Virus record (IMG/VR): IMGVR_UViG_3300033148_004507
Length of the DNA stretch: 62,219 bases
Reading direction: 5' to 3' (one strand)
DNA from: a virus
Lineage: Duplodnaviria > Heunggongvirae > Uroviricota > Caudoviricetes
A model generated the notes under the pieces. That model was not told the origin of the DNA, did no database searches, and saw nothing but the letters and a program-made list of their open reading frames with translations. The position numbers were made by a program, and so were the translations under genes. Shown one piece after another: positions 1-62,219 of the stretch; the first letter of the stretch is position 1, and the number at the start of each line of letters is the position of its first letter.

Positions 1-14
1 ATTGGAGGAATAAT

Positions 15-290
15 ATGAATGGTAATTGCGATTATTGTGGGAAGGAATGTGAGATAACTCATTACAGGGGCTTGAAGCTATGTGAGAAACATTTGCATGA
101 TGCTAAAACGTGGGTAATAAACGAAGCTCTATCTGCTTGGATTAAAGATTCAACATATCGCCCAGAGCCATGTTATTATTGTGGTGTGATGACAGACGGT
201 ACTATGAAGGTTGGGGATGTTCATACTTGCGAAAAGCCAGAGTGCATGGGCAAGGGCTTGAGAGGGGTAAGGCTGGAGGAATCTGGATGA
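15..290 (+). CDS. Zn-finger protein (two CxxC...C knuckles)
   Basis: GGAGG RBS; CDYC/CYYC motifs. Confidence 0.75.
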   Translation: MNGNCDYCGKECEITHYRGLKLCEKHLHDAKTWVINEALSAWIKDSTYRPEPCYYCGVMTDGTMKVGDVHTCEKPECMGKGLRGVRLEESG

Positions 291-487
291 GTGAATATGA
301 TTGGAAAACCGAGGCGAGGCATAAGTGCCACTGCGGTCACATAGAATTGAACGAGGATAAAGAAGAGAATAAGTTCATACAATTTGATGAGAAATTTCAC
401 AGTGATGGTAATAGTTTTAGAGATGCCCAGGTCTGGACATTATTAAAATGTCCTAAATGCAATATATTGTTAGTGGAGGAATTTTAA
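287..487 (+). CDS. Small Zn-ribbon protein (start moved from 170 to ATG 287)
   Basis: GGAGG RBS before 287, ATGA overlap; CHCGH...CPKC. Confidence 0.7.
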   Translation: MSEYDWKTEARHKCHCGHIELNEDKEENKFIQFDEKFHSDGNSFRDAQVWTLLKCPKCNILLVEEF

Positions 488-526
488 TGGAACAAAAAAT
501 AATGATGACGATAAGGCGGTGGAGTC

Positions 527-754
527 ATGACTGAAATCTGGATGATATTCTGGGCGTTGTTTGTTTTCATGACGTACAAATTAATTGATAACAATTTCTT
601 CAAGCCGAAGCGAGAGGCGAAAAGAAAGGCAGAATCAAAGAAAAAGATAGATGGGATGATTCTGAAAGCTTTGGTAGATGCCGATGTTGACCCTGCTGAT
701 ATAGTGGTCGTCACTAAACTCATGGCAGAGAAAGAAGCAAATGGAGTTGATTGA
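527..754 (+). CDS. Small membrane protein
   Basis: N-terminal hydrophobic helix; RBS GGAG. Confidence 0.65.
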   Translation: MTEIWMIFWALFVFMTYKLIDNNFFKPKREAKRKAESKKKIDGMILKALVDADVDPADIVVVTKLMAEKEANGVD

Positions 755-1074
755 ATATGGATATTAAGAAGATTGCGATAATTATGATTGGAATTACTAT
801 GGTCTGCCTAATCATCGGGGCCATATATCTTGAGAAGGATGCGAAGGACAAAGTTAAGGTCAATTATGTGGTTGGCATTGATGACTTCAGTTATGACGGT
901 GAGCAATTAATTGTAGATAATATGGTCATAGAAGGTGCTGAAGATGTTATTGTATCAGATAATTGTGTCCAATTCTCAGTCTATGAGGGTGGGGGTGCGA
1001 ATGATTTGACTCCTTTGTTAATGATTGGGGCTATCGGCCTTGGATTTTTTATCATCTTAATAATATTATATTAG
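751..1074 (+). CDS. Membrane protein (two TM helices)
   Basis: Hydrophobic N- and C-terminal segments. Confidence 0.65.
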   Translation: MNMDIKKIAIIMIGITMVCLIIGAIYLEKDAKDKVKVNYVVGIDDFSYDGEQLIVDNMVIEGAEDVIVSDNCVQFSVYEGGGANDLTPLLMIGAIGLGFFIILIILY

Positions 1075-1506
1075 GTGGTCTTAGTGGCAAAAACGGTGGG
1101 GCAAAAGGATGGTAATACGGTTGACAACATCAGGTCGGTTATTTGGGAGGATATGCTTGATGAGTTGGTAATCACTGAGGTGCTATACTATTATCTTGTC
1201 GAGGAACACGGCTTAAAGCCCCTTTTAGCAGAGTATTATGCAATGGAGGTATTCAGGGGGGGTGGGACAATGACAAGCTGTAGAATCGAGACTATAACCT
1301 CTGAAATGAGCCGTAAGCATGAGGTGTCATCTAAGCAAGCTTGGAAATTCATGCTGAGATACTTGAAGAGCAGTCGCATTCAGATAATTGATGAGCATCC
1401 GAATGTCTGGCAGGTAAACGGCTTCAGCACGTTTGAACCACCGTACATAGCAGGCTATGAGAGTATCCTGCACGATATGATGAACGTTGGGAGAGTGAAG
1501 GCATGA
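1075..1506 (+). CDS. Hypothetical protein
   Basis: Contiguous in operon, GTG start. Confidence 0.6.
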   Translation: MVLVAKTVGQKDGNTVDNIRSVIWEDMLDELVITEVLYYYLVEEHGLKPLLAEYYAMEVFRGGGTMTSCRIETITSEMSRKHEVSSKQAWKFMLRYLKSSRIQIIDEHPNVWQVNGFSTFEPPYIAGYESILHDMMNVGRVKA

Positions 1507-1715
1507 GCAAATTTAAATGCAATTATTGTGGTGCAATCCACGATGGCGACCATAGTTGCCCAGAGGTCGAGAGGGCATTTTTGTTCATGACTGTGAATCA
1601 ATGCCCAAATTGCGGGAGTGCCAGTCTTGCGTATGAGGCCACAAAAGAAAGGCATGTGTGTCGCAATTGTAAATCAGATTGGCCTGCACAATGGAAAAAG
1701 GAAGTGAAGAAATGA
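1503..1715 (+). CDS. Zn-ribbon protein
   Basis: CNYC...H...C and CPNC...CRNC. Confidence 0.7.
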   Translation: MSKFKCNYCGAIHDGDHSCPEVERAFLFMTVNQCPNCGSASLAYEATKERHVCRNCKSDWPAQWKKEVKK

Positions 1716-2125
1716 ATGAGGATACTAAATATGGGTTGAGAATAGTGGGTCTTATTGCAATAGTAGTTGGGACGTTCTGGCTATTGTTCTATGTGAGCCA
1801 CATAATACCTGAAGTTGTGCCAGATGATTTCGTAGGTACATATACGGTAAAGCCATATTATTACTTGCCTACAATGTTTTCGATAATCTTTGGAGGGATA
1901 TTCTTATTTGGGAATTTAATCTCAGATGAAGATGATGAAAGGTTTATGGTGTCGTTTATAACGTTATCGATATTAGCTATGATTTGGATTTTGACCTTCT
2001 TTTGTATGTGGGATGTCGGAAATTATTGGTATACGATACCATTAAAAGTGACAGCATTTATTGGTGTTACAGTTGGTGCAATTCTTTTAATTTTAGGAAT
2101 TACAGTGAAGTGGAGTGATAGATAA
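1712..2125 (+). CDS. Multi-pass membrane protein
   Basis: About four hydrophobic helices; ATGA overlap. Confidence 0.7.
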   Translation: MNEDTKYGLRIVGLIAIVVGTFWLLFYVSHIIPEVVPDDFVGTYTVKPYYYLPTMFSIIFGGIFLFGNLISDEDDERFMVSFITLSILAMIWILTFFCMWDVGNYWYTIPLKVTAFIGVTVGAILLILGITVKWSDR

Positions 2126-2772
2126 TGGCAAAGCGAAGTTCAACGGCGATAGCATCTGAGAGAGAAGGTCTGATGGAATTATATCAAAAGGAAAATGGGT
2201 GGCTGACGACCAGGGTAACTAAGAAAAGTACATGGTCGAAAGGCAAGGATTACTTTGGTATTGGGGACATTATGGCGTATAGGTTTGGCGTGACCAAATT
2301 AACGGATGTTTCAAGTTATAATATAATCGGTAAGATAGATATAATGAAGAAATGGATGTTGGACAACATTGATGATATACCGATTGAACTGGAATGCGAG
2401 GTGGCTATCTGGAAGCCTAAGAGCAAGACTAAGCCAGAGAGGTTCTTGGTCACTACAATATCACGGTACGGCGTGACATCAAAGCATGAGGTTGCGGTCA
2501 AGCCAGAATGGTATGATTTGCTGAAGAGTGGTATAGATGTGAAGAAAGCAAATGTTGAGATGTCAGAAATAGTGACACTTCCTGCCGATTATGTTCCAGA
2601 TGATTGCGATTGTCTGATGAAGGTATTGTATGATGGAGATAAGATTGTCAAAGGAAAATGGAAGTGCATTCATTGTGATAAGATATATTGCCTCCATGAT
2701 TATGACCCGAAAGCCGTTGCAAGAGATTTGGTCATGAAGTGTACGATTTGTGGCGAGGTGAAGGCGATATGA
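2125..2772 (+). CDS. Putative Holliday-junction-resolvase-like PD-(D/E)xK nuclease with C-terminal Zn fingers
   Basis: N-terminal acidic residue (SEREG), KDYFGIGDIMA motif typical of viral resolvase-like proteins; CxxC pairs at C-terminus. Confidence 0.55.
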   Translation: MAKRSSTAIASEREGLMELYQKENGWLTTRVTKKSTWSKGKDYFGIGDIMAYRFGVTKLTDVSSYNIIGKIDIMKKWMLDNIDDIPIELECEVAIWKPKSKTKPERFLVTTISRYGVTSKHEVAVKPEWYDLLKSGIDVKKANVEMSEIVTLPADYVPDDCDCLMKVLYDGDKIVKGKWKCIHCDKIYCLHDYDPKAVARDLVMKCTICGEVKAI

Positions 2773-3038
2773 CTGAGGAGAGGGAGTCATCATTCTGGCA
2801 TTGGTACTGGATTGAGTCGGGGAGGCTGAAAGATATTTTTAAATTCATGCTATTATTTTCTCCCATGATTATTGGCATCATATTGGATGTGCTATTTTTC
2901 TCAGAACGGGGATACCTCCTGTTCTACACACAGTTCGGGGGGGTAATGATGGTGGTCATACTGCTAATCTCTGGAGCCTGGGGTTATATCGGTGATAAGA
3001 AATTAGAATATGAGGCTCACTTAAGGAGGAGGGATTAA
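2769..3038 (+). CDS. Membrane protein
   Basis: Two TM helices; start moved to ATG 2769. Confidence 0.65.
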   Translation: MTEERESSFWHWYWIESGRLKDIFKFMLLFSPMIIGIILDVLFFSERGYLLFYTQFGGVMMVVILLISGAWGYIGDKKLEYEAHLRRRD

Positions 3039-3203
3039 ATGTACATCACAGAGGTAAGAAAGATGCCTAGCGGGGAGCGTGTAGCATATCTGAAGCTACA
3101 TGAGAATTCAGGAACACACGCTATGAATTTGGACGAATGGAAGCAATTATCGGTGCTGGCTCAATCGGCAGTGAAGATATTGACGAATAAGGGGGATGAT
3201 TAA
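3039..3203 (+). CDS. 54-aa hypothetical protein (below ORF-track cutoff)
   Basis: GGAGG RBS; fills the gap exactly between neighbours. Confidence 0.55.
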   Translation: MYITEVRKMPSGERVAYLKLHENSGTHAMNLDEWKQLSVLAQSAVKILTNKGDD

Positions 3204-3959
3204 GTGAAGCTGAATAAAAGCTCTGGCGAAATGTACCCAGACCATTACACAACCAACCCATTAGCATACGGTTGTCATCGTGCAGGCCATAAATGTAGCT
3301 ACTGCTCAACCCATTCATTCACGAATAGGTATGAGAATTTGAAAGAAAAATATTCTGAACATGTTATATTGGTCGAGACTGTTCTAACTGGTAACACAGG
3401 TTCAGGCAAGACCATCTTTGTGTGTAACATGACGGATATGTTTGCAAAGGATGTGCCAGCAGAATATATCGAGAAGATTCTGAGAGAGTGCAGGAAGTAT
3501 CCTGATAACACGTACTTATTCCAGACTAAGAATCCTAAGAGGTTTTTAGAATTCCTCGAATATTATCCAGAGCATAGTGTGTTAGGTACAACGATAGAAA
3601 CGAACCGTGAGGACACTATAGAGGCTCTTACAGAGGCTCCGAGCATTATATCAAGAGTTCATGCGATGTGTGAGCTACGGCAGGTTCTATGGGACTCGGA
3701 TAAAGACTGGGAATCCTTTGTTACAATCGAGCCGATATTGGACTTTGATATAATGGAATTCGAGGACATTATCAAGAACATAGCTCCTGACTTTGTGAAC
3801 ATCGGGGCCGACAGTAAAGTTTACAAGTTCCCTGGCGTGTACAATAATTTAGTATTGCCAGAGCCAGACGGGAAGAAACTAAAGCAGTTCATCAGAAGAT
3901 TGAAGAACATCACAGAGATAAGAGAGAAGAGTAATTTAGATAGATTGTTGGAGGATTAA
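3204..3959 (+). CDS. DUF5131 (phage Gp37/Gp68)-like radical SAM protein
   Basis: GC(x5)CSYC cluster motif, TIFVCNMTDMF, FQTKNPKRF, LGTTIETN, FVTIEPI. Confidence 0.8.
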   Translation: MKLNKSSGEMYPDHYTTNPLAYGCHRAGHKCSYCSTHSFTNRYENLKEKYSEHVILVETVLTGNTGSGKTIFVCNMTDMFAKDVPAEYIEKILRECRKYPDNTYLFQTKNPKRFLEFLEYYPEHSVLGTTIETNREDTIEALTEAPSIISRVHAMCELRQVLWDSDKDWESFVTIEPILDFDIMEFEDIIKNIAPDFVNIGADSKVYKFPGVYNNLVLPEPDGKKLKQFIRRLKNITEIREKSNLDRLLED

Positions 3960-3961
3960 TT

Positions 3962-4189
3962 ATGTTGAACGAGGACATAAAAAATAAAGGTAAGGATGAT
4001 GAGCAAATCATGAAACGGGAAGTGATGGGAAAAGTCCTTGAAAGGAAAGGAAGGAATGATTCACAACTGGCAATAAACATTGATGGATTCGGAGATTTTC
4101 AACAAGGCATCATATTCTCTCATGCAGTTCTCGGTGGTTTTGAAGGGAAGAATATAAAATTGACTGTTGAAGTATTGGAGGAATCATAA
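3962..4189 (+). CDS. Hypothetical protein
   Basis: RBS, operon context. Confidence 0.6.
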   Translation: MLNEDIKNKGKDDEQIMKREVMGKVLERKGRNDSQLAINIDGFGDFQQGIIFSHAVLGGFEGKNIKLTVEVLEES

Positions 4190-4452
4190 TGGAGTTACAA
4201 CAATCGATTACGTTTATAATCTGCCTGGTTCCTCTATTAATCGGTCTGTATATAATATATAAATTATACAGAAAAAATGGGTGGTTAGATAAGGAGATTA
4301 AAAAGCTTCGTAAGGGGAGGTGTGATTGCAAGAATCCATATTTGATGCCAGATAATATAACTCACAAATATCCTGATTTGAAGTTTGATTTGGAGGAAAG
4401 ATATTTCAGAAAACAAGTTCATTTATACATTCATTATATTGATGAGAGGTAG
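4189..4452 (+). CDS. Small membrane protein
   Basis: N-terminal TM helix. Confidence 0.6.
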   Translation: MELQQSITFIICLVPLLIGLYIIYKLYRKNGWLDKEIKKLRKGRCDCKNPYLMPDNITHKYPDLKFDLEERYFRKQVHLYIHYIDER

Positions 4453-4462
4453 GAGGAATCAG

Positions 4463-5068
4463 ATGAGGCCGACAATAATAACTGAAGCGGAGGCGATGAG
4501 CCTATCAGGACAGCTTGAGAACAGTGGAAAGACTGAAGGCATTGACTTCTATGTTGAAGAGGTCTTTGACATCACTGAATATTACGAGGCTGTGGGTCAT
4601 TGTATTGCGACAGAGAATGAATTTGAGAATGGTGATTATTACATTGAGGACAAGGAAATCTTGGACGCTATGCATACAGAAAAAAGAACAATTGGCTATA
4701 CACTAACGACAGAGAAAGGGTATGTTGACATCGCTAAGATTGATGTCACAAACATTATGAATTCATGTTGTGTGTGTGGCATGAAGTTAGTAATTAATAG
4801 GACTGAGCCAGGTGATGATAAGAGGGTGGAGCCAGACGGTATCAAATGCTTTGACTGTGCAGGCTTGCCAGCGAAGTATCCATTGGTGCAGAAAATTGTG
4901 AGTTTACCTATAAAGGGGGACAAAGAGAAGCAGGCAAAGAAACCGAAAGCAGGCTTGGAAGTTGAGGTAGACCTTGATGCTCACAAAGAGATAAATGGAA
5001 TGATGCTAATAGCACTTATCTGGGCGGTATCTATGATACTTACTCCAATTGTGGGAGTGTGTATTTAG
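4463..5068 (+). CDS. Hypothetical protein with CxxC pairs and C-terminal TM helix
   Basis: GGAGG RBS before ATG 4463. Confidence 0.65.
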   Translation: MRPTIITEAEAMSLSGQLENSGKTEGIDFYVEEVFDITEYYEAVGHCIATENEFENGDYYIEDKEILDAMHTEKRTIGYTLTTEKGYVDIAKIDVTNIMNSCCVCGMKLVINRTEPGDDKRVEPDGIKCFDCAGLPAKYPLVQKIVSLPIKGDKEKQAKKPKAGLEVEVDLDAHKEINGMMLIALIWAVSMILTPIVGVCI

Positions 5069-5566
5069 ATGGCGATGTTGTGTGCCAGGTGCAATCAACA
5101 AGTTGTCCATGAGAAGCGAGATTTTAATCTATGTCTGGATTGTTTAATTGAGATGTTAATAAAACAAGGCTCTCTTGAGATTCCGAAACACTTCGAAGCC
5201 AGCATATTCGAAGAGAAGATGGCTAGGAAAGGAAAGTGTCATTATTGTGGCGAGGAGAAAAGAAAGTTTCGTCATTTTTCATTCTGCCAGTGTGAGAGAG
5301 ATTCTTTTGGTAGACCTATGATGAATGAACACGGGCAATTATCAATTCCTGCTTGGAATTTAATGCTCAGTGCAGAGGAGATTGAGGAGCTTGTGTATGT
5401 TCATGGGACGACTGCAATAGAAGGTAACACACTTGACATTGAGGATTGCTTTGAGATACTATATGGGGATGTTATGACTGTCATTGAAAAGTATGAATGG
5501 GATGACATGACTGTGGACAAATTGAAAAAGATATTAGAGGAATCGGAGAGGTCGCCAGATGATTAA
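5069..5566 (+). CDS. Zn-finger protein ending in a Fic-family N-terminal-like segment (no Fic catalytic motif)
   Basis: CARC/CHYC fingers; HGTTAIEGNTL resembles the Fic N-terminal STAIEGNTL motif. Confidence 0.55.
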   Translation: MAMLCARCNQQVVHEKRDFNLCLDCLIEMLIKQGSLEIPKHFEASIFEEKMARKGKCHYCGEEKRKFRHFSFCQCERDSFGRPMMNEHGQLSIPAWNLMLSAEEIEELVYVHGTTAIEGNTLDIEDCFEILYGDVMTVIEKYEWDDMTVDKLKKILEESERSPDD

Positions 5567-5625
5567 GACAGCAAAACCTATTTATAGAAAGATTGTATAT
5601 GATGTGATGCAGGGGTTAGCATAGT

Positions 5626-6030
5626 ATGGATGCACCAGGAGTACCAGAAGGTAAGACTGACAGATTCAAGTTATTCGTAATAGCAATTTCAATCATGATG
5701 GCCGTAGCTCTTGTCGGGATGGGACTAAATATGATAAATGTAAAAGACAAAAGCACTGGATTCGAAAGCATGGGGATAAAAGTAAATATGAGTGAGGACA
5801 AGAATCTCACACTATCTTTTGAAGAAAGTGGTTTTTATGATATTAAAATAGAGAGTGAATATTTTGGAAATATCAAAGGAATAAATAAGACTACGTTCAT
5901 ATCAAAAGGCGATGCTGTGAATATGACTTGGAGCTATGACATTTCTAATTTCTATGATGATGTGGTTATAACAATCACCAAGACAAGCACTGGCTATTAC
6001 GAGATGCATAGGCTGGAGGATTTAATATGA
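5626..6030 (+). CDS. Membrane-anchored/secreted protein
   Basis: TM helix followed by beta-rich region with NxS/T sequons; preceded by TATA-like AAAACCTATTTATA (about 5572-5585). Confidence 0.65.
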   Translation: MDAPGVPEGKTDRFKLFVIAISIMMAVALVGMGLNMINVKDKSTGFESMGIKVNMSEDKNLTLSFEESGFYDIKIESEYFGNIKGINKTTFISKGDAVNMTWSYDISNFYDDVVITITKTSTGYYEMHRLEDLI

Positions 6031-6716
6031 TAGAACGTTTCGAGGTAACAATAACTAAGCATGAGGGTGATTACGAGCTACCTTGGGAGGTTTTGAAAGA
6101 AAGCCGTAGGTCAGACAATGGTTTAATTATGGGTTCAAAGAATGATTCATATAAAACCCGTGATGAAGCTTTTGATGAGGCCATTAGATTCTTAACATCT
6201 TCATCAGAACCTATGGGTGCGGAGGGTGTCTGTAACAAATCCAAAAAGATAATCATGGCAGAGGGCATTATAGATGTTGAAGAAACCAATCTCATATGTC
6301 TGGAGATTTCTAGTTGCCAGTGCCGACAACTTACTGGTTTATTTAAGACAGAAACAGGGGCTTCCAATGTAGCACATATAGAACATATAATAAAGAAACT
6401 CAATGGCCGAAACGCGAGGATAACACTTGAGTTTTTGGACGAGGAAAAGCCTTCTGACACTCCGCAAGTCACTTCAGATGATGGAGGGGGTGGGCCAGGA
6501 ATGAGCGAGAAATTACAGAAGGAATTTGGTGATAAAAAACCGTATGAAGGATACTGGCACAGAGTAGATAATAACACATCAGACCCGATATGCATCCATC
6601 ACAAAATCATAATGATATTTCATCCAAAGAAACTCGTTCACTACTGCCACCTATGTGAGATGGAATTGAAAGAGGCCACCCACGCCGAGGGAGGGGGTTC
6701 GAATAGTGATTTGTGA
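6027..6716 (+). CDS. Hypothetical protein
   Basis: ATGA overlap, 229 aa. Confidence 0.65.
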   Translation: MIERFEVTITKHEGDYELPWEVLKESRRSDNGLIMGSKNDSYKTRDEAFDEAIRFLTSSSEPMGAEGVCNKSKKIIMAEGIIDVEETNLICLEISSCQCRQLTGLFKTETGASNVAHIEHIIKKLNGRNARITLEFLDEEKPSDTPQVTSDDGGGGPGMSEKLQKEFGDKKPYEGYWHRVDNNTSDPICIHHKIIMIFHPKKLVHYCHLCEMELKEATHAEGGGSNSDL

Positions 6717-6855
6717 TGGTTGTAATGTCAGACCACCCTGGGAACACAGGTGTCATGGGTTAAGAAAAATAACAGTCCTTGGGGAACACAAAAACGAGCC
6801 TTGCGAATGTCCAGAATGTCGAGAATTAGATAAACTATTTGGTGGTGGTTCTTAA
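6706..6855 (+). CDS. 49-aa Cys-rich microprotein (MICDGC...CECPEC)
   Basis: GTG start, RBS, TAATG junction with next gene. Confidence 0.5.
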   Translation: MICDGCNVRPPWEHRCHGLRKITVLGEHKNEPCECPECRELDKLFGGGS

Positions 6856-7169
6856 TGCCCATATGGTATTGTGCAGGATGTGGTGATAAGAAAAATACAT
6901 GGGATGATAAAGCCCATGAGAGGGACGGAAATAAATATTGTATTTTTTGCATCAAAAAGAATCCCAAGCAAGTCACGTCAGATGTAAAAGATGGCGTAAG
7001 CGAATTCACCAGTTCCAATAGAAAGAAAGGTGTTGGAATACTAAAGCGATGTTCGTACTGCGAGGAAATGTTTGAGCCGAGCCAATTAATTCAGAGAGAA
7101 GTAGATTATATATTATGCTATGATTGTGACCAAGTATATCAGAGTGATGCAGAGGGGGAATCGGAGTGA
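6855..7169 (+). CDS. Double Zn-finger protein
   Basis: CAGC/CIFC and CSYC/CYDC. Confidence 0.7.
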   Translation: MPIWYCAGCGDKKNTWDDKAHERDGNKYCIFCIKKNPKQVTSDVKDGVSEFTSSNRKKGVGILKRCSYCEEMFEPSQLIQREVDYILCYDCDQVYQSDAEGESE

Positions 7170-7423
7170 GGCTTGAAGGTGTTAATGATTTGCGTGAGGA
7201 CATAGAATCAGAAGGAATAGATTTTGGAATGTGCTGTGATGTGGGGTGTATAGAAAATGGAACATTTGAAGCCATAATCTACATTGATAATATACATTAT
7301 ATTTTAATATTATGTGAAGAACACAAGACTAAGATTTGCAAATCATTCAATTATGTTGATAAACAAACAATCAAGAATACTGAACAGGCCGTTCTTGATG
7401 ATTTAAGCGAAGGAGGGGTATAA
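7166..7423 (+). CDS. Hypothetical protein
   Basis: GTGA overlap, operon context. Confidence 0.6.
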   Translation: MRLEGVNDLREDIESEGIDFGMCCDVGCIENGTFEAIIYIDNIHYILILCEEHKTKICKSFNYVDKQTIKNTEQAVLDDLSEGGV

Positions 7424-7780
7424 TTGAGTTGTGCAGATTGCCCGTACTGCGGTCATGAGTTCTATCCTGACGACTATGAAGAACTCATAGACCAGGGTGA
7501 AAATGAAGTCGAGTGTCCAGTATGTGAAAAGATAATGGCGATGAGGGCCGAATCAAGTATAGATTATTACACGGAGAAATCGCCAAATGAAAATAAGAAT
7601 AAAGCCAAGCATCATGGCCTACAATGTCCGAACTGTGATACGATTGGGGAGTATGATTTTACAGATGAATACATGGGCAAGGACAACACTCTTATCGTGG
7701 CCTGTATAAGCTGTGGTCATAGTGGGGACATTGCAGAATTCTTTGCGAAACCTCCAGAGGATGAAAGGAGGGATAATTAG
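7424..7780 (+). CDS. Double Zn-ribbon protein
   Basis: CPYC/CPVC and CPNC/CISC. Confidence 0.7.
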   Translation: MSCADCPYCGHEFYPDDYEELIDQGENEVECPVCEKIMAMRAESSIDYYTEKSPNENKNKAKHHGLQCPNCDTIGEYDFTDEYMGKDNTLIVACISCGHSGDIAEFFAKPPEDERRDN

Positions 7781-8143
7781 ATGGTAGATTGGGTTTTGAC
7801 AATACCAAAGAGCATTCCTTGGGATGAATATCAAAAAGAATTGGATGCTTGTGCAAATGATAGTGATATTGAAATATCTTACAGACTGCCATACAAACCG
7901 AAGGCCATGCCCAAGGAAAGGTGTTATGTAGTCCACGATGGCTTTATCAGAGGTTATCAAGAGATTATAGGGGTTGATTATTTGGAAGGATTTGACTGTA
8001 TAACCACGGGTCAACATTGGAGGTCAGGGTGGTACATTGTTAGGGGTGGGATGTTCCATAAAACAGAGCCAGTGCCAATGAAAGGGTTTAGAGGCATAAG
8101 GCGATTGGATGCAGAAGCTTGTGAGCAGGAGAGTGAGAAATAA
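7781..8143 (+). CDS. ASCH/PUA-like domain protein
   Basis: LTIPK start and C-terminal PMKGFRGIR resembling the ASCH GxQGxW-type motif. Confidence 0.5.
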   Translation: MVDWVLTIPKSIPWDEYQKELDACANDSDIEISYRLPYKPKAMPKERCYVVHDGFIRGYQEIIGVDYLEGFDCITTGQHWRSGWYIVRGGMFHKTEPVPMKGFRGIRRLDAEACEQESEK

Positions 8144-8144
8144 C

Positions 8145-8423
8145 ATGGTTGATGTAATAATCACGTATGATGAGACGCTGGATTTCCTTGCAAAAGAGTG
8201 GCTAGAGACGAGAGACTTTGTACTTGTGCCGAACATGAGGCAATGGACATCTCATTTACAGTACATGGATGAGAGAATAAAAGCCCAATTGAATACTCTA
8301 AAGAAATTGATAGAGCAGAGTAATAAGGACATCGTGAAGATTGAGAAATGCATTATGATTATTCACAATCAGCTTGGGAAGTTGTATGAGATTAGAATAG
8401 ATAATTTGGAGGAGACAGAATGA
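8145..8423 (+). CDS. Coiled-coil hypothetical protein
   Basis: Start moved to ATG 8145. Confidence 0.6.
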   Translation: MVDVIITYDETLDFLAKEWLETRDFVLVPNMRQWTSHLQYMDERIKAQLNTLKKLIEQSNKDIVKIEKCIMIIHNQLGKLYEIRIDNLEETE

Positions 8424-8758
8424 GCGAGGACAAATTGATAGAGATTAGGCCAGAGATTAAGAAGTTCGCTGAAGAGATGGAATTGATGATGAGGAAATCT
8501 GACGAGGATAAGGGCGATAGCTGGAAAGAGATGGACGAGCATTTCTTCATAAAGAAATTTATGGAGGAATGTGTGGAATATTTCCTAATTTCGTATCTGT
8601 ATGATAGGGCAGGTACGACAGTCCTGATTCGGGATTTCACAGACATGGTGATTAGAAAATCAGGCAATGTGGATTCGAATCCGAATGATGAGCTTCTGGA
8701 TACTGCATTGATTTGCATGATGGAATTCACTAACAGGGTCAAAGGGAGGTATGATTAA
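8420..8758 (+). CDS. Possible MazG-like all-alpha NTP pyrophosphatase-fold phage protein
   Basis: KFAEEMELMM...KGDSW...EECVE...ELLDTALICMM pattern. Confidence 0.4.
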   Translation: MSEDKLIEIRPEIKKFAEEMELMMRKSDEDKGDSWKEMDEHFFIKKFMEECVEYFLISYLYDRAGTTVLIRDFTDMVIRKSGNVDSNPNDELLDTALICMMEFTNRVKGRYD

Positions 8759-9000
8759 TGGGTGATGATGGTATCGAGGCCACAATCAAGCCTGGTAAGG
8801 TGAACCCAATGAACCTGGAAGTGGATGGTTGCTCAATCACGCTATTTACTACAGTTACAGACTTACTCGGAGAGTTATATGGGAGCAGGACAGTAAATCA
8901 GGAAGAGTTTAATTGGCTTACAAAATCTCTTGGAAATATTGAGGAGTTTTATCAGAAATTACAGTTAACAGAGTCGGCAGATTCAGAGGAGGATGATTAA
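8758..9000 (+). CDS. Hypothetical protein
   Basis: Operon context. Confidence 0.6.
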   Translation: MGDDGIEATIKPGKVNPMNLEVDGCSITLFTTVTDLLGELYGSRTVNQEEFNWLTKSLGNIEEFYQKLQLTESADSEEDD

Positions 9001-9228
9001 ATGGAAAAGAAAGAGGATATAGCAGAGGTCTTAGAGTGGGCGAATGAAGAGCTTCAAGACCTCATAGAAAGGATAAGAGCGATAGAGGATGAGGTCGATA
9101 ACGAAGCTGTAGAGGAAGATGCGTATGCCGTTGGAAAACATTTGAAGAAGGCACACTTGGAGATTAAAGATTGCATTGACATCTTAGAGAGTGGCCCAGA
9201 TTGGGATGAAGATGGGGATGATGATTAG
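9001..9228 (+). CDS. Small acidic helical protein
   Basis: Very D/E-rich; RBS. Confidence 0.65.
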   Translation: MEKKEDIAEVLEWANEELQDLIERIRAIEDEVDNEAVEEDAYAVGKHLKKAHLEIKDCIDILESGPDWDEDGDDD

Positions 9229-9429
9229 ATGTTCGGTAGAATGGCAGTGAAGAAAGAGGATATTGTATGTTCAGTGTGCAACGGGACGATTCCCAACGGT
9301 TGTTCATGCTATAATGGTATGTGGGTAAAGAAGATAGATTCAGATGAATGGGAATGGCATGAACAAGAGCAGAAGGTATGGGCGGCAGAGCATGGCACGA
9401 ATGTGAAAGTGAGGTTCCCAAATGAGTAA
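9229..9429 (+). CDS. Small Cys-containing protein
   Basis: CSVC...CSC; operon context. Confidence 0.55.
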   Translation: MFGRMAVKKEDIVCSVCNGTIPNGCSCYNGMWVKKIDSDEWEWHEQEQKVWAAEHGTNVKVRFPNE

Positions 9430-9601
9430 CCGACCCAAACTCAAGAAGTGTCCAAGCTGTCATAGGAACTCGCTAAAGGAGCAGAGCTATGGGGCATACT
9501 GCCCGAAATGCGGATACAAGAACGACATGGGGGCATTAGAGCATGGCACATTGGAGTTCAAGCAATATAAGAAGAGAGAGGATGATTATATTGGACGATA
9601 A
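9422..9601 (+). CDS. 59-aa Zn-ribbon protein (CPSC...CPKC)
   Basis: Read directly from sequence; below ORF-track cutoff. Confidence 0.55.
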   Translation: MSNRPKLKKCPSCHRNSLKEQSYGAYCPKCGYKNDMGALEHGTLEFKQYKKREDDYIGR

Positions 9602-9977
9602 AGATTTCAAATTCAGGGCGAGGAACGTGCATGACGACAAGCTCTACTATTCTGAAGAGATTGGTATGCCTAATTTCTGGCAACAGGTCAGAGGCGGTCA
9701 TATGGTAGATGTCGAGCAGTATATTGGTCAGAATCTACACGGTCAAGATATATATGGTGGAGATATTATTTATCGGCCAGAGATATTAAATAAGTCTGGG
9801 CGAGGGGGATGGTCAGAGGTGAAATATATTATTGAATATGGTGAGCAATGCGACCCCGATGGATGGAGGTACATGGGATATAATTATACTATACCTGATG
9901 GAGATATATTAGAGTATACAAAAATTATTGGAAATAAAACAGATAATCCAGAACTTGCGGAGGGCATAGATGGGTAA
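9582..9977 (+). CDS. YopX family protein
   Basis: FKFRA..., EQYIG...GQDIYGGDII, C-terminal IIGNKTDNPEL. Confidence 0.8.
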   Translation: MIILDDKDFKFRARNVHDDKLYYSEEIGMPNFWQQVRGGHMVDVEQYIGQNLHGQDIYGGDIIYRPEILNKSGRGGWSEVKYIIEYGEQCDPDGWRYMGYNYTIPDGDILEYTKIIGNKTDNPELAEGIDG

Positions 9978-10377
9978 GCGAAAGCCTAAGTTCGAGATGC
10001 CAGACGGTCATGAACAAATGCCTATACTCACGGAGCCAGCCGAGATTAAAGAAATCGAGGAAGAGCATGAGGTCACTGATGAGGTATTAGAAGATACTCC
10101 AATCATTGTAAGCGATTCTAAGCGAGGTTCTGGTCATGCCGACTTCAAGGTTAAGGTCAAGAGTTATTGTCTTGTAAAAGGCAGTATCGAGACTAAGGAT
10201 TTAAGATTAAAGGTCATATCGGTATATGACCTGTCGGGTGTAGAAAACATACCTGATGCAGAGATGTTGGGGGTGGAGGTTAATTCATTTGTCGGCAACT
10301 CTCTAGGGGCGATTGAAAAGAATGCGGGGATGATTGCGAAATCATTGACTGTATTAACGAGAGGGGGGGACGAATGA
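9970..10377 (+). CDS. Hypothetical protein
   Basis: RBS, overlap with upstream gene. Confidence 0.65.
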   Translation: MGKRKPKFEMPDGHEQMPILTEPAEIKEIEEEHEVTDEVLEDTPIIVSDSKRGSGHADFKVKVKSYCLVKGSIETKDLRLKVISVYDLSGVENIPDAEMLGVEVNSFVGNSLGAIEKNAGMIAKSLTVLTRGGDE

Positions 10378-10476
10378 TGGGAGAGTCTGAACTTTGTCAA
10401 CTATGTGGATACCCTCAAGAATCATTAAAGCATCTATATTTTTGCGAATCAAGAGAGAACAAGAAGGAGGAATAAT

Positions 10477-10698
10477 ATGAATGAAAAATTAATGGAAGAG
10501 TTTGAGAAAAAGTCGTATGAATTGGGAATAACGAAGATGGAATTAGAGGTCAAGGAGAAAGAACTAACGGTGGCGAATGGAGAAATGTGGAACATGAGAT
10601 GCAAGGAAGAGGCCAAGCTGGAACGAGAGATTCAGATGGAGAGATTAGCCTATTTCAAGAACCTCAATGCAGGAAACATATCTCCGATTATCAAGTAA
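10477..10698 (+). CDS. Coiled-coil protein
   Basis: GGAGG RBS. Confidence 0.65.
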   Translation: MNEKLMEEFEKKSYELGITKMELEVKEKELTVANGEMWNMRCKEEAKLEREIQMERLAYFKNLNAGNISPIIK

Positions 10699-10706
10699 GG
10701 TGTAAG

Positions 10707-10871
10707 ATGAGCTACCAGAGTATCCCTTATGTGATTGTCGAGTGCGATGGCTGTGGTGTAGAGCATCCATATTCGCCTAATATAAGTGCAGGTTTCATTA
10801 GGGGGAAAGATGTGGGTTGGCTCTACAAGGATAGGGAGGAACATTGTCCTAAGTGCAAGGGGAATATTTAA
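10707..10871 (+). CDS. Zn-ribbon microprotein (CDGC...HCPKC)
   Basis: Start moved to ATG 10707. Confidence 0.55.
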   Translation: MSYQSIPYVIVECDGCGVEHPYSPNISAGFIRGKDVGWLYKDREEHCPKCKGNI

Positions 10872-11563
10872 TGAAAGAAATCTTCTGCGAACATTGCCAC
10901 ATGAAAACCGTCCATGAGAGGATGGTCAAAAAGAAGAGGTCAGATATAATTCAGTTAGTCTGTTCAGACTGTGGTAACATATCTAAGAAAGTAAAGGCTA
11001 CAAAGAAAGAGAAAGGTCAAAAGCAGGTGAGCATCAACGATGTCATGGATACCAAGCGTATGGATTTCGATGTGCAGGATGGAGAAAAGACACAGATATA
11101 TGGAGAAATCGCAGAACTTTTAGCTCGTAATTTCTTGACAAGGAATAGAAGCCTACTAATTAAGCAAATAATAGGAGGGATGGTAGGGAATTCTACACTA
11201 CAAATGTTCCAGACACAGCCGACTACAGACAAGGTAATTGGCAGTATTACACACATCAAGAGTAAGAGATTAATTCATGGCTGGAACGGTGATTTTGGAT
11301 TCATATTAAACAATGAGTTGTTGGGTAAATCGGCGATTATATTTGAGGTCAAATCAGGTCAAGGTAAACTAACAGAATCTCAAGAGAAATTCTTCGAAGA
11401 GGTGTATGCAGAAGATGACAAATCTTGCTTTATGAAAGGTCTTAGTAATCTCAAGATAATTATAATTCGAATATATGATTTAGATTTAAGGAAAGGCCAT
11501 TATAAACTGAGTATGGTTGATTATGCGAACTATCGTAAAGGTCTGGAGGTAAATCGTGGTTAA
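10871..11563 (+). CDS. Zn-ribbon + PD-(D/E)xK (VRR-NUC-like) nuclease
   Basis: CEHC/CSDC; GDFGFI...IFEVKSGQGKLTESQEKF. Confidence 0.7.
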   Translation: MKEIFCEHCHMKTVHERMVKKKRSDIIQLVCSDCGNISKKVKATKKEKGQKQVSINDVMDTKRMDFDVQDGEKTQIYGEIAELLARNFLTRNRSLLIKQIIGGMVGNSTLQMFQTQPTTDKVIGSITHIKSKRLIHGWNGDFGFILNNELLGKSAIIFEVKSGQGKLTESQEKFFEEVYAEDDKSCFMKGLSNLKIIIIRIYDLDLRKGHYKLSMVDYANYRKGLEVNRG

Positions 11564-12557
11564 GAGCAGTCCATCAGGCATAGACATCCAGAGGGCATTA
11601 TTGAGGGAGCTTAAATCATGCTCTCCTTATCTGAAGAAAGAAGCATTCAAGTTTGATGTTGCATTGTACATCCCGAAGGGTGGCGAGTTCATTGTGGACG
11701 ACCCGAAGGATTTTCATTGTTGGCACAAGTTCAGGAGAATATATTGCAAGAAGAAATGGGGCGAGGTCTATGGCGAATATGTAATTCCTGAAGATGAAAG
11801 GAATGAAAGGCTTGTAGAATTAAAAAAGACAAAGCCACATGCCTGGGGCATAGAGATACCTCAGTTTAGGTACAAAGGCAAAGAATATCTGAGGGAGGAA
11901 GATTTCTGGAAATCCAATGCAAAGAAGGACTTAGCGATATGTAATCAACCAGATTGCATATGGATTGATGATATTGTCAAGAGCAATAATCTGATGAAAG
12001 AGTTTGGGTTCAAGGATGATATGTCGGGGCTTCATTTATTCGAGGTCAAATCAGACCTAGACGACCATTCGAGATTAGTATATCAAATTCCAAATATGAT
12101 GAGTATTGCAGATTTTGTGTGGTTGGTGATTGGTGAGAATCAAACAGTGCCAGATTGGTTGCCTCCATATGTGGGAGTTCTGAGGCATAATTCAAAGACA
12201 GATAAGTTCTCAATTGAGAGGCTACACAAAATAAAGTTATTCAATGGTTTGATGTACAGGCATTGCTTTGATGATATTGGTCTGAGGATGAACAATGATG
12301 AAGTATATGCATTTGCGAGATTGAACAGATTATGGAAAATCAATTCGATGTTTAGATTCATGTTTGAGGGCCAGAAAGTCGTGGATATGGAGGATGAGGT
12401 TAAAGTTCTATTAAAATTCTTGAAAAGGGCTGAGAAGGCTATCAACAAAGGCAAGTTCGGGGACTATCAAAAGGATTTATTCGATTTCAAGGGTGATGAA
12501 ATATCGGATGCAGACGAACAGAGTGCAAAAGAGAAATTCAAAGAGAGGGGGCAGTGA
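11556..12557 (+). CDS. PD-(D/E)xK nuclease-like protein (sce7726/MmcB-like)
   Basis: FEVKSDLDDHSRLVYQIPNMMSIADFVWLV. Confidence 0.6.
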   Translation: MVKSSPSGIDIQRALLRELKSCSPYLKKEAFKFDVALYIPKGGEFIVDDPKDFHCWHKFRRIYCKKKWGEVYGEYVIPEDERNERLVELKKTKPHAWGIEIPQFRYKGKEYLREEDFWKSNAKKDLAICNQPDCIWIDDIVKSNNLMKEFGFKDDMSGLHLFEVKSDLDDHSRLVYQIPNMMSIADFVWLVIGENQTVPDWLPPYVGVLRHNSKTDKFSIERLHKIKLFNGLMYRHCFDDIGLRMNNDEVYAFARLNRLWKINSMFRFMFEGQKVVDMEDEVKVLLKFLKRAEKAINKGKFGDYQKDLFDFKGDEISDADEQSAKEKFKERGQ

Positions 12558-12558
12558 A

Positions 12559-12906
12559 ATGGAAACTGACGAAATACCAGAGGGCGAATACTGCAAATAT
12601 TATATAACTCGAAAATCGACATATTTGATGGCAATAATAATATATCTTGTTCAATTTACATATATGTATATAACTCTTGATTTAAACAACGGCCAGATAA
12701 ATTTATTCCTATCACTATTCTTCCTTCTGTTTCTTTTTGGCTCTATGACTGGTAAAACAATACCAGAAGTCATCAAGCCTTTAGCAGAGGCATTTGACCC
12801 AAGAAATGAAGAGAATGATGGTTTCATAATGAAATCAATGAGAAGAATGTACAGGAAGATTAAATCGAAGGAGGCAGAATTAATGGGGGATAAGCATGAA
12901 CGATGA
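12559..12906 (+). CDS. Membrane protein
   Basis: Two TM helices; start moved to ATG 12559. Confidence 0.65.
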   Translation: METDEIPEGEYCKYYITRKSTYLMAIIIYLVQFTYMYITLDLNNGQINLFLSLFFLLFLFGSMTGKTIPEVIKPLAEAFDPRNEENDGFIMKSMRRMYRKIKSKEAELMGDKHER

Positions 12907-13159
12907 AGATAAAGCGATGATGAGTCGAGTTTTCACATATTTTCAATGCGTAATTTACTTCATAGTGGTAGTGGCATTAGTTGTGCTTGTGAAATTAGTT
13001 ATAGAATTGATTCTGAACACGTTACATGGGGGGTTGCGAGTACCTTTTTTTGGATGGGTGCTACTGATAATCGGCTTGTTAATGACATCATATAATTTCT
13101 ATTGTATAACGAAGGTTTTGGTATACGATGACATAATCGTGGGGGATAATGATGGCTAA
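12896..13159 (+). CDS. Membrane protein
   Basis: Two TM helices. Confidence 0.65.
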   Translation: MNDEDKAMMSRVFTYFQCVIYFIVVVALVVLVKLVIELILNTLHGGLRVPFFGWVLLIIGLLMTSYNFYCITKVLVYDDIIVGDNDG

Positions 13160-13502
13160 AGAGGCCGACAATTACATATTGAGGTGTATTGACGATGGTA
13201 AAATATCTGTCGATTGCGAAAAGGGGGAAATATTCCCCCATCATTCTGGTAAGAACTTCAAGCAGATGGTGAATTTGGCAGGTTATCACTACTTAGATTT
13301 CAAATTCTATGGTGAACGGTGGTCTGTGCTTGTACATAGGATAGTATATCTAGCAAAGTATGGTGGAATACCAGAAGGGTATGAGGTTGACCATATAGAT
13401 AGAAACACTCATAATAATATAATATCAAATTTAAGGGCAGTGACCATAAAGGAAAATATGAAGAACACAGGGAGGAAATCAAGTGCTATGTCCAAAGTGT
13501 AA
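13149..13502 (+). CDS. HNH endonuclease (HNH_3 type)
   Basis: VHRIVY...VDHIDRNTHNNIISNLRAVT. Confidence 0.85.
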   Translation: MMAKEADNYILRCIDDGKISVDCEKGEIFPHHSGKNFKQMVNLAGYHYLDFKFYGERWSVLVHRIVYLAKYGGIPEGYEVDHIDRNTHNNIISNLRAVTIKENMKNTGRKSSAMSKV

Positions 13503-13608
13503 AGACATTGAAGTAGTAGTTCATCAGGCATACCCGCCATCGCCAGATTGGTGGATGTGTCCTGTGTGTAAAGAAAGTGGAGTTGCCCCACATTCAGGAG
13601 GGCTATAA
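13483..13608 (+). CDS. 41-aa Zn-ribbon microprotein (CPKC...CPVC)
   Basis: GGAGG RBS, GTG start, abuts next gene. Confidence 0.55.
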   Translation: MLCPKCKDIEVVVHQAYPPSPDWWMCPVCKESGVAPHSGGL

Positions 13609-13818
13609 ATGGAACGACAAATTAGAATATTCACAAGGGATGGGAAAGAACCAGAAGTATGCGAACAATATGATTGTGATGTGTATGAGGAAATAAACGA
13701 TATAACTATCGAAGAATTAACATTGCATATGAAAGAATTGACAACGGAATTGAATACGGCAATAGATTTATACAATGTAAAAATTAGAGAAATAAGAAAT
13801 AAAAAAGAGGTCGATTAA
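13609..13818 (+). CDS. Hypothetical protein
   Basis: RBS, operon context. Confidence 0.6.
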   Translation: MERQIRIFTRDGKEPEVCEQYDCDVYEEINDITIEELTLHMKELTTELNTAIDLYNVKIREIRNKKEVD

Positions 13819-14148
13819 ATGCCTATTGAAACATTAGATGATATAATAGAGGAGCTTGCAGACGGGTTTGGCATCTACGGGTGTGGTGGAGAAGATGACG
13901 ACCATAAGAACAACTGTGATTGCAGAGTATGTTTCGAGATTGGGACGAAAGAGAGAATCTTAAGGGCCGTAGAATTGGAGAAATCTATAGCGAGAGGCAA
14001 GATAGCCTTTGATGATTTACCATACTATCTTCAAATACATCTGTTAAACCTCGAAGAGAAGATTGAAGATGAAATGGATGGGTTGAGGGTGAAGGCGAGG
14101 GATGATTTGGACGAGGAATTGAAAAAGATAAGGGAGGGGAATAAATGA
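13819..14148 (+). CDS. Hypothetical protein
   Basis: RBS; C...CDCRVC metal-binding motif. Confidence 0.65.
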   Translation: MPIETLDDIIEELADGFGIYGCGGEDDDHKNNCDCRVCFEIGTKERILRAVELEKSIARGKIAFDDLPYYLQIHLLNLEEKIEDEMDGLRVKARDDLDEELKKIREGNK

Positions 14149-14555
14149 AAGCTGAAATATGTGAGATGAAAGAAATCTCAGAGGTTAAGACAAAATATGG
14201 TTTGTTAAAAGAAGGAAGGAATGAGTCATTAAATCTGGAGAATGACCATTTTAGAATTGATATATTTTCCAAAGATGAGGAAACGTATATCAGTTTAAGG
14301 CCGACAATACATCGTCCAGGGCATGACCATGACAATTGTCCCACAATACGATTGATAATACCTGAGAATGGCCTACAGGATTCGGGTGTGAATTCAAAAT
14401 ATGAGCAGAGAAATGGGAGGTTGATAATAGAAACAGATAGCGGTCATATTAATTTAGATGTGACATTTGCCAACTATGTCTGGAATAAATTCACAGGGAG
14501 TTTCTGGGACATATATAATTTCTTAGAGAAAAAGACAAAGGAGGGGAATAAATGA
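14145..14555 (+). CDS. Hypothetical protein
   Basis: ATGA overlap, RBS. Confidence 0.65.
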   Translation: MKAEICEMKEISEVKTKYGLLKEGRNESLNLENDHFRIDIFSKDEETYISLRPTIHRPGHDHDNCPTIRLIIPENGLQDSGVNSKYEQRNGRLIIETDSGHINLDVTFANYVWNKFTGSFWDIYNFLEKKTKEGNK

Positions 14556-15274
14556 AAGCTGAAAAGTTAATCGAGAATTTTATGAGTGAGGAGCCACCGA
14601 GCTTCATACCGAATTTAGAGGTGAACTTTCGTGAGGTCGAAGATTGCATCTGTGTAATGTGCGGGGAGCAGAAGGCAGAGGTTGTAATTACAAACCCTAA
14701 TGGAGATTGGGACGACAGTGGAGACTATTGGGATGTCTGCAAAGGGTGTAGTGAGTTCGTTGGTTGGGGCATGGGGAAAGCATTCGATATGTTGATGGAT
14801 ATGCCAGAGCCGTCCAGCCATGTACGATTCCGTGTGGGTAAACAGTTGAGGGTCAGAATGCCTCGAAGAAGGTATGAGATATTGAGAACCTTTGACTTGA
14901 GAATGAAACATAAGATTGATGACGATGGACTATTGTTCATGTTGGCAGATATGGAATTCACAGACAAGGAAATAGAGAGGGGTAGTAAGGAATATATGAA
15001 ATTAATGATGATGTATTATAAAAAGAAAATGAATCGCACACTGAGAAAAAATAAGCGTGATAGATTTTTCTTTTTTAAGTATCATTTTTTGTGGTGGCTA
15101 TTGTTTGGATACATGGCTATTGTGGCTAAGATATTTGAAAGTTCTGAATTAAGATTCATCGCATTGATTTGGTTATGGAGTTTAGTTATGGCCGATATAA
15201 TCAATGCATGGAAATCATGGAGAGAAATCAAGAAGCTCGATAAGAAGTTAAAGGTGGTGGGTATGGATGAGTGA
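14552..15274 (+). CDS. Zn-finger protein with C-terminal TM pair
   Basis: CVMC/CKGC; two hydrophobic helices. Confidence 0.65.
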   Translation: MKAEKLIENFMSEEPPSFIPNLEVNFREVEDCICVMCGEQKAEVVITNPNGDWDDSGDYWDVCKGCSEFVGWGMGKAFDMLMDMPEPSSHVRFRVGKQLRVRMPRRRYEILRTFDLRMKHKIDDDGLLFMLADMEFTDKEIERGSKEYMKLMMMYYKKKMNRTLRKNKRDRFFFFKYHFLWWLLFGYMAIVAKIFESSELRFIALIWLWSLVMADIINAWKSWREIKKLDKKLKVVGMDE

Positions 15275-15683
15275 TACGGAGTGTTGGTTCTGTCATGGGG
15301 ACTTTAATACGTGGGAGAGATTGAGAAAGCATCTGGCGAAGCACAGGGTCGTTGAGAATTGGACTGTGACTATGTTGACAATGGATTCATACAAGAGGTT
15401 AAGAAGGCTCTTTTGGATAGAATATGAGAAGGCCGAGGGGCATTGTAAGCCAGGTGAGCCATCAGTGTCAATCTCGTACATTATTCAGAATGATGATAAC
15501 ATTACAGGTAAATGGATTTGTCACATATATTCCTACCTTGTGGAGATTCGGGATTCTACTGGTCAGTCGGGCCGAGGCTATGATTATGAGGCTAAGACAT
15601 TGAATGCTTTGGCCGAGGTTATAGACAAGGCTATAACAGAAGCCGAGGACGGTAAGTGGGATGTACCTATGGGGGAATCATGA
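15267..15683 (+). CDS. C2H2-type Zn-finger hypothetical protein
   Basis: CWFC...LRKHLAKH. Confidence 0.6.
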   Translation: MSDTECWFCHGDFNTWERLRKHLAKHRVVENWTVTMLTMDSYKRLRRLFWIEYEKAEGHCKPGEPSVSISYIIQNDDNITGKWICHIYSYLVEIRDSTGQSGRGYDYEAKTLNALAEVIDKAITEAEDGKWDVPMGES

Positions 15684-15832
15684 TGCCTTCACCGAAAGTA
15701 TATCCGAATAAAAATTATAGGTGTAAGTTAGGTAGAAAGACCTGTTCATTGGCATGTGCAATGATATTTGATGGAGAGGATGAAACTATTCAGGTATGTG
15801 AGAATTTAGAATGTTTTGTGGGGGAATCTTAA
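15680..15832 (+). CDS. 50-aa Cys-containing microprotein
   Basis: Fills the gap with ATGA and TAATG overlaps. Confidence 0.45.
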   Translation: MMPSPKVYPNKNYRCKLGRKTCSLACAMIFDGEDETIQVCENLECFVGES

Positions 15833-16404
15833 TGACATACACAACAATTTATTCAGTGCCGAAGGAAGGTGAACTAAAGATGGAAGCCGAGTTAGGCACT
15901 GCACACTGGTCTGCTCCAGCAGTATGGACTATGGTGTGCGAAGAATGGTTGGATGACAAGGATTACCATTTCCTTCAGACAGATTGCTCAAAATTGTGGG
16001 CATTGTCTGATGATGAGAGATTACCATTCTGGCAGAGAATCGTTCTTGCGACCACATATGATAATGTAATTGTCAAGCTTGAGAATTTACCAAAGGTCAT
16101 ATGGGTTATGAGGGAGTTCTATGTTGAATTCAAGAAGAGATACCCTGAACATGGTTGTCATCTTCCAGAGCAAGCCGATGTGTTGCAGAGGATATTTGAC
16201 GAGGGGACTGCATTCGGTGTTTGTTGGACACAGACATCAGTATGTGCAGATTCATGGGAGGTCTGTGAAAAATGTGAATGCTGTGGTCAATATCTGGAAG
16301 ATGGCGAGATAAGATTATTCGATTTATCAAAGGACGATGATTATGGAGCATGGCTATTATTCAATATTGAAGGACTAAAGGATTTTGAGTTGGAGGGTAA
16401 GTAA
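15832..16404 (+). CDS. Conserved-looking phage hypothetical protein
   Basis: Start moved to ATG 15832; 190 aa. Confidence 0.65.
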   Translation: MTYTTIYSVPKEGELKMEAELGTAHWSAPAVWTMVCEEWLDDKDYHFLQTDCSKLWALSDDERLPFWQRIVLATTYDNVIVKLENLPKVIWVMREFYVEFKKRYPEHGCHLPEQADVLQRIFDEGTAFGVCWTQTSVCADSWEVCEKCECCGQYLEDGEIRLFDLSKDDDYGAWLLFNIEGLKDFELEGK

Positions 16405-16661
16405 TGGATGATAAATTGTTAAAAGGCTTTGAAATTGTATTGTATAGAAATGGGGTAATATTATCGTTGCTTCCTCTATACTTATTGACATTCGGAACAT
16501 TTTTAGGAATAATGGTTTCTATAAACTCGGAATTAATATTTTATATGGTTGGTTTCTCTATAGAGTTCAGCATAGCAATAACTCTTACGGTAATGCTTAC
16601 GATGTTTGCATTTAATAAAAGGAGGGGCCAGAATGAGAATCAAATTCAAAACAAATGGTAA
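16404..16661 (+). CDS. Membrane protein
   Basis: Two TM helices. Confidence 0.6.
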   Translation: MDDKLLKGFEIVLYRNGVILSLLPLYLLTFGTFLGIMVSINSELIFYMVGFSIEFSIAITLTVMLTMFAFNKRRGQNENQIQNKW

Positions 16662-17217
16662 GGTAATAGAATTATCGAGTGAAGGCCATAGCAAGACGAA
16701 ATTAGTCAAGGTGAGGAAAATCCATAAATGTGGCGACTGCACCAGAGATATTGAGGTTGGCGAGATGGCATACCATCATAGCTATTCAGATGGATATAAA
16801 TACCACAACGATTACATTTGTCCAGATTGCTATGAAATAGTTGATGATAAAACAGAGATGTCTCACTGCACCTGTTCAGAAGAAAATGATAAAGGACATG
16901 TCAAGACATCGATTTCAAGTTGCTTAGTTCATGGGACTATAATTACATACATTTACGGAAGATTAGAAAATAAACATTTCAAATGTTCTGGCTGTGGATG
17001 TTGTATGTCTGGGGTTCGTGAAGATAATTTCTATGAGGGCAAGTGGTATGGTGATTTACACTGTGACAACCCATATTGCAAAGACCCCGAATCGAGACAC
17101 ATATGCAAATGGTGGTTAGGCGACAATCAGAAAATGAAACAAGAATTAATTGATAAAGAAATACAGAGAAGAATGGACAACAATCTGCCAATGGGTAAGG
17201 TGGAGGAATCAGAATGA
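16633..17217 (+). CDS. Multi-Zn-finger protein
   Basis: CGDC/CPDC, CSGC and other Cys clusters. Confidence 0.65.
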   Translation: MRIKFKTNGKVIELSSEGHSKTKLVKVRKIHKCGDCTRDIEVGEMAYHHSYSDGYKYHNDYICPDCYEIVDDKTEMSHCTCSEENDKGHVKTSISSCLVHGTIITYIYGRLENKHFKCSGCGCCMSGVREDNFYEGKWYGDLHCDNPYCKDPESRHICKWWLGDNQKMKQELIDKEIQRRMDNNLPMGKVEESE

Positions 17218-17597
17218 AAAAGCCACAGTTCATAGAGGAAGAGGAGGTGGGGATGATGAGTTTAAGATATTGTAAATCATGCGAGAGAAAGACGAATCAT
17301 GCAAAAGTGACAGAGCATGGGAATCAGATATACTATTTAGTCTGTGATGAATGTGGAAAGATGCAGAAGAAACAGTCACCACCGCAGAAGAAGATAATCA
17401 CATCAGACCAATATCCCGATGGAGTGCTGAGCATCGAAAAAGAAAATAGAGCATATATCAAAACTCCTCAATGCGGTGTCAGATTTCCACCATCTCCTCA
17501 TTGTAAAGTTCATGGAGCAATGCTAAGATATGAACATAATATATGGCGATGTGTTGAATGTGGATTTGCAGTAAAGTGGAAAAAGGGGTATCAGTAA
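17214..17597 (+). CDS. Double Zn-ribbon protein
   Basis: CKSC/CDEC; CKVH/CVEC. Confidence 0.65.
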   Translation: MKKPQFIEEEEVGMMSLRYCKSCERKTNHAKVTEHGNQIYYLVCDECGKMQKKQSPPQKKIITSDQYPDGVLSIEKENRAYIKTPQCGVRFPPSPHCKVHGAMLRYEHNIWRCVECGFAVKWKKGYQ

Positions 17598-17691
17598 TGA
17601 GTGGACGACTATTAGACGACTATCGGACGGTGAATTGACAGTGAGTGGGCAATGGGATGATAATTGGAAATGGAAGGAGAGTGAACACAGA

Positions 17692-18018
17692 ATGGACAAG
17701 ATGTTAGACGGGAAACACATCATGAAGCTAGGTAAGGAGGACTTGGTATTTACGAAAGATTCCTTCTCAGATGATGGTGGTCTTGCATTGCAGTTAACAC
17801 CGCAATTTATGTATTGTTGGAAAGAGGTCACGAAGGGTGTAGCCTACCAGAAGCAGTTCGACACATATGTTCTCAAGGCTCTCGTCATGCATTATGAAAG
17901 AAGTCACAGGATTGAGAAATATGATTTAGATTCGGACAGGGTATCGAGCATTGCCTGTTTAGTCTGTGAGATTAAAGACACATTATTCAAGAGTCAAACA
18001 AAGCTCTTCGGATTTTAG
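17692..18018 (+). CDS. Hypothetical protein
   Basis: ATG 17692 with GGAG RBS; start uncertain. Confidence 0.5.
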   Translation: MDKMLDGKHIMKLGKEDLVFTKDSFSDDGGLALQLTPQFMYCWKEVTKGVAYQKQFDTYVLKALVMHYERSHRIEKYDLDSDRVSSIACLVCEIKDTLFKSQTKLFGF

Positions 18019-18240
18019 AGGGTACGGGCATTGTCGAATGCTGTAAATAACGCCCTTATATATACGTATAATAGACACACAGGTAGTGATGCTAATACAC
18101 ACATGCCTAAATACATTGTAGCATTGTAGAGCCGTTAAAGGGGCTTCATCGGGTGAGGTCGAAGATATTTTGCAATCGGGCTTTCGGGCATGAGATGTCT
18201 CGACTTTTTAGATTTTGAAATTCGGCAGATTTTACGATAC

Positions 18241-18257
18241 AAAAGTATTTAAACAAA
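18241..18257 (+). promoter_or_regulatory. Archaeal BRE/TATA promoter AAAAGTATTTAAACAAA
   Basis: Lies in the intergenic gap upstream of the recombinase; identical 17-mer at 24669-24685. Confidence 0.6.
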
Positions 18258-18344
18258 GACGACTGTATCATTTGATAGAAAACAACACTACACTGGCGAT
18301 ACTCAATACGTTATTGAGGACATAAAATAAATGGAGATAATGAC

Positions 18345-18899
18345 ATGAAACAGAAATTACCGTTAGATTTAGAAGATTTAAAAGAATTAGAGAAGTTTGC
18401 AAAAAATAGAATAGGAGAAGATTCGGATACTTACAAAGCATTTATGATATTTAGATATACGGGGTGTCATGTATCTGTGTTGGTTGAGAAAGAACGGAAA
18501 CTTCATGTAGAAATAGATAAAGATGGGGATTCAAACATAATTTGGTATAGACCGAAAAAGAAGGGGGAATGGGCAAGGTGTGTAATATTAAAACATCCGA
18601 ACATAAAATTCAATATAGATAAGTTTGTGAAGGAGTTCCAGAAAAGAAAGAGGAAAAACAATAGATTGTATCTATATAGGTTGATGGAGAACTTAGGAGA
18701 TAAATCTGCGATTGAATTAAAAGAGCCAGTATCTCCGAATACATTAAGGCATTCTTTAGCAATCGAATTATTGAATAAAGGGTGGCAAGATTTAGAAGTA
18801 GCTCAATTGTTAAACGTATCACGCAAGACATTGGATTGGTACGGGAGGCATTCTAATAAAGGTATAAAGAACAAGTTGAAGGAATCGGGATGGAGTTAA
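18345..18899 (+). CDS. Tyrosine recombinase/integrase-fold protein, catalytic domain only, with altered active-site residues
   Basis: YTGCHVS (R to H), SPNTLRHSLA, QLLNVS (LGH missing), DWYG (Tyr kept). Confidence 0.75.
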   Translation: MKQKLPLDLEDLKELEKFAKNRIGEDSDTYKAFMIFRYTGCHVSVLVEKERKLHVEIDKDGDSNIIWYRPKKKGEWARCVILKHPNIKFNIDKFVKEFQKRKRKNNRLYLYRLMENLGDKSAIELKEPVSPNTLRHSLAIELLNKGWQDLEVAQLLNVSRKTLDWYGRHSNKGIKNKLKESGWS

Positions 18900-19292
18900 A
18901 TGAGGCTTAATGTAATTAGATTCAAACCTGTAAAAAACAGGTCAAAGAAATATAAGAGAATAAGAGAGAGATTCGATAAAAAGGATGCCTTATGCCAGTG
19001 GTGTGATATTGGATATGGGGAGAGATTACATCATGTGGATTGTAATCAATCAAATGATAATGAAGAAAATCTATTATGGTTATGTAAAAAATGTAATGAT
19101 AAAGTACATAGAATATTCCCGAATTGGTCAAAGTTAGATGATAGTGATATAATACAAATAATTGGGTTGGGCAAGAAAATGCTAAAGCAGAATCATGAGG
19201 TGATATTAGAAGAGCCTGTAATAATTGTAGATGGCATATCTTTCTATAATCATCAGGATTGGAAGGAATATCTGGAGTCCAACTATGACTGA
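18900..19292 (+). CDS. HNH endonuclease with Zn-binding CxxC pairs
   Basis: CQWC...LHHVDCNQSNDNEENLLWLCKKCNDKVH. Confidence 0.8.
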   Translation: MRLNVIRFKPVKNRSKKYKRIRERFDKKDALCQWCDIGYGERLHHVDCNQSNDNEENLLWLCKKCNDKVHRIFPNWSKLDDSDIIQIIGLGKKMLKQNHEVILEEPVIIVDGISFYNHQDWKEYLESNYD

Positions 19293-19512
19293 CGACTGCG
19301 AACTTTGCGGTAAATCTATCAGAAAGTCTCATAAGCTAGTTGAAGAGATTATGGTCATTGATGATAAGGCTGTGACATTTGAATTCCACTATGCCTGTAA
19401 GAAGGGCATTGATTGGTATCTGGAGTTGAAGGAGCTATGTCGGAAGAATAAGAGAACCAAGAAGCCACTGAAGAGCCAGAAGAAGTTATCGGAGGATGAA
19501 AACGATGGGTAG
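19285..19512 (+). CDS. Small Zn-finger protein
   Basis: CELC...FHYAC; start moved to ATG 19285. Confidence 0.6.
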   Translation: MTDDCELCGKSIRKSHKLVEEIMVIDDKAVTFEFHYACKKGIDWYLELKELCRKNKRTKKPLKSQKKLSEDENDG

Positions 19513-19687
19513 TAAAATGAAGGTATATGATGAGAAAAGAATCGTGATAAGCAAGGAAGAATTGGCTAAAGTTCTTGGATTTGAAGGATATTTGGTAGAA
19601 TTTGTTTGGATAGAGAATGAATATGAGAGGATTCCCGCAGAGGACATTGGTAAGATAGTAATAGAATTAAGAAAAGAGGAAAGATAG
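19505..19687 (+). CDS. Hypothetical protein
   Basis: RBS GGAGGA. Confidence 0.55.
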   Translation: MGSKMKVYDEKRIVISKEELAKVLGFEGYLVEFVWIENEYERIPAEDIGKIVIELRKEER

Positions 19688-19707
19688 ATATAGGGAGTTG
19701 ATTAGAT

Positions 19708-20031
19708 ATGAAAACTAAGGTAGTTCACTGTAAAAGAGAGAAATTTGATGTGTATATTGGCCGTCCATCTGATTGGGGCAATCCATTTGCTCTGAAGGAT
19801 GGTTATAGTCGGGAGGATGCAATCTGCGATTATAGGAAATGGATACTGACCAGACCTGATTTACTGAGGCGTATCCCAGAGTTGAGGGGCAAGGTCTTGG
19901 GGTGTTGGTGTCATCCAAAGGAATGCCACGGGGACGTTCTTGCAGAGCTTTGTAATGATTGGTCTGATGAGCAGTTGGATGAATTGATTGAGGGTGTAGA
20001 GATTATGCAGGGGATGAAGAAAGATGGATAA
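19708..20031 (+). CDS. DUF4326 domain protein
   Basis: VVHCK...DVYIGRPSDWGNPF...LRGKVLGCWCHPKECHGDVLA. Confidence 0.9.
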   Translation: MKTKVVHCKREKFDVYIGRPSDWGNPFALKDGYSREDAICDYRKWILTRPDLLRRIPELRGKVLGCWCHPKECHGDVLAELCNDWSDEQLDELIEGVEIMQGMKKDG

Positions 20032-20221
20032 AACAGAATATAAGAAAGGTAGTGTGGGTGAATTGAGAGATGCATTAAAGGATGTACCAGATGATTATAT
20101 AATCTGTTCCAGGTCATGCAATGCAAGCCTGGGAAACAATATACAGTTTGCTCGTAAAGTAAACCATATTCTAATAATGGATGATGAGAGAGCAGTAATG
20201 TTGATAGGTGGTTGGGGTTGA
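20024..20221 (+). CDS. Hypothetical protein
   Basis: Operon context. Confidence 0.6.
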   Translation: MDKTEYKKGSVGELRDALKDVPDDYIICSRSCNASLGNNIQFARKVNHILIMDDERAVMLIGGWG

Positions 20222-20226
20222 GATAA

Positions 20227-20415
20227 ATGAAACATTATATTGCTTTAAATAAGAGAGAGAAACAAAGAGAAATAGTCATGCTGGATGTCGATGAGAAATA
20301 TATTTTTTTCATGGGTACAGATGCATTCTTATTTTATAATCCCGACAATTGGGTTTTGATAAGGGAGATAGACCTTTATTATCTATCATTGAGATTAGCG
20401 AATAGGAGGGTGTAG
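20227..20415 (+). CDS. Hypothetical protein
   Basis: Operon context. Confidence 0.5.
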   Translation: MKHYIALNKREKQREIVMLDVDEKYIFFMGTDAFLFYNPDNWVLIREIDLYYLSLRLANRRV

Positions 20416-20418
20416 AAT

Positions 20419-20724
20419 ATGGGTGATGAAATTGATTATTGGATTACCACTACAATAAAGTGGATACATCTGGAGAAGATATTATCTGGAGAAAAGAAGA
20501 TAGAATACAAGGTTAAGAAGCCATTCTGGGACGATAGACTGGGTAAGGCGAAGAGATTGATAGATGAAGGAAAGAATATTGGTATCAATTTTGTTTGCAA
20601 GAAGAGAGGGTATAAGTATCATCTAATTGAGATTGAGTCTCATGATAGGGATGAGCCGATGGACATAGACGGTATCATGACAAAAGAATGGTATGAGAAT
20701 CATCTTGGAGATAGGATTTCATAA
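20419..20724 (+). CDS. ASCH domain protein
   Basis: IKWIHLEKILSGEKKIEYKVKKPFWDDRL. Confidence 0.75.
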   Translation: MGDEIDYWITTTIKWIHLEKILSGEKKIEYKVKKPFWDDRLGKAKRLIDEGKNIGINFVCKKRGYKYHLIEIESHDRDEPMDIDGIMTKEWYENHLGDRIS

Positions 20725-20735
20725 TCAAATCATAT

Positions 20736-20806
20736 AGCCCTGTGGTCTAACGGTATGACACTGGACTTTGAATCCAGTAACTCCAGTTCAACTCTGGGCA
20801 GGGCTA
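20736..20806 (+). tRNA. trnQ: tRNA-Gln (anticodon TTG), archaeal type, no encoded CCA
   Basis: Acceptor AGCCCTG/CAGGGCT (A1-U72); anticodon stem CTGGA/TCCAG with loop CTTTGAA; T-arm TCCAG-TTCAACT-CTGGG. Confidence 0.93.
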
Positions 20807-21030
20807 TTATCTTATATCAAAACTACTAATGTGAAATAAATTAGTGATGTTTACTTATCTCTTGGAAGGCTTAAATATTTAGTCATTTAAGCATAATCGA
20901 ATCAGAAATATGTGAAGGAAAAAATCCAGCATTCACCTATAAATTTTTAATGTTACAACAATTAATAATACCTATATAGTAATTAATGCAATAAGCACTA
21001 TATAGAAAGAGTTTCATTATCATTTATCAT

Positions 21031-21130
21031 AGGTCGGCAGGTAATGGTTGGGCGATTCATACTTTATCTCCTAGGGCAGTGAGGGTGTACACGGCCCTTC
21101 ATGGAGAACCCTTCTGCCAAATGCCGACCT
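21031..21130 (+). other. Putative structured RNA/DNA element in the AT-rich intergenic region
   Basis: Closing stem AGGTCGGCA (21031-39)/TGCCGACCT (21122-30) with inner TCTCC/GGAGA and GAGGG/CCCTTC stems; GC-rich island within AT-rich DNA. Confidence 0.4.
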
Positions 21131-21711
21131 TATTCTATATAATATGTTATAACAATAAGGCATATGGTGTATAGTATTCCTCTCTGCATCAACAAAGATA
21201 AAGAGTGAATATCGGCCTTCGATTTTGATAGTTAGTTATGATTCGAACTTTTGAAGAAAAACAAAATCATCGATATTCCAATATTTTTTGAATTTGAAAT
21301 CAAGCCTGGTAGCCCTACTTGTATCTGTCGAATAAATATATTATATATCTGATATAATTAGTTGATAACTAAATATATATATTAAACCAGACTATTATTA
21401 GGGAAATAAACGAGGTTCGGATTATTCGGCATACCGAAACATAAAGGAGCATTGATGAAGCGATGTTAAATAAATAGATAAGTCTGTTATGTATTATCAT
21501 TACATGATAATAGATGAGTTTGAATCAATATGTTTATAGAGATAAAGAAAGCAGTGATTATGATATATTACCACAATTAGTAAACAATGGAAAATACTGT
21601 ATATTATATACTTATTATAGGTTATCTGAAATAACCTATAATAAAGGGGAAGTGGTTTATTATCCGAACTTACGAAAGGTAGATATATAAAGATATGATT
21701 ATGGTATATCA

Positions 21712-22347
21712 ATGGATTCAAAAGAACACGGTCTTACCTACAAGAGTGCAGTTATGAGCTTTTTATTTAGGTTGACGGAAAACACCGTTACCAAAAAACC
21801 CATCGACAATACTATTGATACATTGTGGGGATATTTGAACAGTGTAGCAAAGGAGAAAGACCATAGATTATGGAGAAGATATGCGAGGGGGCGGGATTAC
21901 GCATCGACAATGTGGAAAGTCCGTATCTTATTTTTACTACTGTATAGAATAAACGTTCTACCTCAGAAGCCTAATATCAAAAATCGGCAGTTCAAGGATG
22001 AACTTGAGGAAGAGAGAGTAGAATTGCGTGGTCTACAATCATGGGTGGTCGAGGATTTAGAGTTGGCGAATTGGATAAATCGACACATCATATATCATTC
22101 ATATATTGATAAGAGACAAATGGATGCGAGTGTTCATATAGATTTGCTATGGTTTGTGCTATCTCCATATGTTGATGAGGAAGCATACTCTGATTGGGAA
22201 TTAATTAATGCTAAGTTCATGGATAAGAACTCTCCAAGGCACAGCATATATGAGGCGAATGTAGAGAAGGTGAAGGTCATATCGAATGTACTATATCGTG
22301 CAGACTTCCAATTTGGTGAGGCACATGAGGACAGTCCGAATGTTTAG
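21712..22347 (+). CDS. Hypothetical protein (first gene after the non-coding region)
   Basis: 211-aa ORF. Confidence 0.7.
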   Translation: MDSKEHGLTYKSAVMSFLFRLTENTVTKKPIDNTIDTLWGYLNSVAKEKDHRLWRRYARGRDYASTMWKVRILFLLLYRINVLPQKPNIKNRQFKDELEEERVELRGLQSWVVEDLELANWINRHIIYHSYIDKRQMDASVHIDLLWFVLSPYVDEEAYSDWELINAKFMDKNSPRHSIYEANVEKVKVISNVLYRADFQFGEAHEDSPNV

Positions 22348-22360
22348 GTGAGGTCATAAA

Positions 22361-23992
22361 ATGGGTGAAGCTATAGCTAGAAAAATAGATGAGGATTTCC
22401 TTACAGAAGATTATGATAATCCATTAAAGAGTTCAAGTTTCATTCACGGAGATAAGACAGATATTAATCCGATACCTGAGAAGTCTGAGAAGAAATATTG
22501 GATTTCAGATTACGCATTAAATAGGATTGCCAAGAACCAGAATTACATGCTACTTATTACTGGAGGAACTGGTTGTCAACCAAAAGGTTCTCAAGTATTG
22601 ATGGCTGATGGTAGTTGGAAAAATATTGAAGATATTAAACTTAATGATGTTATATTATCTCCTCAAAAAAACGGTGGTTGCATCCGTTCAAAAGTTTTGA
22701 AGTTATATGAATGGCAGTCTGATATGTGTTTTCAAATTGTTGATTATAAGAATGAAGTTTTGTATGAATGTTCAGACAATCATGAAATACCACACATAGA
22801 TAATTCCAACAATAAAATAATTCATAAGACAGCTAAAGAACTTTGGGGTATGCACATAAGGACATTTAAAAAAGATATGAGTAAAATATATGTTAAAGTA
22901 ATTCCTAAAAATCCTAAAGGTTCAGAAATAGTTTATGGTTTTACACTCGATAGTCCAAGTAGTTGGTATGTGACAGATAATTGGATGATTACAAAGAATA
23001 GTGGTAAGAGCTATTCAGCAATGGAAATAGCATTAGACATTGACCCCACATTTACTCAAAAGAGGATTGTATTTACAGCATTAGAATTTATGGATTTATT
23101 GATGGTAGACAAGCCACCTCCACGGTCTGTTATAGTATGGGATGAAGTCGGTGTCGAGCTAAGTTCAAGGACATGGTTTTCTGCTCAGAATAAAATGATG
23201 AGCTTCGTATTCGAGACATTCAGGAGAGATAATTTAATTCTAATTATGACAACTCCGAATGTGTCATTTATAGATAAAAAGATTAGGTCTATGCTTCATG
23301 GCTACATGGAAATCTTAGACCCTAGCCAGACTAACAACGTATTTGGCAGGGCCAAGTATTTTCATATAATGCTAAATTTAATGGAGGGCAAGACATATTA
23401 TCAATATCCTAGAACGATAGATGATTGGGGTAGACAAAGGATATTGAGGGGGCGGTCAAGAACCAGTGGTAATATGAACTTCCATTTACCACCAACAGAG
23501 CTTACAGAGCCATACGAGATAAGAAAGAAAGCTCTTGTAGAGAGGGTTAAGCAAGAAACATCAGATGTTCTTAAAGGCATAAAAGCCAAGACGAAATTAT
23601 TGATTCCAGATATTGTAGAAGAGTTGGAAGGCAATCCAAGACTTTATAAATTAAACATATCTGAAGAAGAAATGACGAAAGGACAATTAGTGGCCCACAT
23701 AAATGTTTTACTTTCCATCAATTTCCCAGAGCTGAAGATGTCGAAGGGTGACATAAAGGATGCAATTGAATTTATATTACTGTCAAAAGGAGGGGATGGC
23801 AAAACAAAGACACAGATACGAGATGAAGAGATGGATATGATAAAGAGATTATTCAAATTATATCACGGTAATAAAACTCGCATTGCGAAAGCAATTAATG
23901 TTAGTGATGTTGCATTGGGTAAGAAGATAAAGAAATGGAAGAAAGAAGAACTCTGGGACGAAGTTGAGATTATGAATACGGAGTATATTTAA
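22361..23992 (+). CDS. P-loop NTPase (Zot/FtsK-HerA-like archaeal virus type) with mini-intein and C-terminal HTH
   Basis: Walker A GGTG[intein]SGKS; Walker B IVWDE; LILIMTTP; C-terminal GNKTRIAKAINVSDVALGKKIK HTH. Confidence 0.8.
   Translation: MGEAIARKIDEDFLTEDYDNPLKSSSFIHGDKTDINPIPEKSEKKYWISDYALNRIAKNQNYMLLITGGTGCQPKGSQVLMADGSWKNIEDIKLNDVILSPQKNGGCIRSKVLKLYEWQSDMCFQIVDYKNEVLYECSDNHEIPHIDNSNNKIIHKTAKELWGMHIRTFKKDMSKIYVKVIPKNPKGSEIVYGFTLDSPSSWYVTDNWMITKNSGKSYSAMEIALDIDPTFTQKRIVFTALEFMDLLMVDKPPPRSVIVWDEVGVELSSRTWFSAQNKMMSFVFETFRRDNLILIMTTPNVSFIDKKIRSMLHGYMEILDPSQTNNVFGRAKYFHIMLNLMEGKTYYQYPRTIDDWGRQRILRGRSRTSGNMNFHLPPTELTEPYEIRKKALVERVKQETSDVLKGIKAKTKLLIPDIVEELEGNPRLYKLNISEEEMTKGQLVAHINVLLSINFPELKMSKGDIKDAIEFILLSKGGDGKTKTQIRDEEMDMIKRLFKLYHGNKTRIAKAINVSDVALGKKIKKWKKEELWDEVEIMNTEYI
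22574..22999 (+). mobile_element. Mini-intein (142 aa, no homing endonuclease) inserted in Walker A
   Basis: Starts CQPKGSQVLMADGSWKNIEDI (block A); ends VYGFTLD...WMITKN followed by Ser+1. Confidence 0.9.
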
Positions 23993-24005
23993 CGGAGGAA
24001 TTATA

Positions 24006-24224
24006 TTGAGTAAACCATCGGACAAGAAAAAGAAATTAAGGCGATTTCATTTCACAGACAGAATTATAAAGAGGCGACAAAAGATAATTAGAATTGGGTG
24101 GGGTGTAGAAAATCCAAGTGAGATATTCTGTGCAGGCATGTTAAGAAAATATAATCTTGTTTGCAGTTGTAATATATGTAAGAAGGGTAAAGAGAGAAGT
24201 CATAAAGTGCCGAGGGAGTATTGA
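24006..24224 (+). CDS. Small basic protein with CSCNIC motif
   Basis: GGAGG RBS, TTG start. Confidence 0.6.
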   Translation: MSKPSDKKKKLRRFHFTDRIIKRRQKIIRIGWGVENPSEIFCAGMLRKYNLVCSCNICKKGKERSHKVPREY

Positions 24225-24230
24225 TTTATT

Positions 24231-24680
24231 ATGGGATTAAGATTTGCAGAAAAGAAAGATATGAAAGATATGACTGACATATACAAGGCTACCATCAAGG
24301 ACGAATTCTTCAAGTTTCCCACGATATACATAAACAGGCACATCCAAAGGAATCAGGCCGTTGTATTCGAGTATCAGAATAAGGTAATTGGTTGTTATAT
24401 ATGGACAGTAAATAAGATAGCCAATCCGACTGTATCTAAAAGGTCTAAGATGCCAATAATTTGGCTTGAACAAATCATGGTGAATCCAGATTATCAGGGG
24501 CGCAAGATAGGCAACATACTCATGGGAAGCTTTTTAAAGATGAACGGGAGAGAATTCAGGCTCGTATGTAAGGACAATCTAATAGAGTTCTATAAAAAAT
24601 ATGGGTTTGAAGTAACTGAGACAATCATATCGGACAATCGACAAAAGGTTATAATGACAAAAAGGACAAAAAGTATTTAA
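24231..24680 (+). CDS. GNAT family N-acetyltransferase
   Basis: LEQIMVNPDYQGRKIGNILM (acetyl-CoA motif A); FYKKYGF. Confidence 0.9.
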   Translation: MGLRFAEKKDMKDMTDIYKATIKDEFFKFPTIYINRHIQRNQAVVFEYQNKVIGCYIWTVNKIANPTVSKRSKMPIIWLEQIMVNPDYQGRKIGNILMGSFLKMNGREFRLVCKDNLIEFYKKYGFEVTETIISDNRQKVIMTKRTKSI

Positions 24681-24685
24681 ACAAA
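24669..24685 (+). promoter_or_regulatory. Archaeal BRE/TATA promoter (second copy of AAAAGTATTTAAACAAA)
   Basis: Identical to 18241-18257; about 20-30 nt upstream of the next start. Confidence 0.6.
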
Positions 24686-24704
24686 AAGGGAATTAGAGGT
24701 ATAG

Positions 24705-24986
24705 GTGACGAATATGGAAAATAATACAATAAAAGATAGTGATAGTAAAAAGAAAGAAATATTGAAAATGGGGTGGCTTGTTGCATTAGGGATGGTTGTC
24801 ATATATCTATGCACTATAGTATTCTTCTGGGTTCTTGGAATCACAGAAGTCAAGATGCATATGGTCGGCTTTGTTTCAATAATGATATTGTACCCGATAA
24901 TATTCTTCTGGTTTGGTATCAAGCTTGTCTTAAGGAAGAAATTTTTCCCAGATTTATCATACAGCAATGGAAATGACGAGGAATAA
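24705..24986 (+). CDS. Membrane protein
   Basis: Two TM helices. Confidence 0.65.
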   Translation: MTNMENNTIKDSDSKKKEILKMGWLVALGMVVIYLCTIVFFWVLGITEVKMHMVGFVSIMILYPIIFFWFGIKLVLRKKFFPDLSYSNGNDEE

Positions 24987-24988
24987 TC

Positions 24989-25312
24989 TTGTCTGGCTTT
25001 GACCGCATTCGATATAATCATACGAACATGGAAAAGACTTTCATGGTGCTTGAGAGCATTCTGGAAGCCTTGCCTCCACAACAGAAATCAGTTATGCTGA
25101 ATGCTAAGATATATGGGAGGATGGTCAAGAAATGGCCTATGACCTCAAAGAATACTCTTGTACAACAAGAGATTAAAGTTTATACGATGGATTTAATGAA
25201 CATCTATAAACAATGGGGTAGTAGGCCACAATTTTCAAGTTTACACAATTGGTCAATAAAAGAAGGTGAAGGATATAGATTTACAATAATGTTAAAGAGG
25301 ATGGAGAAATAA
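24989..25312 (+). CDS. Hypothetical protein
   Basis: TTG start with RBS. Confidence 0.6.
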   Translation: MSGFDRIRYNHTNMEKTFMVLESILEALPPQQKSVMLNAKIYGRMVKKWPMTSKNTLVQQEIKVYTMDLMNIYKQWGSRPQFSSLHNWSIKEGEGYRFTIMLKRMEK

Positions 25313-25314
25313 AT

Positions 25315-25439
25315 ATGCCGAAATGTCCTGTATGTAAAAGCCCGACAAAGATGGGTAAATCCTGTAAGCCAAAGGACGACCCATCCAGAAAGAAAATAAA
25401 CAATACATATTGCCCCAGGTGTGGGTGGTCAGATAAAAA
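25315..25439 (+). CDS. Zn-ribbon microprotein, apparently frameshifted (CPVC in one frame, YCPRCGW in +1 frame)
   Basis: ATG 25315; second knuckle starts at 25409 in another frame. Confidence 0.35.
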
Positions 25440-25455
25440 ATAAGGAGGAAATTAA

Positions 25456-25659
25456 ATGGATATTAAGAAGAGTTATTATAATTGGAGTAGGCAAGTGAGA
25501 GGAAAGAGCATTGAAAATAAAATCAGTGACGACAACATGACTGAGAAAGAAGCAAGGGAAATTATCGCAGATTTGATTATCAGATACAAAGTAGACATCG
25601 ATATTGATTTGGGGGAGATGTTGAGAGGCAATGGGAAGGAAAAAGAAAAGAAAGATTGA
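25456..25659 (+). CDS. Hypothetical protein
   Basis: GGAGG RBS. Confidence 0.6.
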   Translation: MDIKKSYYNWSRQVRGKSIENKISDDNMTEKEAREIIADLIIRYKVDIDIDLGEMLRGNGKEKEKKD

Positions 25660-25693
25660 TTTGATATATTGAAGAGATATGGGAGAACTAAAA

Positions 25694-25861
25694 ATGGATA
25701 AAGAATACACTGAATTAATGAAGATATTCGAAAAAGAATATGGCAAGAAACAAAAGGAAAGAGACAAGATAAATTTGGAGATTGAACAATTAGAATTAAA
25801 GAAGAAGGTAATAATATTTGATGCATTGAAGAAAGCTATGAAGATATATGATAAGAAGTAG
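25694..25861 (+). CDS. Small coiled-coil protein
   Basis: K/E-rich; RBS. Confidence 0.55.
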   Translation: MDKEYTELMKIFEKEYGKKQKERDKINLEIEQLELKKKVIIFDALKKAMKIYDKK

Positions 25862-25879
25862 GTATCTGGAGGGTTTTAA

Positions 25880-26053
25880 ATGGTTGAATGTAATAGGTGT
25901 GATGAAGAAATAGATAGATGTGAGAACTGCCATGTTGACATGGTGGTTGAGGCTGATAGGACTGATACAAGATGTTCACCAGATGGACATTTTTGTAGTT
26001 TAGACTGTGCTTTAGACTACTATGAGATTGTAGATAATAAAATAAAGGACTGA
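25880..26053 (+). CDS. 57-aa Zn-finger microprotein (CNRC, CENC, FCSLDC)
   Basis: GGAGG RBS; read directly from sequence. Confidence 0.6.
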   Translation: MVECNRCDEEIDRCENCHVDMVVEADRTDTRCSPDGHFCSLDCALDYYEIVDNKIKD

Positions 26054-26066
26054 TAATGTGACATTA

Positions 26067-26363
26067 CACGGATATAACATCGCCATCAGCGACTCTCTCC
26101 TTGACTCTATCGAGTCAAAGGATAGACTTGGGCAACCGAGCCTATGCGTTGATTAGGAGGCAATAAGAAACATGAAAGAAACTATGCAGAAGTTAGAAGG
26201 GCGAGATACATACACACCCACGAATGCTCCACAAGTTCGTGGCAACTGTGATTCTGTGATTAAACATGACTGCGAGGTAGGTCAAGTGTTGCAGGATTTA
26301 AAAACCCCTTCTAACAACTCCGATGTGGACTTACTCCAGCATACAGGAGGGCATAAGGCCACT
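26067..26363 (+). ncRNA. IscB omegaRNA (5' guide ending about 26084; scaffold from about 26085)
   Basis: Directly upstream of the PLMP domain; scaffold begins ATCAGCGAC (cf. GTCAACTAC-type starts) with hairpin TTGACTC-TATC-GAGTCAA, then GTTGATTAGGAGG and ACACCCACGAATGCTCCACAAGTTCGTGGCAACTGTG as in archaeal IscB omegaRNAs as I recall them; boundaries approximate. Confidence 0.75.
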
Positions 26364-27533
26364 GTGTATGCATATGTGATAAACAAGAATGGACAACCAT
26401 TGATGCCCTGCAAGCCTGCGAAAGCAAGGCATTTGTTGAAGGCAGGCAAGGCAGAAGTAATAAATCGAAACCCATTCACAATTCGCTTACTATGGGATTG
26501 TGAAGATAATGTGCAACCGATTACGCTTGGCATCGATGCTGGCTACAGCAAAGTTGGTTTCAGTGCCGTGTCTGAGGAGAAAGAATTGATGTCTGGTGAA
26601 TTAACTTTAAGGAAAGGCATCTCCAAACTGATAGGGCAGAAAAGCAACTATAGAAAAACACGAAGGGGTAGATTATGGCATAGGCCACCTAGATTCCTAA
26701 ACAGAACAAGGCCAGAAGGCTGGCTTGCACCTAGCATCCAGCACAAGCTAGACAGCCATGTAAGACTTATCAAACAGATGAAATCAATCTTGCCGATAAC
26801 AAGAGTTATAGTCGAGGTTGCGAGTTTTGACATCCAGAAGATTAAGAACCCAAATATTGAAGGTAAAGAATACCAAGAAGGGGAACAAATGGGCTTCTGG
26901 AATGTACGAGAGTATGTTATTCACAGAGACAACCATGCTTGTCAGCACTGTAAGGGTAAAAAGAAAGATAAGATATTGCAGGTACATCACATCAATGATA
27001 GAATAGAAGGTGCTACAGACAGGCCAGAAGAGCTATTGACGGTGTGTAAGATTTGCCACGATGAGCATCATGATGGTGTCGATATAATTCCAACGAAAGA
27101 AATCGAGAGTTTCAAACCAGAGACTTTCATGACGATGGTTCATTGGAAGCTCACAGAAGTCTTAAATTGTGAACATACCTTTGGCTATTTGACTAAAAAT
27201 GGTAGGATTAAACAGGGTCTTGATAAATCTCATGTTAACGATGCCTTTGTAATTGCAAGTGGGATACAGCAGGAACGATGTGAGCTATATAGTGTCACAC
27301 AGGTTAGAAGAAATAACAGGTCTATTCAGTGTAATAGGAAAGGCTACAGGCCATCAATAAGAAGGCAGAGGTATAAATTACAGCCGAATGATTTAGTTAA
27401 ATATAATACAGGAATCCAACGAATAAAAGGAACATCTAGCTATGGTAGGGAAGTATCTTTTAAAGATGGGACACGCTCTAATATAAAAAATATAAAGTTA
27501 ATATGTTATGGAAAAGGGATGTGCTACAATTAA
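26364..27533 (+). CDS. iscB: IscB RNA-guided endonuclease (IS200/IS605 OMEGA system); likely start GTG 26364 rather than 26172
   Basis: PLMP domain (GQPLMPC); RuvC-I LGIDAG; Arg-rich bridge helix RKTRRGR; RuvC-II IVEVA; HNH CQHC...VHHI...CKICH; RuvC-III SHVNDA. Confidence 0.93.
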   Translation: MYAYVINKNGQPLMPCKPAKARHLLKAGKAEVINRNPFTIRLLWDCEDNVQPITLGIDAGYSKVGFSAVSEEKELMSGELTLRKGISKLIGQKSNYRKTRRGRLWHRPPRFLNRTRPEGWLAPSIQHKLDSHVRLIKQMKSILPITRVIVEVASFDIQKIKNPNIEGKEYQEGEQMGFWNVREYVIHRDNHACQHCKGKKKDKILQVHHINDRIEGATDRPEELLTVCKICHDEHHDGVDIIPTKEIESFKPETFMTMVHWKLTEVLNCEHTFGYLTKNGRIKQGLDKSHVNDAFVIASGIQQERCELYSVTQVRRNNRSIQCNRKGYRPSIRRQRYKLQPNDLVKYNTGIQRIKGTSSYGREVSFKDGTRSNIKNIKLICYGKGMCYN

Positions 27534-27593
27534 AATAAACGCAATTAATAAAGAAAGTATAAATATAATATTGATATACTTAGGAGTATTTAA

Positions 27594-27788
27594 ATGAAAC
27601 TGACATGGCAGGATTGCAGTATCGGGTTGAGTACGGCATCATCTGAGCAAGTTATGGCAATAGTCCAGAGTGAGAAGGGATTTCCACCTTTAGTTCTACT
27701 TGGTTGCTCACAAGTATCTGCTCACGGATATAACATCGCCAATAGCCGTAACCCACTGGAACAATCCTGCCGACATATGGGAGGTTAA
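27594..27788 (+). CDS. Uncertain 64-aa ORF overlapping a long hairpin
   Basis: Has a GGAG RBS but coincides with the structured element; may be non-coding. Confidence 0.3.
   Translation: MKLTWQDCSIGLSTASSEQVMAIVQSEKGFPPLVLLGCSQVSAHGYNIANSRNPLEQSCRHMGG
27607..27771 (+). other. Rod-like stem-loop (putative ncRNA or ssDNA hairpin) containing the IscB guide-matching site
   Basis: Nested pairs GGCAGGATTG/CAATCCTGCC, CAGT/ACTG, GGGT/ACCC, TACGGC/GCCGTA, TGAGCA/TGCTCA. Confidence 0.55.
27723..27741 (+). repeat. 19-nt direct repeat CACGGATATAACATCGCCA, second copy (first at 26067-26085)
   Basis: Exact match read from sequence. Confidence 0.95.
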
Positions 27789-27792
27789 TAAT

Positions 27793-27969
27793 ATGTTGGG
27801 AGAACAATTAGTATGTGGAAAATGCAATCAAGAATTTAAATTCCTGAAAATCATGAAGATAAATGGAGAGGGCAATTCAAATATAAAAGATATATATTGT
27901 TGTCCACATTGTAATGAAAAGCTTGCCGATAATATAGAAGAGGCCAATCTATTGATGGGGGTCAATTGA
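27793..27969 (+). CDS. Zn-ribbon microprotein (CGKC...CPHC)
   Basis: GGAGG RBS before ATG 27793. Confidence 0.65.
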   Translation: MLGEQLVCGKCNQEFKFLKIMKINGEGNSNIKDIYCCPHCNEKLADNIEEANLLMGVN

Positions 27970-28334
27970 TGGATATTGTAGAGGAATCCAATATAAAGAA
28001 AGGGGATATTATAATGATTTCATTATATGATAGTATAAACTCATGCAATGAAATTGAATATGATGATGTCTTACTCACAGATACAGAACGATTAACATCA
28101 ACGCATGTCTATGGTAGAGTGGAAAGAATAGATAAAAAATCAGTAGTAATTATAACTAATATAGATAATCTATGTGATGATACTAAACTAGATAGATTTA
28201 CAATATGCAACATAGTGACTATATTGAGGTCATCGATATTTAATATAGAATTATATACAAGAGAACAGAATTTTAATAAATACACATTGAAAGCAATAAA
28301 CCAAGCTAAAGAAACGGAGGCAGGACATGAGTGA
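27966..28334 (+). CDS. Hypothetical protein (Sm/SH3-like beta barrel possible)
   Basis: IKKGDII...GRVERIDKKSVVI. Confidence 0.55.
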   Translation: MMDIVEESNIKKGDIIMISLYDSINSCNEIEYDDVLLTDTERLTSTHVYGRVERIDKKSVVIITNIDNLCDDTKLDRFTICNIVTILRSSIFNIELYTREQNFNKYTLKAINQAKETEAGHE

Positions 28335-28962
28335 AATAATTAATAGCAGTATCAGCATAGGTTTAGAGGACAATAATCAGACAAATCCTTTAAAAAACTG
28401 CGACTGCTTATTTAATTCATGCCCGAATTGTGGCAATGGGATACACATAAATGATTTGGTAGATAAAAATAAAGATGAAGATGATTTCTATCCAGAATTA
28501 AATGATACTGAAGAAGGCGGTATGGGTGGGGCCACAAGAGAGTTTACATTAATGATGTTATTTGTGATAGGATTATTGATTGGAGGTATATATCTTATTT
28601 GGACAATATCGATGCCATTATACATAAGGATAATAATATCTGGCATCATTGTATTATCATTATATTATCAGATAATGATATTCAGGCTCCAATTATCGAC
28701 CCCTACATTAATTATGAACCTCACAGACAGGTTATGGAATGAAACTGTTTATCAGACCGAGAAACGGGGCTATGAGATTAGGTTTAGGCAAGAAGAAGGG
28801 AATGATGGCTTTGATAAGATGGTAATTAAATATTCCACAGTTCCTAAACATAAGAAGCCTTTTATAAAAGTATTGATATTGCTTAATACGATACTTACGC
28901 CAGCCTGGAATTTCAGAGACGGATACGAATGGGATGAAAGAATGTTAGAGGAGGATAATTAA
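28327..28962 (+). CDS. Membrane protein with CPNC motif
   Basis: Two TM helices. Confidence 0.65.
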   Translation: MSEIINSSISIGLEDNNQTNPLKNCDCLFNSCPNCGNGIHINDLVDKNKDEDDFYPELNDTEEGGMGGATREFTLMMLFVIGLLIGGIYLIWTISMPLYIRIIISGIIVLSLYYQIMIFRLQLSTPTLIMNLTDRLWNETVYQTEKRGYEIRFRQEEGNDGFDKMVIKYSTVPKHKKPFIKVLILLNTILTPAWNFRDGYEWDERMLEEDN

Positions 28963-29757
28963 ATGAATAAAGATTTAATTAGATTAAAAGATAAAGATAT
29001 TAGTAACAAAAAAGGAGCACATATTATCTTTTTGGGAACGGCAATCTTCTGCTCTGTTTGGACAATGTACGATTTGATAATGGGAAATATTGATAATTTT
29101 AGTATTATATATAATGCAAATCTCAGAGCAGGGATATTCTTGATACCGATAATTATTGGTTTTTTATCATTAATCTTCTTTAAAGATTCTCGAACTGAAG
29201 TATTAGTTCTGGACGATATTAACAATCATAGTTTTGAAACAAAAATACTAATAAATAATATTCGTGCAGATAAAGGATTAAAAGTTCATTATATGAAAGT
29301 AAAAAAACAATATAAATCAGCAATAATATTATTAATGAGTAAAACCAGTATAACGTATATAATAAATGATAAAAAAACATCTGAAAGTCTCAAAGATATT
29401 CTCAAAGAAGGAAATAAAAAAGCCAGTATAATATGGAATTCCGAACCAGATGATTTCAAATATGATATTATAGAAATAAAGAGGATGTCACATTTTACGA
29501 GTATATTTATATTTGTTGGATATACAACGATATTCTTGATATTTGGATTTTTAGGTTACTATAAATACATTATGGGCTATGAAATACCCTTATCAACTAA
29601 CAACATAGATATAATTTTTTTAGTATCTCTATTATTAGCTACAATATTATATAAATGGAAATTAAATAAATATGCAATTAAATTAACTTGTAAAAAAAAG
29701 CAATATTACAATTATAAGAGGATAGGCCAGAAGCCAATATATAGGTGGGTAAAATAA
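28963..29757 (+). CDS. Multi-pass membrane protein (very AT-rich)
   Basis: Four TM helices. Confidence 0.65.
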   Translation: MNKDLIRLKDKDISNKKGAHIIFLGTAIFCSVWTMYDLIMGNIDNFSIIYNANLRAGIFLIPIIIGFLSLIFFKDSRTEVLVLDDINNHSFETKILINNIRADKGLKVHYMKVKKQYKSAIILLMSKTSITYIINDKKTSESLKDILKEGNKKASIIWNSEPDDFKYDIIEIKRMSHFTSIFIFVGYTTIFLIFGFLGYYKYIMGYEIPLSTNNIDIIFLVSLLLATILYKWKLNKYAIKLTCKKKQYYNYKRIGQKPIYRWVK

Positions 29758-29758
29758 T

Positions 29759-30358
29759 ATGGATGAAGACGAATTTATGGCATTACCATTGGGAGAGAAA
29801 ATGAAATTGATACCTGAGAATGATAAAGAAGTAGTTGATATTATGGCAGAGAGCATTGAGATTGAACTATCTATGTTGAAAGATGGCTTATCTGATGAAC
29901 TCTGGCTAGATTTCTGGGAGCAGATTGGATATAGAATATGTAACGGTGAAGAATATATTGGCGATGAAATATACCAGATATGTCAATCAATTCGTAGGGG
30001 CCATATCAATTCCAAAGATGTAGAATTGCACAATACAGACAGCTTTAAAATGGAATCAGTATGGGGGTTAAGTCATGCTAATTATTTAACACTTCCAAGG
30101 AGCATCATTCAGGAGATGCCTATAGAGTGGCAAGATACGCTTGCAGGCTTATTGAACGAGTTAGGAGACACTGTAGAGTCATTTGTAGAGGAAGGGCAAA
30201 GCTATTGGGTAGAATTAGGTGAGGAGTCAAGGAAAAGTGATGAAGATTTAAAAGAAGGGGAAGAACATATTAAATTTACAGATAAATTGATGGAATACAG
30301 GCATGGTAATGATTGTGCAAAAGCTCTGTTCAAAAAGAAGGAGAAGTCAGATGAGTAA
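29759..30358 (+). CDS. Conserved phage-type hypothetical protein
   Basis: WGLSHANYLTLPRSIIQEMPIEWQ resembles a widespread phage family (recalled, not searched). Confidence 0.65.
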   Translation: MDEDEFMALPLGEKMKLIPENDKEVVDIMAESIEIELSMLKDGLSDELWLDFWEQIGYRICNGEEYIGDEIYQICQSIRRGHINSKDVELHNTDSFKMESVWGLSHANYLTLPRSIIQEMPIEWQDTLAGLLNELGDTVESFVEEGQSYWVELGEESRKSDEDLKEGEEHIKFTDKLMEYRHGNDCAKALFKKKEKSDE

Positions 30359-30713
30359 CGGAATTGCCAAGCTAAATAGAGATATGCCCGATTCAGAAAA
30401 GGCTAAGATTCGAAATATATTCATAAAATATATGGAAGAGCTTGGTTTTATAAATATAAGACTAGACCCGAATAATTTATTAAAAGTAGATTATGACATA
30501 AATCCAGAGCAAGATTTCGTTAAAGAAATATGCGGTGATTTAAATTACGAGATTGTGAAGCAGAAATCTACAAAGCAGACTAAGAAGATGTATCAGAAAA
30601 TTAAAAAGATAGCAAATAAGTTAGAGAAATCATATGCAACAGAGGCTCTTTTGAAATATTTCACAGGTCAGAAAGGATTAAAGAAAGAATTAGATGTAAA
30701 AGGGGTTGAATAA
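30351..30713 (+). CDS. Hypothetical protein
   Basis: Start moved to ATG 30351. Confidence 0.6.
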   Translation: MSNGIAKLNRDMPDSEKAKIRNIFIKYMEELGFINIRLDPNNLLKVDYDINPEQDFVKEICGDLNYEIVKQKSTKQTKKMYQKIKKIANKLEKSYATEALLKYFTGQKGLKKELDVKGVE

Positions 30714-31406
30714 ATGGCAAGCTGGATGCAACCCATGATTTACATCATGGTGGTAGTTATAGTCGGAGGAATGGGCTTCAAGATGATTATGGAGTTCATC
30801 GGGAAAACTAAAAAACCAAAGAAAGTTGAGATACCAAGAGATACTATGGAACGTCAACACAAGGCGTTTAAACAGCTATCTAGGGCCAAACTTAACAAGA
30901 CCAAGATTCGCCATACATTATGGATGACTGGAGATGAGATATTCATAGGATATAAGGTGGGGGATGTCCTCGGCATTATCCCGAATCCATATATGTACAG
31001 GATTATATATAGAAAGAAATGGTGGTATTTCTGGCATAAACCAATTGTTTTACACATCGACCCTGAACTTTGTACAGATTGGAATGCAAAAGAAATAATC
31101 ATAGAGGGTAGGGGATTCAAGCCGATTACGGAGAATCAATTTTATGTGGTTCCAGTTCACGGCACTACAAAGATAGAACTTATTGAGATTAATAGATGCA
31201 ATGCAAGGGAGTTTGATGTATCATTACAAACTATATTTGACAGAGGGATTGATTTAGACATAATACCAAAGATAGCCATGAGGGGTTCTCAAGAGGATGC
31301 ATTCTCAGAAATTGGACGATTTGAAGAGATGCCAAGTATACCTCATGAGAAAGTTCAGAAAGCACAGAGACAAATGTACGAAGATAATTCGGGGATTGGT
31401 GAGTAA
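30714..31406 (+). CDS. N-terminally membrane-anchored protein (virion assembly candidate)
   Basis: N-terminal TM followed by basic soluble domain. Confidence 0.7.
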   Translation: MASWMQPMIYIMVVVIVGGMGFKMIMEFIGKTKKPKKVEIPRDTMERQHKAFKQLSRAKLNKTKIRHTLWMTGDEIFIGYKVGDVLGIIPNPYMYRIIYRKKWWYFWHKPIVLHIDPELCTDWNAKEIIIEGRGFKPITENQFYVVPVHGTTKIELIEINRCNAREFDVSLQTIFDRGIDLDIIPKIAMRGSQEDAFSEIGRFEEMPSIPHEKVQKAQRQMYEDNSGIGE

Positions 31407-32144
31407 ATGAATTGGAACATCTGGTATTATGTTGCAGAATATCCACTCGAAACAATCCTATTGGTGATAATATGTATTGTCGTATATTTTGTATATGTTG
31501 AGCTAAGTAAGTTTTGGCACAAGCCGTTATACATATTTGGGGATGGTTGGAGAATTAAAAGATATGTTGGCAGAATTATAATGATAAAAGATGGGAAGAA
31601 ATTCTACGCCAAGACATCTAAAATAGAAGATTTCACTGGAATTATAAAAATGGCGGGTCAGCCACGAAGAAAAATCATATTACAGAGGGATGCTCTTCAT
31701 TCTTTTAAACCAAATAAGGTAATAATGAAAAAGAAATATGTGGTATGGAGTAAAAAAGATAATGCTTATATTCTTACTAACATTAAAATCGAAAGTTATC
31801 TATTAGATTTAGAGAATGTTCAGAGATATGATTTTAACATGATTGACTTAATCGACCACAAAGCTACAAGGTCTGCAAGAGCCTCACCAAAGCTAATACA
31901 TTCAGTATTCTCTATGCACAATATACCACTGGATGATTATGAGGAAGAGGGTGAGCTTGTAATCAAGACTGGCAAAGATGTTTATGACATAGAAAGTGCA
32001 GGTTCATACGGTGTATATCTCGATTTGGAAGATAAATATCGAAAAGAGCAAGAAAAGGATGAGGCCGAGCATAGAACAAAGCTTGGCCTTGATGATAAAA
32101 AAGAGGCCGAATATGACTATGATGCCGAACTAGGGGATGATTAG
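31407..32144 (+). CDS. N-terminally membrane-anchored protein (virion assembly candidate)
   Basis: N-terminal TM; same architecture as the upstream gene. Confidence 0.7.
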   Translation: MNWNIWYYVAEYPLETILLVIICIVVYFVYVELSKFWHKPLYIFGDGWRIKRYVGRIIMIKDGKKFYAKTSKIEDFTGIIKMAGQPRRKIILQRDALHSFKPNKVIMKKKYVVWSKKDNAYILTNIKIESYLLDLENVQRYDFNMIDLIDHKATRSARASPKLIHSVFSMHNIPLDDYEEEGELVIKTGKDVYDIESAGSYGVYLDLEDKYRKEQEKDEAEHRTKLGLDDKKEAEYDYDAELGDD

Positions 32145-32508
32145 TAGTATGGGCGATGATTTTCAATATTTGGATTATGATTTAGACAAAAAAATGTCTT
32201 TCTACGAGTTACAGAGAGGCCAGATATTACAAATAGATGTCCAACATATGCAAATATTAATATTCAAATTCTGGACTGCATACGAGAACGGAGAAAATCA
32301 GAGAGCTAAGAGAGTATTTGACATAATAAAAACCAAGGCCAAGCACAAACAAGGCATTCAATCAGTTCAGGAATTCTTTGGCGGTAAGAGAATTAGCAGG
32401 TATAAGAAGAGCATAGACATCACCAAAGCCTCAGACTATGTATCATATGTGGGTGAACAGCTATTAATGATGACTGATGATAGTGTAAAGCCAGAGCCAG
32501 TGAACTAA
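32137..32508 (+). CDS. Hypothetical protein
   Basis: Operon context. Confidence 0.65.
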   Translation: MISSMGDDFQYLDYDLDKKMSFYELQRGQILQIDVQHMQILIFKFWTAYENGENQRAKRVFDIIKTKAKHKQGIQSVQEFFGGKRISRYKKSIDITKASDYVSYVGEQLLMMTDDSVKPEPVN

Positions 32509-32511
32509 AAG

Positions 32512-33198
32512 GTGGATATAATGAAACAGACGAGTATATTAAATGAAAAATGTGAGTGTGGAAGAGACATTGACTATTTTGAATTAAAAGGTAAAGAATT
32601 AAAAGAGAAAAAAGACAAAAGAAAATTAATATACAAGCTTCTATTTTTAATCGGAGCGATATATTTCACAATATGGACATCTATGTATTTTATATTCAAA
32701 GATTTTGATGGTGATGGATTTATGAAAAGATTCACATTCATATATCTAGGTTTGATTTCTATAGCATTATTAACTGCATATATATTTATTAAAACAGATG
32801 ACAAATACAATCCGAAAAAAGCCAGAAAAAGCTTTATATCGTGGAAAAGACAGACAAAGATATATAATAAATTAAATAAGAGCCAGAGAAAAGCATTATG
32901 GAGAACAATCACAATATCATTTATAATGGCGATTATTCCATTTTTAATAATGATAGGATTATTCATAAAATTTATAATGATTCCAGTAATAGAAGCAAAT
33001 GATATTGAATTGATGATTGTTCTTATAATATTCTTATTCGCAGGAATGGTTTTAAATAGAGCGAAAAATAAACCGAAATCACTCGAAATGAGATTATTTG
33101 AATATTTAATAAAGAATTCAAGAAAAAGAGTGCGTGATAAACATGGCTTCGATATTGATAAAATAATAAATTATAAGAAGTATCATAGGAGGACTTAA
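32512..33198 (+). CDS. Multi-pass membrane protein
   Basis: Four TM helices. Confidence 0.65.
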   Translation: MDIMKQTSILNEKCECGRDIDYFELKGKELKEKKDKRKLIYKLLFLIGAIYFTIWTSMYFIFKDFDGDGFMKRFTFIYLGLISIALLTAYIFIKTDDKYNPKKARKSFISWKRQTKIYNKLNKSQRKALWRTITISFIMAIIPFLIMIGLFIKFIMIPVIEANDIELMIVLIIFLFAGMVLNRAKNKPKSLEMRLFEYLIKNSRKRVRDKHGFDIDKIINYKKYHRRT

Positions 33199-33199
33199 A

Positions 33200-33739
33200 A
33201 TGGGAATAGAAGATGATGAATATGACATAATAGACAACGAAGATATAGAAGATATAGACCGTGAGATACGAAGTAAAAGTGTTCGCAGAAGGGATAGGGG
33301 CCGAGAGAAAAAGAAATTACCATGCCCAGAGGACTGTCCAAGATTTGAGTGCTTGGTCGGAGATAATTGCAAAGAGAATTGCAAGGAATTAAAATTCGCT
33401 AAAGCACAGATATGTGATTTATGCATTCATAATGACACATGCAGTAGTAAATTGAAGATAATTTTGCTAGGCGGTCAGTATATCCAATCATTTAAAGAAA
33501 ATAAGGTGGACGATATAATATGTGGTGCTGTCCAACTCAAGGATGAACATAGGATGTTAGAAAGAGAATATCGCACTATAACCGATGAATTGACCAAGCT
33601 CAATTGGTATAATCTTCTCCAAAAACCCAAAATGCTTAACAAAAAAGGTAAAAAAAGAATGGAAATCATTATAGCCAGAAAATATTTGAGTATATTGAAA
33701 ATAAAATTCGAGGTAGGTTTGAACTTTGACAATAAATGA
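33200..33739 (+). CDS. Cys-rich hypothetical protein
   Basis: CPEDCPRFEC...NCKENC...CDLC. Confidence 0.65.
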   Translation: MGIEDDEYDIIDNEDIEDIDREIRSKSVRRRDRGREKKKLPCPEDCPRFECLVGDNCKENCKELKFAKAQICDLCIHNDTCSSKLKIILLGGQYIQSFKENKVDDIICGAVQLKDEHRMLEREYRTITDELTKLNWYNLLQKPKMLNKKGKKRMEIIIARKYLSILKIKFEVGLNFDNK

Positions 33740-33779
33740 TTCCCATAAATATAAATATTCTAAAATTAATAGGGGCTTT

Positions 33780-36161
33780 ATGATTAGTCGAAAGCATTTT
33801 GCCTTGTCAGTTGTAGCTATTATACTATTGCTTTTATTCAGTTCACCCATAGCCAAGGCACAGGAATTGGATGCAGAAACACACTTTGAAGCCATATTCG
33901 ATGCCCAACCATTATTGGACGGTGGGGAATTATTTGTAAATGATATAGGGGACGATGATGCTGAATTAAGATATGAAATTGACGTATGGGAGGAGGATAT
34001 GGGTACTGGTGTAACGGATGGTTCATATGTGGGCTGTTTATTCGAATCATCTTTATTTGAGGTAGATTCCAAACCTATCATTCAAAACGATACATATACA
34101 ACATCCACTCAAGTATATATCACACTTCCACAAGACGATTTCCCAAGGTATTCTCCGACAATTTTTGATTTAAATGATGAAGGTAATCAAAAATATAATA
34201 CTACAATAGCCCATATAGAAACAAGAAAATTCGTCACTGTGATAGATATAATGACATTCTCGAATAGGATAATCATGTCTGGTGCTACAGAATTTTGGGT
34301 AAAATTACCAATAAAAGCCTCTTCCATAGATTTTACTGAAGCAGACCCAACAATATCTATATTTGAGGCTAATGAGGACTTGTCTACTATAGCAACGAAT
34401 TTACAAAATGGAGAATTATATTACGAGCCAGATTTTGATATAGTATATGACCCATCTCCATTTAGATGGGCTTCATATGAAAATGGTACAGTATATGATA
34501 CAACACAAGAGATGGGGATAATTAGAGGAGATTTATCTGGCGGTAAAGGAATATATCCATTATACAAAGGAAATGAACCAGACATAGTGCAGAGTATCGA
34601 GTCTAAATATATAATCAATGATAACATATACGCACACATTTATGGAACAATTGAGCCTAATACAAATTATGTTGTAGCATTTTCTGGTATTATGAAATCA
34701 GAACCTCTTATATACATTACTGAGGATGATATATGTAATAATGGGCGTAATAGTTATATACAAATAACGAAAGTACCGTTTACAATAGAAGCAGAGGTAT
34801 ATCAGAACTCCGTACCTACCGTATGGCATTATAATCATGGTGTAGTAGTTGCAGAAGTAGACCAATCAGAGTTTCCACTTCGCAACGAAACAATAGAGTT
34901 GCCAGTAGACAGTTCATTTTCATTCATTTTTAAATCAGGGAGAGGTAGTTATGGTATGTTTGGGCAGAAAATACATTTTGACGAAGGCGATTGTCTTGTA
35001 TATTATCAAACCCTAGATACTCCTGCCTCGGATAAATATATATCAATAATGATGCCATTCTTATCCGAAATGGACGTTAAAATCACGCCCACAATACATT
35101 TTACCAACCAGTTCCACAGATTTGAGGCTACTGGTGAATTGTCAGATTATGATTTAGATTATGGCTTTAAAGTTTCAAATTATTGGGAGGCGAATAAGAA
35201 CATATCATATAATGATTATATTCTATTCACAATCCCGTATAAGATTGATGTAGATTCTATATCGGAAGCCACATTTACCATAAAAATAATCATAAAATTT
35301 GAAGAAGAGGCAGATTGTACTCTAATGTTCTCTACATTAACGAATGCAGAAAAAGGAGAATATGTCGAAGAGAGAATCTTTATGATATATGATTATACAG
35401 ATATGTATAGGACAGGCCCAATGCCAGATGTTACATTATATGAACAAAAAAGGAAAAATTTAGTATACATATACGATAAAGACAATATGATATATTCAGA
35501 ATACTCACAACCTTTATATTCTAGTAAAGATAATTATCTTACATCAAGCGTATTTCTGAGGACAGTTGGTTCTACAACAGAAGAAGTAACTCAGACTACT
35601 GGTAAAGATTCTACATATTTAAATTATAAATTAATGTGTTCAACTCAATTAACTGATGGGATATGGCATCAATTAGTAACAGAATCGACAGGACTTCAAT
35701 ATGCCTCTCATTTCTTTGAAAGACGTATCGCTATCGGCCAAATCAATTATTGGGTAAATTTAGCAGACGATGAATTAGCTGAAGAAGAAGCATTTTACGA
35801 TGAGGCTTCATCATATTACACACAAGCTTGGGAATCATTGAAGACATGGGAAATAAAGGACACTATCGAGGCATTGCTACGTGGGACTATATCATTACTT
35901 TGGAATGGCCTAGAAGCACTATATGGGTGGGTTAAAGGGATATTCACTAAGGTGTGGGATGGTCTTGTTAAAGTAGGTAAATTCATATATTCTATATTAA
36001 CATCATTTAAAGATATGATATTATCAATTATAGATGACATTATTAACAATATTGAAAAAATATTAAATCCTGCAATATATCTAATCTCTTTAATTGTCTT
36101 TATGTATGTGATTTCTGGTGTGGGTAAATTATTACTTATAAAAAGGAGGACAACAGCATAA
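33780..36161 (+). CDS. Large secreted glycoprotein with C-terminal membrane anchor (spike/fusion-like candidate)
   Basis: Signal peptide from ATG 33780 (AKA|QE); beta-rich ectodomain; C-terminal amphipathic helices and TM. Confidence 0.8.
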   Translation: MISRKHFALSVVAIILLLLFSSPIAKAQELDAETHFEAIFDAQPLLDGGELFVNDIGDDDAELRYEIDVWEEDMGTGVTDGSYVGCLFESSLFEVDSKPIIQNDTYTTSTQVYITLPQDDFPRYSPTIFDLNDEGNQKYNTTIAHIETRKFVTVIDIMTFSNRIIMSGATEFWVKLPIKASSIDFTEADPTISIFEANEDLSTIATNLQNGELYYEPDFDIVYDPSPFRWASYENGTVYDTTQEMGIIRGDLSGGKGIYPLYKGNEPDIVQSIESKYIINDNIYAHIYGTIEPNTNYVVAFSGIMKSEPLIYITEDDICNNGRNSYIQITKVPFTIEAEVYQNSVPTVWHYNHGVVVAEVDQSEFPLRNETIELPVDSSFSFIFKSGRGSYGMFGQKIHFDEGDCLVYYQTLDTPASDKYISIMMPFLSEMDVKITPTIHFTNQFHRFEATGELSDYDLDYGFKVSNYWEANKNISYNDYILFTIPYKIDVDSISEATFTIKIIIKFEEEADCTLMFSTLTNAEKGEYVEERIFMIYDYTDMYRTGPMPDVTLYEQKRKNLVYIYDKDNMIYSEYSQPLYSSKDNYLTSSVFLRTVGSTTEEVTQTTGKDSTYLNYKLMCSTQLTDGIWHQLVTESTGLQYASHFFERRIAIGQINYWVNLADDELAEEEAFYDEASSYYTQAWESLKTWEIKDTIEALLRGTISLLWNGLEALYGWVKGIFTKVWDGLVKVGKFIYSILTSFKDMILSIIDDIINNIEKILNPAIYLISLIVFMYVISGVGKLLLIKRRTTA

Positions 36162-39100
36162 AAACTAGAATTATAATAATAGCGATAATATCTTGTTTGA
36201 TATTAATGAATTTCTCACAGGTCGTATCTGCCGAAGTAACTCAGGTAAGTAAAACACTATACATTCAACCGAATTTTAATTTTGATTATACGACATCTCT
36301 TAACATTGTCAATAAAAGTAATATAAATTATACAAATACCGAATTATTGATAGAGCCATTCATACTAGATTCTGGCATAGATGGGGGTTTTTCAGGCTCA
36401 TTTTTACCGCCAGCTAAGTTTCAATTAAACGATGCGACATCATCAAGTACGAATGACCATCTAATATTATCTTCAATTGTCGAATTCAATAGAAAGAATC
36501 TCTTATCTGGTTCGTCAGTATCGTGGTGGAGATGCCCATATTTTTATAATTCTAGTATACCTGCATCAAGAGATTGGGGACTGACTCTTTCAATATACCA
36601 TCTTAACACACCACGTACTGCAAACTTATCATTCGAATATGCTGGAGGAATTAGTAATTATCCAGTTGTTCCGACATTACATTCTGACCCATCATTAATT
36701 TTTACAAAAACATATTCAGATTGTGGTCAAACACAAAATGATAACCAATGGAATTTCACAAGATTTGGCAAGCTACCATTGAATGAAACTCTTCTCGACC
36801 CAGATTTACCATTGCAAACAGACTCTTTAGAGCCAGATTATAATCCATATATGTGGATGATAGATAATAGTTACAATATAACTATAGATTATAGTATGGC
36901 TTGGTTTAACGTAACAGCCCCAATATATCCTGGGGAGGCATACATGGTAATTTGGGACATTATTGATTCCACAACAAGCCCAAACGAGGCAGGTAGTTTC
37001 TGGTTAACTGCATCAGATATTGGAAATAATTATTATGGTAAGACATTAGTTTCATGGAACGATAGAGATATATTCGAGATACCATTAGATTTAGATTCAT
37101 CTGTGATATTTCAAGTAGGCATGGGTTCTGGAGTAACTGGTGAAAAATTACAAGATAATATAGTTGGATATAATGACCACACAGCCTTTTTATCTAACCC
37201 TAGCTTTGAGAGTACAACTTTTAAATTCCAACGTGATTTTAGCTCTTCTTTTGCAGTAGAAGGATGGCATACTAACATTAATGGAATTTGTAGTATAAGT
37301 CATAATAGTGCATCAGGTCGAGCAGAATTTGATTTTGATGAAACAGGTTCTTTAACATCTGGGTCTAGTGGAATATCAGGGGATTTGGGCATAACCTGGG
37401 CCGAAATGTATTATGATTTTCTAACATTATGGGGTACAGACGGTGAGAATGCAAAATTTGATATTACAATGAATCCAATTGAAGTTGTAGACACATTTGG
37501 AAGTGGGACAGCATTCACATCATCATTAATGGTTGGTTTATTCAGTACGACTGGAGAACATAGTAGAATAATAATAAAAAGATGGGCATTTGTAGATGCA
37601 GTTACAGAAGTTGTAACATATGACCATAAAGTAGGAGTTTTCAATTCAGGGGGAACTTGGGATTATTATCCAATACCGTATGAGATATTCCCAACCAATT
37701 TCTACTTATCTTTACAATCTGATACTGTCACAGGAAACACAATAGTACATATGTATGACCACAATAATCCAAATAAAATTTGGTTTAGTTGTATGGCTCC
37801 TTCATCATACACGGGAACAACATCGATAGATGGCATATATTTCGCAGGTGCTATAGAGGCATCGACTTTAAATACAGATGTGGTTCAAGATGGTCTTGTG
37901 GCAATAGCAATAGATAAGCTCTCTGTAACCGAGAGGGGAGATTCATCATGGTCATATTATGGTGGAGCCGACATATTATGGTCTAAGAACAATTTCTGGG
38001 ATGGATTCGAAACAGTTGTTCCAGGGTACGATGGAATTCCAGCTACTCTTAATGAACAAGCTTTAGCCGTAACTCATAGGGGGACTGGTGCTGTACAAGC
38101 ATGGGTTCAACAAAGCATTCCAGTTGCATTTTTCGATAAACGTGTATTTGCTACAGCATACTATAGAATGCAAAATAATATACCATCTGATACATTCATA
38201 ACTATAGGTCTATCTGGTTGGGATGGGTCTTGGCATAGCGTATCGGACAGTTATTACGTAAGAGATGTTGCTTGGCATCAAGTTAGTACGGGGCATTTAG
38301 TTGGCAGTTTCAGTCAGGTAAGAATAACAATATCTGCATGGTTTCCAGCGAATTCTCCTGCGGATTTAAACATGGCATTTTTCGATGATATTAATATTTT
38401 TAGTATTGATAACTTACCTAAAAACACTCATGAGTTCTATCAAGAAGTAGACCACACTGAATTTAATGCAATTAACTATTACTCATTCATGTTTCCTATA
38501 AAACACGCAATAGCTCCAGATTTCCCACCATATTGTAGATTAGATTTCAGAAATTCTGTAGGTACAATAATGTTAACAAAATATACAATGCCCACAGATT
38601 TCTATGATGATTTTATAATGTGGGGGATACCTACATCAGACATAGACCCCGCAGTAACGGATGTAAAGATTACCTTAATAAATTATTGTGAAGATGCCTA
38701 TATATTCATGTATGATAGAAATAGCGATTTCAATTTCAATGATGAATTTAACACGGATTATAATTATATGAAAGATGTTGATACAACATCCACAACAGTT
38801 AAAGAAACATTCTACTCTCCATTTTATTCATTAAGGGCAACAGAGGGCCAATGGATTAATGCAGATTCGGATTTCACGACTACATATTTCTATTATGTAA
38901 CTGTAAGATTTGTGACATTTAGAGATAATGATGTGGAGATAGTATCAATAGAATTCCATACAATAGATGTTGGTAATTTAGAAATGTTTACTATGAATTT
39001 AAAATCATTTGGTAATGTATATAATGATGCTGAATGGCTGGCATATCTTGAGTTAAGGAATCGTCCAGATTTCTGGGATGTGGTTAGTGATTGGTTTGTA

Positions 39101-39430
39101 TTACTGAGTGGCATAGGGATATGGCAGTATACGATTGGTAAGTTCATTTATAAAGTTATAGAATTCCTTACACCTCTAGTAGAGGATTTAATAAATTTAA
39201 TTCTTGAAGTGGTGGTATTAGTAATATCATTGATAATTTATTTCCTATCTGTCTGGATAATGTGGAAATTTGTACGGTTCTGGATATTAATTGCTGAAGG
39301 TAAAACGGAAGAAGCTATAATGGAATTCCAGAGTGTCACATCAAGCATTACTGGGGCCGTTACGGGCATTGCTACAAAGGTTTCAAGTGGGGGGTCAAGA
39401 GGTAAGGGCGGGAGGTTAAGGGGCAAATGA
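36158..39430 (+). CDS. Largest surface glycoprotein (spike/receptor-binding candidate); best start is ATA at 36158
   Basis: Signal peptide (M)KTRIIIIAIISCLILMNFSQVVSA|E needs 36158; GGAGGA RBS 7 nt upstream; CBM-like LSNPSFES; C-terminal TM helices and basic tail. Confidence 0.8.
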   Translation: MKTRIIIIAIISCLILMNFSQVVSAEVTQVSKTLYIQPNFNFDYTTSLNIVNKSNINYTNTELLIEPFILDSGIDGGFSGSFLPPAKFQLNDATSSSTNDHLILSSIVEFNRKNLLSGSSVSWWRCPYFYNSSIPASRDWGLTLSIYHLNTPRTANLSFEYAGGISNYPVVPTLHSDPSLIFTKTYSDCGQTQNDNQWNFTRFGKLPLNETLLDPDLPLQTDSLEPDYNPYMWMIDNSYNITIDYSMAWFNVTAPIYPGEAYMVIWDIIDSTTSPNEAGSFWLTASDIGNNYYGKTLVSWNDRDIFEIPLDLDSSVIFQVGMGSGVTGEKLQDNIVGYNDHTAFLSNPSFESTTFKFQRDFSSSFAVEGWHTNINGICSISHNSASGRAEFDFDETGSLTSGSSGISGDLGITWAEMYYDFLTLWGTDGENAKFDITMNPIEVVDTFGSGTAFTSSLMVGLFSTTGEHSRIIIKRWAFVDAVTEVVTYDHKVGVFNSGGTWDYYPIPYEIFPTNFYLSLQSDTVTGNTIVHMYDHNNPNKIWFSCMAPSSYTGTTSIDGIYFAGAIEASTLNTDVVQDGLVAIAIDKLSVTERGDSSWSYYGGADILWSKNNFWDGFETVVPGYDGIPATLNEQALAVTHRGTGAVQAWVQQSIPVAFFDKRVFATAYYRMQNNIPSDTFITIGLSGWDGSWHSVSDSYYVRDVAWHQVSTGHLVGSFSQVRITISAWFPANSPADLNMAFFDDINIFSIDNLPKNTHEFYQEVDHTEFNAINYYSFMFPIKHAIAPDFPPYCRLDFRNSVGTIMLTKYTMPTDFYDDFIMWGIPTSDIDPAVTDVKITLINYCEDAYIFMYDRNSDFNFNDEFNTDYNYMKDVDTTSTTVKETFYSPFYSLRATEGQWINADSDFTTTYFYYVTVRFVTFRDNDVEIVSIEFHTIDVGNLEMFTMNLKSFGNVYNDAEWLAYLELRNRPDFWDVVSDWFVLLSGIGIWQYTIGKFIYKVIEFLTPLVEDLINLILEVVVLVISLIIYFLSVWIMWKFVRFWILIAEGKTEEAIMEFQSVTSSITGAVTGIATKVSSGGSRGKGGRLRGK

Positions 39431-39771
39431 TAATAGCGGAGCTTCCATTTTGGGAATTATTGATTTATTATCTTTTACCAATAACAATAGGTGTTCTCTT
39501 ATTTGTTAGAATACTCAACCTTGTAATCGAGGCTATAGAGCGATTTAAAGAGAAAGCAATGTTGGTATTGCAAGACTTAGCTGATTTAATGTTATATTTG
39601 ATGTTCATAGTAGGTATAATAGGGATAGTCTATTATCTTCTAGGACAACAACCAGATGGCTTTTCAATATTTGATTTCTTAATTGAAGAGATGATTCCTA
39701 ATACTTGGTATATTCTATTATTATATGGTATATTGGTGAATTTACAGATATTATTGGGGAGGCATGATTGA
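39427..39771 (+). CDS. Three-TM membrane protein
   Basis: Hydrophobic helices. Confidence 0.7.
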   Translation: MIIAELPFWELLIYYLLPITIGVLLFVRILNLVIEAIERFKEKAMLVLQDLADLMLYLMFIVGIIGIVYYLLGQQPDGFSIFDFLIEEMIPNTWYILLLYGILVNLQILLGRHD

Positions 39772-39863
39772 TGGTAGATTTAGATATTATGTTGGGCTTA
39801 GTGACTGCATTAGTTGGATTAGCTCTCTTCAATCATATTGTCAAATTATTGTACAGGACTTAA
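39771..39863 (+). CDS. 30-aa hydrophobic peptide
   Basis: GGGAGG RBS, TGATG overlap, single TM. Confidence 0.45.
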   Translation: MVDLDIMLGLVTALVGLALFNHIVKLLYRT

Positions 39864-39905
39864 CATATTCCTAACTAAATAATGGAGTATATATAGTTTG
39901 GTGTT

Positions 39906-39917
39906 AAACCTTTATAA
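39906..39917 (+). promoter_or_regulatory. Putative archaeal promoter AAACCTTTATAA
   Basis: BRE/TATA consensus in the gap upstream of the 40154 gene. Confidence 0.5.
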
Positions 39918-40153
39918 TAGAGAACAGGTTTTATGGGTATTCATGCAAACAAGCATAAGCGACCAACGAGTACATCTGGGCAAGAGATGTAAAAACAGAA
40001 TGCCGAGTCTTTACAGACAGGAGGGTATTATATGAGTACCGATTTTAGTGAAATCTTGTAATACTTATTGTATTCAAGTGGATAGTCAAGTCATTTTCCG
40101 AGATGGAATTCTAATTTTGGCTAATCTCTTATCCCTATTAAGGAGAGGATTAA

Positions 40154-40735
40154 ATGAAATTAAGTTCCACCTTTGTGTTAATGCTGACTGCATTAATGGT
40201 GCTTGCTCTTGCATCACCATTAGTTATTGCTTCATCCGAAACTGGTGCAAACCAGAACAGGGTCGTAACCCTTACTGACCAGTATGCTGGAGAGGCCACA
40301 AACGCCACCGTTACCGTACCTAACATCTTGAGTAACGCATCTGCGAATTCATTTGCATTTGTAATTCTTGATGAGAGTGCTGGAACTGATGATTATACAT
40401 TCAACATAACCATCTGGGACAACAACGCAACTTGGTATAACGGAAGCGTTGACATCACGACCATAGTTGATGACAACGTAACAGGCTACGTGAACTTTAC
40501 AGCAGACACATTTGCTCTTGTAAATAACGCTAACATTACAGTTACAATGATTTACACGGGAAACTATTCCGTAGCAGATGTCTGGTATGGTGAGGTGGAT
40601 ATTATATCTGAGAATACTTACGCCATGCGTGTTACCGTAACAGGTATAATAATGTCAGTTATGGGATTAGCCATTATGCTAATGTTCATGGTGAAAATTT
40701 TCCAGAATATAAATATGACATCGAAAGATGACTGA
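40154..40735 (+). CDS. Small secreted, C-terminally anchored glycoprotein; candidate major envelope protein
   Basis: Signal peptide, nine NxS/T sequons in the ectodomain, C-terminal TM; AGGAGG RBS; AAC-rich codon use; followed by a terminator. Confidence 0.8.
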   Translation: MKLSSTFVLMLTALMVLALASPLVIASSETGANQNRVVTLTDQYAGEATNATVTVPNILSNASANSFAFVILDESAGTDDYTFNITIWDNNATWYNGSVDITTIVDDNVTGYVNFTADTFALVNNANITVTMIYTGNYSVADVWYGEVDIISENTYAMRVTVTGIIMSVMGLAIMLMFMVKIFQNINMTSKDD

Positions 40736-40756
40736 TGCAATAACAGCAAAATAAAT

Positions 40757-40790
40757 GGGGGCGATGAAAGTCGCTCCCCCTTTTAATTTT
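40757..40790 (+). terminator. Hairpin + T-tract terminator
   Basis: GGGGGCGA-TGAAAG-TCGCTCCCCC followed by TTTTAATTTT. Confidence 0.65.
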
Positions 40791-40934
40791 CTGCTCCCAC
40801 TTTTAGAGGGGGTGAACAGTACCAATATAATAACAGAGGAGATGTATAAACATCATAAAGAAAGATGAAACAGACATCGAGTTTTCACAGTTATTCAATG
40901 ATAATTATCACAATTATTTTGGAGGGATTTAGCA

Positions 40935-41534
40935 ATGAAAAGGGGTAGTGGCTGGAGGGGCGAATCGCACAGGCATCGATTAGCAGGCATGGGCATCAAG
41001 ACATCTAATGGGGTATGGGCTATTAAAGATTTTAATATGGAACAACACATGATTGAATATAATAAATATTGGAGAAATCAATCAAATACACTTCCAGAAT
41101 ATATTATATCTGATGATGAACTGATAAAAATATTATCAAAAGTATTCAAACAGTTTAGAAATAAGAAAGTAACTGAGAAAGACATTATATTTGAAATATC
41201 ATTAGGTTATAGATGGGTGACTCCGAGAGAAGCATCGATATTAGTTAATACAGCAGAAGAGAGGGGCTTAATAACACTAGATTCAGAAAAACTAAAAGGT
41301 ATAAAAGGACAATCAGTAGCCACAGTAGAGTTCGATTATAAAAATATTGAGACAGAAGGATTTATTGCAAGAATTCAAGAAGATGCAACAATACAATTAG
41401 AAGCATCAGGTCAATTATTCAGATTCAATGAATTAGAGCCTCATATTCAGAGATTAGTATTGAGATATGATACTCTTGAAAACATAAGGAGAAACGAACC
41501 ACTCTTTTTTGAGAGTGGCACAGAGGTTTATTGA
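40935..41534 (+). CDS. Leader-tag protein 1 (GWRGESHRHRLAGMGIKT)
   Basis: N-terminal shared motif; internal LEASG; DUF2240-like EISLGYRWVTPREA segment possible. Confidence 0.8.
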   Translation: MKRGSGWRGESHRHRLAGMGIKTSNGVWAIKDFNMEQHMIEYNKYWRNQSNTLPEYIISDDELIKILSKVFKQFRNKKVTEKDIIFEISLGYRWVTPREASILVNTAEERGLITLDSEKLKGIKGQSVATVEFDYKNIETEGFIARIQEDATIQLEASGQLFRFNELEPHIQRLVLRYDTLENIRRNEPLFFESGTEVY

Positions 41535-41544
41535 GGGATTTCAA

Positions 41545-42066
41545 ATGGGTAAAAGTAATAGTCAAGGTTGGAAGGGCGAATCGAGGAGACATAGCATGGC
41601 CCGTATGGGATATAAGACAGTCCTCCCAGACGGTAGGAGACTCCACATGGGCGACTTTGTTGCAGGCGGGAGTATTCATGGATATAATGTAAATGAAATT
41701 TATGACCACTTTATTATCGCAATGTTATGGAGTTCCCACGATGATAATTATAAACATGAGGTACATTTGGAAGATAATTATGATATAGGCGATATTGATG
41801 CAGAAACAAAAATAGCCATAAAGAATCATATTGAATCATTTATAAAAGAAAATCATGAGATTATAAAGGAGTTAGAAATATCTGAAGAAATGATTGGTCA
41901 TGATTTATTTATGGATACACAAGGTCATGGGGTAGGATTTTGGGATAGGGGATATAGTTCGTTGGGAAATAAATTAAGCGAGAATGCAAGTAAATATTTC
42001 AACGATAGTATGTATGCTTATGCAGGTGATGATGGTAAAATCTATTTTGAAGGGGTAAGTGATTAA
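41545..42066 (+). CDS. Leader-tag protein 2 (extended leader ending FVAGG)
   Basis: GWKGESRRHSMARMGYKT; payload with GHDLFMDTQGHGVGFWDRG phage-type motif. Confidence 0.8.
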   Translation: MGKSNSQGWKGESRRHSMARMGYKTVLPDGRRLHMGDFVAGGSIHGYNVNEIYDHFIIAMLWSSHDDNYKHEVHLEDNYDIGDIDAETKIAIKNHIESFIKENHEIIKELEISEEMIGHDLFMDTQGHGVGFWDRGYSSLGNKLSENASKYFNDSMYAYAGDDGKIYFEGVSD

Positions 42067-42067
42067 T

Positions 42068-42637
42068 ATGAAAGGTAGAGGGCAAGGCTGGAAAGGAGAA
42101 TCGCAAAGGCACAGAATGAGTTCATACGGCATATCCACAACGGGTCAGGAAGGCCGATTGCATGGACTTGCAGTAAAAGAGGGTATTACACCTCTCGATG
42201 TAGACCGTAGAGAGCTATTAAAGGGCATGTACATTGAGATGGAGCATACAGACGACCCAATGGTTGCCATGCAGATTGCCTTAGACCATTTGGCCGAGCA
42301 TGACCATTATTACTCAGAGGTCTTGATAGACCATGAAGAGTTAGAAGCTAGTGGCCTTATGGACACCATAATTTCATCATTAATTCCTGTAATAGTTGAT
42401 AAGACATGGAGTACAGATACGAAAGCCTCTGGGATACCAAAATATAATGAACAAGAGTATGAACATGATTTAAAAAAATTAGAACAAATTACATTTGAAG
42501 AAGGACGTAAAATAAGCAAGTCACATTATCCAAAAAGTGAATATGATTTATTTGAAGAGAGATTAATCAGAAAATATGGTAGAGATGGATTTATGGATAT
42601 GCGTAGAGAAATGTATAAAAGAAATTTTGGAGGCTAA
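42068..42637 (+). CDS. Leader-tag protein 3 with DUF5661-like domain
   Basis: GWKGESQRHRMSSYGIST; KGMYIEMEHTDD...IALDHLAEHDHYY; LEASG. Confidence 0.8.
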   Translation: MKGRGQGWKGESQRHRMSSYGISTTGQEGRLHGLAVKEGITPLDVDRRELLKGMYIEMEHTDDPMVAMQIALDHLAEHDHYYSEVLIDHEELEASGLMDTIISSLIPVIVDKTWSTDTKASGIPKYNEQEYEHDLKKLEQITFEEGRKISKSHYPKSEYDLFEERLIRKYGRDGFMDMRREMYKRNFGG

Positions 42638-42639
42638 AT

Positions 42640-43371
42640 ATGAAAGGACAAGGCTGGAAAAACGAATCACATAGACACAGGATGGCAGGCATGGGCATCA
42701 AAAGTGGAAATAAATCAATCAATATAAGTACAAAAAATAAGACACATAAGTTTGCTAATAGTTTACCATTTTGGAATAAGAAAGAAATAAAAGAATTTGA
42801 AGATAGATTTGGAAAGATTACAGGTGTAGATGATGAAAGGTATGGCGAATATAGGATAGAAATTAATAATAAAGAATATAGAGTATTTAAAAGTTTTGAT
42901 ATAGCAGAAACTACAGCAATTATGGAAGTAAAAGAAGATTTAGAAGATGACCCTGGATTATTCTCATCATCATGGTTAGAAAGTCATCTTGATTTAGAAG
43001 CGATGTTAGATATTCTGGTAGATGACTATGATGAATTAACATTTGGAGAACCTGCAATAGATTGGTTTAATGAAGATGAAATAAGAGAAGCATTAGATTT
43101 AAAAGAAATAGAACCAATAGCAGATATAAATATGGATGATTTACAAGGTACAGATTTATATGATGCTAGAGCGAAAGAAAGGGCTGAAGATATAGTTTAT
43201 AATGGTGCAGATAGAAACATATATTTCCCAAGTGATGTGATTAGAAGTTATTTAGATATTGATTCTGCATCAGAAGAAGCTGTAATGATAGATGGAGTAG
43301 GCCATTTTCTTGCAGGATATGATGGAGATGAACATAACATTAGAGATGCATATATTTATAGAATAAATTAG
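42640..43371 (+). CDS. Leader-tag protein 4 (acidic payload)
   Basis: GWKNESHRHRMAGMGIKS; C-terminal DGVGHFLAGYDGDE...YIYRIN. Confidence 0.8.
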   Translation: MKGQGWKNESHRHRMAGMGIKSGNKSINISTKNKTHKFANSLPFWNKKEIKEFEDRFGKITGVDDERYGEYRIEINNKEYRVFKSFDIAETTAIMEVKEDLEDDPGLFSSSWLESHLDLEAMLDILVDDYDELTFGEPAIDWFNEDEIREALDLKEIEPIADINMDDLQGTDLYDARAKERAEDIVYNGADRNIYFPSDVIRSYLDIDSASEEAVMIDGVGHFLAGYDGDEHNIRDAYIYRIN

Positions 43372-43383
43372 GAGATGATTAAC

Positions 43384-43950
43384 ATGGTACAACCAAAGGG
43401 CTGGAGGGGAGAATCGCATAGGCATAGAATGGCAGGCATGGGCATCAGTACAAATAATCTCAAAGCATCTGGTGGTTTCAAAGTCACAGTTGGATACTTA
43501 GAAGATTTAATTAGAGAGAACAATGAAAAATATGGGACACAATTTCATCTTGGTGGGGCATATGGCAATTATGAATTATGGGCTGTAGACAATAAGGGGG
43601 ACAATCATAGGCTTGAAGCAGGAAGCAAAAAGGACGTTTATGAGGCATTTATAAAGTACCGATTCGTTGAGAAATACAGAAAAGACGAAATGCCTGCTAA
43701 TGGTAGTAACTCTGAAAAGAGCATATTTGAAATATTAAAAGAAAGAGGAATTCCCACAGACCATCATGAAAGCGATTTATATGTTAAAGCTACACCAGAA
43801 GCCATAGAATTAACTAAGGATTTCGAGAGCAGAGAATTCTTCACATCAAATATCGATGGAGAAAGGTGGATAGATTTACCATTCAGATATGACCCATTCT
43901 GGGACGAGAAGCAAAAAATAATTGATAAAGTTGATAGAGGTAAATATTAG
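43384..43950 (+). CDS. Leader-tag protein 5 (two payload segments)
   Basis: GWRGESHRHRMAGMGIST; LKASG and MPANG junctions; DHHESDLYV...PFRYDPFW payload. Confidence 0.8.
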   Translation: MVQPKGWRGESHRHRMAGMGISTNNLKASGGFKVTVGYLEDLIRENNEKYGTQFHLGGAYGNYELWAVDNKGDNHRLEAGSKKDVYEAFIKYRFVEKYRKDEMPANGSNSEKSIFEILKERGIPTDHHESDLYVKATPEAIELTKDFESREFFTSNIDGERWIDLPFRYDPFWDEKQKIIDKVDRGKY

Positions 43951-43961
43951 GAGAGATTAAT

Positions 43962-44685
43962 ATGAATGGCAAAGGACAAGGCTGGAGAAATGAGTCGCAT
44001 CGGCATAAACTTGCAGGCATGGGCATCAAGACAGGAAGCATGGGGGCATCTGGTAGAATAGATACCGTCAGGACTGAAGTCTTTAAGTTTGATGAGCTTT
44101 CTACAGAGGCTCAACAAAAAGCAATTGAGAAACAATATGATATTAATGTACGTGATTTTGAATGGTGGGATTCTGATGGATTGTTAGATTTATCATCGGA
44201 TGAAATGAAAAGATTAAAGATAAAATTATCAAAAGAATGGTGGAAATCTGATAAACCAAAAGACGATAGAGGTAATATCATCGGAGAATATCCTGCATAC
44301 ACTGGCCTAATCAAATATGATATTGGAGAATTCGATATTGATAGGAGACAATATGTGCAATTTGAAAATATTGAGATAATTGATGAAGATATTTTCAGAA
44401 AATTATTAGGCATACCAGTAAAGACATGGAAGAAGGTAGATTATTGGTTTTCAAATCCGCAAGGAGAATACAATACGGAAATAGGATTTGAAGCACATGA
44501 AGATTTAACATTGAGAGAAGAAGAAATTATGCAGAAAGCATCCGACATATGGGATGATAAAGTACATGATGCATATGTTTCATTGAATAAAGAATATGAA
44601 TACAGAACAGGCGAACGAAGCAATAATAGAAACAATCAAATCAAATGAATATGAATTTACAGAGGATGGTGAAATTTATGGGTAA
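43962..44685 (+). CDS. Leader-tag protein 6; apparent +1 frameshift near 44616 (ORF stops at 44648 as given; restored end 44685)
   Basis: GWRNESHRHKLAGMGIKT; MGASG; FKFDELSTEAQQKAIE; family-typical tail EAIIETIKSNEYEFTEDG continues in the +1 frame. Confidence 0.7.
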
Positions 44686-45370
44686 AGGTAACGGACAGGG
44701 TTGGAAAGGAGAGTCACGCAGGCATGCTATGTCTCGTATGGGCTACAAAACAGTTCTCCCAGATGGTAGGAGACTTCACATGGGCAACTTCGTTGCAGGT
44801 GGTGAACTTGCCTTATCATATGAGATGACGGGTGGTAAAGCACGTAATTTCGACTTTGGAGAGGGTTATGGGGAAACATGGGAACTATGGATTCCAGACT
44901 TCTATGATATGACAAAAGAAGAAGTTCTCAAATATCTTGAATCAGCAGTCGGTAAAGATTATATGGGTGAATATAATGATAAAGACAAAGACGAATTGAT
45001 AGATGATGCCACAGAGCTTTGGCATGAGCAAGAATCTCCTATGATGAACTACATATACCCTCTCGGCCAAGACTTCAGACCCGATGATGACACATATAAG
45101 AAGCTCAACAATATGACAATCGTAACGGTTGATGATGAGTATTATCTTGCCTTGACTGGCGGTGGTATGGACATGACTTGGCAAATAGCCGAGACTTATG
45201 TAAACTTGGGATATTTCCCACCTTCCGATTACTGTGATTTGCCAGGAATGGCTGGAAAAGACTATAAGAGCAAAAAGAACCAAAGGATAATCGAAGCTTG
45301 CAAAGAAAGTCTTGATGCAGTATCGGAAAGGGCATTGAGGACGAAGAAGAATATAGATAGGTTGGGATAA
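44678..45370 (+). CDS. Leader-tag protein 7 (extended leader ending FVAGG)
   Basis: GWKGESRRHAMSRMGYKT; payload PMMNYIYPL...LALTGGGMDMTWQIAETY. Confidence 0.8.
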   Translation: MGKGNGQGWKGESRRHAMSRMGYKTVLPDGRRLHMGNFVAGGELALSYEMTGGKARNFDFGEGYGETWELWIPDFYDMTKEEVLKYLESAVGKDYMGEYNDKDKDELIDDATELWHEQESPMMNYIYPLGQDFRPDDDTYKKLNNMTIVTVDDEYYLALTGGGMDMTWQIAETYVNLGYFPPSDYCDLPGMAGKDYKSKKNQRIIEACKESLDAVSERALRTKKNIDRLG

Positions 45371-45371
45371 T

Positions 45372-45890
45372 ATGAGTAAAGGTTGGTTTGGTGAGTCACG
45401 AAGGCATGGTATGGCGAAGATGGGCTATAAGACAGTTCTTCCAAACGGTATGAGATTCCATATGGCTGATTTCGTTGCTAGCGGTAAAAGAATAGAAATA
45501 GATTGGGAGAAAGGATTCCTTACAGAGAAAGAAATCAATCTGATAAAAAATAGAATGAATACTGGAGAGAAGGTTGATTTAAGCTATTTATATGAGCAAA
45601 GAGATACAACTAGCGAGGGTATGCTACTTACTCCTGAACAGAATCGTAAAGGATATGAATGGTTAATGAATCAATGGAAAACACCGAGAGGGGACGAGAG
45701 AAAGAACAATCCATTTGGTTATAGAGAACAAGACATTCTTGATAATTTTGACCATTTTGAACTAATTGATTTCTATGATGCTGGAAATATAAATAGAAGT
45801 TTCTATGTACCATATTATGAGGTCGTATCAAAGAATGGAGCTACATTTGAATATGTAATGGTTGGCGGAGAGATAAAGATATTGGGGTGA
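45372..45890 (+). CDS. Leader-tag protein 8 (extended leader ending FVASG)
   Basis: GWFGESRRHGMAKMGYKT. Confidence 0.8.
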   Translation: MSKGWFGESRRHGMAKMGYKTVLPNGMRFHMADFVASGKRIEIDWEKGFLTEKEINLIKNRMNTGEKVDLSYLYEQRDTTSEGMLLTPEQNRKGYEWLMNQWKTPRGDERKNNPFGYREQDILDNFDHFELIDFYDAGNINRSFYVPYYEVVSKNGATFEYVMVGGEIKILG

Positions 45891-45896
45891 TTGAGA

Positions 45897-46349
45897 ATGG
45901 CAAAACCTAAAGGCTGGAAAGGAGAAACGCACAGACACAAGATGGCGGGTATGGGAATAAGCACGACCCCTCAGAAGTTCAGCGAGAGTTCTGGGCTTTG
46001 GTTTGAAAGTAACGGCATATCAAAGGATACAGTACGGCTTGTCAACATGATTGGTTTTGATAGCGTTGATATAAAGGTAGCTAAAGGCTACGAGAGAAGC
46101 GAATACGAGAAGGATGCCAGTATGATAGCTATATTGCCAGTTTCTAAAGCGAAAGCGAGTGTAGAGTGGTTGGAAGATGAATATGAATCGTCCAATCAAG
46201 TTAGAAAGCATAAACTCATGAACATCGTAAAGATGACAAGAGCCAGAATTTCAAGGGAACTTGGAATGAGAAACCCGTCATCTACAAAGGTTGAACTTCA
46301 TAAGAGCAGAAACCTATTCAATAATTTTATAGTGACGTATGGGGGCTGA
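45897..46349 (+). CDS. Leader-tag protein 9
   Basis: GWKGETHRHKMAGMGIST; FESNG. Confidence 0.8.
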   Translation: MAKPKGWKGETHRHKMAGMGISTTPQKFSESSGLWFESNGISKDTVRLVNMIGFDSVDIKVAKGYERSEYEKDASMIAILPVSKAKASVEWLEDEYESSNQVRKHKLMNIVKMTRARISRELGMRNPSSTKVELHKSRNLFNNFIVTYGG

Positions 46350-46353
46350 TTAT

Positions 46354-46905
46354 ATGGGAAATAAAGGCCGTGGTTGGAGAAATGAGTCACATCGACACAG
46401 ATTAGCGGGTATGGGAATACCTACTATTAAGAGAGGACTCAAATCAACAGATAGACTTAAAAGAGATTTATTAATTGATGTCGATGGATATATACTTGAA
46501 AAAGATAAGTATGGTAGATATTATGTTATCCGTCCTGACCTTATTACTGATAGCTTATATATCGATTTATGGGGCAACATATTTTATGATGACCCGCATA
46601 AGATACCAGACAATATAATGAGCATAATTGAAACCGAAATAAGAGAAGATTTAGAATACGATATAGCAATGTTCGACTCATCTGGTGAAAGGCAAAGACA
46701 TTCTTTGGCAACAAGAGGATATGTAAGAATGCCTGATGATAGTCTAGTCAATATAGAAATGTCTGAAGAAGAAAAAGAAAAAATAAATAATATGTTAGAG
46801 AGGGGAGATATAACCATGCCAAATTCAGAAAACATAAGCGAATCAGATGAAGCTATTAGAATGTTTGAAGCAGTACAGGAAGCTAAGAGAATAAGGAGGC
46901 TATAA
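46354..46905 (+). CDS. Leader-tag protein 10 (second degenerate tag internally)
   Basis: GWRNESHRHRLAGMGIPT; FDSSG-ERQRHSLATRGY. Confidence 0.8.
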   Translation: MGNKGRGWRNESHRHRLAGMGIPTIKRGLKSTDRLKRDLLIDVDGYILEKDKYGRYYVIRPDLITDSLYIDLWGNIFYDDPHKIPDNIMSIIETEIREDLEYDIAMFDSSGERQRHSLATRGYVRMPDDSLVNIEMSEEEKEKINNMLERGDITMPNSENISESDEAIRMFEAVQEAKRIRRL

Positions 46906-46906
46906 A

Positions 46907-47614
46907 ATGGCAGGAGTTAAAGGCATGAAATGGGGTAGGACAAAGAGACAAACAAAAGGCAAAGGTCAAGGCTGGCATGGTGAAAGCCGAAGGCATTGGT
47001 TAGCCAAATTTGGCATTAGTACAGTTCTCCCAGATGGCAGGAGACTTCCTGTTGATAGATTCATTGCGATGGGCAATAAATCAGAACATTATCAAGAAGG
47101 ATATGAGGATGGAAGATTTTCTGCTGAAGTCAACATAGGCGAAGATTTCCATGAAATGATAGAAGCCTATAAAGAGGACAGAATCGGAGAGATAGTTCAA
47201 GAGCTTAGAGAGAATCAAACTCAAATGTCTGGCGACATATCATATGATGTAATGTATGATGAAGATGATAAGCCGAGTAAAACCAGATGGATAAAGCCAT
47301 CGGAATACGAGGAATGGGAAGAAGGATACTATAACGGTTTTTATGAGACTATTAGATTAGAATATATCCATGATAATATTATGGCTATTTATGATAATGG
47401 TGGAAGGTCATTTGATAGATATTCGATTATTTTCAAAGATGGAGATTTGGTTGGAATGAGTCATAATCCAAAATCACCACAAGGATTTAACCAATATTCA
47501 GGAAATATTAAGGAATGGGGTTTAAAAGATTTAAGCCATCTTGGGAAAGAAACAAATATTAAAGATTTAAGCCCTGAAATTCAGAATGCTATTGAGAAAA
47601 GGATAGGTGATTAA
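46907..47614 (+). CDS. Leader-tag protein 11 (GVKGMKWG followed by extended leader)
   Basis: MAGVKGMKWG...GWHGESRRHWLAKFGIST VLPDGRR; FIAMG; payload YDNGGRSFDRY...PQGFNQY. Confidence 0.8.
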   Translation: MAGVKGMKWGRTKRQTKGKGQGWHGESRRHWLAKFGISTVLPDGRRLPVDRFIAMGNKSEHYQEGYEDGRFSAEVNIGEDFHEMIEAYKEDRIGEIVQELRENQTQMSGDISYDVMYDEDDKPSKTRWIKPSEYEEWEEGYYNGFYETIRLEYIHDNIMAIYDNGGRSFDRYSIIFKDGDLVGMSHNPKSPQGFNQYSGNIKEWGLKDLSHLGKETNIKDLSPEIQNAIEKRIGD

Positions 47615-47615
47615 T

Positions 47616-48662
47616 ATGAGCAACGGCAAAGGTAGTGGATGGAAGGGTGAAAGTCACAGGCACAGGCTTGCAGGCATGGGCATTAAGACCGTGAATGATT
47701 TCAATTATAGCGGAGAAAATGGTCAGCTATTGGTCAGCAACGGTGTTACTGAATCATTTGCTAAATTGGGTGCAAAATTAAAGACTGGTTTTGCCAAGGC
47801 TAAAGTAGGGGTAGTTGATTTAGCGAGAGCTGGAGTTGAGAAAGGAAAAGAATTAAAAGAAGAAATATCATCCAAAACACATTCCACTCCTGACACGGCA
47901 GTTCCAATGATTCCACCAAGGGAAGGTCAGCCAGCATCAAAAAAGAAAAAGATTGGTGGTGCGGTAAAAACAACGGACACCCCATCTCAATTGAGAGCGA
48001 ATAAATCAAAAGAGGATATTGAAGGCATTAAGAGGCAAGCAAAAGCAACCCAGGAGTTCGAAGATGCAGTAGAAGATGTTTCTGATATTAGAGGGAAAGA
48101 CACCACATCACGTCCAGAAGGACAGCGAACATCAAGTGAACATCTGGACAGGACAATCAAAGGCGTTGCTCGAAGCGGTAGACAAACCAGGCCAGATATA
48201 AATGTCAATCAGGCCATGATGGAGAGTATAGATGCTGATGACATCATAGCCCTTGCTCAAAACAAGGAACAGCTTATCAAGTATACAACTGCACTTCAGC
48301 ACGACATGAATAAGATTGATGCCGAGAGGAAGGCGATGTCTGACGAATTCAAAAACATCGAAAGGACGAATCATAAAACTCTTCAGAATAGTCGTAGACT
48401 TCAGATGTCAAATTCCAAACAAGAGGTAGATAATATTAAGATGTCTGGACTTAAAAAACATAAAAGAGATAATAAAATCAAGCAAATCAAGATTAGAGAT
48501 GAAGCAGATTACAGAGGAAAGAGTAACGTCCTAAAAGACCAGAGGAGGCAACATCAAGTAGACCTCAGATTCGCAGATGACATCAACAAAGACTTAAAGA
48601 GACTGCATCGACAGATAGACAAAAGAGTTAAGATGATGATTGCATCAGGACAACCGCAATAA
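47616..48662 (+). CDS. Leader-tag protein 12 (long, basic, coiled-coil; core/scaffold candidate)
   Basis: GWKGESHRHRLAGMGIKT; LVSNG; ends MIASGQPQ. Confidence 0.8.
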   Translation: MSNGKGSGWKGESHRHRLAGMGIKTVNDFNYSGENGQLLVSNGVTESFAKLGAKLKTGFAKAKVGVVDLARAGVEKGKELKEEISSKTHSTPDTAVPMIPPREGQPASKKKKIGGAVKTTDTPSQLRANKSKEDIEGIKRQAKATQEFEDAVEDVSDIRGKDTTSRPEGQRTSSEHLDRTIKGVARSGRQTRPDINVNQAMMESIDADDIIALAQNKEQLIKYTTALQHDMNKIDAERKAMSDEFKNIERTNHKTLQNSRRLQMSNSKQEVDNIKMSGLKKHKRDNKIKQIKIRDEADYRGKSNVLKDQRRQHQVDLRFADDINKDLKRLHRQIDKRVKMMIASGQPQ

Positions 48663-48719
48663 ATATAAACAAAAACAGACATGTAGATATTTAATACAAT
48701 ATCTAATGGAGACTAGAAA

Positions 48720-50018
48720 ATGAAGGGAAATCCGAGAATAATAAAGATAGTACCAGTAATAGTAATAGTTTTAACATTATTAATGCCTGTTTTAGTGACT
48801 GCCTTACCAACTCACTTACCAGTATCTACAGATAATGAATATGAGGATTCCGCTACAGTTTGGGGGCGATATATAGCATGGAGAGTCGGAGTTGATAAAA
48901 ACGCCGATGGAGATATTGATATTAATGAACCATCCTGGATTATGCTACATGATACTACCACGGGAGTATCTGAAGCGATTACTCCAACAGAGAGTGCAGG
49001 CTATAGGACAGCAAGTTTTTATTATCATGCTGAAGCTCCCAAATTATATGGTAGTAAGCTAACATATTTAGATTTAGTTGGTACTGCACATAACAAATAT
49101 ACACTAAGAATGTATAATATTACAACAGATGAAACATATGAAGTACCATATGCAAATCAATTGCCAGCATTATCTGGATTGTTATCTACGAGACATGATT
49201 TTTATGGTGATTGGGTAGCCATTTCATCATATCAAACTACGCATAGGCAATTATATCTATATAACATTGAGGATAATATTGCGAGAGTTTTATTGCCAAC
49301 AACAGAAACAGATGTAAGTGTAATAACAGTATATATGAATGATGATTTTGCATCATATACAAAATTAAATACTGTAACAGATATATGGAGTTTGGGAGTA
49401 TATAATTTCAGTTCTAATAAGAATGCAATAATAGCGACCCCTGTAACAATATCTGAAATAATTGTTGGTAGCGTATATAAAAACTACATAGGTATATCCT
49501 ATGAGACATCTCTAAATTATAATGGAGCATTAATGAACCTAAATGGGATTGGTTGGGATACTGGTTCATGGACAGGGAATCCTCCATCTCAAACATTTAA
49601 TTGGGATAATTTACAGAGCAATATAACAATTTTTGATGATGATACAACATATCATACATTGAATGTAATTATCTGGGGTAATTATGTTTTCTATAATAAT
49701 GCGACAACAAATTATGATAGTAATGTAATGGTATATAATATAAATAATGATGAAATATCATACGTTACAAATAGCATATATAGGCAGGTTTTAACTGATG
49801 TATATGACGATAAGATATTATGGCATACAAATGAGAATAGTTTAGTATATGACTACAATGCTAAAGCAAATTTCGACATATATCGTACACAAACAGATTT
49901 AGAAACTTTAGGCCAAGATGTTATCAACATGGCTCCTCTAATAATAATTACATTATTCTTTGCCTTTGCACTTGGAGCATTTTTACTATTTGGGAGAAAT
50001 GGCGGGGGTAATTACTAA
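48720..50018 (+). CDS. Secreted beta-propeller (TolB/Methanosarcina-type repeat) protein with C-terminal TM anchor
   Basis: Signal peptide; repeats WGRYIAW, YGSKLTY, YGDWVAI, WGNYVFY, YDDKILW. Confidence 0.75.
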   Translation: MKGNPRIIKIVPVIVIVLTLLMPVLVTALPTHLPVSTDNEYEDSATVWGRYIAWRVGVDKNADGDIDINEPSWIMLHDTTTGVSEAITPTESAGYRTASFYYHAEAPKLYGSKLTYLDLVGTAHNKYTLRMYNITTDETYEVPYANQLPALSGLLSTRHDFYGDWVAISSYQTTHRQLYLYNIEDNIARVLLPTTETDVSVITVYMNDDFASYTKLNTVTDIWSLGVYNFSSNKNAIIATPVTISEIIVGSVYKNYIGISYETSLNYNGALMNLNGIGWDTGSWTGNPPSQTFNWDNLQSNITIFDDDTTYHTLNVIIWGNYVFYNNATTNYDSNVMVYNINNDEISYVTNSIYRQVLTDVYDDKILWHTNENSLVYDYNAKANFDIYRTQTDLETLGQDVINMAPLIIITLFFAFALGAFLLFGRNGGGNY

Positions 50019-50032
50019 ATGGAGGAATTATA

Positions 50033-52708
50033 ATGAAAAAGATATTAAGTATTGGATTGATTAGCCTAATGATTTTAACAATAATAACACCACTGGCAAA
50101 TGCAGTTGAGCAAGATAATCTTATAGTAAACGGAACTTTTGATGAAAACATGGATAATTGGAATCTTTTAATGTCTGAAAATTTCACTATATCATCCGAA
50201 GCTAGTAATTGCGTATTCAACACAACACACACAGATTTATTAGCAGATATGAATTATACTGATTTTCAAAACAACGTTACTTTGGTGAATATGACCTATC
50301 ATTATAATGATTTGTATGAAGGCACACCCACTCCATTAATATTAGGAGATGGATATATAGAACTAGTAAATACAACCACAAATCTTTTTAATCTATCATC
50401 AGATGGTTGGGAATATCAAGAAGTTGATTACCCCGAAGGGTATTTTGTTCAGGATGGGGGTAATTACACAATAGAAAGCAAGCAAAACCCTAGTTTTATA
50501 GTACCAGTATATGAAGATTATGACACTGATGAGCCGTCACAAGCAAACTTTCAAGGTAATGGAGAGAATTATTTCAAATGGAATGATAACAACGCAATAG
50601 AATGCGAATTTATAAACAACTGGACAGGTTTTGACATATCAGCTCGAAGATATTGGGATATTCCAGATATTGATAATCGTACATTTGAGATTGGTGATAC
50701 ATTTACATACGATACATTTGTACAATTAAACAATACCATACCTCATGATAGTGGTAGTATGACATTTATTATAATGAATAAAACATTTGATTCAACAGCC
50801 GATGCAGATGGAAATGCAAACGGAATATTAGCATCAATTTATGATGGTTCTAATGGATATGACGGTTATTGGGGTATTCGATTTTATGCAGGAGGCAGTA
50901 TTGGTGATGATGGTTATATCGCAGTAAGTGGTATAATAACGGATGCTGAATTTACTGATGGTGTTTGGCTAACAATATCTAACGAAGTTATAAGCACTAC
51001 TCCATTCTTTATAGAACCGACAATAGAAGTACATACAGATTCATATGTTTTAAAAGCATCAGAAACACTACCACCATTTCAATTAAACTATACATTAGAT
51101 TCCATAGCAATAAGTAATTTAGACTATGAAATGAATTTTTTTGGTTCACAAAGTCAAAATGAAACCGCAAATGGAAATGTATCGCATATTGGGTATTGGC
51201 ACATACCCGCATCGATGAGTACTAATACACAAGCACAATTCACAAAAACTATTAACATAACTAAAAATATGACCGTTGATGCTAAAGTATTATACAAACA
51301 TTATTATGATGCTCAAGCAGGATATATCTATTCTAATGCAACATTAAACAACAATCAAATAGATGGTGGAATGTCAGATTATGTAATATATACAAATAGT
51401 AAAAAGATACCATTATCTTGGCGTGAAGGTAAACTTGCAGAATCCGTTATAGTTGAACAAGGCACATTAGAATGTAATTTATCAACAATACACTCAACTG
51501 TAGAAGGCAATATTGATTTCCCTGCAAAATCAACACAATGGAAAGACCTTTGGGTGAATGGTACTACATACAATATGACTGGTGAAGTCATTTCTAATGT
51601 CAAGACAATGAATTATTTAGCCGATTGGCTTGAATTTACAATGTCGGTAGAAAAGCCATATGATACTACAAACCAATATTTCATAGCATATACAAGAAAT
51701 GGAGATACAGATACACCAGATGGTAGTTGGTCAAGTTGGTATGAAGTAACAAATTGGTATAGTGAAAATAATGATGAAGATTTAACATATTTTGGGCATA
51801 TTAATTCTCCAAATTCAGTCTATGGTCAGTACAGGGTAGAATTTTACAATAATATTACAGAAGAAACAATGAAAATTCATTCAATGGGATTATATTTAAC
51901 ACAAGCAGGTGTTAATGATGAATGGGGTTCGATAGAGCAGAAATTCACAAAACCATATACAAATTACACTACCTTAAAATATGATTATAAAATAGATTAC
52001 TTAAACAATACATCCAATGGTAATATTACAGTTATGGTGGATGATTATGTAGTAGCACAACATGACTTCACATTCTTCGAAACAAATTGGATAACTGAGA
52101 TACATTCTTTACCGATAGCATTTAATTCATCTGGGACATATAGTTTAAATATAACAGTAGAATCATCTTTCAACTCTACAAATGGCACAGCAATAATATT
52201 CTTCGATAACATTGAATTGCTAATTGAGAATCAAGCCCCTATAATTACATCATTTAATGTCCATAACGGTACATCAGTCGTAGATTTCAATGGTACATTT
52301 ACAGACCACACAAGAGATTCGAATTTTAATTATCTTGGCATGACTGGAATAGAATCTGCTAATATTAGCATTGGGATATTTGAATTTGATATTGATACGA
52401 TAACTTATATTGGTAATGGCACATTCTGGTTTGAAACAACTTGGATTGACCCTCCATTTGAAATATCGAGAAGAATCATACTAAATGCCACAGTTACGGT
52501 AACTGACACAACAGACTTATATGATACAGAAATGGTATCTGTACAATTACCAAGAGCATTTGATTGGATAATGGCATTGATGACATTTGGATTTGTAATG
52601 GTCATAATTATATTAATATTCCAGAGGCATCTTATGACTGGATGGGATTCGAACAAGAGTACAAGCGATGAGAATTTACTACCGAATATCATCACGGGAG
52701 ATAAATGA
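50033..52708 (+). CDS. Large secreted glycoprotein, CBM-like N-terminus, C-terminal TM anchor
   Basis: Signal peptide (ANA|VE); LIVNGTFDENMDNW; many sequons. Confidence 0.8.
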   Translation: MKKILSIGLISLMILTIITPLANAVEQDNLIVNGTFDENMDNWNLLMSENFTISSEASNCVFNTTHTDLLADMNYTDFQNNVTLVNMTYHYNDLYEGTPTPLILGDGYIELVNTTTNLFNLSSDGWEYQEVDYPEGYFVQDGGNYTIESKQNPSFIVPVYEDYDTDEPSQANFQGNGENYFKWNDNNAIECEFINNWTGFDISARRYWDIPDIDNRTFEIGDTFTYDTFVQLNNTIPHDSGSMTFIIMNKTFDSTADADGNANGILASIYDGSNGYDGYWGIRFYAGGSIGDDGYIAVSGIITDAEFTDGVWLTISNEVISTTPFFIEPTIEVHTDSYVLKASETLPPFQLNYTLDSIAISNLDYEMNFFGSQSQNETANGNVSHIGYWHIPASMSTNTQAQFTKTINITKNMTVDAKVLYKHYYDAQAGYIYSNATLNNNQIDGGMSDYVIYTNSKKIPLSWREGKLAESVIVEQGTLECNLSTIHSTVEGNIDFPAKSTQWKDLWVNGTTYNMTGEVISNVKTMNYLADWLEFTMSVEKPYDTTNQYFIAYTRNGDTDTPDGSWSSWYEVTNWYSENNDEDLTYFGHINSPNSVYGQYRVEFYNNITEETMKIHSMGLYLTQAGVNDEWGSIEQKFTKPYTNYTTLKYDYKIDYLNNTSNGNITVMVDDYVVAQHDFTFFETNWITEIHSLPIAFNSSGTYSLNITVESSFNSTNGTAIIFFDNIELLIENQAPIITSFNVHNGTSVVDFNGTFTDHTRDSNFNYLGMTGIESANISIGIFEFDIDTITYIGNGTFWFETTWIDPPFEISRRIILNATVTVTDTTDLYDTEMVSVQLPRAFDWIMALMTFGFVMVIIILIFQRHLMTGWDSNKSTSDENLLPNIITGDK

Positions 52709-53484
52709 TGAAATTCGTAAAAGGCTATTGCAGAGAGGGTCAAGTATTCAGAGGCAACCAGAAATTACCAAAAAAAAAGAGCAGTAATAAAAGCATATCT
52801 CAAAGCGATTCAAATAATGATTCTATACCAAAGACACAAGAATTAACCCCCTCTCAGAAAGTCAAATTAGATAAAGACATCAACACCGCCAATACAGTAT
52901 CATATGATAAGGCTTATAAAGATTATATGAAAAGAGAGGCTGAGAAGGTAAAATCGGAACGGAAAGCAATTAAGAATCAATCTCAGAATTCAAAAGGTTC
53001 TGGTTGGCATGATGAAAGTCAGAGACACGCACAAGCTAGGATGGGCATTAAGACTGCAAACAATACACAGTCTCCAGATACTATTCAACAACCTACAGAT
53101 ATTCCATCAGATGCTCCTACAGACATAACGAGTGATACAGGTCAAGTAAAACTTGCAAATAATATTCAAGATGATATGCATAAACTTGATAAATTATTAA
53201 GACATGCTACTAATTTATCTGACAAAAAAAGAGCCACTGAAAAACTGTTGGAGGCTGAGAAATATTATTTAAGATTATCTGATAAAATGAAACATCATAA
53301 AAATAATGTGGGAGAACTTCCCCAATGGGTTAATCAGACATGGCAAGGTACTGAAGATTTTGGTATAGATGGAACCGTAAGAAAGAAAATGGATAAGCTA
53401 TTGAATGCAGATAAAGATAACTTCGAGAAGAGGCAAGTCGAATTATTTAATGCAGTTAGATTGCCTACAGAACCAATTAGGTGA
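52705..53484 (+). CDS. Leader-tag protein 13 (tag internal, about 53000-53055)
   Basis: GSGWHDESQRHAQARMGIKT after a low-complexity N-terminus. Confidence 0.75.
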   Translation: MMKFVKGYCREGQVFRGNQKLPKKKSSNKSISQSDSNNDSIPKTQELTPSQKVKLDKDINTANTVSYDKAYKDYMKREAEKVKSERKAIKNQSQNSKGSGWHDESQRHAQARMGIKTANNTQSPDTIQQPTDIPSDAPTDITSDTGQVKLANNIQDDMHKLDKLLRHATNLSDKKRATEKLLEAEKYYLRLSDKMKHHKNNVGELPQWVNQTWQGTEDFGIDGTVRKKMDKLLNADKDNFEKRQVELFNAVRLPTEPIR

Positions 53485-53489
53485 TATGG

Positions 53490-54086
53490 ATGAAAAAGAA
53501 CAAAGGAAATGGATGGTATAATGAAAGCCATAGGCACAAATTAGCCTCAATGGGAATTAAAACAACATATAAATACAAAGGTAGTGGTAAGAGAAAACTT
53601 CAAATAATGCTTCCAGAATATACTAAGCAACAGATTACACACATAACAAAGATGGCTGACGAAGGCTCAAAAGAGTGGATTGCAGAGCTTAAAGTCAAAA
53701 ATGGGCAAATATATATGAATGACATCCAAATATCTCAGGAAGTAGACCACAGCTACCTTCATTGGGACTCAGGTGATGAGTTAGAAGATGTCGGATACAT
53801 ACACTTCCATCCGAAGAGCCTAATCCCCGAATTCACAGCACAGGACTTCGTATTAGCCATTAATGTTCACAATCTGAGAAAAAATAAAAATATATATCCA
53901 TATACTATTATGGGATTAATATACCCCACTAAAAAAGGATATGAAATCAAAATGTTCGGAATTAATCCAAGTGAAAAGAGAATTGAAGATTTCGAAGGCT
54001 TAATAGCTGTCGAAAGTAATATGAAAGATAAGTTAAAACAGATGGAGGCATCTGGAGAGCTAATCAAAATGAGGGAGAGAAAATAA
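53490..54086 (+). CDS. Leader-tag protein 14: JAB/MPN(JAMM)-like metalloprotease
   Basis: GWYNESHRHKLASMGIKT; KEWIA (Glu) ... IHFHPKSLIPEFTAQD (HxH-x8-T-x2-D, close to JAMM HxH-x7-S-x2-D); ends MEASG. Confidence 0.7.
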   Translation: MKKNKGNGWYNESHRHKLASMGIKTTYKYKGSGKRKLQIMLPEYTKQQITHITKMADEGSKEWIAELKVKNGQIYMNDIQISQEVDHSYLHWDSGDELEDVGYIHFHPKSLIPEFTAQDFVLAINVHNLRKNKNIYPYTIMGLIYPTKKGYEIKMFGINPSEKRIEDFEGLIAVESNMKDKLKQMEASGELIKMRERK

Positions 54087-56719
54087 TGAAACAAGACAGA
54101 GGGTTTACAAACGGACTCTCTAAATCCAAATTGCCATCTGGTAAATCATCAGACTCACCGAATGGTTTAACGAATGGCATGGGTAATAATCATCTTGGCA
54201 TGATAAATGGCAATGGTCATACAAATGGTATGGTAAACGGCTCATACAAGCAAATAAATGATATTAAAATTAATTTCAATAATCCACATAAAGTATCTAA
54301 AAAGTTTGCAATATTGGCAGTAGCAATACTTTTATTATCTATAATTTCAATTTCAATAATAATTGAACATGATATTAATGCCATCAGGCCAGTTATCGAT
54401 GGAGATTATAGGGAGTGGGATGATATGAATGATATTGGTTTTGGCAAGCTCGGCATTATTCAACAAGACAATAAAATATTATTTGCTCTTGAAAGGAATA
54501 ATATATTATCTGGTAATGGAAATATAACAGAATCATACTATTTCTTTATAAATGATATAAATTCTGAAGAAGGATTCTATCTTGGATATGATACATATGA
54601 ATATTACATTGACATATTTGGACGGGATGATAGAATATTTGATGCGAGAGGCTATCAATTTGACGAATCAAAAAAGAACAATGATTGGGCGGGCTTCACA
54701 TCTAAATACAGTTCATATAGCATACCATGTGCAAATAATAAAACAATAATTGAATTCGAAATCAATAGTATTATGTTAGGACATCAAAGTTTTGATAATA
54801 AAAGCCTTTTAATTTACCATTATGATACCGATGGTGGATATGAATACAGTCAGATATTAGATTTAAATCAAAACTCAACAAGTAACCAAATAAGTAATAC
54901 AAGGTCTGAAGTTTCAATAACATATAAACACATATTTGAAAAAAATGAACTCAATATAATAACAGAAAAACCATTAGCTTATCTCTCTATCCCATATGAA
55001 ATTCGAATAATTCAAGATAGAATAGAAACAGAGATATTTGAACCAATCTCGGAACAAATAAATATAACTGTGATTGAAGATAAATATATAGAACCTATTA
55101 AATCAATTATGACTGAAGAGAGAGGAACAAAAATAATAATTGATTACTACAATCATAAACCAGATATGATAGAGCAATGCGGGGGGCATATAATAAATAG
55201 TACAGTAGATGTGAACATTACTGATAAAGGACTTACATTATATAATTTTAATAAAACAGTCAAATCTATGAAAATAACTGGAGATATAAATACTACAATT
55301 ATAGGAGACATCACAAGGTCGGGGGCTATAAATATATCAAATTCATCATTACCTCCTAAAGAATCGACAGGTTCTATATCATCTATGAAGGCAGAAGAAT
55401 ATGATACCACAGAACAAGAAATAACAGTTGATGGTATATTAGACGAATATATCTGGGGTAGGATACCAACTGACCAATATTATATAGATGAAACATATGA
55501 TATGAAAATCTGGGTAGTAAGAAATTCCACACATCTTTTTATCGGAGTTCGTTCTATAGATGATGTTAGTGATGAAACATTAGATAAAACAGATATTTAT
55601 TTTGATACAGATAATGATAAAACTATCACTCCAGATATGGGTGATAAAAAGATTAGAATTGATGGTACAGATACAATCACATACTATGAAGGAAATGGCA
55701 CAGCATGGGAATCCACTACAACTCCAATAGGTTGGGATGCAGGAGAATCATTAACAGATTCAGATAGGACATATGAATTTACTATTCCTATTTCAGATTT
55801 GAATGAAAATGAGCAATTCAATAGTGTGAATACAACGATTGGATTTGGAGTATGGAATATTGACGAAATAACTATAGGCACAACACCAAGACAGTGGCAT
55901 TTGTGGTATCCAGATGCTTATGAAAACGCAGACCCTCCAACAACACAATATGATGAAAAACCAGATACTTGGGCAGATTTAGAATTTGGTAATAATTTTA
56001 TAGGTACAGAATTTACAGATTATGATATGTTTTCACCGATTACATCTACGGCTATTACGATAGATGGAGACTTAGACGAAACAGCATGGTCAACAACAGC
56101 ATATGATTGGACTATAGATTGTAATGGTCATGAAGCATATTTATATGTGATGAAAGACACTACATATCTTTATATAGGTTGGTATTCAAAAAATTATAAC
56201 ACACTCGAAGCAAATGATTTTTGTCAGATATATTTTGATACAGATTATGATGGTACATTAGACCCTGATGCGGGTGATAAATTATTAGAAATCAGCAATG
56301 ATAATTCTACAGCATATTTTTATGGTACTGGCACTGGTTGGGCATCAGGTACAATGCCTACAAATTGGCAAGGTTCGAATGGTATAACAACAGGAAATAT
56401 AACCTGGGAAGCAAGATTCACACTTTCTGAATTAGATACAAATAATAATTTCGGTGCAACAGATGAAATAATTGGATTTGGGATTAAAGTTGGGCATTCA
56501 TCAACAACACCATCATACACACTATCATGGCCTGATGCATGTGAGCATGATTTTGAGATGTCAAGATATGAATATCATCCTGAAAGTTGGGGAGATTTAA
56601 TCTATGCCGAGATTCCAGAATTTTCACAAATAATCCCAATGATAACATTTATGATGTCTATAATGATATTATTCACAATAAAAAGAAAAGATAAAGATAG
56701 GGAGGAATATGATAACTGA
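54086..56719 (+). CDS. Surface protein with N-terminal TNG repeats, tandem CBM9/DOMON-like domains and PEF-CTERM-like C-terminus
   Basis: FTNGL, NGLTNGM, HTNGMVNG; TM; ITVDGILDE and ITIDGDLDE repeats; IPEF + TM + KRK. Confidence 0.75.
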   Translation: MKQDRGFTNGLSKSKLPSGKSSDSPNGLTNGMGNNHLGMINGNGHTNGMVNGSYKQINDIKINFNNPHKVSKKFAILAVAILLLSIISISIIIEHDINAIRPVIDGDYREWDDMNDIGFGKLGIIQQDNKILFALERNNILSGNGNITESYYFFINDINSEEGFYLGYDTYEYYIDIFGRDDRIFDARGYQFDESKKNNDWAGFTSKYSSYSIPCANNKTIIEFEINSIMLGHQSFDNKSLLIYHYDTDGGYEYSQILDLNQNSTSNQISNTRSEVSITYKHIFEKNELNIITEKPLAYLSIPYEIRIIQDRIETEIFEPISEQINITVIEDKYIEPIKSIMTEERGTKIIIDYYNHKPDMIEQCGGHIINSTVDVNITDKGLTLYNFNKTVKSMKITGDINTTIIGDITRSGAINISNSSLPPKESTGSISSMKAEEYDTTEQEITVDGILDEYIWGRIPTDQYYIDETYDMKIWVVRNSTHLFIGVRSIDDVSDETLDKTDIYFDTDNDKTITPDMGDKKIRIDGTDTITYYEGNGTAWESTTTPIGWDAGESLTDSDRTYEFTIPISDLNENEQFNSVNTTIGFGVWNIDEITIGTTPRQWHLWYPDAYENADPPTTQYDEKPDTWADLEFGNNFIGTEFTDYDMFSPITSTAITIDGDLDETAWSTTAYDWTIDCNGHEAYLYVMKDTTYLYIGWYSKNYNTLEANDFCQIYFDTDYDGTLDPDAGDKLLEISNDNSTAYFYGTGTGWASGTMPTNWQGSNGITTGNITWEARFTLSELDTNNNFGATDEIIGFGIKVGHSSTTPSYTLSWPDACEHDFEMSRYEYHPESWGDLIYAEIPEFSQIIPMITFMMSIMILFTIKRKDKDREEYDN

Positions 56720-57383
56720 TAGATACATAAAAATCAATGCGGTAATATTCATATTATTAATTATACTTCCATCCATAGTCTTAGCATCAATTCCAACCCC
56801 TATAGCATTCGATAGAGATAACACATACGAGCTAGACGGGTATCGGCCAGGGGGCTACTACGTAATTCGTCAGAACCCTGCTTTAAACGGCTCTATGAAC
56901 ATTTCATATAGTGGTGGAGATGGCAATACTTTCAATATCACAACAGACAATATAGAAAATATAACTCTCGATTTTGACTTAATGTATGGTGAGAGAAGCT
57001 TCTTATTTGGTTGGGGGAATATTACTTGGGAGGATGCTGTCGCCTCATTAAATAATAGAATACACATCAATATTAATAACACAGATGGACTATCTGAACT
57101 TAGATTTGTAGACCAACCAGATTTAATTGTTAGAATATCTCTGAATGATATAGTAATTCATGATTGGGATAGGCTAGAAGATATAATTATATATACGAAT
57201 AATACAACTGGAGACAATCAAGTTTTAATAGAATTTCAGCCATTCCAGACATTAGTTGGTAATTTAATGTCATTATTACAATTCATTGTATTCTTTGGTA
57301 TAATGTTCTTAGTCTTAAGATGGATACACAGAGCATTATTCTATGATGAAGGTGAATATTATAATAGCTTCGGAGGAGAATAA
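56709..57383 (+). CDS. Secreted glycoprotein with C-terminal TM anchor
   Basis: Signal peptide; sequons; C-terminal hydrophobic helix. Confidence 0.75.
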   Translation: MITDRYIKINAVIFILLIILPSIVLASIPTPIAFDRDNTYELDGYRPGGYYVIRQNPALNGSMNISYSGGDGNTFNITTDNIENITLDFDLMYGERSFLFGWGNITWEDAVASLNNRIHININNTDGLSELRFVDQPDLIVRISLNDIVIHDWDRLEDIIIYTNNTTGDNQVLIEFQPFQTLVGNLMSLLQFIVFFGIMFLVLRWIHRALFYDEGEYYNSFGGE

Positions 57384-57384
57384 A

Positions 57385-57660
57385 ATGAGTAAGGGCAGTG
57401 GTTGGCATAATAATTCATATAATCATAAACTTGCAAGCATGGGGATAAAGACAAAAATAATTAGAGATATGAGAATCAAAAAGCCTGTTAAAGTTATATG
57501 GAAACAAGAGGATAAGAATGAAGATACAATACAATTAGAGAAAGATTTCAAAGACCATAAAGATGCCAGTGAACATATTATTAGATTAGAAAAGAGTGCC
57601 GAGAGTGTTAATAAACCTGTTGAAATAATCGAAGTAAAACAGATTACTAGGAGAGATTAA
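57385..57660 (+). CDS. Leader-tag protein 15
   Basis: GWHNNSYNHKLASMGIKT; start moved to ATG 57385. Confidence 0.75.
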   Translation: MSKGSGWHNNSYNHKLASMGIKTKIIRDMRIKKPVKVIWKQEDKNEDTIQLEKDFKDHKDASEHIIRLEKSAESVNKPVEIIEVKQITRRD

Positions 57661-57662
57661 GA

Positions 57663-59243
57663 ATGAAAGGAAAAACAACAATAATATTGATGACAATAAC
57701 ACTGATGATAACATCTGTAATGTTCATCGGGCAGGTAAATGCAGAAACTACACCACAACCAGAAGTACAATATAACCTACATGATAGAATTGTAATTGAT
57801 ATAGTTGATGATTTTATGTTATATCCAGAAATAACTGGTGATGGCACAGAATTTAACACATACATAATAGAAAATATTGAAATTGACGGGTCAATGGAAG
57901 AGGGGAGTTGTATTTATATCAGTGTAGATGACCCTGTATATGTCATAATAAGGGATTCATATTTACACGACTCTGTGTATGGGAATACACCAGGTGCAGA
58001 CCCTCCTGATGATTATCCATCAGGTATTGCTATTTTCGGGGGTATAAATTTAATTATAGACAATGTTGTTTTGGAGAATCATAATGAAATGGGGCAGGAA
58101 AGTCATGGAATTTATGCAGAAAACTCATTTTTGGATAGTACAGATATGAATATAGAAGTCATAGATTGTGAAATAACTACTTCTCTCAAAGCTTTATGGA
58201 TAGATTGTTATTATGGTGGATTAGTTGAAATTAAAAATAATACCATTCATAATAACAATGATATATCCGAATTTACTCTCAGTATTGAAAACCACATCAT
58301 ATCTGGGAATGAATATTATTCAAATGCGGGTGCGCTCATTGTCACTGGAGATAGCATTGAAATTTCTAATAATTCATTCCATGATAATACCCCATTTACT
58401 GCATTCTCTACAGGTACAGATGATTCAAAAATATGTTTTAATACATTCACCAATAATGGCATAGGGATGTATCTTGGTGTTACTCATAACAATATCATAT
58501 TTAATAACACATTCCAAGCCAATAACTACGGGATTAGTATTTTCAATTCTGGTTATGACCATGTATTTTGGAATAGATTTATTAATAATACTAACCAATA
58601 TTATACTTTTGGTATGTCATTACCATATTGGTGGAATTTAACATATTATGAGGGTGGTGGGAATTATTGGTCTGATTATAATGGTACAGATATATATTCT
58701 GGAGTCAATCAAGATGAGGAAGGCAGGGATTATATTGGAGATACACCGTATGAGATAGGAACAATAACTGATTATTATCCTTTAATCAACATATCTGGTT
58801 GGGTCAATCTTACTGTACCTGCTATATACGATGCCTATTCAATAGATGATAATAAAACCATTGCATTTTCATTCTATGAATATATGGATACTGAGAGTAA
58901 TGGAACAGCCCTTATTGATAATACAACCGAAGTCAATTATACCTGGGAAGATTCTAATACATTAATAGTAGATACTAATGGAACAACAGAAAACGAAACA
59001 TTCACATTGACGGTATCTGATTTCGAAAGCAAGTCTGGGTATGAAATGCAAGAGTACGAATCAATATTCGCCATTCAATTACCAACTACCTACCCTTTAG
59101 AGCCAGAAAATGAGCTTGAAGTCCAGCTTACAGTCTGGCAAGTATTACAACCGATGTTCATTGGCATCCTGGCATTAATGATAATTATAATATTCTTCAA
59201 AAAGATGAAGGAAGGTCTTGAGGAAGATTTCGGAGATGTATAA
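57663..59243 (+). CDS. NosD/right-handed beta-helix surface protein with C-terminal TM anchor
   Basis: Parallel beta-helix repeats (NTFTNNGIGMYL, NNTFQANNYGISI); GGNYWSDYNGTD...IGDTPYEI...DYYPL. Confidence 0.85.
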   Translation: MKGKTTIILMTITLMITSVMFIGQVNAETTPQPEVQYNLHDRIVIDIVDDFMLYPEITGDGTEFNTYIIENIEIDGSMEEGSCIYISVDDPVYVIIRDSYLHDSVYGNTPGADPPDDYPSGIAIFGGINLIIDNVVLENHNEMGQESHGIYAENSFLDSTDMNIEVIDCEITTSLKALWIDCYYGGLVEIKNNTIHNNNDISEFTLSIENHIISGNEYYSNAGALIVTGDSIEISNNSFHDNTPFTAFSTGTDDSKICFNTFTNNGIGMYLGVTHNNIIFNNTFQANNYGISIFNSGYDHVFWNRFINNTNQYYTFGMSLPYWWNLTYYEGGGNYWSDYNGTDIYSGVNQDEEGRDYIGDTPYEIGTITDYYPLINISGWVNLTVPAIYDAYSIDDNKTIAFSFYEYMDTESNGTALIDNTTEVNYTWEDSNTLIVDTNGTTENETFTLTVSDFESKSGYEMQEYESIFAIQLPTTYPLEPENELEVQLTVWQVLQPMFIGILALMIIIIFFKKMKEGLEEDFGDV

Positions 59244-59795
59244 ATGAAAAAAGGTAGAGGTTGGAGAAACGAATCACAGCGACACAGGATGAGTGCCTAT
59301 GGTGTTAAGACAGCCAATCAACCGATGAAGGCCAGTGGTCTTGATGATAAAATCATGCTCGAAGAGATGCGAACAACACATGAGCATATGGAGAATATTC
59401 AGAGTTCATATGATGATGAATTCGGGGATGATGAAAGCTTAGATTTCTATAGGGGGGTCAATGCATTAGGGGAAGTAATTGATAGACAGGGCGATTTGAA
59501 ATCGTCAGGCAAGATAAAAGTTGGTAAGAATTCATATTGGTCTGATGCAACACAAGATATTATTGATAATGGTCTTGAATCTAAGCTTGGATATGATTAT
59601 AACAAATATATAAATAATGAATATTCAAACAAACAAATGAATCGATTTTACAAAAAAGCAATAAAAAGCGAAGAGCTATGGAAAGATTTCAGTGAGGAAT
59701 TTAAGAAAGAATTCGAAAGAAATCCTACGAGAAAGGAATATATCTATCATATAAGATTCAATATGAATAAGAAAAATAGGAGGGAAAATAAATGA
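59244..59795 (+). CDS. Leader-tag protein 16
   Basis: GWRNESQRHRMSAYGVKT; MKASG; LKSSG. Confidence 0.8.
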   Translation: MKKGRGWRNESQRHRMSAYGVKTANQPMKASGLDDKIMLEEMRTTHEHMENIQSSYDDEFGDDESLDFYRGVNALGEVIDRQGDLKSSGKIKVGKNSYWSDATQDIIDNGLESKLGYDYNKYINNEYSNKQMNRFYKKAIKSEELWKDFSEEFKKEFERNPTRKEYIYHIRFNMNKKNRRENK

Positions 59796-60304
59796 AAGGC
59801 AAGGGGAAAGGTTGGCACGATGAATCGCAACGGCATAGAATGAGTGCATATGGTTTATCAACTAAAGAGAATTTCAATAATAAACCCAGATATAAAGGAC
59901 AGCACGTTCACACCATTACAAAGGAAGACATCGGTCAGATGTACACTAAATATAAATCCTGTAACGAATGTGATAATAGTGCAGTCATTGTATGGTCAGA
60001 TGTTCTTGGGGAGGTATTACCTTTAGATGTTGGTAAAAGAGTAATGCTTATTGATGGCATCCATATGGTTGAGAATGACGAGCAATTAAAGAGAAGATTA
60101 CAATCATCTGGGCAAAAGAAAGTAAAATTAATAGATGTCAGAAAGAAAATATTAGATGATATGGGGATTAGTTACGATTATTATCCACCAGAGCAGACAA
60201 ATGATGGAAAAGCAAGATGGATATACCTAGGTGATAAAGAGTCAAAGAGTTTTAAAACATATCCAAGTTTTGAAAGATATTTAGAATCAATAGGAGATAT
60301 TTAA
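59792..60304 (+). CDS. Leader-tag protein 17
   Basis: GWHDESQRHRMSAYGLST; CNEC; VLPLDVGKRV; LQSSG. Confidence 0.8.
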   Translation: MKGKGKGWHDESQRHRMSAYGLSTKENFNNKPRYKGQHVHTITKEDIGQMYTKYKSCNECDNSAVIVWSDVLGEVLPLDVGKRVMLIDGIHMVENDEQLKRRLQSSGQKKVKLIDVRKKILDDMGISYDYYPPEQTNDGKARWIYLGDKESKSFKTYPSFERYLESIGDI

Positions 60305-60826
60305 ATGCCAGAAGAATTCAGAGAATTAGTAAAAGACCAACTGGAGCAGGGAAAAGATAAGAAAGAGGCCACACGTATGGCATCAATAGTATTCTGGAAA
60401 ATATACGGAACCACGCCAAGAAAGGCTGATAAACTAGAGCAAGAAGGTAGATGGAATCCCGATATGTACAGAAGGATGTCTGCAAGCGGTGTATTAAAGA
60501 AACCAAACAGCATTCTATTAATTGGAGACATTAATAAAATAGATGAGCTAAAGAACGTTACAGGCTTATTTCCAGTTGATGAAGAACATTTTGATAATGA
60601 TAAAATAGGGGCCGAATTCATAGTTCGAAGTTCAGAAGATAGGGGTTTATTGCTAGATAGTGCTACCAATCTCGGTCTTGCAACATCTGTATCTTCATTC
60701 TCCAGTCAACCAGTAGGTATGGCAAGTGGTTATAAAAACAAGTCAAACGGTATTGGGTGTGGTTGGCATGGCGATTCCAGAGGTCACTCAAGAGCAGGTA
60801 AGAAAGGCTGGAGGAATAGGAGATAA
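60305..60826 (+). CDS. Leader-tag protein 18 (tag at the C-terminus)
   Basis: Ends GWHGDSRGHSRAGKKGWRNRR; MSASG internally. Confidence 0.75.
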   Translation: MPEEFRELVKDQLEQGKDKKEATRMASIVFWKIYGTTPRKADKLEQEGRWNPDMYRRMSASGVLKKPNSILLIGDINKIDELKNVTGLFPVDEEHFDNDKIGAEFIVRSSEDRGLLLDSATNLGLATSVSSFSSQPVGMASGYKNKSNGIGCGWHGDSRGHSRAGKKGWRNRR

Positions 60827-60831
60827 TATAA

Positions 60832-61461
60832 ATGAGTAGGCGAAATAAAGGCTGGAAGAACGAGTCGCATCGACATCAGCTTGCAGGCATGGGCATCAGT
60901 ACATCAAATGGAATTAAAGCAATTAAACCATCTGATAAAATAGATATAAATAAATATTTTGATTATAATAAAGCAGGATATGATATAGATTCATTATTAT
61001 TAATCCCTTCACGAAAACAATCCAAAAAACATTTAATGTGGGATGTTGAAGATTATATATATTGGCTTAGAGGTGAATCGAGCTATGGCGAAGATGTTAA
61101 AATAAAAATATTTTTAAAAGATGAGGCGTTTGACAAGCCATATGATTTGGAAGATTTCGATATTGAGAAGAATAGATTAGTAAGGTATGAGGGGCAATAT
61201 TATAACATACCAATAAAAAGACCTTTGAATAGAAATAATATTGAAAACATCATCAAGATTGATTCATACGGGACATACGATTTCTATGGTGAATTAATAT
61301 ATGATTATGAAGTTATAGATATGTTAGATAATAAAGATTTAAAATTAAAAGAAGACATATTTGACTTGTATAATAATCAAACAGCATTAAGATTAAAAAA
61401 TATGGATTGGATAGATATTACACCCGAATCTATAAAGAAATGGAGGAATCAAGATGAATAA
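60832..61461 (+). CDS. Leader-tag protein 19
   Basis: GWKNESHRHQLAGMGISTSNG. Confidence 0.8.
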   Translation: MSRRNKGWKNESHRHQLAGMGISTSNGIKAIKPSDKIDINKYFDYNKAGYDIDSLLLIPSRKQSKKHLMWDVEDYIYWLRGESSYGEDVKIKIFLKDEAFDKPYDLEDFDIEKNRLVRYEGQYYNIPIKRPLNRNNIENIIKIDSYGTYDFYGELIYDYEVIDMLDNKDLKLKEDIFDLYNNQTALRLKNMDWIDITPESIKKWRNQDE

Positions 61462-62056
61462 GAAATCTGGTTGGCACAATGAGTCGCATCGTCATAGGCT
61501 TGCAAGCATGGGCATTAGTACAAACGATAGAATGATAATTTTCAGTTCGAATGGTCAGCCAGAAAACAAATATTTTAAAATGGATACTGGCCTTCCAGTA
61601 CATCAGGATATGATGGACAATCCAGAATATTTCAGAAAGAATAAAGAAATACAATGGAAGATAATTTGGATAACTGCTGATGAATATGAAGAAGCAATTT
61701 CAAAAGGATTCAAAGAAGAATCTATGGTATTAAGAAATAAATATATTCCAGATAGTGAAATTAGACATAGAATATCTGAAGAACATCTTGAGAAGATTAA
61801 AAATATAATGATTAATTTAGAAAAGCAGGGAGATGGTATTGACATGCCAAATTTGAGGTATTCTACACATTATGGTTACAGAAGCGAAACAAAAAAGCCG
61901 TACTTCGACCAAGAAGGCCATCATCGAACAGTCGCATCCAGGGAGCTTGGGGAAGAGATGATTCCAGTATTCATTGAATTCCCAACAGAAATTAATGATA
62001 TTGAATTAGTAAAGCAATATATGACTAATAAAATAAAACAAAAAGTATTAGAATAA
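61454..62056 (+). CDS. Leader-tag protein 20 with ParB/Srx-like domain
   Basis: GWHNESHRHRLASMGIST; FSSNG; DQEGHHRTVASRELGEEMIPV. Confidence 0.75.
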   Translation: MNKKSGWHNESHRHRLASMGISTNDRMIIFSSNGQPENKYFKMDTGLPVHQDMMDNPEYFRKNKEIQWKIIWITADEYEEAISKGFKEESMVLRNKYIPDSEIRHRISEEHLEKIKNIMINLEKQGDGIDMPNLRYSTHYGYRSETKKPYFDQEGHHRTVASRELGEEMIPVFIEFPTEINDIELVKQYMTNKIKQKVLE

Positions 62057-62086
62057 GAGGGATTATATATGGGTAAGGGCGATATA

Positions 62087-62219
62087 ATGAAAAAAAAAAT
62101 ATTACCAATACTGTTAGTATGTCTTATAACTCTGTCTGGGTTCACAGGCTTTACGAATGCAATTGATTCTAATGATGACCAAATCCAGGCATCATACAAT
62201 ATAACAAATGTTTGGGAGC
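62087..62219 (+). CDS. Partial secreted protein (runs off the window)
   Basis: Signal peptide MKKKILPILLVCLITLSGFTGFTNA|ID; alternative in-frame ATG at 62069. Confidence 0.6.
   Translation, partial: MKKKILPILLVCLITLSGFTGFTNAIDSNDDQIQASYNITNVWE

What the first reader, a model, noticed from the sequence alone, without database searches (positions are those of the whole stretch)
26067..27746. IscB whose omegaRNA guide matches a site about 190 bp downstream of its own gene: possible RNA-guided free-standing homing nuclease
Seen: the sequence immediately 5' of the omegaRNA scaffold, CACGGATATAACATCGCC(A) at 26067-26085, recurs exactly at 27723-27741, followed by ATAGCC. An 18-nt match has a chance of about 4^-18 per position. 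RuvC and HNH catalytic motifs look intact. Established: IscB guides derive from the 5' flank, target the empty insertion site, need a 3' TAM, and IS200/605 elements make no target duplication. Inference: the guide points at a neighbouring viral locus. If the resident flank (AATAG/ATAG) is not a valid TAM, the enzyme could cut the allele of co-infecting relatives, like T4 Seg-type intronless homing. If it is a valid TAM, the system would be self-targeting or regulatory.
Basis: partly seen in the sequence, partly recalled or inferred. Interest (0 to 1): 0.8.

Follow-up and report, generated by a model that had tools for sequence, protein, structure and literature searches.

The report
IscB nuclease aimed at neighbouring RNA gene
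An archaeal virus carries an intact RNA-guided nuclease (IscB) whose guide exactly matches a conserved structured-RNA gene about 190 bp downstream in the same genome; the virus's own copy differs from its relatives at the bases the nuclease would need next to the match, so it may cut and convert rival viruses rather than itself, though no cutting has been shown.

Summary
The 18 nt directly 5' of a full-length HEARO/omegaRNA scaffold (26067-26084), plus scaffold base 1, recur exactly at 27723-27741.

IscB looks catalytically intact. It has no tnpA and no conserved second transposon end.

The target is not a protein gene. The 64-codon ORF is a conserved rod-shaped RNA of about 167 nt, with 13 compensatory pairs in 6 sequences.

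Five relatives lack iscB at this slot. One (L007) has a perfect 18/18 protospacer. Four of the five have AGAAG after the protospacer; the iscB-carrying virus has AATAG. The A>T at TAM position 3 is one of only three window-private changes among 92 otherwise invariant columns. In OgeuIscB (TAM NNRR) that position must be a purine.

The left flank holds the first 11 nt of the RNA gene fused to the guide. The guide is therefore a relic of an earlier canonical insertion into a copy of that gene.

None of about 35 other viral IscB loci has a second match to its own guide.

Best reading (about 0.45): a transposon-derived IscB now acts as an RNA-guided free-standing homing or exclusion nuclease, with self-immunity through the TAM. 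The TAM of this enzyme, the omegaRNA 5' end and any cleavage are untested. The scan has found ordinary viral IscB insertions before, but not this arrangement.

The parts
25880..26053 (+). 57-aa zinc-finger-like ORF, the conserved left neighbour of the variable slot
   Evidence: ORF list. Homologues at 91%, 70% and 55% identity stand directly upstream of the slot in L007, L008 and L006. No Pfam match.
26054..26066 (+). Remnant of the spacer and first bases of a disrupted copy of the RNA gene (TAATGTGACATTA; with the next CA, 11 nt of the gene)
   Evidence: Aligns with the start of the RNA gene in relatives (L007 TATTATGACATTACA; L008 and L006 similar).
26067..26084 (+). Guide segment of the omegaRNA (18 nt), identical to 27723-27740
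   Evidence: It abuts HEARO model position 1.
26085..26334 (+). omegaRNA scaffold (HEARO, RF02033)
   Evidence: 95.2 bits against gathering 83, full model. Conserved in L003, L004 and L005.
26172..27533 (+). iscB ORF (453 aa as called; the PLMP domain begins at codon 65, GTG 26364). It overlaps the scaffold by about 165 nt.
   Evidence: Pfam RRXRR 5.9e-63 and HNH 1.1e-6. PDB IscB matches at 1e-37, with D (LGIDAG), E (IVEVASF) and HH (VHHIN) aligned to OgeuIscB D61, E193 and H247/H248. RuvC-III KSHVNDAF is present.
27534..27559 (+). 26 nt of unknown origin between the iscB stop and the resumed homology with relatives
   Evidence: Homology of L003, L004, L005, L012 and L013 to the window ends at the stop codon. 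Homology to L006 resumes at 27560.
27560..27593 (+). Second, diverged copy of the region upstream of the RNA gene (AT-rich; possible archaeal TATA-like box, which is inference)
   Evidence: blastn places L006 286-701 on window 27560-27973, while L006 216-324 also aligns to window 25961-26066 (alignment).
27606..27772 (+). Conserved rod-like structured RNA gene, previously read as the 64-aa ORF 27594-27788
   Evidence: 50 pairs, 96.3% of cells paired, 13 pairs with compensatory changes; 0 of 500 shuffles reach this and slid controls give 0-3. There is no third-codon-position bias (25/27/30), and L010 carries a +8 nt frameshift while the nucleotides stay conserved. Fold z-score -2.79. Single copy per locus.
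27723..27740 (+). Protospacer: resident target identical to the guide
27741..27746 (+). TAM-position hexamer AATAGC (relatives: AGAAGT x3, AGAAGC, TAAAGC)
   Evidence: Positions 1-4 are unpaired in the RNA model. The T>C at position 6 is compensated by A>G at 27636.

Best explanation
A transposon-derived IscB-omegaRNA cassette, with no transposase and no recognisable second end, sits in a variable slot of an archaeal virus. The slot lies between a 57-aa ORF and a conserved ~167-nt structured RNA gene.

History (well supported). The element once inserted in the ordinary way into a copy of that RNA gene, right after ...ACATCGCC. That is why its guide equals that sequence. Later about 120 nt of the disrupted 5' fragment were deleted at a CA microhomology, and the genome ended up with an intact RNA gene 60 nt downstream of iscB.

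Present working (inferred). The omegaRNA is transcribed with the upstream genes, possibly from the old RNA-gene promoter copy. It loads IscB with an 18-nt guide. The virus's own RNA gene is spared because its TAM-position bases are AATAG, with a pyrimidine at position 3. Relatives lacking iscB have AGAAG, and at least one natural relative (L007) combines that flank with a perfect protospacer. In a mixed infection such genomes would be cut inside the RNA gene. They would then either be lost, or be repaired from the iscB+ genome, which would copy the immune allele and the adjacent iscB. That is intronless-type homing or marker exclusion with an RNA guide.
For: - The guide abuts the scaffold and matches the resident site 18/18.
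- The nuclease motifs and omegaRNA are intact, and the protein sequence is the same on the three contigs on record.
- Five relatives lack iscB at the same slot.
- Alleles: L007 is 18/18 with AGAAGT; L006 and L008 have 2-3 mismatches with AGAAGT; L011 has AGAAGC; L010 has TAAAGC; the window has AATAGC.
- Among 92 columns invariant in the five relatives, the window differs at only 3, and one of them is TAM position 3. Taking columns conserved in at least 4 of 5, 2 of the 8 changes fall in the 5 TAM columns, P=0.033. With the three close relatives only, P is about 0.008.
- OgeuIscB reads NNRR directly 3' of the protospacer. A pyrimidine at position 3 or 4 clashes, 16-17 nt of guide suffice, and mismatches at positions 1-14 abolish cutting (PMC9640706).
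- Four other insertions of this IscB clade have purines at the equivalent positions just after the stop codon: AGAAC, AGAAC, ATAAG, AAAAG.
- The left flank is a remnant of the RNA gene start.
- About 35 other viral IscB loci show no second match to their own guide, so the arrangement is not a routine by-product of insertion.
Against: - The TAM of this IscB is unknown. Its TI domain cannot be aligned to solved IscBs and is only 63-68% identical to the closest homologues.
- There is only one iscB+ lineage, so the association of the TAM allele with iscB is a single evolutionary event. L010, which lacks iscB, also varies in the hexamer and shares the A at position 2.
- TAM positions 1-4 lie in an internal loop of the RNA, which may simply be free to vary.
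- An escape mutation after accidental self-targeting would leave the same pattern without any ongoing homing.
- The 18/18 identity is not itself evidence of selection, because the local window-L007 identity is about 92%.
- The omegaRNA 5' end and its expression are unknown.
Confidence: 0.45

Rival explanations
1. Historical relic with escape. The guide-target match is only the footprint of an old insertion followed by a rearrangement that restored an intact RNA gene. The TAM-position change arose, or was selected, once to stop the nuclease cutting its own genome. IscB persists as a passenger without driving its own spread or excluding rivals.
For: The left-flank remnant and the duplicated upstream region show a rearrangement history. 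A single lineage carries the arrangement. None of about 35 other viral IscB loci shows it, so there is no sign that selection favours it repeatedly. The local identity between the window and L007 is high enough that the 18/18 match needs no selection.
Against: The ORF and omegaRNA are fully intact, and the IscB protein is the same on all three contigs on record. A natural relative with a perfect protospacer and the ancestral flank exists, so an active enzyme would cut it whatever its history. A relic enzyme with a perfect self-match would be expected to decay or lose the match.
Confidence: 0.33
2. Self-directed function. AATAG is still bound, or weakly cut. The complex acts on the virus's own RNA gene, for example to repress its transcription or to start recombination-dependent replication there.
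For: The self-match is perfect and lies 190 bp away on the same strand as all the viral genes. RNA-guided repression by domesticated relatives (TldR, VIPR) is known (PMC10705468; bioRxiv 10.64898/2026.10.15.759431).
Against: The catalytic residues are intact, unlike in TldR. The target lies inside the RNA gene and not at its promoter. The resident flank carries a pyrimidine where OgeuIscB needs a purine.
Confidence: 0.1
3. The IscB system is not functional in this virus: the omegaRNA is not made with this 5' end, or the protein is inactive for reasons not visible in the motifs. The match then has no consequence.
For: No expression data could be obtained. No LE or tnpA is present, so the element is already degenerate as a transposon.
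Against: HEARO scores above the gathering threshold over the full model. All nuclease motifs are present. The RBS and ATG are conserved across the clade.
Confidence: 0.1
4. Chance repeat or assembly artefact.
For: None found.
Against: 0 of 100 shuffles give a second match. Independent contigs from two samples agree. An 18-nt repeat is too short to misjoin an assembly.
Confidence: 0.02

Closest known systems
IS200/IS605 (ISC) IscB-omegaRNA OMEGA elements, e.g. G. stearothermophilus ISGst5 IscB and OgeuIscB
   Same: A PLMP-RuvC-HNH IscB with a HEARO-type omegaRNA upstream of and overlapping the ORF. The guide is the DNA that flanks the scaffold 5' end, and it originally pointed at the empty insertion site (Meers preprint 10.1101/2023.03.14.532601).
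   Different: There is no tnpA. No conserved end lies beyond the stop codon. The target has not been destroyed by the insertion: it is present intact 190 bp downstream in the same genome, with altered TAM-position bases. In known elements self/non-self is set by presence or absence of the transposon; here it would be set by a substitution.
Free-standing homing endonucleases of T-even phages (SegB, SegF, SegG, Mob): intronless homing / localized marker exclusion
   Same: The nuclease gene lies beside a conserved target gene, not inside it. The resident allele differs from relatives' alleles by a few substitutions at the recognition site. The slot is variable among relatives (review PMC13565253).
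   Different: Recognition would be by an RNA guide plus TAM instead of protein-DNA contacts. The nuclease belongs to a different family. Nothing has been tested here.
Transposon non-restorative homing by TnpB (IS605 spread in plasmid populations)
   Same: An OMEGA nuclease cuts the orthologous site in a co-resident replicon, and repair copies the element (PMC11870625, as summarised in PMC13565253).
   Different: In that case the element sits in the target and interrupts it. Here the target is uninterrupted and discrimination would rest on the TAM.
Ordinary IscB insertions in phage and virus genomes found earlier in this scan (e1-1907808, e1-3169099, e1-1864287)
   Same: Viral IscB cassettes without tnpA, whose guide matches the intact site in sister viruses.
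   Different: In those cases the carrier genome itself lacks an intact target. None was reported with a second, intact copy of the target next to the nuclease.
TldR / VIPR: domesticated TnpB-derived RNA-guided repressors in phages
   Same: A virus-encoded RNA-guided protein with a guide against a defined locus.
   Different: Those are nuclease-dead and act at promoters or on competitors' genes. This IscB keeps all catalytic motifs.

Membership tests
IscB (OMEGA) RNA-guided nuclease | N-terminal PLMP domain and RRXRR/RuvC core | tested here: met
   Pfam PF14239 at 5.9e-63. The PLMP motif is in the translation. PDB IscB hits reach 1e-37.
IscB (OMEGA) RNA-guided nuclease | RuvC catalytic D, E and H..D, and HNH catalytic His | tested here: met
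   LGIDAG, IVEVASF and VHHIN align to OgeuIscB D61, E193 and H247/H248 (residue roles from PMC9640706). KSHVNDAF aligns to the RuvC-III motif of YnpsCas9.
IscB (OMEGA) RNA-guided nuclease | Cognate omegaRNA (HEARO) immediately upstream of or overlapping the ORF on the same strand | tested here: met
   RF02033 at 26085-26334, 95.2 bits against gathering 83, model 1-211.
IscB (OMEGA) RNA-guided nuclease | TAM-dependent, guide-dependent DNA cleavage | not testable with these tools
   Needs biochemistry. The TI domain cannot be aligned to solved IscBs.
IS200/IS605 (ISC) transposon | TnpA (Y1 HUH) in the element or nearby | tested here: not met
   No such ORF lies in 24-30 kb. The ORFs scanned next to iscB have no Y1_Tnp match, and the gene tables of L001 and L002 list no Y1_Tnp.
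IS200/IS605 (ISC) transposon | Conserved second end (LE with hairpin) beyond the nuclease gene, abutting the TAM | tested here: not met
   Homology to five other loci of the clade stops at the stop codon. Only 26 unexplained nt follow iscB.
IS200/IS605 (ISC) transposon | The guide equals the flank of the insertion site and the target is interrupted by the element | tested here: inconclusive
   The left flank is a remnant of the target gene, so the insertion was canonical once. The 3' remnant is missing and an intact target now follows.
Free-standing homing endonuclease (intronless homing) | The nuclease gene is adjacent to its intact target gene, in a slot that is empty or differently filled in relatives | tested here: met
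   L006 and L008 have an empty slot. L007 has a 59-aa ORF there and L010 has two ORFs.
Free-standing homing endonuclease (intronless homing) | The resident allele is resistant while alleles of nuclease-less relatives are sensitive | tested here: inconclusive
   The sequence pattern fits: AATAG against AGAAG, L007 18/18, P about 0.03. Sensitivity itself is untested.
Free-standing homing endonuclease (intronless homing) | Preferential inheritance or co-conversion of the nuclease gene in mixed infection | not testable with these tools
   The virus is uncultivated, and no sequencing runs could be listed.
TldR-like RNA-guided repressor | Loss of nuclease catalytic residues | tested here: not met
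   All RuvC and HNH motifs are present.

The most novel reading that the evidence does not exclude
This would be the first natural example of an OMEGA nuclease that has left its transposon and works as an RNA-guided free-standing homing or exclusion nuclease. It stands beside an intact, conserved viral ncRNA gene, matches it perfectly, spares its own copy through a single TAM-position change, and cuts the alleles of co-infecting relatives. Self/non-self discrimination by a PAM-like motif would then have arisen outside CRISPR.
Probability: 0.4. Interest if true: 0.8.

Novelty: new variant of a known kind. Interest (0 to 1): 0.6.

Why it matters
Known IscB and TnpB systems tell self from non-self by whether the transposon interrupts the target. 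CRISPR-Cas9 does it by the PAM. An IscB that keeps a perfect target in its own genome and is spared only by the neighbouring motif would be a natural intermediate between the two logics. It would also be the RNA-guided counterpart of the Seg/Mob homing nucleases that shape phage genomes.

The system is directly testable, because all the parts are defined: an 18-nt guide, two natural alleles that differ at TAM positions 2-3, and a natural sensitive allele (L007). As a by-product, the target turns out to be an undescribed, covariation-supported structured RNA of an archaeal virus family.

Tried and rejected
- Searches of the phage collection and IMG/VR found no relatives. The IMG/VR tries were the 19-mer, 'g64', the 211-aa neighbour, IscB as a single sequence, and two DNA patterns. 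The two hits to the pattern CCCACTGGAACANNCCTGCC (L014, L015) are chance matches in GC-rich phages.
- A metagenome scan with the g64 alignment found nothing. The genome-contig scan gave only a 45% IscB. No whole genome is held for this window.
- Sequencing runs: none was listed for either query and no RNA holder was listed, so neither expression nor population polymorphism could be examined.
- P0031 and P0038 (two IscB copies on one Thorarchaeota contig) were not on record, and P0009 had no DNA. The TAM therefore could not be read from multi-copy elements.
- The profile search hit P0125, a 3709-aa repeat protein, which is spurious.
- Folding 27534-27800 gave z = -0.96. Only with the boundaries from the alignment does the RNA stand out (z = -2.79).
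- Idea rejected: that the similarity between the scaffold start ATCAG (reverse complement of the TEM) and the target flank would reveal the TAM. Both AATAG and AGAAG match it at 3 of 5 positions, so it is uninformative.
- Idea rejected: AGAAAGT at 27552-27558 as a remnant of the old 3' junction. It is not distinguishable from chance in this A-rich stretch.
- Aligning the TI domain to solved IscBs, in order to transfer the TAM contacts, failed.
- After-stop sequences of the IMG/VR IscB loci gave no common motif, because they belong to different clades with real ends.
Full report
**Observation.** The 18-mer CACGGATATAACATCGCC occurs exactly twice in the window, at 26067-26084 and 27723-27740 on the + strand. 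No further site matches at up to 2 mismatches, and none appeared in 100 dinucleotide shuffles. The next base also matches; over 24 nt, 22 agree. Rfam HEARO (RF02033), the IscB omegaRNA family, matches 26085-26334 over its full length at 95.2 bits (gathering 83). The scaffold starts of the two closest homologues (GTCAGCGAC, GTTAACGAC) align with window ATCAGCGAC. The guide therefore ends at 26084, and the 19th matching base is scaffold base 1. Three contigs on record encode the identical IscB; the two that were read, from two JGI samples, show the same arrangement, so an assembly artefact is excluded.

**The nuclease.** ORF 26172-27533 matches Pfam RRXRR (5.9e-63) and HNH, and solved IscBs at up to 1e-37.
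- The RuvC-I Asp (LGIDAG), the RuvC-II Glu (IVEVASF) and the HNH His pair (VHHIN) align with OgeuIscB D61, E193 and H247/H248 (roles from PMC9640706).
- The RuvC-III motif KSHVNDAF is present.
- There is no tnpA nearby.
- Homology to five other loci of this IscB clade (69-82% identity: L003, L004/L005, L012, L013) covers only the omegaRNA and the ORF. It stops at the stop codon, so no conserved second transposon end exists.
- L004 is a distant relative of this virus and carries its IscB at a different place.

**The target is an RNA gene, not a protein gene.** Copy 2 lies in the ORF 27594-27788 (64 codons, no Pfam match). Homologous stretches were found in five other contigs: L006, L007, L008, L010 and L011.
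- Across the six sequences, variable sites are spread evenly over codon positions (25/27/30).
- L010 has a +8 nt insertion that shifts the frame, yet the downstream nucleotides remain conserved.
- RNAalifold gives a rod of 50 pairs. 96.3% of cells are paired, and 13 pairs have compensatory double changes. None of 500 shuffles reaches this, and slid controls give 0-3.
- Frequent G-U pairs indicate the + strand.
- With the alignment-derived boundaries the window copy folds with z = -2.79.
- Rfam has no family for it, and there is one copy per locus.

**Relatives without iscB.** In L006 and L008 the homologue of the 57-aa ORF (25880-26053) is followed directly by the RNA gene. L007, whose 57-aa ORF is 91% identical, has a 59-aa ORF in between, and L010 has two ORFs there. 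The position of iscB is therefore a variable slot. The alleles at the target, protospacer and the next 6 nt, are as follows:

| Locus | iscB at this slot | Protospacer vs guide | Next 6 nt |
|---|---|---|---|
| window | yes | 18/18 | AATAGC |
| L007 | no | 18/18 | AGAAGT |
| L006 | no | 2 mismatches (positions 9, 11 from the TAM) | AGAAGT |
| L008 | no | 3 mismatches (positions 9, 10, 15) | AGAAGT |
| L011 | no | 1-nt indel | AGAAGC |
| L010 | no | 4 mismatches | TAAAGC |

**Origin of the guide.** The bases left of the guide, TAATGTGACATTA, followed by CA, align with the spacer and first 11 nt of the RNA gene in relatives (L007 TATTATGACATTACA). The left flank is therefore the start of the RNA gene fused, at a CA microhomology, to the 16-18 nt that precede ...GCC|AGAAG. 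That is what remains of a canonical IscB insertion into a copy of this gene after about 120 nt were deleted. The roughly 35 nt upstream of the RNA gene are present on both sides of the cassette, in diverged form (26028-26066 and 27560-27598). The 3' remnant is missing, and an intact gene follows. The duplication thus came from a rearrangement after insertion; the exact order of events cannot be reconstructed. As a control, none of about 35 distinct viral IscB loci (33 from IMG/VR plus L003 and L004) has a second match (16 nt, up to 2 mismatches) to its own guide within the locus. The arrangement is rare, not a routine by-product.

**TAM-position analysis.**
- Among the 92 columns of the 167-nt core that are invariant in all five iscB-less relatives, the window differs at only three: 27646, 27655 and 27743. 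Position 27743 is TAM position 3 (A>T).
- Among the 124 columns conserved in at least 4 of 5 relatives, the window differs at eight, two of them in the five TAM columns (P=0.033).
- With only the three close relatives the hexamer holds 3 of 11 private changes (P about 0.008). One of those three, T>C at position 6, is a compensated pair change in the RNA (27636 A>G), so it should not be counted as TAM-specific.
- L010 shares the A at position 2.
- For OgeuIscB the TAM is NNRR on the non-target strand directly after the protospacer. A pyrimidine at position 3 or 4 clashes with the TI domain, 16-17 nt of guide suffice, and mismatches at positions 1-14 abolish cutting (PMC9640706).
- By that rule AGAA would be a valid TAM and AATA would not, and only L007-type alleles would be cut.
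- Weak independent support comes from four other insertions of this clade. They have purines at the equivalent positions, counted from the last base of the stop codon: AGAAC, AGAAC, ATAAG, and (G)AAAAG.
- The TAM of this enzyme remains unknown. Its TI domain is 63-68% identical to those homologues and cannot be aligned to solved IscBs.

**Mechanism.**
- Shown: an intact IscB-omegaRNA; a guide identical to a resident, uninterrupted target 190 bp downstream; the guide's origin from an old insertion; natural iscB-less relatives with the ancestral flank, one of them with a perfect protospacer; and a resident flank changed at positions 2-3.
- Inferred: the resident site is immune because of the TAM, and the RNP cuts L007-type genomes in mixed infection. 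Repair from the iscB+ genome would then co-convert the immune allele and iscB, with about 1.7 kb of heterology to bridge. This parallels Seg/Mob intronless homing (PMC13565253); alternatively the rival genome is simply lost.
- I put this at about 0.45.
- The main rival (about 0.33) is a relic: the same history, with a one-off escape mutation and no ongoing drive.
- A self-directed regulatory role (about 0.1) is disfavoured by the intact catalytic sites and the pyrimidine at TAM position 3.

**Comparison and novelty.** The protein and RNA are ordinary members of the IscB/HEARO family. The element fails the IS200/IS605 membership features that could be tested (TnpA, second end). What differs from every described OMEGA element is that the target is intact in cis and discrimination would rest on the TAM. 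The 2026 review lists, for OMEGA systems, only restorative and non-restorative transposon homing, both of which distinguish targets by presence or absence of the transposon. Full-text searches found no report of an OMEGA nuclease in an intronless-homing arrangement. Earlier entries of this scan describe canonical viral IscB insertions, but not this arrangement. I rate it a new variant of a known kind.

**Limits.** There is one iscB+ lineage and five relatives. No expression or read-level data are available, and there is no biochemistry. The host and the co-occurrence of the window virus with L007 are unknown. iscB+ and iscB- relatives of the family do co-occur in metagenomes 3300029813 (L003, L008) and 3300027865 (L005, L012, L010).

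Noticed in passing
window 27606-27772 (ORF 27594-27788): The called 64-aa gene is a conserved rod-like structured RNA of about 167 nt with 13 compensatory pairs in six sequences. It has no codon-position bias and no Rfam family. Its function is unknown. It always sits between a 57-aa zinc-finger ORF and a 58-aa zinc-ribbon ORF.
   Followed up: yes
L007 1121-1300; L010 1525-2060 (minus strand); window 26054-27593: The gap between the 57-aa ORF and the RNA gene is a variable slot. It is empty in L006 and L008, holds a 59-aa ORF in L007, holds 102-aa and 76-aa ORFs in L010, and holds iscB in the window. In L007 the inserted ORF starts with a near copy of the RNA-gene start (ATGAAATTA against ATGACATTA), which hints at cassette exchange at a short boundary sequence.
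   Followed up: partly
window 26154-26363: Across this IscB clade a strong RBS (AGGAGG) and an ATG are conserved inside the omegaRNA, just after helix P1. The called ORFs (about 450 aa) therefore carry a ~64-aa N-terminal extension that overlaps the scaffold, ahead of the PLMP motif. It is unclear whether this extension is translated.
   Followed up: no
L004 3872-4132 and 2351-2935: A distant relative virus with an IscB at another site also carries an 86-aa fragment matching the Cas12f1-like/TnpB zinc-finger domain (PF07282) and an ART-PolyVal protein. It shares the short N-terminal leader motif seen on many window genes at 40-61 kb.
   Followed up: no
L003 and L008 (JGI 3300029813); L005, L012 and L010 (JGI 3300027865): Contigs with IscB of this clade and contigs with an iscB-less RNA-gene slot come from the same metagenomes. 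L010, from the sample that holds two such IscBs, has the other deviant flank (TAAAGC) and four protospacer mismatches.
   Followed up: no
L026 2191-2707; L049 247-331 and 2273-2670; L041 50-130: Several IMG/VR viral IscB-omegaRNA cassettes lie directly beside tRNA gene arrays.
   Followed up: no
window 24672: The only difference between the window and the 4.1-kb contig from a second sample (L002) is A/C at 24672, so the virus population is nearly clonal across the two samples.
   Followed up: no

What the first reader, a model, noticed from the sequence alone, without database searches (positions are those of the whole stretch)
26067..27746. IscB whose omegaRNA guide matches a site about 190 bp downstream of its own gene: possible RNA-guided free-standing homing nuclease
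Seen: the sequence immediately 5' of the omegaRNA scaffold, CACGGATATAACATCGCC(A) at 26067-26085, recurs exactly at 27723-27741, followed by ATAGCC. An 18-nt match has a chance of about 4^-18 per position. RuvC and HNH catalytic motifs look intact. Established: IscB guides derive from the 5' flank, target the empty insertion site, need a 3' TAM, and IS200/605 elements make no target duplication. Inference: the guide points at a neighbouring viral locus. If the resident flank (AATAG/ATAG) is not a valid TAM, the enzyme could cut the allele of co-infecting relatives, like T4 Seg-type intronless homing. If it is a valid TAM, the system would be self-targeting or regulatory.
Basis: partly seen in the sequence, partly recalled or inferred. 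Interest (0 to 1): 0.8.

Follow-up and report, generated by a model that had tools for sequence, protein, structure and literature searches.

The report
IscB guide matches intact neighbouring locus
A virus-borne IscB nuclease with no transposon end sits between a vestigial and an intact copy of a small structured-RNA-like locus, so its guide perfectly matches the intact copy next door; this looks like a free-standing RNA-guided homing nuclease, but whether it spares its own genome is untested.

Summary
The 18 nt directly 5' of the omegaRNA scaffold (26067-26084; the 19th shared base, A26085, is scaffold nt 1) recur exactly at 27723-27740. This is far beyond chance, and an independent contig from another sample shows the same arrangement.

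What it is:
- A 1,449-bp omegaRNA+IscB module (26085-27533).
- No transposon-end hairpin follows the stop codon, and no TnpA is found among the 90 window ORFs of 75 aa or more.
- IscB has intact catalytic residues and is under purifying selection.

Origin of the guide: it was not retargeted. It is the last 18 nt of a vestigial copy of the downstream locus "G". The ancestral junction with upstream gene A, plus the first 9 nt of G, still sit just left of the guide. A complete G follows 60 nt after iscB.

G (called as a 64-aa ORF) evolves like a structured RNA, not a protein.

Two relatives carry G without this IscB. Their sites have 2 guide mismatches and different TAM-position bases. None of 51 other IscB loci has a second guide copy.

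Function is inferred, not shown. I favour free-standing, Seg-like RNA-guided homing with TAM-based self-protection. A tolerated relic is nearly as likely. The TAM is unknown.

The parts
25880..26053 (+). Gene A (57 aa, Cys-rich), the conserved left neighbour
   Evidence: 55% identical to the L004 59-aa protein and 65% to the L060 homologue. Differences from L004 by codon position are 17/12/30, as expected for a coding gene.
26054..26066 (+). Vestige of the ancestral A/G junction plus the first 9 nt of G (TAATGTGACATTA)
   Evidence: 12/13 identical to the A-G junction of the IscB-less relative L004 at the orthologous place; 0 of 2000 shuffles score as well.
26067..26084 (+). Guide-position 18-mer. 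It equals nt 130-147 of G and is in frame with the vestigial start
   Evidence: Exact copy of 27723-27740. It abuts scaffold nt 1 as defined by Rfam and by homologues.
26085..26334 (+). omegaRNA scaffold (Rfam HEARO RF02033)
   Evidence: 95.2 bits, model positions 1-211 of 211. Homology to the L005 and L006 elements begins exactly here.
26364..27533 (+). iscB. The gene callers start it at ATG 26172; GTG 26364 matches the N-terminus of solved IscBs
   Evidence: Pfam RRXRR plus HNH; PDB IscB hits; all invariant catalytic residues present; dN/dS 0.08 against L005 and L006. Homology to other elements ends at the stop codon.
27534..27593 (+). AT-rich spacer. 27534-27544 is a possible 3' vestige of the split G copy. 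27553-27590 resembles the 3' end of an A-type gene, i.e. a second A/G junction
   Evidence: 8/11 identity of AATAAACGCAA to the bases after the target (read directly from the sequence; weak). Local alignment to the last 35 nt of L004 gene A scores 30 with p about 0.03-0.04 and is collinear. No hairpin: dG -3.7, z -0.5.
27604..27774 (+). Element G, a conserved structured-RNA-like element (called as the 64-aa ORF 27594-27788) that contains the target
   Evidence: Three alleles: window, L004, L060. RNAalifold gives 52 pairs, 10 of them with compensatory double changes. Differences by codon position are 14/13/13. L060 reads the 3' half in another frame. GC is 0.46 against 0.36 for the window. No Rfam family matches.
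27723..27740 (+). Protospacer-like perfect match to the guide, inside intact G
   Evidence: The TAM-proximal 8 nt ACATCGCC are invariant in all three alleles.
27741..27746 (+). TAM-position bases AATAGC
   Evidence: L004 has AGAAGT and L060 has TAAAGC at this place. The first 3-4 nt are unpaired in the consensus fold. TAM validity was not tested.
27793..27969 (+). Gene Z (58 aa, zinc-ribbon-like), the conserved right neighbour
   Evidence: 46% identical to L004 Z and 44% to L060 Z.

Best explanation
Shown. A minimal omegaRNA+IscB module (26085-27533) lies between a degenerate copy and a complete copy of one viral locus. The module has no transposon-end hairpin after its stop codon, and no Y1 transposase was found among the window ORFs scanned. 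The left flank keeps only the ancestral A/G junction with the first 9 nt of G, fused in frame to 18 nt from inside G. Those 18 nt abut the scaffold, which is the guide position. After iscB come a 60-nt spacer and an intact G carrying the identical 18-mer. The repeat is therefore homology by descent. IscB once sat in a G copy at CGCC|AATA, as IS200/605-type elements do. A partial duplication, or an unequal exchange with a relative, then supplied an intact G. Most of the split copy was deleted. The exact order of these events is inferred. Inferred function. IscB-omegaRNA acts as a free-standing RNA-guided homing nuclease. It cuts G in co-infecting genomes that lack the cassette, and repair from the cassette-bearing genome co-converts the roughly 190-1,650 bp that include iscB, as with T4 Seg/Mob endonucleases. 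The resident G would be spared because its TAM-position bases are not a valid TAM. The internal deletion of the vestigial copy also locks the cassette in place. Recombination between the two 18-mers would remove the first 129 nt of G together with iscB.
For: Repeat and scaffold register. Vestigial A/G junction, 12/13 identical with 0 of 2000 shuffles as good. Second A-like junction in the spacer, p about 0.03. IscB-less relatives with A-G-Z synteny (L004), or with G-Z and IscB copies at other loci (L060). Module boundaries at scaffold nt 1 and at the stop codon in three unrelated contexts. No hairpin after the stop, in contrast to hairpins in L016, L020 and L040. No TnpA among 90 window ORFs. 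Catalytic residues present and dN/dS 0.08. The guide has 0/18 changes, while the adjacent putative 3' vestige has 3/11 and the vestigial start differs from the intact G start. The retained piece is at least the 16 nt that IscB uses (own knowledge). The seed-proximal 8 nt are invariant and the TAM-position bases differ in all three alleles. Meers et al. (bioRxiv 10.1101/2023.03.14.532601) found that single-bp TAM changes abolish IscB cleavage, and that the guide-encoding site escapes by differing from the TAM at two positions. Here the scaffold start ATCAGC and the target flank AATAGC also differ at two positions.
Against: The guide matches the resident genome perfectly and the TAM of this IscB is unknown, so self-cleavage is not excluded. 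The 4 bases after the iscB stop (AATA) equal the 4 bases after the resident target, which suggests the resident site may carry the original TAM. The only cassette-less relatives found have 2 mid-guide mismatches and other TAM-position bases, and no cassette-less sibling with an identical target exists in the indexes searched. Variation at the TAM positions falls in an unpaired linker of the G fold, so it may be neutral. None of 51 other IscB loci shows a second guide copy, so this is not a recurrent strategy. Evidence for the right-hand vestiges is weak. Guide expression and 5' processing are untested.
Confidence: 0.45

Rival explanations
1. Evolutionary relic with no present role for the match. 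IscB landed in one copy of a locally duplicated G locus, or an intact G was regained afterwards. The guide-target identity is a by-product. The resident site is cut rarely, is repaired from sister genomes, or the guide is not expressed, and the cassette persists as a passenger.
For: The duplication signatures explain the repeat without any selection. The arrangement is unique among 52 loci. No susceptible cassette-less sibling was found. The AATA shared between the post-stop flank and the post-target flank suggests the resident site has the cognate TAM.
Against: IscB is under strong purifying selection with intact active sites, and the omegaRNA scores above the Rfam threshold. The vestigial copy lost everything except the junction and exactly the guide-length piece, which carries no substitution. 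An active nuclease with a perfect cis target and a valid TAM should be costly, yet the genotype assembles into 84-126 kb contigs in more than one sample.
Confidence: 0.33
2. Deliberate self-targeting. IscB-omegaRNA binds or cuts the resident G DNA for the virus's own benefit. Examples would be repressing G transcription in the manner of nuclease-dead TldR-type repressors, or making a programmed break that seeds recombination-dependent replication.
For: Perfect 18/18 match to an intact cis locus 190 bp away. The target lies in a conserved, probably functional RNA element.
Against: All nuclease residues are intact, unlike known RNA-guided repressors. The target is in the 3' part of G, not at a promoter. 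No other IscB locus shows such a layout. No precedent was found in the papers searched.
Confidence: 0.1
3. The two 18/19-mers are att-like cores left by site-specific integration of a circular element that carried iscB and a replacement 5' part of G, as in islands that integrate into tRNA genes.
For: Direct repeats flank a 1,656-bp segment whose right part restores the target element. G is RNA-like, as typical integration targets are. One ORF of the phage-integrase family exists somewhere in the window.
Against: No recombinase gene lies within or next to the 1.6-kb segment. The left copy abuts the omegaRNA exactly at the guide position, which IS200/605-type insertion explains on its own. The resident 5' part of G expected on the left is missing.
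Confidence: 0.05
4. Chance match or assembly chimera.
For: None beyond the general risk in metagenome assemblies.
Against: 0 of 100 shuffles gave a second match. An independent contig from another sample has the identical layout.
Confidence: 0.01

Closest known systems
IscB-omegaRNA (OMEGA) modules of IS200/IS605-type ISC elements, e.g. OgeuIscB and G. stearothermophilus ISGst5 IscB (Altae-Tran 2021, own knowledge; Meers 2023)
   Same: RuvC-HNH IscB with the RRXRR/PLMP N-terminus. The HEARO omegaRNA overlaps the 5' end of the ORF. The guide position is the DNA flanking the scaffold. The guide-encoding site is followed by scaffold bases that differ from the target's flank.
   Different: No transposon-end hairpin after the stop, and no TnpA among the window ORFs scanned. 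An intact copy of the target persists in cis 190 bp downstream, so self and non-self cannot be told apart by presence or absence of the element.
Free-standing homing endonucleases of T-even phages (SegF, SegG, MobE; intronless homing; review PMC13565253)
   Same: A nuclease gene inserted between conserved viral genes and absent from relatives. The putative cleavage site lies in the adjacent conserved locus a few hundred bp away. The expected spread is by co-conversion.
   Different: Recognition would be by a guide RNA plus a TAM, not by protein. The nuclease must carry a copy of its target as guide, which creates the direct repeat. Discrimination would have to rest on a few TAM bases. No activity data exist.
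TnpB-driven non-restorative homing, i.e. gene drive of IS605 in plasmid populations (bioRxiv 10.1101/2025.02.20.638934, listed; discussed in PMC13565253)
   Same: An OMEGA nuclease spreads its element into element-free homologous DNA without TnpA.
   Different: There the target is the empty insertion site, which the element destroys. Here the matching site stays intact beside the element.
TldR-type nuclease-dead TnpB repressors (bioRxiv 10.1101/2023.11.30.569447, listed)
   Same: The guide matches a nearby resident locus rather than an empty site.
   Different: TldRs have lost catalytic residues and target promoters. This IscB keeps all of them and matches the 3' part of an RNA-like element.

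Membership tests
IscB / OMEGA RNA-guided nuclease | IscB protein with split RuvC, inserted HNH and RRXRR/PLMP N-terminus, catalytic residues present | tested here: met
   Pfam PF14239 6e-63 and PF01844; PDB IscB chains at about 1e-36; all invariant D/E/HH/H..D columns present.
IscB / OMEGA RNA-guided nuclease | Cognate omegaRNA (HEARO) directly upstream of, and overlapping, the ORF | tested here: met
   RF02033 at 95.2 bits against a gathering score of 83, full length, 26085-26334.
IscB / OMEGA RNA-guided nuclease | About 16 nt of 5' flank is carried in the mature omegaRNA and directs TAM-dependent cleavage | not testable with these tools
   Only the DNA register is known. The RNA 5' end, the TAM and cleavage all need experiments.
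IS200/IS605-type transposon (ISC element) | Subterminal hairpin end downstream of iscB that TnpA recognises | tested here: not met
   No hairpin in the 70 nt after the stop (dG -3.7, z -0.5), whereas L016, L020 and L040 have them (z -2.2 to -3.5). Homology to L005 and L006 ends at the stop codon.
IS200/IS605-type transposon (ISC element) | Y1 (HUH) TnpA available in cis | tested here: not met
   No PF01797 hit among 90 window ORFs of 75 aa or more. The other 22 kb of the contig and the host were not examined.
Free-standing homing endonuclease (intronless homing) | Nuclease gene lies between conserved genes and is absent from related genomes | tested here: met
   L004 has A-G-Z with no IscB. 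L060, L061 and L062 have G-Z with no adjacent IscB.
Free-standing homing endonuclease (intronless homing) | Recognition site in a nearby conserved locus | tested here: met
   18/18 guide match inside G, 190 bp past the stop. This is a sequence-level test only.
Free-standing homing endonuclease (intronless homing) | Resident allele resistant, nuclease-less allele sensitive | not testable with these tools
   The resident allele is a perfect match followed by AATAGC. Relatives have 2 mismatches followed by AGAAGT or TAAAGC. The TAM is unknown.
Free-standing homing endonuclease (intronless homing) | Co-conversion of flanking markers with the nuclease gene | tested here: inconclusive
   The 5' end of intact G is L060-like while the vestigial start is L004-like. 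The stretches are too short to be decisive.
Nuclease-dead RNA-guided repressor (TldR-like) | Loss of catalytic residues | tested here: not met
   Catalytic columns intact; dN/dS 0.08.

The most novel reading that the evidence does not exclude
An RNA-guided form of intronless homing. A TnpA-independent IscB cassette has kept only an 18-nt vestige of its former insertion target as its guide. It cuts a conserved structured-RNA locus in cassette-less co-infecting viruses and spreads by co-conversion. Its own adjacent copy is protected only by a few TAM-position bases, and the truncated vestige locks the cassette in place.
Probability: 0.3. Interest if true: 0.85.

Novelty: new variant of a known kind. 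Interest (0 to 1): 0.6.

Why it matters
OMEGA nucleases are known to home into sites that their own insertion destroys. A natural IscB that leaves its target intact in cis would discriminate self from non-self by the TAM alone. That would be the RNA-guided counterpart of phage Seg/Mob endonucleases. It would show one route by which transposon nucleases become free-standing selfish or competitive weapons in viruses. It would also give a natural test case for TAM stringency. Separately, the target appears to be a previously undescribed structured RNA-like element in a poorly known, possibly archaeal, virus lineage.

Tried and rejected
- Exact 19-mer search of IMG/VR: no hit.
- Single-protein IscB search of IMG/VR: nothing.
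- INPHARED phages: no close relative of the region.
- JGI metagenome scans with the G alignment and with a conserved G block: nothing, and not even the window's own contig was returned.
- Conserved G blocks in IMG/VR and in GTDB genomes: nothing.
- The whole genome is not held.
- The P0128 contig had no DNA available.
- I tested whether the right flank is a vestige of the 3' part of G by local alignment. It is not significant; only an 8/11 match at fixed offset remains.
- I tested whether the spacer is homologous to the sequence upstream of G in L060, or to the window's own gene A. It is not.
- I tried to infer the TAM from the bases after the stop codon in 45 loci, and from homology to solved IscBs. 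No consistent motif emerged, and the TAM-interacting region did not align.
- I checked whether L029 and L050 represent a guide swap. Their upstream regions are simply unrelated.
- I considered G to be a protein gene and rejected that as the main constraint. The ORF nevertheless stays open in all three alleles.
- A covariance model of G found no further copy in 368 kb of held sequence.
- The sigma-70 promoter and terminator scan was uninformative.
Full report
**1. The observation**

The 18-mer CACGGATATAACATCGCC is present exactly twice in the 62-kb window, at 26067-26084 and 27723-27740, on the same strand. No dinucleotide shuffle produced a second match even with three mismatches allowed. The identity continues for one more base, and is 22/24 over the next six.

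Rfam's HEARO model, which is the IscB omegaRNA, matches 26085-26334 over its whole length at 95 bits against a gathering score of 83. In the closest homologues the scaffold starts with G at the position of A26085. The 18-mer therefore occupies exactly the guide position, and the bases at the TAM position of the second copy are AATAGC (27741-27746).

The ORF ending at 27533 is an IscB:
- Pfam RRXRR 6e-63 plus HNH.
- About 1e-36 to solved IscB structures.
- Every residue that is invariant in 17 homologues is present.
- dN/dS is 0.08 against the two nearest homologues.

The window belongs to an 84-kb JGI metagenome contig. A 4-kb contig from a different sample carries both copies and differs by one SNP in 4,093 bp. 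A third contig of 126 kb carries the same proteins. Chance and mis-assembly are excluded.

**2. What surrounds it**

All genes run on the + strand. The layout is gene A (25880-26053), 13 nt, the 18-mer, omegaRNA, iscB, a 60-nt AT-rich spacer, a called 64-aa ORF that I name G (27594-27788), and then the zinc-ribbon gene Z (27793-27969).

The second 18-mer lies inside G. The only homologue of the G ORF in the 5.8-billion-protein index led to L004. That contig has A', G' and Z' directly adjacent, with no IscB. A second relative, L060 (also seen as L061 and L062), was reached through the conserved 211-aa neighbour. It has G and Z without an adjacent IscB, but carries two other, mutually diverged IscB copies at different places. 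IscB modules are therefore gained at various loci in this virus lineage, and G is a resident element, not part of the module.

**3. The left flank is a vestige of G**

The 13 nt between the stop of A and the 18-mer (TAATGTGACATTA) are 12/13 identical to the A'-G' junction of L004 (TAATATGACATTA). That stretch covers the G' start codon and its next two codons, and it lies at the orthologous place. None of 2000 shuffles scores as well. The 18-mer follows in frame and corresponds to nt 130-147 of G.

The left flank of the omegaRNA is thus a G copy that has lost nt 10-129. It ends exactly where the scaffold begins. This is what an IS200/605-type insertion at CGCC|AATA inside G would leave, followed by an internal deletion.

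To the right the evidence is weaker:
- The 11 nt after the stop (AATAAACGCAA) match the 11 nt after the intact target (AATAGCCGTAA) at 8 positions.
- 27553-27590 aligns collinearly with the last 35 nt of L004's gene A (p about 0.03-0.04). This suggests a second A/G junction in front of the intact G.
- The rest of the spacer matches nothing.

The start of the vestige is L004-like. The start of the intact G is L060-like. This hints that the intact copy came from a different allele, for example by unequal exchange with a relative. The stretches are short, so this is only a hint.

Whatever the order of events, the repeat is homology by descent between a degenerate and an intact copy of one locus. 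It is not a retargeted guide and not a target-site duplication.

**4. The module is no longer a transposon**

Homology among the window, L005 (82% IscB identity) and L006/L007 (79%) begins at scaffold nt 1 and ends at the stop codon, in three unrelated contexts.

The 70 nt after the stop contain no hairpin in these three loci (dG -2.7 to -4.7, z about 0). More distant loci carry GC-rich hairpins there: L016, L020 and L040 have z of -2.2 to -3.5, and L008 and L028 also have them. Several of these loci share an AATTCATCC-type motif.

No Y1 transposase is found among 90 window ORFs. The module is a 1,449-bp omegaRNA+IscB unit that TnpA could not mobilise as it stands.

**5. The target element G**

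G is called as a protein, but it does not evolve like one.
- Window versus L004 differences fall 14/13/13 on the three codon positions. The control, gene A, gives 17/12/30.
- Nucleotide identity (78%) exceeds amino-acid identity (64%).
- L060 carries an 8-nt insertion, so its conserved 3' block is read in another frame.
- GC content is 0.46 against 0.36 for the window.

A three-sequence consensus fold has 52 pairs. Ten pairs keep pairing through changes on both sides, including three consecutive pairs in one helix and five in a hairpin. With only two sequences the shuffle control was not decisive.

No Rfam family matches. A covariance model finds no other copy in 368 kb of held sequence.

The ORF nevertheless stays open in all three alleles, behind an AGGAG plus ATG. 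Translation through the element may matter. I call it a structured-RNA-like element of unknown class.

The protospacer covers the end of one helix, a small hairpin and an unpaired GCC. Its TAM-proximal 8 nt (ACATCGCC) are invariant. The loop bases and the first three TAM-position bases vary in all three alleles (AAT, AGA, TAA). Both variable triplets are unpaired in the fold, so this variation may be neutral.

**6. Generality**

I collected 47 IscB loci from IMG/VR, plus L005, L006 and L008. I took scaffold starts from Rfam and searched each 16-nt guide within about 2.8 kb on both sides. No locus has a second copy with one mismatch or fewer. One has a 2-mismatch hit, against a 3% background. 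The window's layout is unique among 52 loci.

**7. Mechanism**

Established background, from Meers et al.:
- The IscB guide is the flank next to the omegaRNA.
- The TAM lies just beyond the other end of the element.
- Single-bp TAM changes abolish cleavage.
- The guide-encoding DNA escapes because the scaffold start differs from the TAM at two positions.

Here the scaffold start ATCAGC and the resident target flank AATAGC also differ at two positions. That is compatible with AATAGC resembling the cognate TAM, but it does not prove it.

Two readings remain.

*Reading (a), which I favour slightly.* The module works as a free-standing RNA-guided homing nuclease. It cuts G in cassette-less co-infecting relatives, and repair from the cassette-bearing genome co-converts iscB, which lies 190 bp from the cut. 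This is how T4 Seg/Mob enzymes spread (review). The resident G is spared by its TAM-position bases. Points in favour:
- Strong purifying selection on IscB.
- Retention of exactly a guide-length piece without substitution, while the rest of the vestige was deleted or diverged.
- The invariant seed.
- The stable abundance of a genotype that would otherwise be cutting itself.

*Reading (b).* The match is a relic of the duplication. Self-cutting is weak, repaired or prevented, and the match has no role. Points in favour:
- The arrangement is unique.
- No susceptible sibling was found.
- AATA is shared between the post-stop flank and the post-target flank.

Regulatory or programmed self-targeting, and att-like integration, are less likely. 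The nuclease is intact, the target is not at a promoter, and no recombinase lies in the segment.

One further consequence follows directly from the sequence. Recombination between the two 18-mers would delete iscB together with the first 129 nt of G. Loss of the cassette by that route would destroy G.

**8. Comparison and novelty**

The parts are a bona fide IscB and omegaRNA. The unit fails the tests for an IS200/605 transposon as far as they could be run here: no end hairpin, and no TnpA in the window. It meets the sequence-level criteria of a free-standing homing endonuclease: it is absent from relatives, and its site lies in the adjacent conserved locus.

The papers searched describe OMEGA nucleases homing into sites that their own insertion disrupts, restoratively or as a plasmid gene drive. 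They treat intronless homing as a protein-endonuclease phenomenon. I found no report of an OMEGA nuclease with an intact cis target. I class this as a new variant of a known kind. Its significance depends on a TAM measurement.

Noticed in passing
window 27604-27774 (also L004:326-496 and L060:4277-4455): A conserved structured-RNA-like element of about 170 nt with no Rfam family. It has 52 predicted pairs, 10 with compensatory changes. An ORF stays open through it in all three alleles even though one allele is frameshifted. It may be a translated-through leader coupled to the downstream zinc-ribbon gene.
   Followed up: partly
L060:1-981 and L060:5592-6601: A related virus contig (ENA ERZ27250393; the same sample as L006) carries two mutually diverged IscB copies at loci other than the A/G junction. 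IscB modules seem to be gained repeatedly in this virus lineage.
   Followed up: partly
L011:1098-1121 versus L010:2700-2713: Two near-identical IMG/VR contigs differ by a 10-nt tandem microduplication (AGAGGTTTTG) within the guide region directly 5' of an IscB omegaRNA scaffold.
   Followed up: no
window 22361-23992: The 543-aa DnaA-like/AAA replication protein has a sub-threshold Hint (intein) match at residues 72-144 (26 bits against a cut-off of 32). It may be an intein, which would be a second selfish element.
   Followed up: no
window, ORFs not located individually: Among 90 ORFs there is one HNH_3 endonuclease, one phage-integrase-family protein, and DUF2240 (described as conserved in archaea), DUF4326 and DUF5131 proteins. 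The large proteins have almost no PHROG hits. Named IscB relatives come from archaeal and sediment MAGs. This may be an archaeal virus.
   Followed up: no
window 26034-26048: The A/T-rich box ATAATAAAATAAAGG lies about 25 nt upstream of 26067, the first base of the repeat. If the host is archaeal this could be a TATA-like box that sets the 5' end of the omegaRNA. Untested, and weak in an AT-rich genome.
   Followed up: no
window 26172-26363: Gene callers extend iscB by 64 codons across the 3' half of the omegaRNA. This extension is open and of similar length in nearly all of the 120 listed homologues (called products of about 450 aa). The start matching solved IscBs is GTG 26364.
   Followed up: no
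window 20735-20807: A tRNA-Gln (anticodon TTG) gene is encoded by the virus.
   Followed up: no
L047:174-5266: An IMG/VR contig has an IscB module embedded in an array of about 25 tRNA genes.
   Followed up: no

Follow-up and report, generated by a model that had tools for sequence, protein, structure and literature searches.

In phage T4, the internal proteins IPI, IPII, IPIII and Alt are otherwise unrelated and rapidly exchanged, and each bears a short N-terminal capsid targeting sequence (CTS). Their genes are clustered close to structural genes, the proteins probably accompany the DNA into the host, and the CTS is cut off. Polyvalent proteins are arranged differently: a single polypeptide combines two to fifteen effector domains (Iyer et al. 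2017, PMC5512222). We analyzed 62,219 nucleotides of an uncultivated archaeal virus-like element (hereafter the window) and found a feature in common with T4, namely a short N-terminal peptide on unrelated, cluster-encoded proteins. This peptide, the tag, is basic, about 20 residues long, and present on 20 soluble proteins of the window. We tentatively propose, with somewhat less than even confidence, that it is a portable particle-loading or docking tag for one shared partner that would carry soluble cargo into a membrane-bound particle for delivery.

The original prediction described one motif in 20 ORFs, 12 consecutive and eight interspersed, with the tag at or near the N-terminus in 18, and a six-frame scan of the window bore out each of these statements. 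The motif, G-W-x-x-E-S-x-R-H-x-x-A-x-x-G-x-x-T, was found in 20 plus-strand ORFs between 40935 and 62056, with no copies upstream of 40935 and none on the minus strand. The number of exact matches expected by chance in the six frames of the window is 4e-4. The string GW..ES.RH is exact in 17 of the 20; the deviants are ORF 45891 (ET for ES), ORF 57343 (degenerate GWHNNSYNH) and ORF 60305 (degenerate C-terminal GWHGDSRGH). In 18 ORFs the tag starts no more than 22 residues from the N-terminus, and the two exceptions are internal (52705, residue 100) and C-terminal (60305, residue 153). A basic 9-residue helical core (S-R-R-H-S-L-A-R-K type) lies between an invariant G-W and an invariant G-x-x-T, and a second block, [LI]PDGRRF-x-V-x-x-FVA-x-G, extends the tag in about one fifth of cases.

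The tag array, 12 consecutive genes in the window, lies directly downstream, in the window as in the elements G001 and G003, of a gene for a small secreted, C-terminally anchored protein (40154 to 40735, plus strand). Tagged gene 1 (40935 to 41534; tag at nt 40950-41003) encodes a 199-aa protein with a DUF2240 match (PF09999, E 5e-8, residues 67-120). Gene 2 (41545 to 42066) encodes 173 aa from its ATG, within an ORF that opens with TTG at 41509; its tag (nt 41566-41619) is followed by an LPDGRR...FVAGG extension and a payload of the phrog_1915 family with an ALWSS motif. The payload of gene 3 (42059 to 42637; tag at nt 42086-42139) is weakly DUF5661-like (E 3.4e-5, below the Pfam cut-off), and that of gene 4 (42640 to 43371; tag at nt 42652-42705) is acidic (pI 4.3), with a tagged homologue in L019. 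Gene 5 (43375 to 43950; tag at nt 43399-43452) is followed by gene 6 (43962 to 44648; tag at nt 43980-44033), whose payload matches phrog_5162, and by two genes with extended tags, gene 7 (44645 to 45370; likely start ATG 44678; tag at nt 44699-44752) and gene 8 (45372 to 45890; tag at nt 45381-45434). Gene 9 (45891 to 46349; tag at nt 45912-45965) has orthologues in G001 and G003, as does gene 12 (47607 to 48662; tag at nt 47637-47690), which encodes a basic 351-aa protein with a long helical region. Between them lie gene 10 (46339 to 46905; tag at nt 46372-46425) and gene 11 (46907 to 47614; tag at nt 46970-47023), the latter with an extended tag, a payload matching phrog_4496 and, upstream of the tag, a second short motif, GVKGMKWG, that is DUF7211-like (PF23847, E 2.6e-4).

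The remaining eight tagged ORFs are located among secreted-protein genes. Gene 13 (52705 to 53484) contains the internal tag (nt 53002-53055), whereas its orthologues in G001 and G003 are tagged at the N-terminus. Gene 14 (53481 to 54086; tag at nt 53511-53564) encodes a JAB/MPN-like payload (E...HxH-x8-T-xx-D) that ranks among the most conserved of the tagged set (53% identical to the G001 orthologue); its language-model look-alikes, Prok-JAB and Toxin-JAB1, are a lead only. Gene 15 (57343 to 57660; likely start ATG 57385) has a degenerate tag (nt 57400-57453), and genes 16 (59244 to 59795; tag at nt 59259-59312) and 17 (59792 to 60304; tag at nt 59810-59863) lie further downstream. The degenerate C-terminal copy in gene 18 (60305 to 60826), GWHGDSRGHSRAGKKGW at about nt 60761-60811, is of a type found in cellular small acidic proteins. 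Gene 19 (60832 to 61461; tag at about nt 60850-60903) is followed by gene 20 (61454 to 62056; tag at about nt 61469-61522), which encodes a ParB/Srx-like payload with a GHHR motif (phrog_4715, E 0.008) and with ParB-CE, ParB_N and PFIN as look-alikes. The matches behind the DUF5661, JAB and ParB labels first given to these payloads are weak. All tagged proteins (105-351 aa) have one payload each. BLASTP among the 20 proteins with the tag masked linked only those encoded at 41509, 44645, 45372 and 46907, solely via a 16-residue extension (LPDGRRLHMGDFVAGG); contrary to the original prediction, the payloads are thus not all unrelated, since these four have the extension in common.

Within the late block, the tag is restricted to soluble proteins. 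A hydrophobic segment is present in none of the 20 tagged proteins (Kyte-Doolittle 19-residue maximum <=1.55), and a membrane or signal segment is present in 15 of the 19 untagged late proteins of the window. The late proteins of G001 comprise 24 that are tagged and soluble, 13 untagged membrane proteins and 5 that are untagged and soluble, and none of its 53 soluble early proteins is tagged, many of which handle DNA. Two further claims, that the tag is absent from early ORFs and that it lacks a hydrophobic core and so is neither a Sec nor a Tat signal, agree with these counts and with the hydropathy analysis. A Tat signal consists of S/T-R-R-x-F-L-K, then a hydrophobic core, and finally an A-x-A site. 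Despite a superficial S-R-R-x-x-L likeness, we rejected a Tat signal peptide because no tagged protein has a hydrophobic stretch; moreover, 10 of 19 window tags have His immediately ahead of the conserved Arg, in contrast to the twin Arg of Tat. One G003 gene begins with the first seven tag residues and continues with a signal peptide.

The tag is a portable short linear motif that was added to pre-existing families, which mostly lack it. For the gene 2 payload, 68 of 77 homologues carry no tag, and the other matches have only the tag in common. Matches of payloads in Pfam and PHROGs begin downstream of the tag. AF2 modelled the tag as a short isolated helix apart from a confidently folded payload; in the gene 2 model, the payload has a pLDDT >90, with the tag apart from it as a helix of its own. 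Synonymous sites of the tag are scrambled (Ser as TCN and AGY, Arg as AGR and CGN), with a codon identity of 0.41-0.56 at identical residues, and therefore selection acts on the peptide and not on the DNA. The scrambling and the mostly untagged homologues together uphold the idea of a portable module. They also bear on whether the tag is an artefact, either of common descent among fast-diverging paralogues or of a DNA-level recombination or translation signal at 5' ends. The tagged genes are tandem and similar in size, and the G003 gene with a partial tag suggests that recombination within tag DNA is possible. However, the payloads match different, unrelated families, homologues of the gene 2 payload are mostly untagged, and change at synonymous positions has reached saturation, with serine codons switching between TCN and AGY. 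Such an artefact is disfavoured, and we consider it extremely improbable.

A profile search for similar arrays, which the original prediction had proposed, retrieved 1,467 protein clusters (50% identity); among the 150 best, the Trp of the tag is one of the first 12 residues in 130. Consecutive tagged-gene arrays were uncovered in six other elements, including an IMG/VR genome that is complete at 74 kb and has 25 profile matches. Two related lineages of uncultivated archaeal virus-like elements contain such arrays, and the only untagged proteins common to both lineages are an ATPase (22361) and a membrane-anchored protein (30714). The tag is found almost only on virus-like contigs: among cellular genomes, the strict pattern matched 5 loci across 185,579 species genomes, and in the DPANN phylum searched the tag was present in 2 of 301 genomes. 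A comparison with 50,697 GenBank phage and archaeal-virus records gave no match. The tag is not covered by any Pfam (E up to 0.1), NCBIfam or PHROGs model, and a string search of the searchable literature returned nothing, in keeping with the view that it had not been described before. A PDB profile search with the tag gave a single borderline match (E 0.08).

Tags within one element are nearly uniform (96% identity in G003, 89% in G001), and they differ between elements at fixed positions, with Ala in 25 of 25 tags versus Ser in 25 of 26. Of 11 orthologue pairs, 10 show this switch, and orthologous payloads are only 34-69% identical. The element-specific residues include neutral Ala/Ser and Lys/Met switches. 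Even orthologous payloads carry the tag variant particular to their element, which points to one shared partner onto which all tags of one element would dock. Gene conversion and then synonymous drift could also be the source of the within-element uniformity, and a third-base comparison of orthologues is compatible with both this process and shared-partner selection. The shared partner might be a host hub, that is, one abundant host machine (e.g. a chaperone, AAA unfoldase or proteasome, ribosome or membrane complex) on which viral effectors are docked for stabilisation, localisation or takeover. A single, portable, fast-spreading helix is typical of short linear motifs, the payloads are effector-like, and the variants differ most where hosts probably differ (the window, G001/G003 and Woesearchaeota contigs). 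We judge host docking quite unlikely, given that all tags belong to the late block and none to the early one, the usual home of takeover genes, and that no host partner is known.

The motif is sometimes internal, as in 52705, and repeated, with three copies in P0003, and two small proteins from a bacterial-looking chromosomal context bear an acidic variant. These copies and the acidic cellular variant suggest a generic binding motif with a ligand that is not necessarily virus-specific. We regard the tag as a binding motif first and infer its role as an address. With nucleic acid as the ligand, the tag may be a tether with no packaging role, a basic helix that concentrates enzymes on the genome of the element or on a replication or transcription factory in the infected cell. 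This would suit the tag pI of 10-12 on mostly acidic payloads, the helical core rich in Arg, His and Lys, and the DNA-related payloads (ParB/Srx-like, RQC, ZapA-like); the repeats of P0003 fit multivalent polymer binding, and the related motif in cellular small proteins fits a universal ligand. However, nonspecific DNA binding leaves the fixed element-specific residues (Ala/Ser, Lys/Met) and the invariant Gly-Trp unexplained, and the absence of the tag from all 53 soluble early proteins of G001, DNA-handling ones included, also counts against a tether, which we consider unlikely. It overlaps with particle loading in that genome binding could be a means of co-packaging.

On tagged proteins elsewhere, the payloads include ART-PolyVal (twice; E 5.8e-10), ARPP-1 (E 1.5e-23) and RQC, and a ZapA-like payload is also among the tagged proteins. 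The effector-type payloads of the window are ParB/Srx-like and JAB-like, as judged from weak matches and motifs. ART, DdrB-type ParB and RadC-type JAB domains are found in polyvalent proteins travelling with phage or plasmid DNA (PMC5512222), and by this analogy the ART-PolyVal, ParB/Srx-like and JAB-like payloads appear typical of proteins delivered together with DNA. An [AS]-x-G triplet lies within 20 residues past the tag in 52% of 193 tagged proteins, whereas the remaining sequence of these proteins predicts 11%. The tag plus linker might be a removable propeptide or regulatory leader that keeps enzymes inactive or marks them for processing at a small-x-Gly site, in which the tagged JAB-like protein may be the protease, and targeting would be secondary or absent. 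The folded payload of the gene 2 protein starts directly after FVAGG, and a JAB-like protein belongs to the conserved tagged set. However, the conserved extension and motifs inside the payloads account for part of the triplet excess, the JAB assignment is only a lead, and cleavage itself is hypothetical, and a propeptide is in our estimate very unlikely. It would be compatible with particle loading, because the T4 targeting sequence is also cut off.

Under particle loading, our preferred reading, a tag at the N-terminus of nearly every soluble protein of the late (membrane/surface protein) gene block would bring a large, fast-changing set of soluble enzymes and DNA-binding proteins into a membrane-bound particle, and this cargo would reach the next cell together with the DNA. 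Possible partners are the membrane-anchored 30714 protein, the 22361 ATPase and the genome itself. The first (30714 to 31406, plus strand) is N-terminally anchored, has an LWxTGDK..GYRVGDIxG motif, is common to both lineages (probability 55%, E 1.2e-4) and is a putative receptor or matrix protein. The second (22361 to 23992, plus strand), also common to both lineages (hhalign probability 91%), is a Zot/DnaA-like P-loop ATPase with a Hint/intein interruption that may act in morphogenesis or translocation. When window ORFs of at least 60 aa and selected relatives including G001 were scanned with Pfam and PHROGs, which divergent genes may escape, no capsid, portal, scaffold, terminase or prohead-protease family emerged. 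Given this lack of recognisable particle genes, the element may instead be a plasmid or one that forms vesicles. The 20-25 different cargo species are many for one particle, which also speaks against loading. From the original proposal of a particle-loading address, the portable tag, its restriction to late soluble proteins and its occurrence on virus-like DNA have held up, whereas incorporation and a receptor go beyond the sequence evidence. A broader scenario, which we see as possible but doubtful, is that these elements are previously unrecognised membrane-bound archaeal viruses without capsid genes (hosts probably Methanomassiliicoccales-like and DPANN archaea) with a sequence-readable cargo code, in which a virus-encoded receptor (30714-type or the ATPase) would co-evolve with the tag and capture, load and deliver GW-ES-RH-helix proteins. 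If true, one quarter of the genome, together with over 1,400 metagenome protein families, could be annotated at once as delivered effectors.

Several described systems resemble this locus in part. As with effectors of eCIS/PVC, a transferable N-terminal leader would load diverse unrelated payloads into a particle for delivery; unlike in those systems, the same family scans detected no sheath, tube, baseplate or eCIS AAA ATPase, and the tag is a conserved motif rather than a loosely defined disordered leader. Encapsulin cargo peptides and T4SS signals are likewise short and portable and address unrelated proteins to one receptor (shell protein or coupling ATPase), and the T4SS signals are also positively charged. 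However, both are C-terminal, and we recognised neither encapsulin shell genes nor T4SS genes. Polyvalent and MuF-fused effectors appear to have an overlapping repertoire (ART-PolyVal and, by weak matches, ParB/Srx-like and JAB-like), have genes beside those for particle components and probably act early after entry, but they are giant fusions or are fused to MuF/portal, whereas the proteins described here are encoded by separate small genes, each with its own copy of the tag. Compared to the T4 CTS, the tag is about 20-40 residues long, strongly basic and marked by an invariant Gly-Trp, with no sequence likeness; the host is archaeal, 20-25% of all genes are tagged, and the family scans did not reveal an HK97-type head, a scaffold or a prohead protease. 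Despite these differences, the tag would be analogous in role to the T4 capsid targeting sequence.

A six-frame translation of the window contained 17 exact matches to the core of the tag (GW..ES.RH), all on the + strand and all after 40935, against a chance expectation of 4e-4 from the window's own six-frame residue frequencies. Looser patterns recovered three further copies, at 45891 (ET for ES), 57343 (GWHNNSYNH) and 60305 (degenerate and C-terminal). These are the same 20 ORFs named in the original prediction, 12 of which follow one another directly (40935-48662), the other eight being scattered among secreted-protein genes, and its statement that early ORFs lack the tag also held, with no copy found before 40935 in any frame. 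The N-terminal or near N-terminal position claimed for 18 of the ORFs was confirmed, as the tag starts at or before residue 22 in each; several of these have an in-frame ATG just 5' of the tag. An alignment of the 20 copies shows no variation at G, W, H and G and very little at E, S, R and T.

Codons agree in 41-56% of pairs of identical tag residues, and codon usage within the tag is mixed (Ser TCN and AGY; Arg AGR and CGN; Leu CTT and TTA). Because synonymous codons are scrambled, recent duplication, a recombination site and an RNA signal are excluded as causes of the conservation; a DNA-level repeat or recombination signal is likewise ruled out by the synonymous-site data. A Tat or Sec signal was rejected, as had been predicted, since Kyte-Doolittle scans found a hydrophobic core in none of the tagged proteins. 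For 150 aligned tags, AF2 predicted nothing but a 9-residue helix over S-R-R-H-S-L-A-R-K, and for the family of the tagged window gene 41545 the payload exceeded pLDDT 90 from about residue 45, with the tag as a separate short helix of lower confidence. Because the models give an isolated short helix, the tag is a short linear motif rather than a folded domain. Its isoelectric point is 10-12, and most payloads in the window are acidic (pI 4.3-5.7). The triplet [AS]-x-G occurs shortly after the tag more often than expected (52% versus 11%); this triplet may be a processing site, but some of the enrichment comes from the conserved extension, a 16-residue block that follows the tag in some proteins.

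The sequences that follow the tag had been described as unrelated. This stands insofar as window payload matches begin after the tag and fall in different families (DUF2240, phrog_1915, phrog_5162 and phrog_4496, with weak matches to DUF5661 and a ParB-like PHROG); it fails for four proteins, which were linked in an all-against-all BLASTP with the tag masked, solely through the extension. A search with the 41545 protein returned three kinds of match, namely full-length tagged relatives, untagged homologues of the payload, and proteins that have the tag in common and nothing else. Among 77 payload homologues, 68 (about 133 aa) start directly at the payload without a tag. The payload family of this gene (41545-42066; phrog_1915) carries ALWSS-x-D and GHGAGFWDR motifs and is widespread without the tag. 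Its AF2 model is confident (mean pLDDT 88), and a Foldseek search of the PDB (E up to 0.001) gave no match. The modelled payload is possibly a new fold.

Pfam matches among 150 tagged proteins from elsewhere were to ART-PolyVal, ARPP-1, DUF5661 (three times), RQC, cupin, ZapA and DUF2240; a second ART-PolyVal and a lipocalin were also found as tagged payloads. Of the window proteins, 61454 contains a GHHR motif, with ParB/Srx and PFIN proteins as look-alikes, and 53481 has the pattern E...HxH...T-xx-D and JAB proteins as look-alikes; we treat the ParB/Srx-like and JAB assignments as leads only. ART, DdrB-type ParB and RadC-type JAB domains are described in polyvalent proteins, for which Iyer et al. 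infer packaging or transfer together with the DNA of phages and plasmids (PMC5512222). A second short motif, G-[VI]-K-G-M-K-W-G (46907-46970; Pfam DUF7211, E 2.6e-4), lies N-terminal to the main tag in the window 46907 protein, and the two motifs are stacked in the same way in its homologue P0106 from elsewhere. The 654-residue protein P0003 (L017:10001-11965), encoded on a 104-kb NCBI contig within a block of genes for large proteins, has three internal tandem units, each with the tag and extension first and a degenerate second copy (RRH-x-x-SA-x-G ... FV) after them. The tag and extension can thus serve as an internal repeat module.

We compared tagged and untagged genes of the late block, the group of membrane- and surface-protein genes that carries the tag array, using Kyte-Doolittle scans to assign proteins to membrane/signal or soluble classes. 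All 20 tagged proteins of the window are soluble, bearing out the claim that no signal-peptide protein is tagged, and the 19 untagged late proteins comprise 15 membrane/signal and 4 soluble proteins. In G001, a 74-kb genome from IMG/VR that is complete and carries terminal repeats, 24 tagged soluble proteins accompany 13 membrane/signal and 5 soluble untagged late proteins, and 0 of 53 early soluble proteins are tagged. Soluble proteins encoded outside the late block are never tagged. Because the late block splits into these two classes, a late protein that could not reach a membrane-bound particle by membrane insertion is nearly always tagged. Turnover is faster among tagged genes than among the untagged late genes beside them; 6 of the 20 tagged window genes have an orthologue in G001, versus 12 of the 19 untagged ones.

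With an E-value limit of 1e-3, a profile built from the 20 copies retrieved 1,467 proteins from 1.84 billion cluster representatives. Among the best 150 of these matches, 130 have the Trp within the first 12 residues and about a fifth carry an extension ending in FVA-x-G. Arrays of consecutive tagged genes were found in further archaeal-virus-like elements: G001 (25 profile matches, 24 tagged ORFs in our gene count); two contigs (JAGLYS010000294 and JAGLYS010000224; loci L012-L014, 27 profile matches; here G003) of a MAG labelled 'candidate division WOR-3 bacterium'; two contigs of a Woesearchaeota MAG (G002); and metagenomic contigs of 91 kb (L019) and 75 kb (L020). Both the window and G001 are collinear with the G003 contigs, which are evidently a mis-binned virus. 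The only NCBI name on tagged proteins in our census was 'hypothetical protein, WOR-3 bacterium', from a MAG so labelled. Cellular genomes are nearly devoid of the tag: a strict pattern occurred at 5 loci in 185,579 species genomes of cellular organisms, and 2 of 301 genomes from the phylum of the Woesearchaeota MAG had a match.

No model in Pfam, NCBIfam or PHROGs spans the tag, so it does not correspond to a domain described there, and literature string searches (the motif, DUF7211, DUF5661 and related terms) returned no paper mentioning it. Neither the GenBank phage and archaeal-virus records nor the PLSDB plasmids gave a tblastn match to a 44-residue tag, although a query of this length can show absence only weakly; a 20-kb piece of the window likewise had no Megablast match among GenBank phage records. 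In a profile search of PDB sequences, the sole tag-like chain was 23sg_S ('gp10', 1239 aa) at residues 1183-1199 (GDSPRHSLASMGYVT; E 0.08-0.1). This stretch, which is missing the Gly-Trp, is possibly a chance match; should 'gp10' prove to be part of a virion, with this stretch ordered, its structure could reveal what such a helix binds. Small acidic proteins (P0130, L021:4001-4237; P0040) carry two repeats of GWHGDSEGHAEAAKG, and the C-terminus of window 60305 (60761-60811) resembles this type. The P0130 gene adjoins SurA-like and NDK genes, a bacterial-looking chromosomal context, and its repeat may either be related to the viral tag as a cellular form or have converged on it.

In the window, G001 and G003 the genes run in one common order: first the ATPase, next a pair of membrane proteins with N-terminal anchors, then two very large secreted proteins (about 800 and 1,050 aa), one small membrane protein, a small anchored protein that is secreted, and last the tag array. 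G002, L019 and L020 form a second lineage. In profile-profile comparisons, the only untagged proteins linking both lineages were the P-loop ATPase (hhalign probability 91%) and the membrane-anchored protein (30714 in the window; probability 55%, with a shared TGDK...VG-x-I-x-G block). The ATPase gene has a Hint/intein insert in the window (22361-23992), and its homologues L019:4299-6293 and L020:6057-8099 contain Intein_splicing and LAGLIDADG domains. The loci compared also include L008:4053-5378; inteins are absent from the copies of G001 and G002. This pattern suggests that the same hallmark gene was invaded repeatedly by inteins. Family scans of the window and selected relatives, including G001, recognised no capsid, portal, terminase or prohead protease, and the element may even be a vesicle-forming plasmid rather than a virus.

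Tags are 96% identical within G003, 89% within G001 and 59-85% between elements. At position 10, all 25 G001 tags have Ala and 25 of 26 G003 tags have Ser, and window tags have Met where all other elements have Lys; the types are A-G-M-G (window), A-R-K-G (G001) and S-R-K-G (G003). Payloads of G001 and G003 form 11 reciprocal-best-hit pairs (34-69% identity), and 6-8 such pairs involve the window. Because 10 of the 11 G001/G003 pairs carry their own element's tag variant, the arrays are older than the split of the elements and their tags changed in concert. Such change is compatible with co-evolution with one partner and with gene conversion under strong peptide-level selection; third bases at the Ala/Ser switch do not separate gene conversion from parallel selection, as synonymous sites are saturated. 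At L014 (G003 contig C140, 7796-8761), the first seven tag residues (MGWKGES) are followed directly by a signal peptide and secreted protein, a hybrid whose sequence suggests recombination within tag-coding DNA.

We consider it likely that the tag is a docking motif for a shared partner; in the simplest reading, it would serve as a handle by which soluble accessory proteins are brought to a single partner in the particle being assembled. The fuller reading, in which tagged proteins are loaded into the particle and delivered, is tentative and somewhat doubtful: the tag is repeated internally three times in P0003, a small protein with a bacterial-looking chromosomal context carries an acidic variant in two repeats, and the number of putative cargo species is large. 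A complex prediction of the tag with the soluble part of 30714 (residues 31-230), a candidate receptor alongside the 31407-type protein and the ATPase, scored 0.00, which speaks neither for nor against binding.

To our knowledge, almost nothing is annotated in the part of the virosphere to which these archaeal viruses belong. If loading is correct, the tag would give a one-line sequence rule for the proteins, likely anti-defence and takeover factors, that this uncultivated group carries into hosts, would implicate the conserved ATPase and membrane-anchored protein as loading machinery, and would supply a compact, transferable peptide with which foreign proteins could be loaded into particles of this kind. 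Should packaging prove wrong, the tag still marks an undescribed interaction hub, being a 20-residue motif under strong selection that has element-specific variants and occurs on over 1,400 unrelated protein families. Cargo addressing in the style of T4 would, if the reading is true, extend to archaeal viruses without recognisable icosahedral heads. Although the tag belongs to an archaeal lineage that lacks recognisable head genes, in its proposed cargo role it resembles the T4 capsid-targeting sequence and eCIS leaders.

What the first reader, a model, noticed from the sequence alone, without database searches (positions are those of the whole stretch)
53490..54086. A tagged JAB/MPN metalloprotease is the in-window candidate for processing the cargo
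Seen: leader tag, then Glu (KEWIA) and HFHP-x7-TAQD, and its own C-terminal MEASG site. Established: JAMM/MPN+ enzymes are Zn isopeptidases that cut after the C-terminal Gly of ubiquitin/SAMP-like proteins, and phage and CBASS JABs act on Ub-like conjugates. Inference: either it is the co-packaged maturation protease for the x-[AS]-x-G sites, or it is a delivered effector that removes host SAMP/Ub-like defence conjugates. The spacing (x8, Thr) deviates from the canonical x7-Ser.
Basis: partly seen in the sequence, partly recalled or inferred. Interest (0 to 1): 0.7.

Follow-up and report, generated by a model that had tools for sequence, protein, structure and literature searches.

The report
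Tagged divergent JAMM protease, archaeal virus
An uncultivated archaeal virus encodes a small zinc protease of the ubiquitin-trimming (JAMM/MPN+) type that carries the same short N-terminal address peptide as about twenty neighbouring proteins, but the evidence suggests it is one of the addressed proteins and not the enzyme that processes them.

Summary
ORF 53490-54086 (198 aa) has the shared tag (residues 8-25), then a core that folds as an MPN/JAB domain: about the first 34 structural matches are JAB proteins, Z 8.8-6. E62, H105, H107, S/T116 and D119 are conserved in 45 relatives down to 28% identity. Pfam, PHROGs and PDB sequence searches miss the window protein; only a few relatives touch JAB models weakly. 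The spacer is one residue longer than canonical.

- It is the only recognisable peptidase in the window.
- Its 'MEASG site' sits in a confidently folded helix-strand junction and is kept in 4 of 26 close relatives.
- Tag arrays in three other archaeal genome bins (12, 11 and 19 tags) have no such JAB.
- The h-x-[AS]-x-G motif is enriched in this virus (18 vs 1.1 expected) and one relative, but not in two other JAB-bearing relatives.
- The JAB's tag follows each genome's own tag flavour.

My reading: a catalytically intact JAMM (iso)peptidase that is a client of the tag system, probably acting on a Gly-ended (ubiquitin-like/SAMP-type) substrate. The substrate is unknown. No Ubl, E1 or E2 gene was found. 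A first-stage note flags a similar tagged JAB in another genome.

The parts
53490..54086 (+). Gene for the 198-aa tagged JAMM/MPN+ protein (P0001), stop codon included
   Evidence: ORF list and sequence; 38 homologues; GGTGA 5 nt upstream of the ATG; the stop overlaps the start of the next gene by 1 nt.
53511..53564 (+). N-terminal address tag GWYNESHRHKLASMGIKT (residues 8-25); flexible leader, residues 1-36
   Evidence: The motif occurs in 19-20 ORFs of the window. W9, H16 and G22 are conserved in the JAB family. pLDDT is below 50. Codons differ between copies while residues stay the same, so selection acts on the peptide. The JAB tag is closer to same-genome tags than to orthologous JAB tags.
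53598..54083 (+). MPN/JAB catalytic domain (residues 37-198)
   Evidence: AlphaFold2 pLDDT is 83-95 for most of the core. VIA-align Z 8.8-6.4 to Rpn11, Sst2/AMSH, BRCC36, Prp8 Jab1, Cap3, PfJAMM1, AfJAMM and RadC. Foldseek E 6e-5 and probability 1.0 to the same set. BFVD and ESM Atlas matches are JAB proteins.
53673..53675 (+). Putative catalytic Glu E62 (KEWIAE)
   Evidence: Invariant in A1 and A2. hhalign aligns it with the Glu of PKEM in an archaeal Prok-JAB protein.
53802..53846 (+). Zinc-site motif H105-x-H107-x8-T116-x2-D119
   Evidence: H105, H107 and D119 are invariant; position 116 is always S or T. The spacer is x8 in all but one member (P0054, x7). hhalign register: GYIHFHP with GTVHSHP and TAQD with SSAD, with a one-residue insertion.
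54042..54056 (+).
   Evidence: Present. Kept in only 4 of 26 close relatives and in none of the distant ones. It lies in a confidently folded helix-strand junction.
50033..52708 (+). Upstream 891-aa membrane-anchored surface-type protein (signal peptide, C-terminal TM); syntenic partner of the JAB gene
   Evidence: The order ~430 aa, ~900 aa, (small tagged ORFs), JAB, ~700-1260 aa membrane protein is kept in the window, L003 (upstream side cut by the contig end), L006, L048 and L049 and partly in G001.
54086..56719 (+). Downstream 877-aa membrane protein with N-terminal G[MF]TNG repeats; start overlaps the JAB stop
   Evidence: Orthologues directly follow the JAB gene in L006, L003, L048 and L049.

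Best explanation
Shown:
- The gene encodes a highly divergent but catalytically complete JAMM/MPN+ zinc (iso)peptidase.
- It sits behind the roughly 18-residue N-terminal peptide that this archaeal virus lineage places on about 20-25 otherwise unrelated accessory proteins.
- The family is rare and nearly every member carries the tag.
- The tag on the JAB follows the tag flavour of its own genome.

Inferred:
- The JAB is a client of the tag system. It is sent wherever the tag sends its bearers; into the virion or to a shared docking partner are both possible.
- It is not the system's dedicated processing enzyme.
- Zinc held by H105, H107 and D119 activates a water molecule positioned by E62, with S/T116 stabilising the intermediate.
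- It would cut a peptide or isopeptide bond after a small, Gly-ended tail.
- By family precedent the most likely substrate is a ubiquitin-like (SAMP/ThiS/MoaD-type) conjugate or precursor of the host. That would make it a virus-supplied 'de-tagging' effector for counter-defence or take-over of host proteostasis.
- The substrate itself is not identified.
For: Fold and active site:
- MPN fold.
- Invariant E, HxH, S/T and D across 45 sequences down to 28% identity.
- Register confirmed against two archaeal Prok-JAB proteins.
- Weak direct hits of family members to Prok-JAB (6.9e-4), JAB (0.054) and PADLOC JAB models (1.9e-4).

Client status:
- 17 of 19 divergent members keep the tag at the N-terminus (P0055 further in, P0043 not), and H16 is invariant.
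- The JAB tag is 0.59-0.92 identical to same-genome tags, against 0.38-0.57 to JAB tags of other genomes, in 5 of 5 genomes.
- The tag is under peptide-level selection.

Not the universal processor:
- Tag arrays of 12, 11 and 19 ORFs in three archaeal bins have no JAB-core match and no HxH...[ST]xxD ORF on the tag contigs. The only Prok-JAB hits lie on other contigs.
- The second motif is not enriched in JAB-bearing L048 and L049.

Other points:
- Payload arrays hold other enzyme-like proteins, including tagged zincin-like HExxH proteins next to distant JAB members, as expected of an effector set.
- Precedent (PDB titles): PfJAMM1, Cap3 and bacterial Ubl-deubiquitinases share the fold.
- A bacterial Ubl system attacks a phage host-recognition protein (10.1101/2023.09.04.556158).
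- JAB-like domains occur in proteins annotated as phage 'minor capsid protein'.
Against: - No substrate is identified.
- No Ubl, E1 or E2 family was found by Pfam in the window or in the complete 74-kb relative. The host genome is not available.
- Packaging of tagged proteins is unproven. No capsid, portal or terminase hallmark was found in the complete relative.
- The one-residue longer spacer and Thr in place of Ser are untested for activity.
- The JAB-less tag arrays lie on contigs of unknown completeness (no terminal repeat on G002:C4).
- Conserved synteny with two membrane proteins could point to a local assembly role instead.
Confidence: 0.45

Rival explanations
1. Cargo-maturation protease. 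The JAB travels with the tagged proteins and cuts them after the Gly of h-x-A-S-G-type sites, or after the invariant Gly of the tag. This would release payloads much as adenovirus protease cuts (M/I/L)-x-G-G sites inside the virion.
For: - The motif [LIVMF]-x-[AS]-[SGNM]-G occurs 18 times after the tags of the window's tagged proteins, against 1.1 in shuffles. It is not enriched in untagged ORFs (9 vs 6.4).
- In G001 the count is 7 vs 1.4.
- ASG is 5 times more frequent in tagged than in untagged ORFs.
- Many sites lie 5-30 residues after the tag.
- One site is kept at the C-terminus of orthologues that share only 28% identity (window 47607-48662 and G001 21775-22884).
- P1 = Gly fits JAMM enzymes (established knowledge).
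- The JAB is the only peptidase-fold gene recognised in the window.
Against: - The motif was defined on the same data, so the enrichment is inflated.
- It is not enriched in JAB-bearing L048 (1 vs 0.5) and L049 (1 vs 0.8).
- Tag arrays exist without the JAB.
- The JAB's own MEASG is not conserved and is buried in the fold.
- Known JAMM enzymes recognise a folded Ubl plus its tail, not short linear sites (established knowledge).
- The complete relative also has an SprT-like HExxH protein.
Confidence: 0.2
2. Local assembly or processing factor for the two flanking membrane-anchored surface proteins, comparable to the MPN domain of phage lambda tail-tip assembly protein K encoded beside the host-recognition genes. 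It might, for example, trim their Gly-rich cytoplasmic tails (G[MF]TNG repeats, ...ITGKG C-termini).
For: - The gene order ~900-aa signal-peptide/TM protein, JAB, ~700-1260-aa TM protein is kept in the window, L006, L048 and L049; L003 keeps the downstream part and G001 the order in part.
- Start and stop codons overlap.
- The cytoplasmic segments of the neighbours are Gly-rich and conserved.
Against: - In distant family members (L045, L047) the JAB sits among small genes, not between large membrane proteins.
- In G001 the downstream gene is a different 412-aa protein.
- The tag is the only universally conserved companion of the MPN core.
- There is no NlpC/P60 domain as in lambda K (protein ends after the MPN fold).
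Confidence: 0.15
3. Catalytically dead MPN scaffold (MPN-minus) that only binds a partner, as Rpn8, CSN6 or Prp8 Jab1 do.
For: - Several of the best structural matches are non-catalytic MPN proteins (Prp8 Jab1, KIAA0157, Rpn8, eIF3).
- The spacer is non-canonical (x8, Thr).
Against: - All five catalytic positions are invariant or S/T-only across the whole family. MPN-minus proteins lose these (established knowledge).
- One member has the canonical x7 spacing.
Confidence: 0.05

Closest known systems
Archaeal minimal JAMM/MPN+ enzymes (AfJAMM, PDB 1r5x; Pyrococcus furiosus JAMM1, PDB 5ld9; HvJAMM1-type desampylases)
   Same: - Single-domain MPN fold (Z 8.1 to 5ld9, 6.5 to 1r5x).
- Catalytic Glu in an x-x-E-hydrophobic-I/L-A-x-L strand, then HxH, S/T and D.
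- hhalign register to two archaeal Prok-JAB proteins.
   Different: - At most about 16% identity.
- No Pfam gathering-score hit.
- Spacer one residue longer, and Thr in this member.
- About 35 extra N-terminal residues carrying a virus-specific tag.
- Extra invariant W63, S88 and D96.
- Encoded by a virus.
JAB proteases of bacterial Ubl-conjugation defence operons (CBASS Cap3, PDB 9ild; Bil-type deubiquitinase, PDB 8tyy; BubCD, 9ea5)
   Same: - MPN fold (Z 8.1, 7.1 and 7.2).
- PADLOC JAB models are touched weakly by one family member each.
   Different: - No E1, E2, Ubl or CD-NTase gene nearby or anywhere in the window or the complete relative.
- It sits in a viral late block, not a defence island.
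Phage lambda tail-tip assembly protein K (MPN + NlpC/P60). Comparison from established knowledge, not tested by alignment here.
   Same: A virus-encoded MPN domain encoded next to large host-recognition or surface proteins.
   Different: - No NlpC/P60 domain; the 198-aa protein ends with the MPN fold.
- No recognisable tailed-virus hallmark genes in the relative.
Adenovirus protease (adenain). Functional analogue only, from established knowledge.
   Same: It would match the rival reading: a virion-packaged protease that cuts precursors after Gly in hydrophobic-x-G-G-type sites and also removes ubiquitin.
   Different: - Cysteine protease of an unrelated fold.
- Animal virus.
- No cleavage has been shown here.
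JAB-like domains in phage proteins annotated 'minor capsid protein' and crAss-like 'ubiquitin-like'/MPN proteins in BFVD
   Same: Foldseek matches at E 1e-4 to 1e-2: JAB folds joined to a virion-addressing module in viruses of prokaryotes.
   Different: - There the address is a large fused domain in a 400-630-aa protein; here it is an 18-residue peptide.
- No sequence similarity.
- The annotations of those entries are untested.

Membership tests
JAMM/MPN+ metalloproteases (JAB clan) | MPN alpha/beta fold | tested here: met
   AlphaFold2 core pLDDT is 83-95 for most blocks. About the first 34 VIA-align rows are MPN proteins, Z 8.8-5.9. The first 50 Foldseek rows are all MPN proteins. Z of about 8 is only moderate on its own; the uniformity of the list carries the weight.
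JAMM/MPN+ metalloproteases (JAB clan) | Catalytic Glu on the first core strand | tested here: met
   E62 is invariant and aligns with the Glu of PKEM in an archaeal Prok-JAB protein.
JAMM/MPN+ metalloproteases (JAB clan) | Zinc ligands HxH and Asp, plus the Ser/Thr of the S-x-x-D element | tested here: met
   H105, H107 and D119 are invariant; position 116 is S or T in all 45 sequences. Register confirmed.
JAMM/MPN+ metalloproteases (JAB clan) | Typical (not catalytic) detail: 7-residue spacer between HxH and Ser | tested here: not met
   The spacer is 8 residues in 44 of 45 members; P0054 has 7. hhalign places a single-residue insertion in the loop. I treat this as a variant of the motif, not as exclusion from the superfamily.
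JAMM/MPN+ metalloproteases (JAB clan) | Match to the curated Pfam models PF14464 or PF01398 above the gathering score | tested here: not met
   The window protein has no hit. Best among 19 relatives: Prok-JAB 6.9e-4 (2 members) and JAB 0.054. The Prok-JAB model finds nothing in G001 even at E 10. Membership is therefore at superfamily level; this is a new family within it.
JAMM/MPN+ metalloproteases (JAB clan) | Zinc binding and (iso)peptidase activity | not testable with these tools
   Needs purified protein.
Ubl-conjugation operon JABs (Cap3 / Bil type) | Adjacent E1, E2 and Ubl (or CD-NTase) genes | tested here: not met
   No ThiF, UBC, ubiquitin, ThiS or MoaD family among the ORFs of the window scanned or 102 ORFs of the complete relative. 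Divergent unannotated versions cannot be excluded.
Lambda gpK-type tail assembly proteins | C-terminal NlpC/P60 domain after the MPN domain | tested here: not met
   The protein has 198 aa and the MPN alignment runs to residue 198.
Prohead/capsid maturation proteases of tailed viruses (HK97 S78/U35, T4 gp21-type) | Serine-protease fold encoded between the portal and major capsid genes | tested here: not met
   The fold is MPN. No portal, terminase or HK97 capsid family was found in the window or the complete relative.

The most novel reading that the evidence does not exclude
A JAMM/MPN+ metalloprotease has been recruited as the maturation protease of an archaeal virus. It is addressed by the same N-terminal peptide as its substrates and cuts them after h-x-A-S-G sites. 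It would be a metalloprotease counterpart of adenovirus protease, whose site also mimics a ubiquitin tail, acting within a peptide-addressed cargo system of 20-25 proteins.
Probability: 0.15. Interest if true: 0.8.

Novelty: new variant of a known kind. Interest (0 to 1): 0.45.

Why it matters
JAMM enzymes are the ubiquitin-, SAMP- and Ubl-trimming proteases of all three domains of life. Here one is solitary, virus-encoded and invisible to the standard family models. It is wired into a peptide-address system that covers about a quarter to a third of the genes of these archaeal viruses.

If it removes host Ubl marks, it would be a virus counter-measure in archaea against ubiquitin-like modification, a topic so far studied in bacteria and eukaryotes. 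If it cuts the tagged proteins, it would be a new kind of viral maturation protease.

Either way it is an easily expressed 20-kDa enzyme with clear point mutants. That makes the otherwise opaque tag system experimentally approachable.

Tried and rejected
- Sequence searches of the window protein: Pfam (only DUF6955, E 0.14), PHROGs (nothing), PDB sequences with profiles A1 and A2 (no JAB hit at E up to 10), phage GenBank records by tblastn (nothing).
- Complex prediction, JAB core plus zinc plus tag peptide: score 0.02, no verdict. This is not evidence either way.
- The look-up of sequencing runs for 52705-56719: no run was listed, and no RNA holder was listed.
- Search for a Gly-Gly-ended Ubl among viral ORFs: two tagged proteins end in GG (42059-42637, 45891-46349), but their orthologues do not, so I dropped them as Ubl candidates.
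- Metagenome scan with the conserved upstream 891-aa protein, meant to count relatives with and without the JAB: only 2 loci came back, both from lineages already in hand.
- IMG/VR scans with the JAB and with the tag: a single 74-kb contig.
- Virion type: no capsid, portal or terminase family in the complete relative. The candidate structural proteins 30714-32144 have N-terminal TM helices and only 4 homologues, so I did not fold them.
- ESM Atlas feature search: only a weak lead (Prok-JAB on 13% of one cluster at rank 25).
- Literature searches found no description of this virus group or of the tag.

Full report
**1. What is there**

The window is AT-rich (36% GC) and almost all long ORFs lie on the plus strand. 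Earlier notes of this scan, which I did not re-test, call it an uncultivated archaeal virus, probably of Methanomassiliicoccales.

The ORF at 53490-54086 encodes 198 residues. The ATG is preceded by GGTGA five bases upstream. The stop overlaps the ATG of the next gene by one base.

Residues 8-25 (GWYNESHRHKLASMGIKT) are one copy of a peptide that I found in 19-20 plus-strand ORFs of the window. Most copies lie within the first 35 residues. The copies differ at synonymous codon positions while the residues stay fixed, so selection acts on the peptide and not on the DNA.

**2. The domain behind the tag is an MPN+/JAMM domain**

Sequence-only searches fail for the window protein:
- Pfam gives only an insignificant DUF6955 match.
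- PHROGs gives nothing.
- Profile searches of PDB sequences give no JAB hit.
- tblastn against deposited phage genomes gives nothing.

The protein nevertheless has 38 full-length homologues. An exhaustive profile search of 1.84 billion cluster representatives finds only 25 clusters, so the family is rare.

In a 19-member alignment at 28-59% identity:
- E62, W63, S88, D96, G102, H105, H107 and D119 are invariant.
- Position 116 is always Ser or Thr.
- The spacing HxH-x8-[ST]-x2-D is kept in all but one member, which has the canonical x7.

An AlphaFold2 model built on 26 sequences has a disordered leader (residues 1-36, pLDDT below 50). Most of the core scores pLDDT 83-95.

Against the PDB:
- All of the first 50 Foldseek matches are MPN/JAB proteins, best E 6e-5.
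- About the first 34 VIA-align matches are too, Z 8.8 to about 6.
- They include Rpn11, AMSH/Sst2, BRCC36, Prp8 Jab1, CSN5, Cap3, PfJAMM1, AfJAMM, RadC and a bacterial Ubl-deubiquitinase.

A Z near 8 alone would be moderate. The uniformity of the list is what counts. BFVD and the ESM Atlas also return JAB/MPN proteins.

Profile-sequence comparison with two genuine archaeal Prok-JAB proteins, recovered from the bins G002 and G004, sets the register:
- KEW aligns with PKEM.
- GYIHFHP aligns with GTVHSHP.
- TAQD aligns with SSAD, with one inserted residue in the viral family.

Two of the 19 divergent members touch Pfam Prok-JAB (best 6.9e-4) and one touches JAB (0.054). PADLOC JAB models are touched at 1.9e-4.

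This is a new, divergent family of the JAB superfamily with a complete catalytic set.

**3. Is it the processing enzyme of the tagged proteins?**

*For:*
- It is the only peptidase-fold gene I could recognise in the window.
[LIVMF]-x-[AS]-[SGNM]-G occurs 18 times after the tags of tagged ORFs against 1.1 in shuffles, with no enrichment in untagged ORFs (9 vs 6.4).
- The tripeptide ASG is five times more frequent in tagged ORFs.
- The complete relative G001 shows 7 vs 1.4.

*Against:*
- The motif was defined on these same data.
- Two other JAB-bearing relatives, with 11 and 8 tagged ORFs, show no enrichment (1 vs 0.5 and 1 vs 0.8).
- The JAB's own MEASG is kept in only 4 of 26 close relatives and in no distant one. 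In the model it lies between helix 175-187 and the last strand at pLDDT 93-95, an unlikely place for a cut.
- A degenerate DNA pattern for the tag found tag arrays in contigs of three archaeal bins labelled Methanosarcinales, Woesearchaeota and 'uncultured archaeon'.
- In those bins the family profile matches 12, 11 and 19 tags but never the MPN core.
- The only Prok-JAB hits there lie on other contigs.
- The tag contigs hold no HxH...[ST]xxD ORF.

The completeness of those contigs is unknown; G002:C4 has no terminal repeat. Absence is therefore provisional.

**4. The JAB as a client of the tag system**

- Seventeen of the 19 divergent family members keep the tag at the N-terminus (in P0055 it lies further in; P0043 has no recognisable tag). 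H16 is invariant, and W9 and G22 are nearly so.
- In five genomes the tag on the JAB is more like the other tags of its own genome (0.59-0.92 identity) than like the tags of orthologous JABs elsewhere (0.38-0.57).
- The tag therefore evolves in concert within a genome, as expected if all bearers meet one genome-specific (or host-specific) partner, and the JAB is one of them.
- Distant members sit next to other tagged enzyme-like proteins, including zincin-type HExxH proteins.

**5. Context**

In the window, L006, L048 and L049 the JAB gene lies between a ~900-aa protein (signal peptide, C-terminal TM) and a ~700-1260-aa membrane protein; L003 keeps the downstream part and G001 the order in part. 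Start and stop codons overlap. The cytoplasmic N-terminus of the downstream protein carries G[MF]TNG repeats in three of these lineages.

Distant members do not share this position. This keeps a lambda-gpK-like local role alive as a rival.

No Ubl, E1 or E2 family was found in the window or in the complete 74-kb relative with terminal repeats. No capsid, portal or terminase hallmark was found either. What the tag addresses its bearers to therefore remains open.

**6. Mechanism I commit to**

An active zinc JAMM (iso)peptidase that shares the common address of the virus's accessory proteins and cuts after a Gly-ended tail. Most likely the substrate is a host ubiquitin-like (SAMP-type) conjugate or precursor.

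- Shown: the fold, the catalytic set, the tag and client behaviour.
- Inferred: activity, substrate and destination.

Precedents:
- JAMM enzymes of archaea and of bacterial defence operons share the fold (PDB entries listed).
- A bacterial Ubl system disables phages by conjugation to their host-recognition protein (10.1101/2023.09.04.556158, read).

I put this reading at 0.45, the maturation-protease reading at 0.2, the local assembly role at 0.15 and a dead scaffold at 0.05.

**7. Comparison and novelty**

It works like a minimal archaeal JAMM. It is a member of the superfamily by fold and catalytic residues, but not of the curated Pfam families by score.

It differs by the longer spacer, the extra invariant residues W63, S88 and D96, and the N-terminal address peptide. 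It lacks the gene partners of Cap3/Bil-type JABs and the NlpC/P60 domain of lambda K.

I class it as a new variant of a known kind. The more unusual object is the tag system itself, which other reports of this scan cover. A first-stage note (e1-3281553) flags a similar tagged JAB in another genome.

**8. Dead ends**

- The complex prediction of the JAB core with the tag peptide gave no verdict.
- No sequencing run was listed.
- The metagenome and IMG/VR scans returned only lineages already in hand.

Noticed in passing
L006:9965-10000 and L006:60-105: In one relative the first half of the tag (GYYGRSREHA..., GYTGRSREHA...) is encoded in frame directly after a stop codon, with no ATG, GTG or TTG before it. 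The called genes start at the Met inside the tag (MNRKGI.T). Either a non-canonical start codon is used or these proteins carry half a tag.
   Followed up: partly
window 54086-54260 (and L006:10558-10760, L049:10576-10830): The protein encoded just after the JAB has an N-terminal, presumably cytoplasmic, stretch of 4-6 G[MF]TNG-like repeats before its first TM helix. The stretch is conserved in three lineages. It could be a docking site for cytoplasmic partners, such as tagged proteins. Untested.
   Followed up: no
window 40935-62056; G001 19047-47145 (loci L009-L011): The tripeptide ASG, usually as [LM]-[KREQ]-A-S-G, is five times more frequent in tagged than in untagged ORFs. It often lies 5-30 residues after the tag. 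The enrichment is lineage-specific: window and G001 yes, L048 and L049 no.
   Followed up: partly
L018, L022, L023, L032-L034 (G002:C4, 56 kb); L019, L021, L037 (G003:C50); L040-L044 (G004): Tag arrays of a slightly different flavour (W[FY]N[DE]S[FW]RHSLAAKG) occur on contigs binned with Methanosarcinales, Woesearchaeota (DPANN) and an unclassified archaeon. The structural genes are unrelated to those of the window virus. The address peptide is therefore shared by several lineages of archaeal mobile elements.
   Followed up: partly
L047:2-568 and L047:1130-1645: Next to a distant JAB member, two proteins carry a tag-like motif at their C-terminus (GWHGEHGRHSQAAEKGW..., GWYQDRIRHAQAAHLGW...) followed by an Arg-rich tail. 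The motif is therefore not tied to the N-terminus.
   Followed up: no
L045:17-727 and L047:1646-2359: Zincin-type metalloprotease motifs (HEMTH in a tagged protein; HEFGH in an untagged membrane-anchored one) lie beside distant JAB members. The payload sets hold more than one peptidase-like enzyme.
   Followed up: no
G001 (IMGVR_UViG_3300029267_002600, 74,350 bp, 144-bp terminal repeat; loci L009-L012); window 27966-40735: A complete relative has no Pfam or PHROGs match to terminase, portal, HK97 or other capsid families. The conserved 'structural' block before the tag array includes two adjacent paralogue-like ~230-245-aa proteins with N-terminal TM helices (window 30714-32144) and two giant proteins (811 and 1077 aa). 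The virion type is unknown.
   Followed up: partly
G001 1608-2312 (L009:1608-2312): An untagged SprT-like HExxH protein (LRHEYLHEW) is the only other metallopeptidase-like gene found in the complete relative.
   Followed up: no
window 22361-23992: A 543-aa Zot/DnaA-like P-loop ATPase is interrupted by a Hint (intein-type) domain and ends in an HTH. Its 441-aa orthologue in G001 has no Hint match.
   Followed up: no
G004:C2 27356-30590 and G004:C10 16204-16380: Several tag matches in this bin have in-frame TGA or TAA stops inside the match. They could be decayed copies or a sign of another genetic code. Not examined.
   Followed up: no
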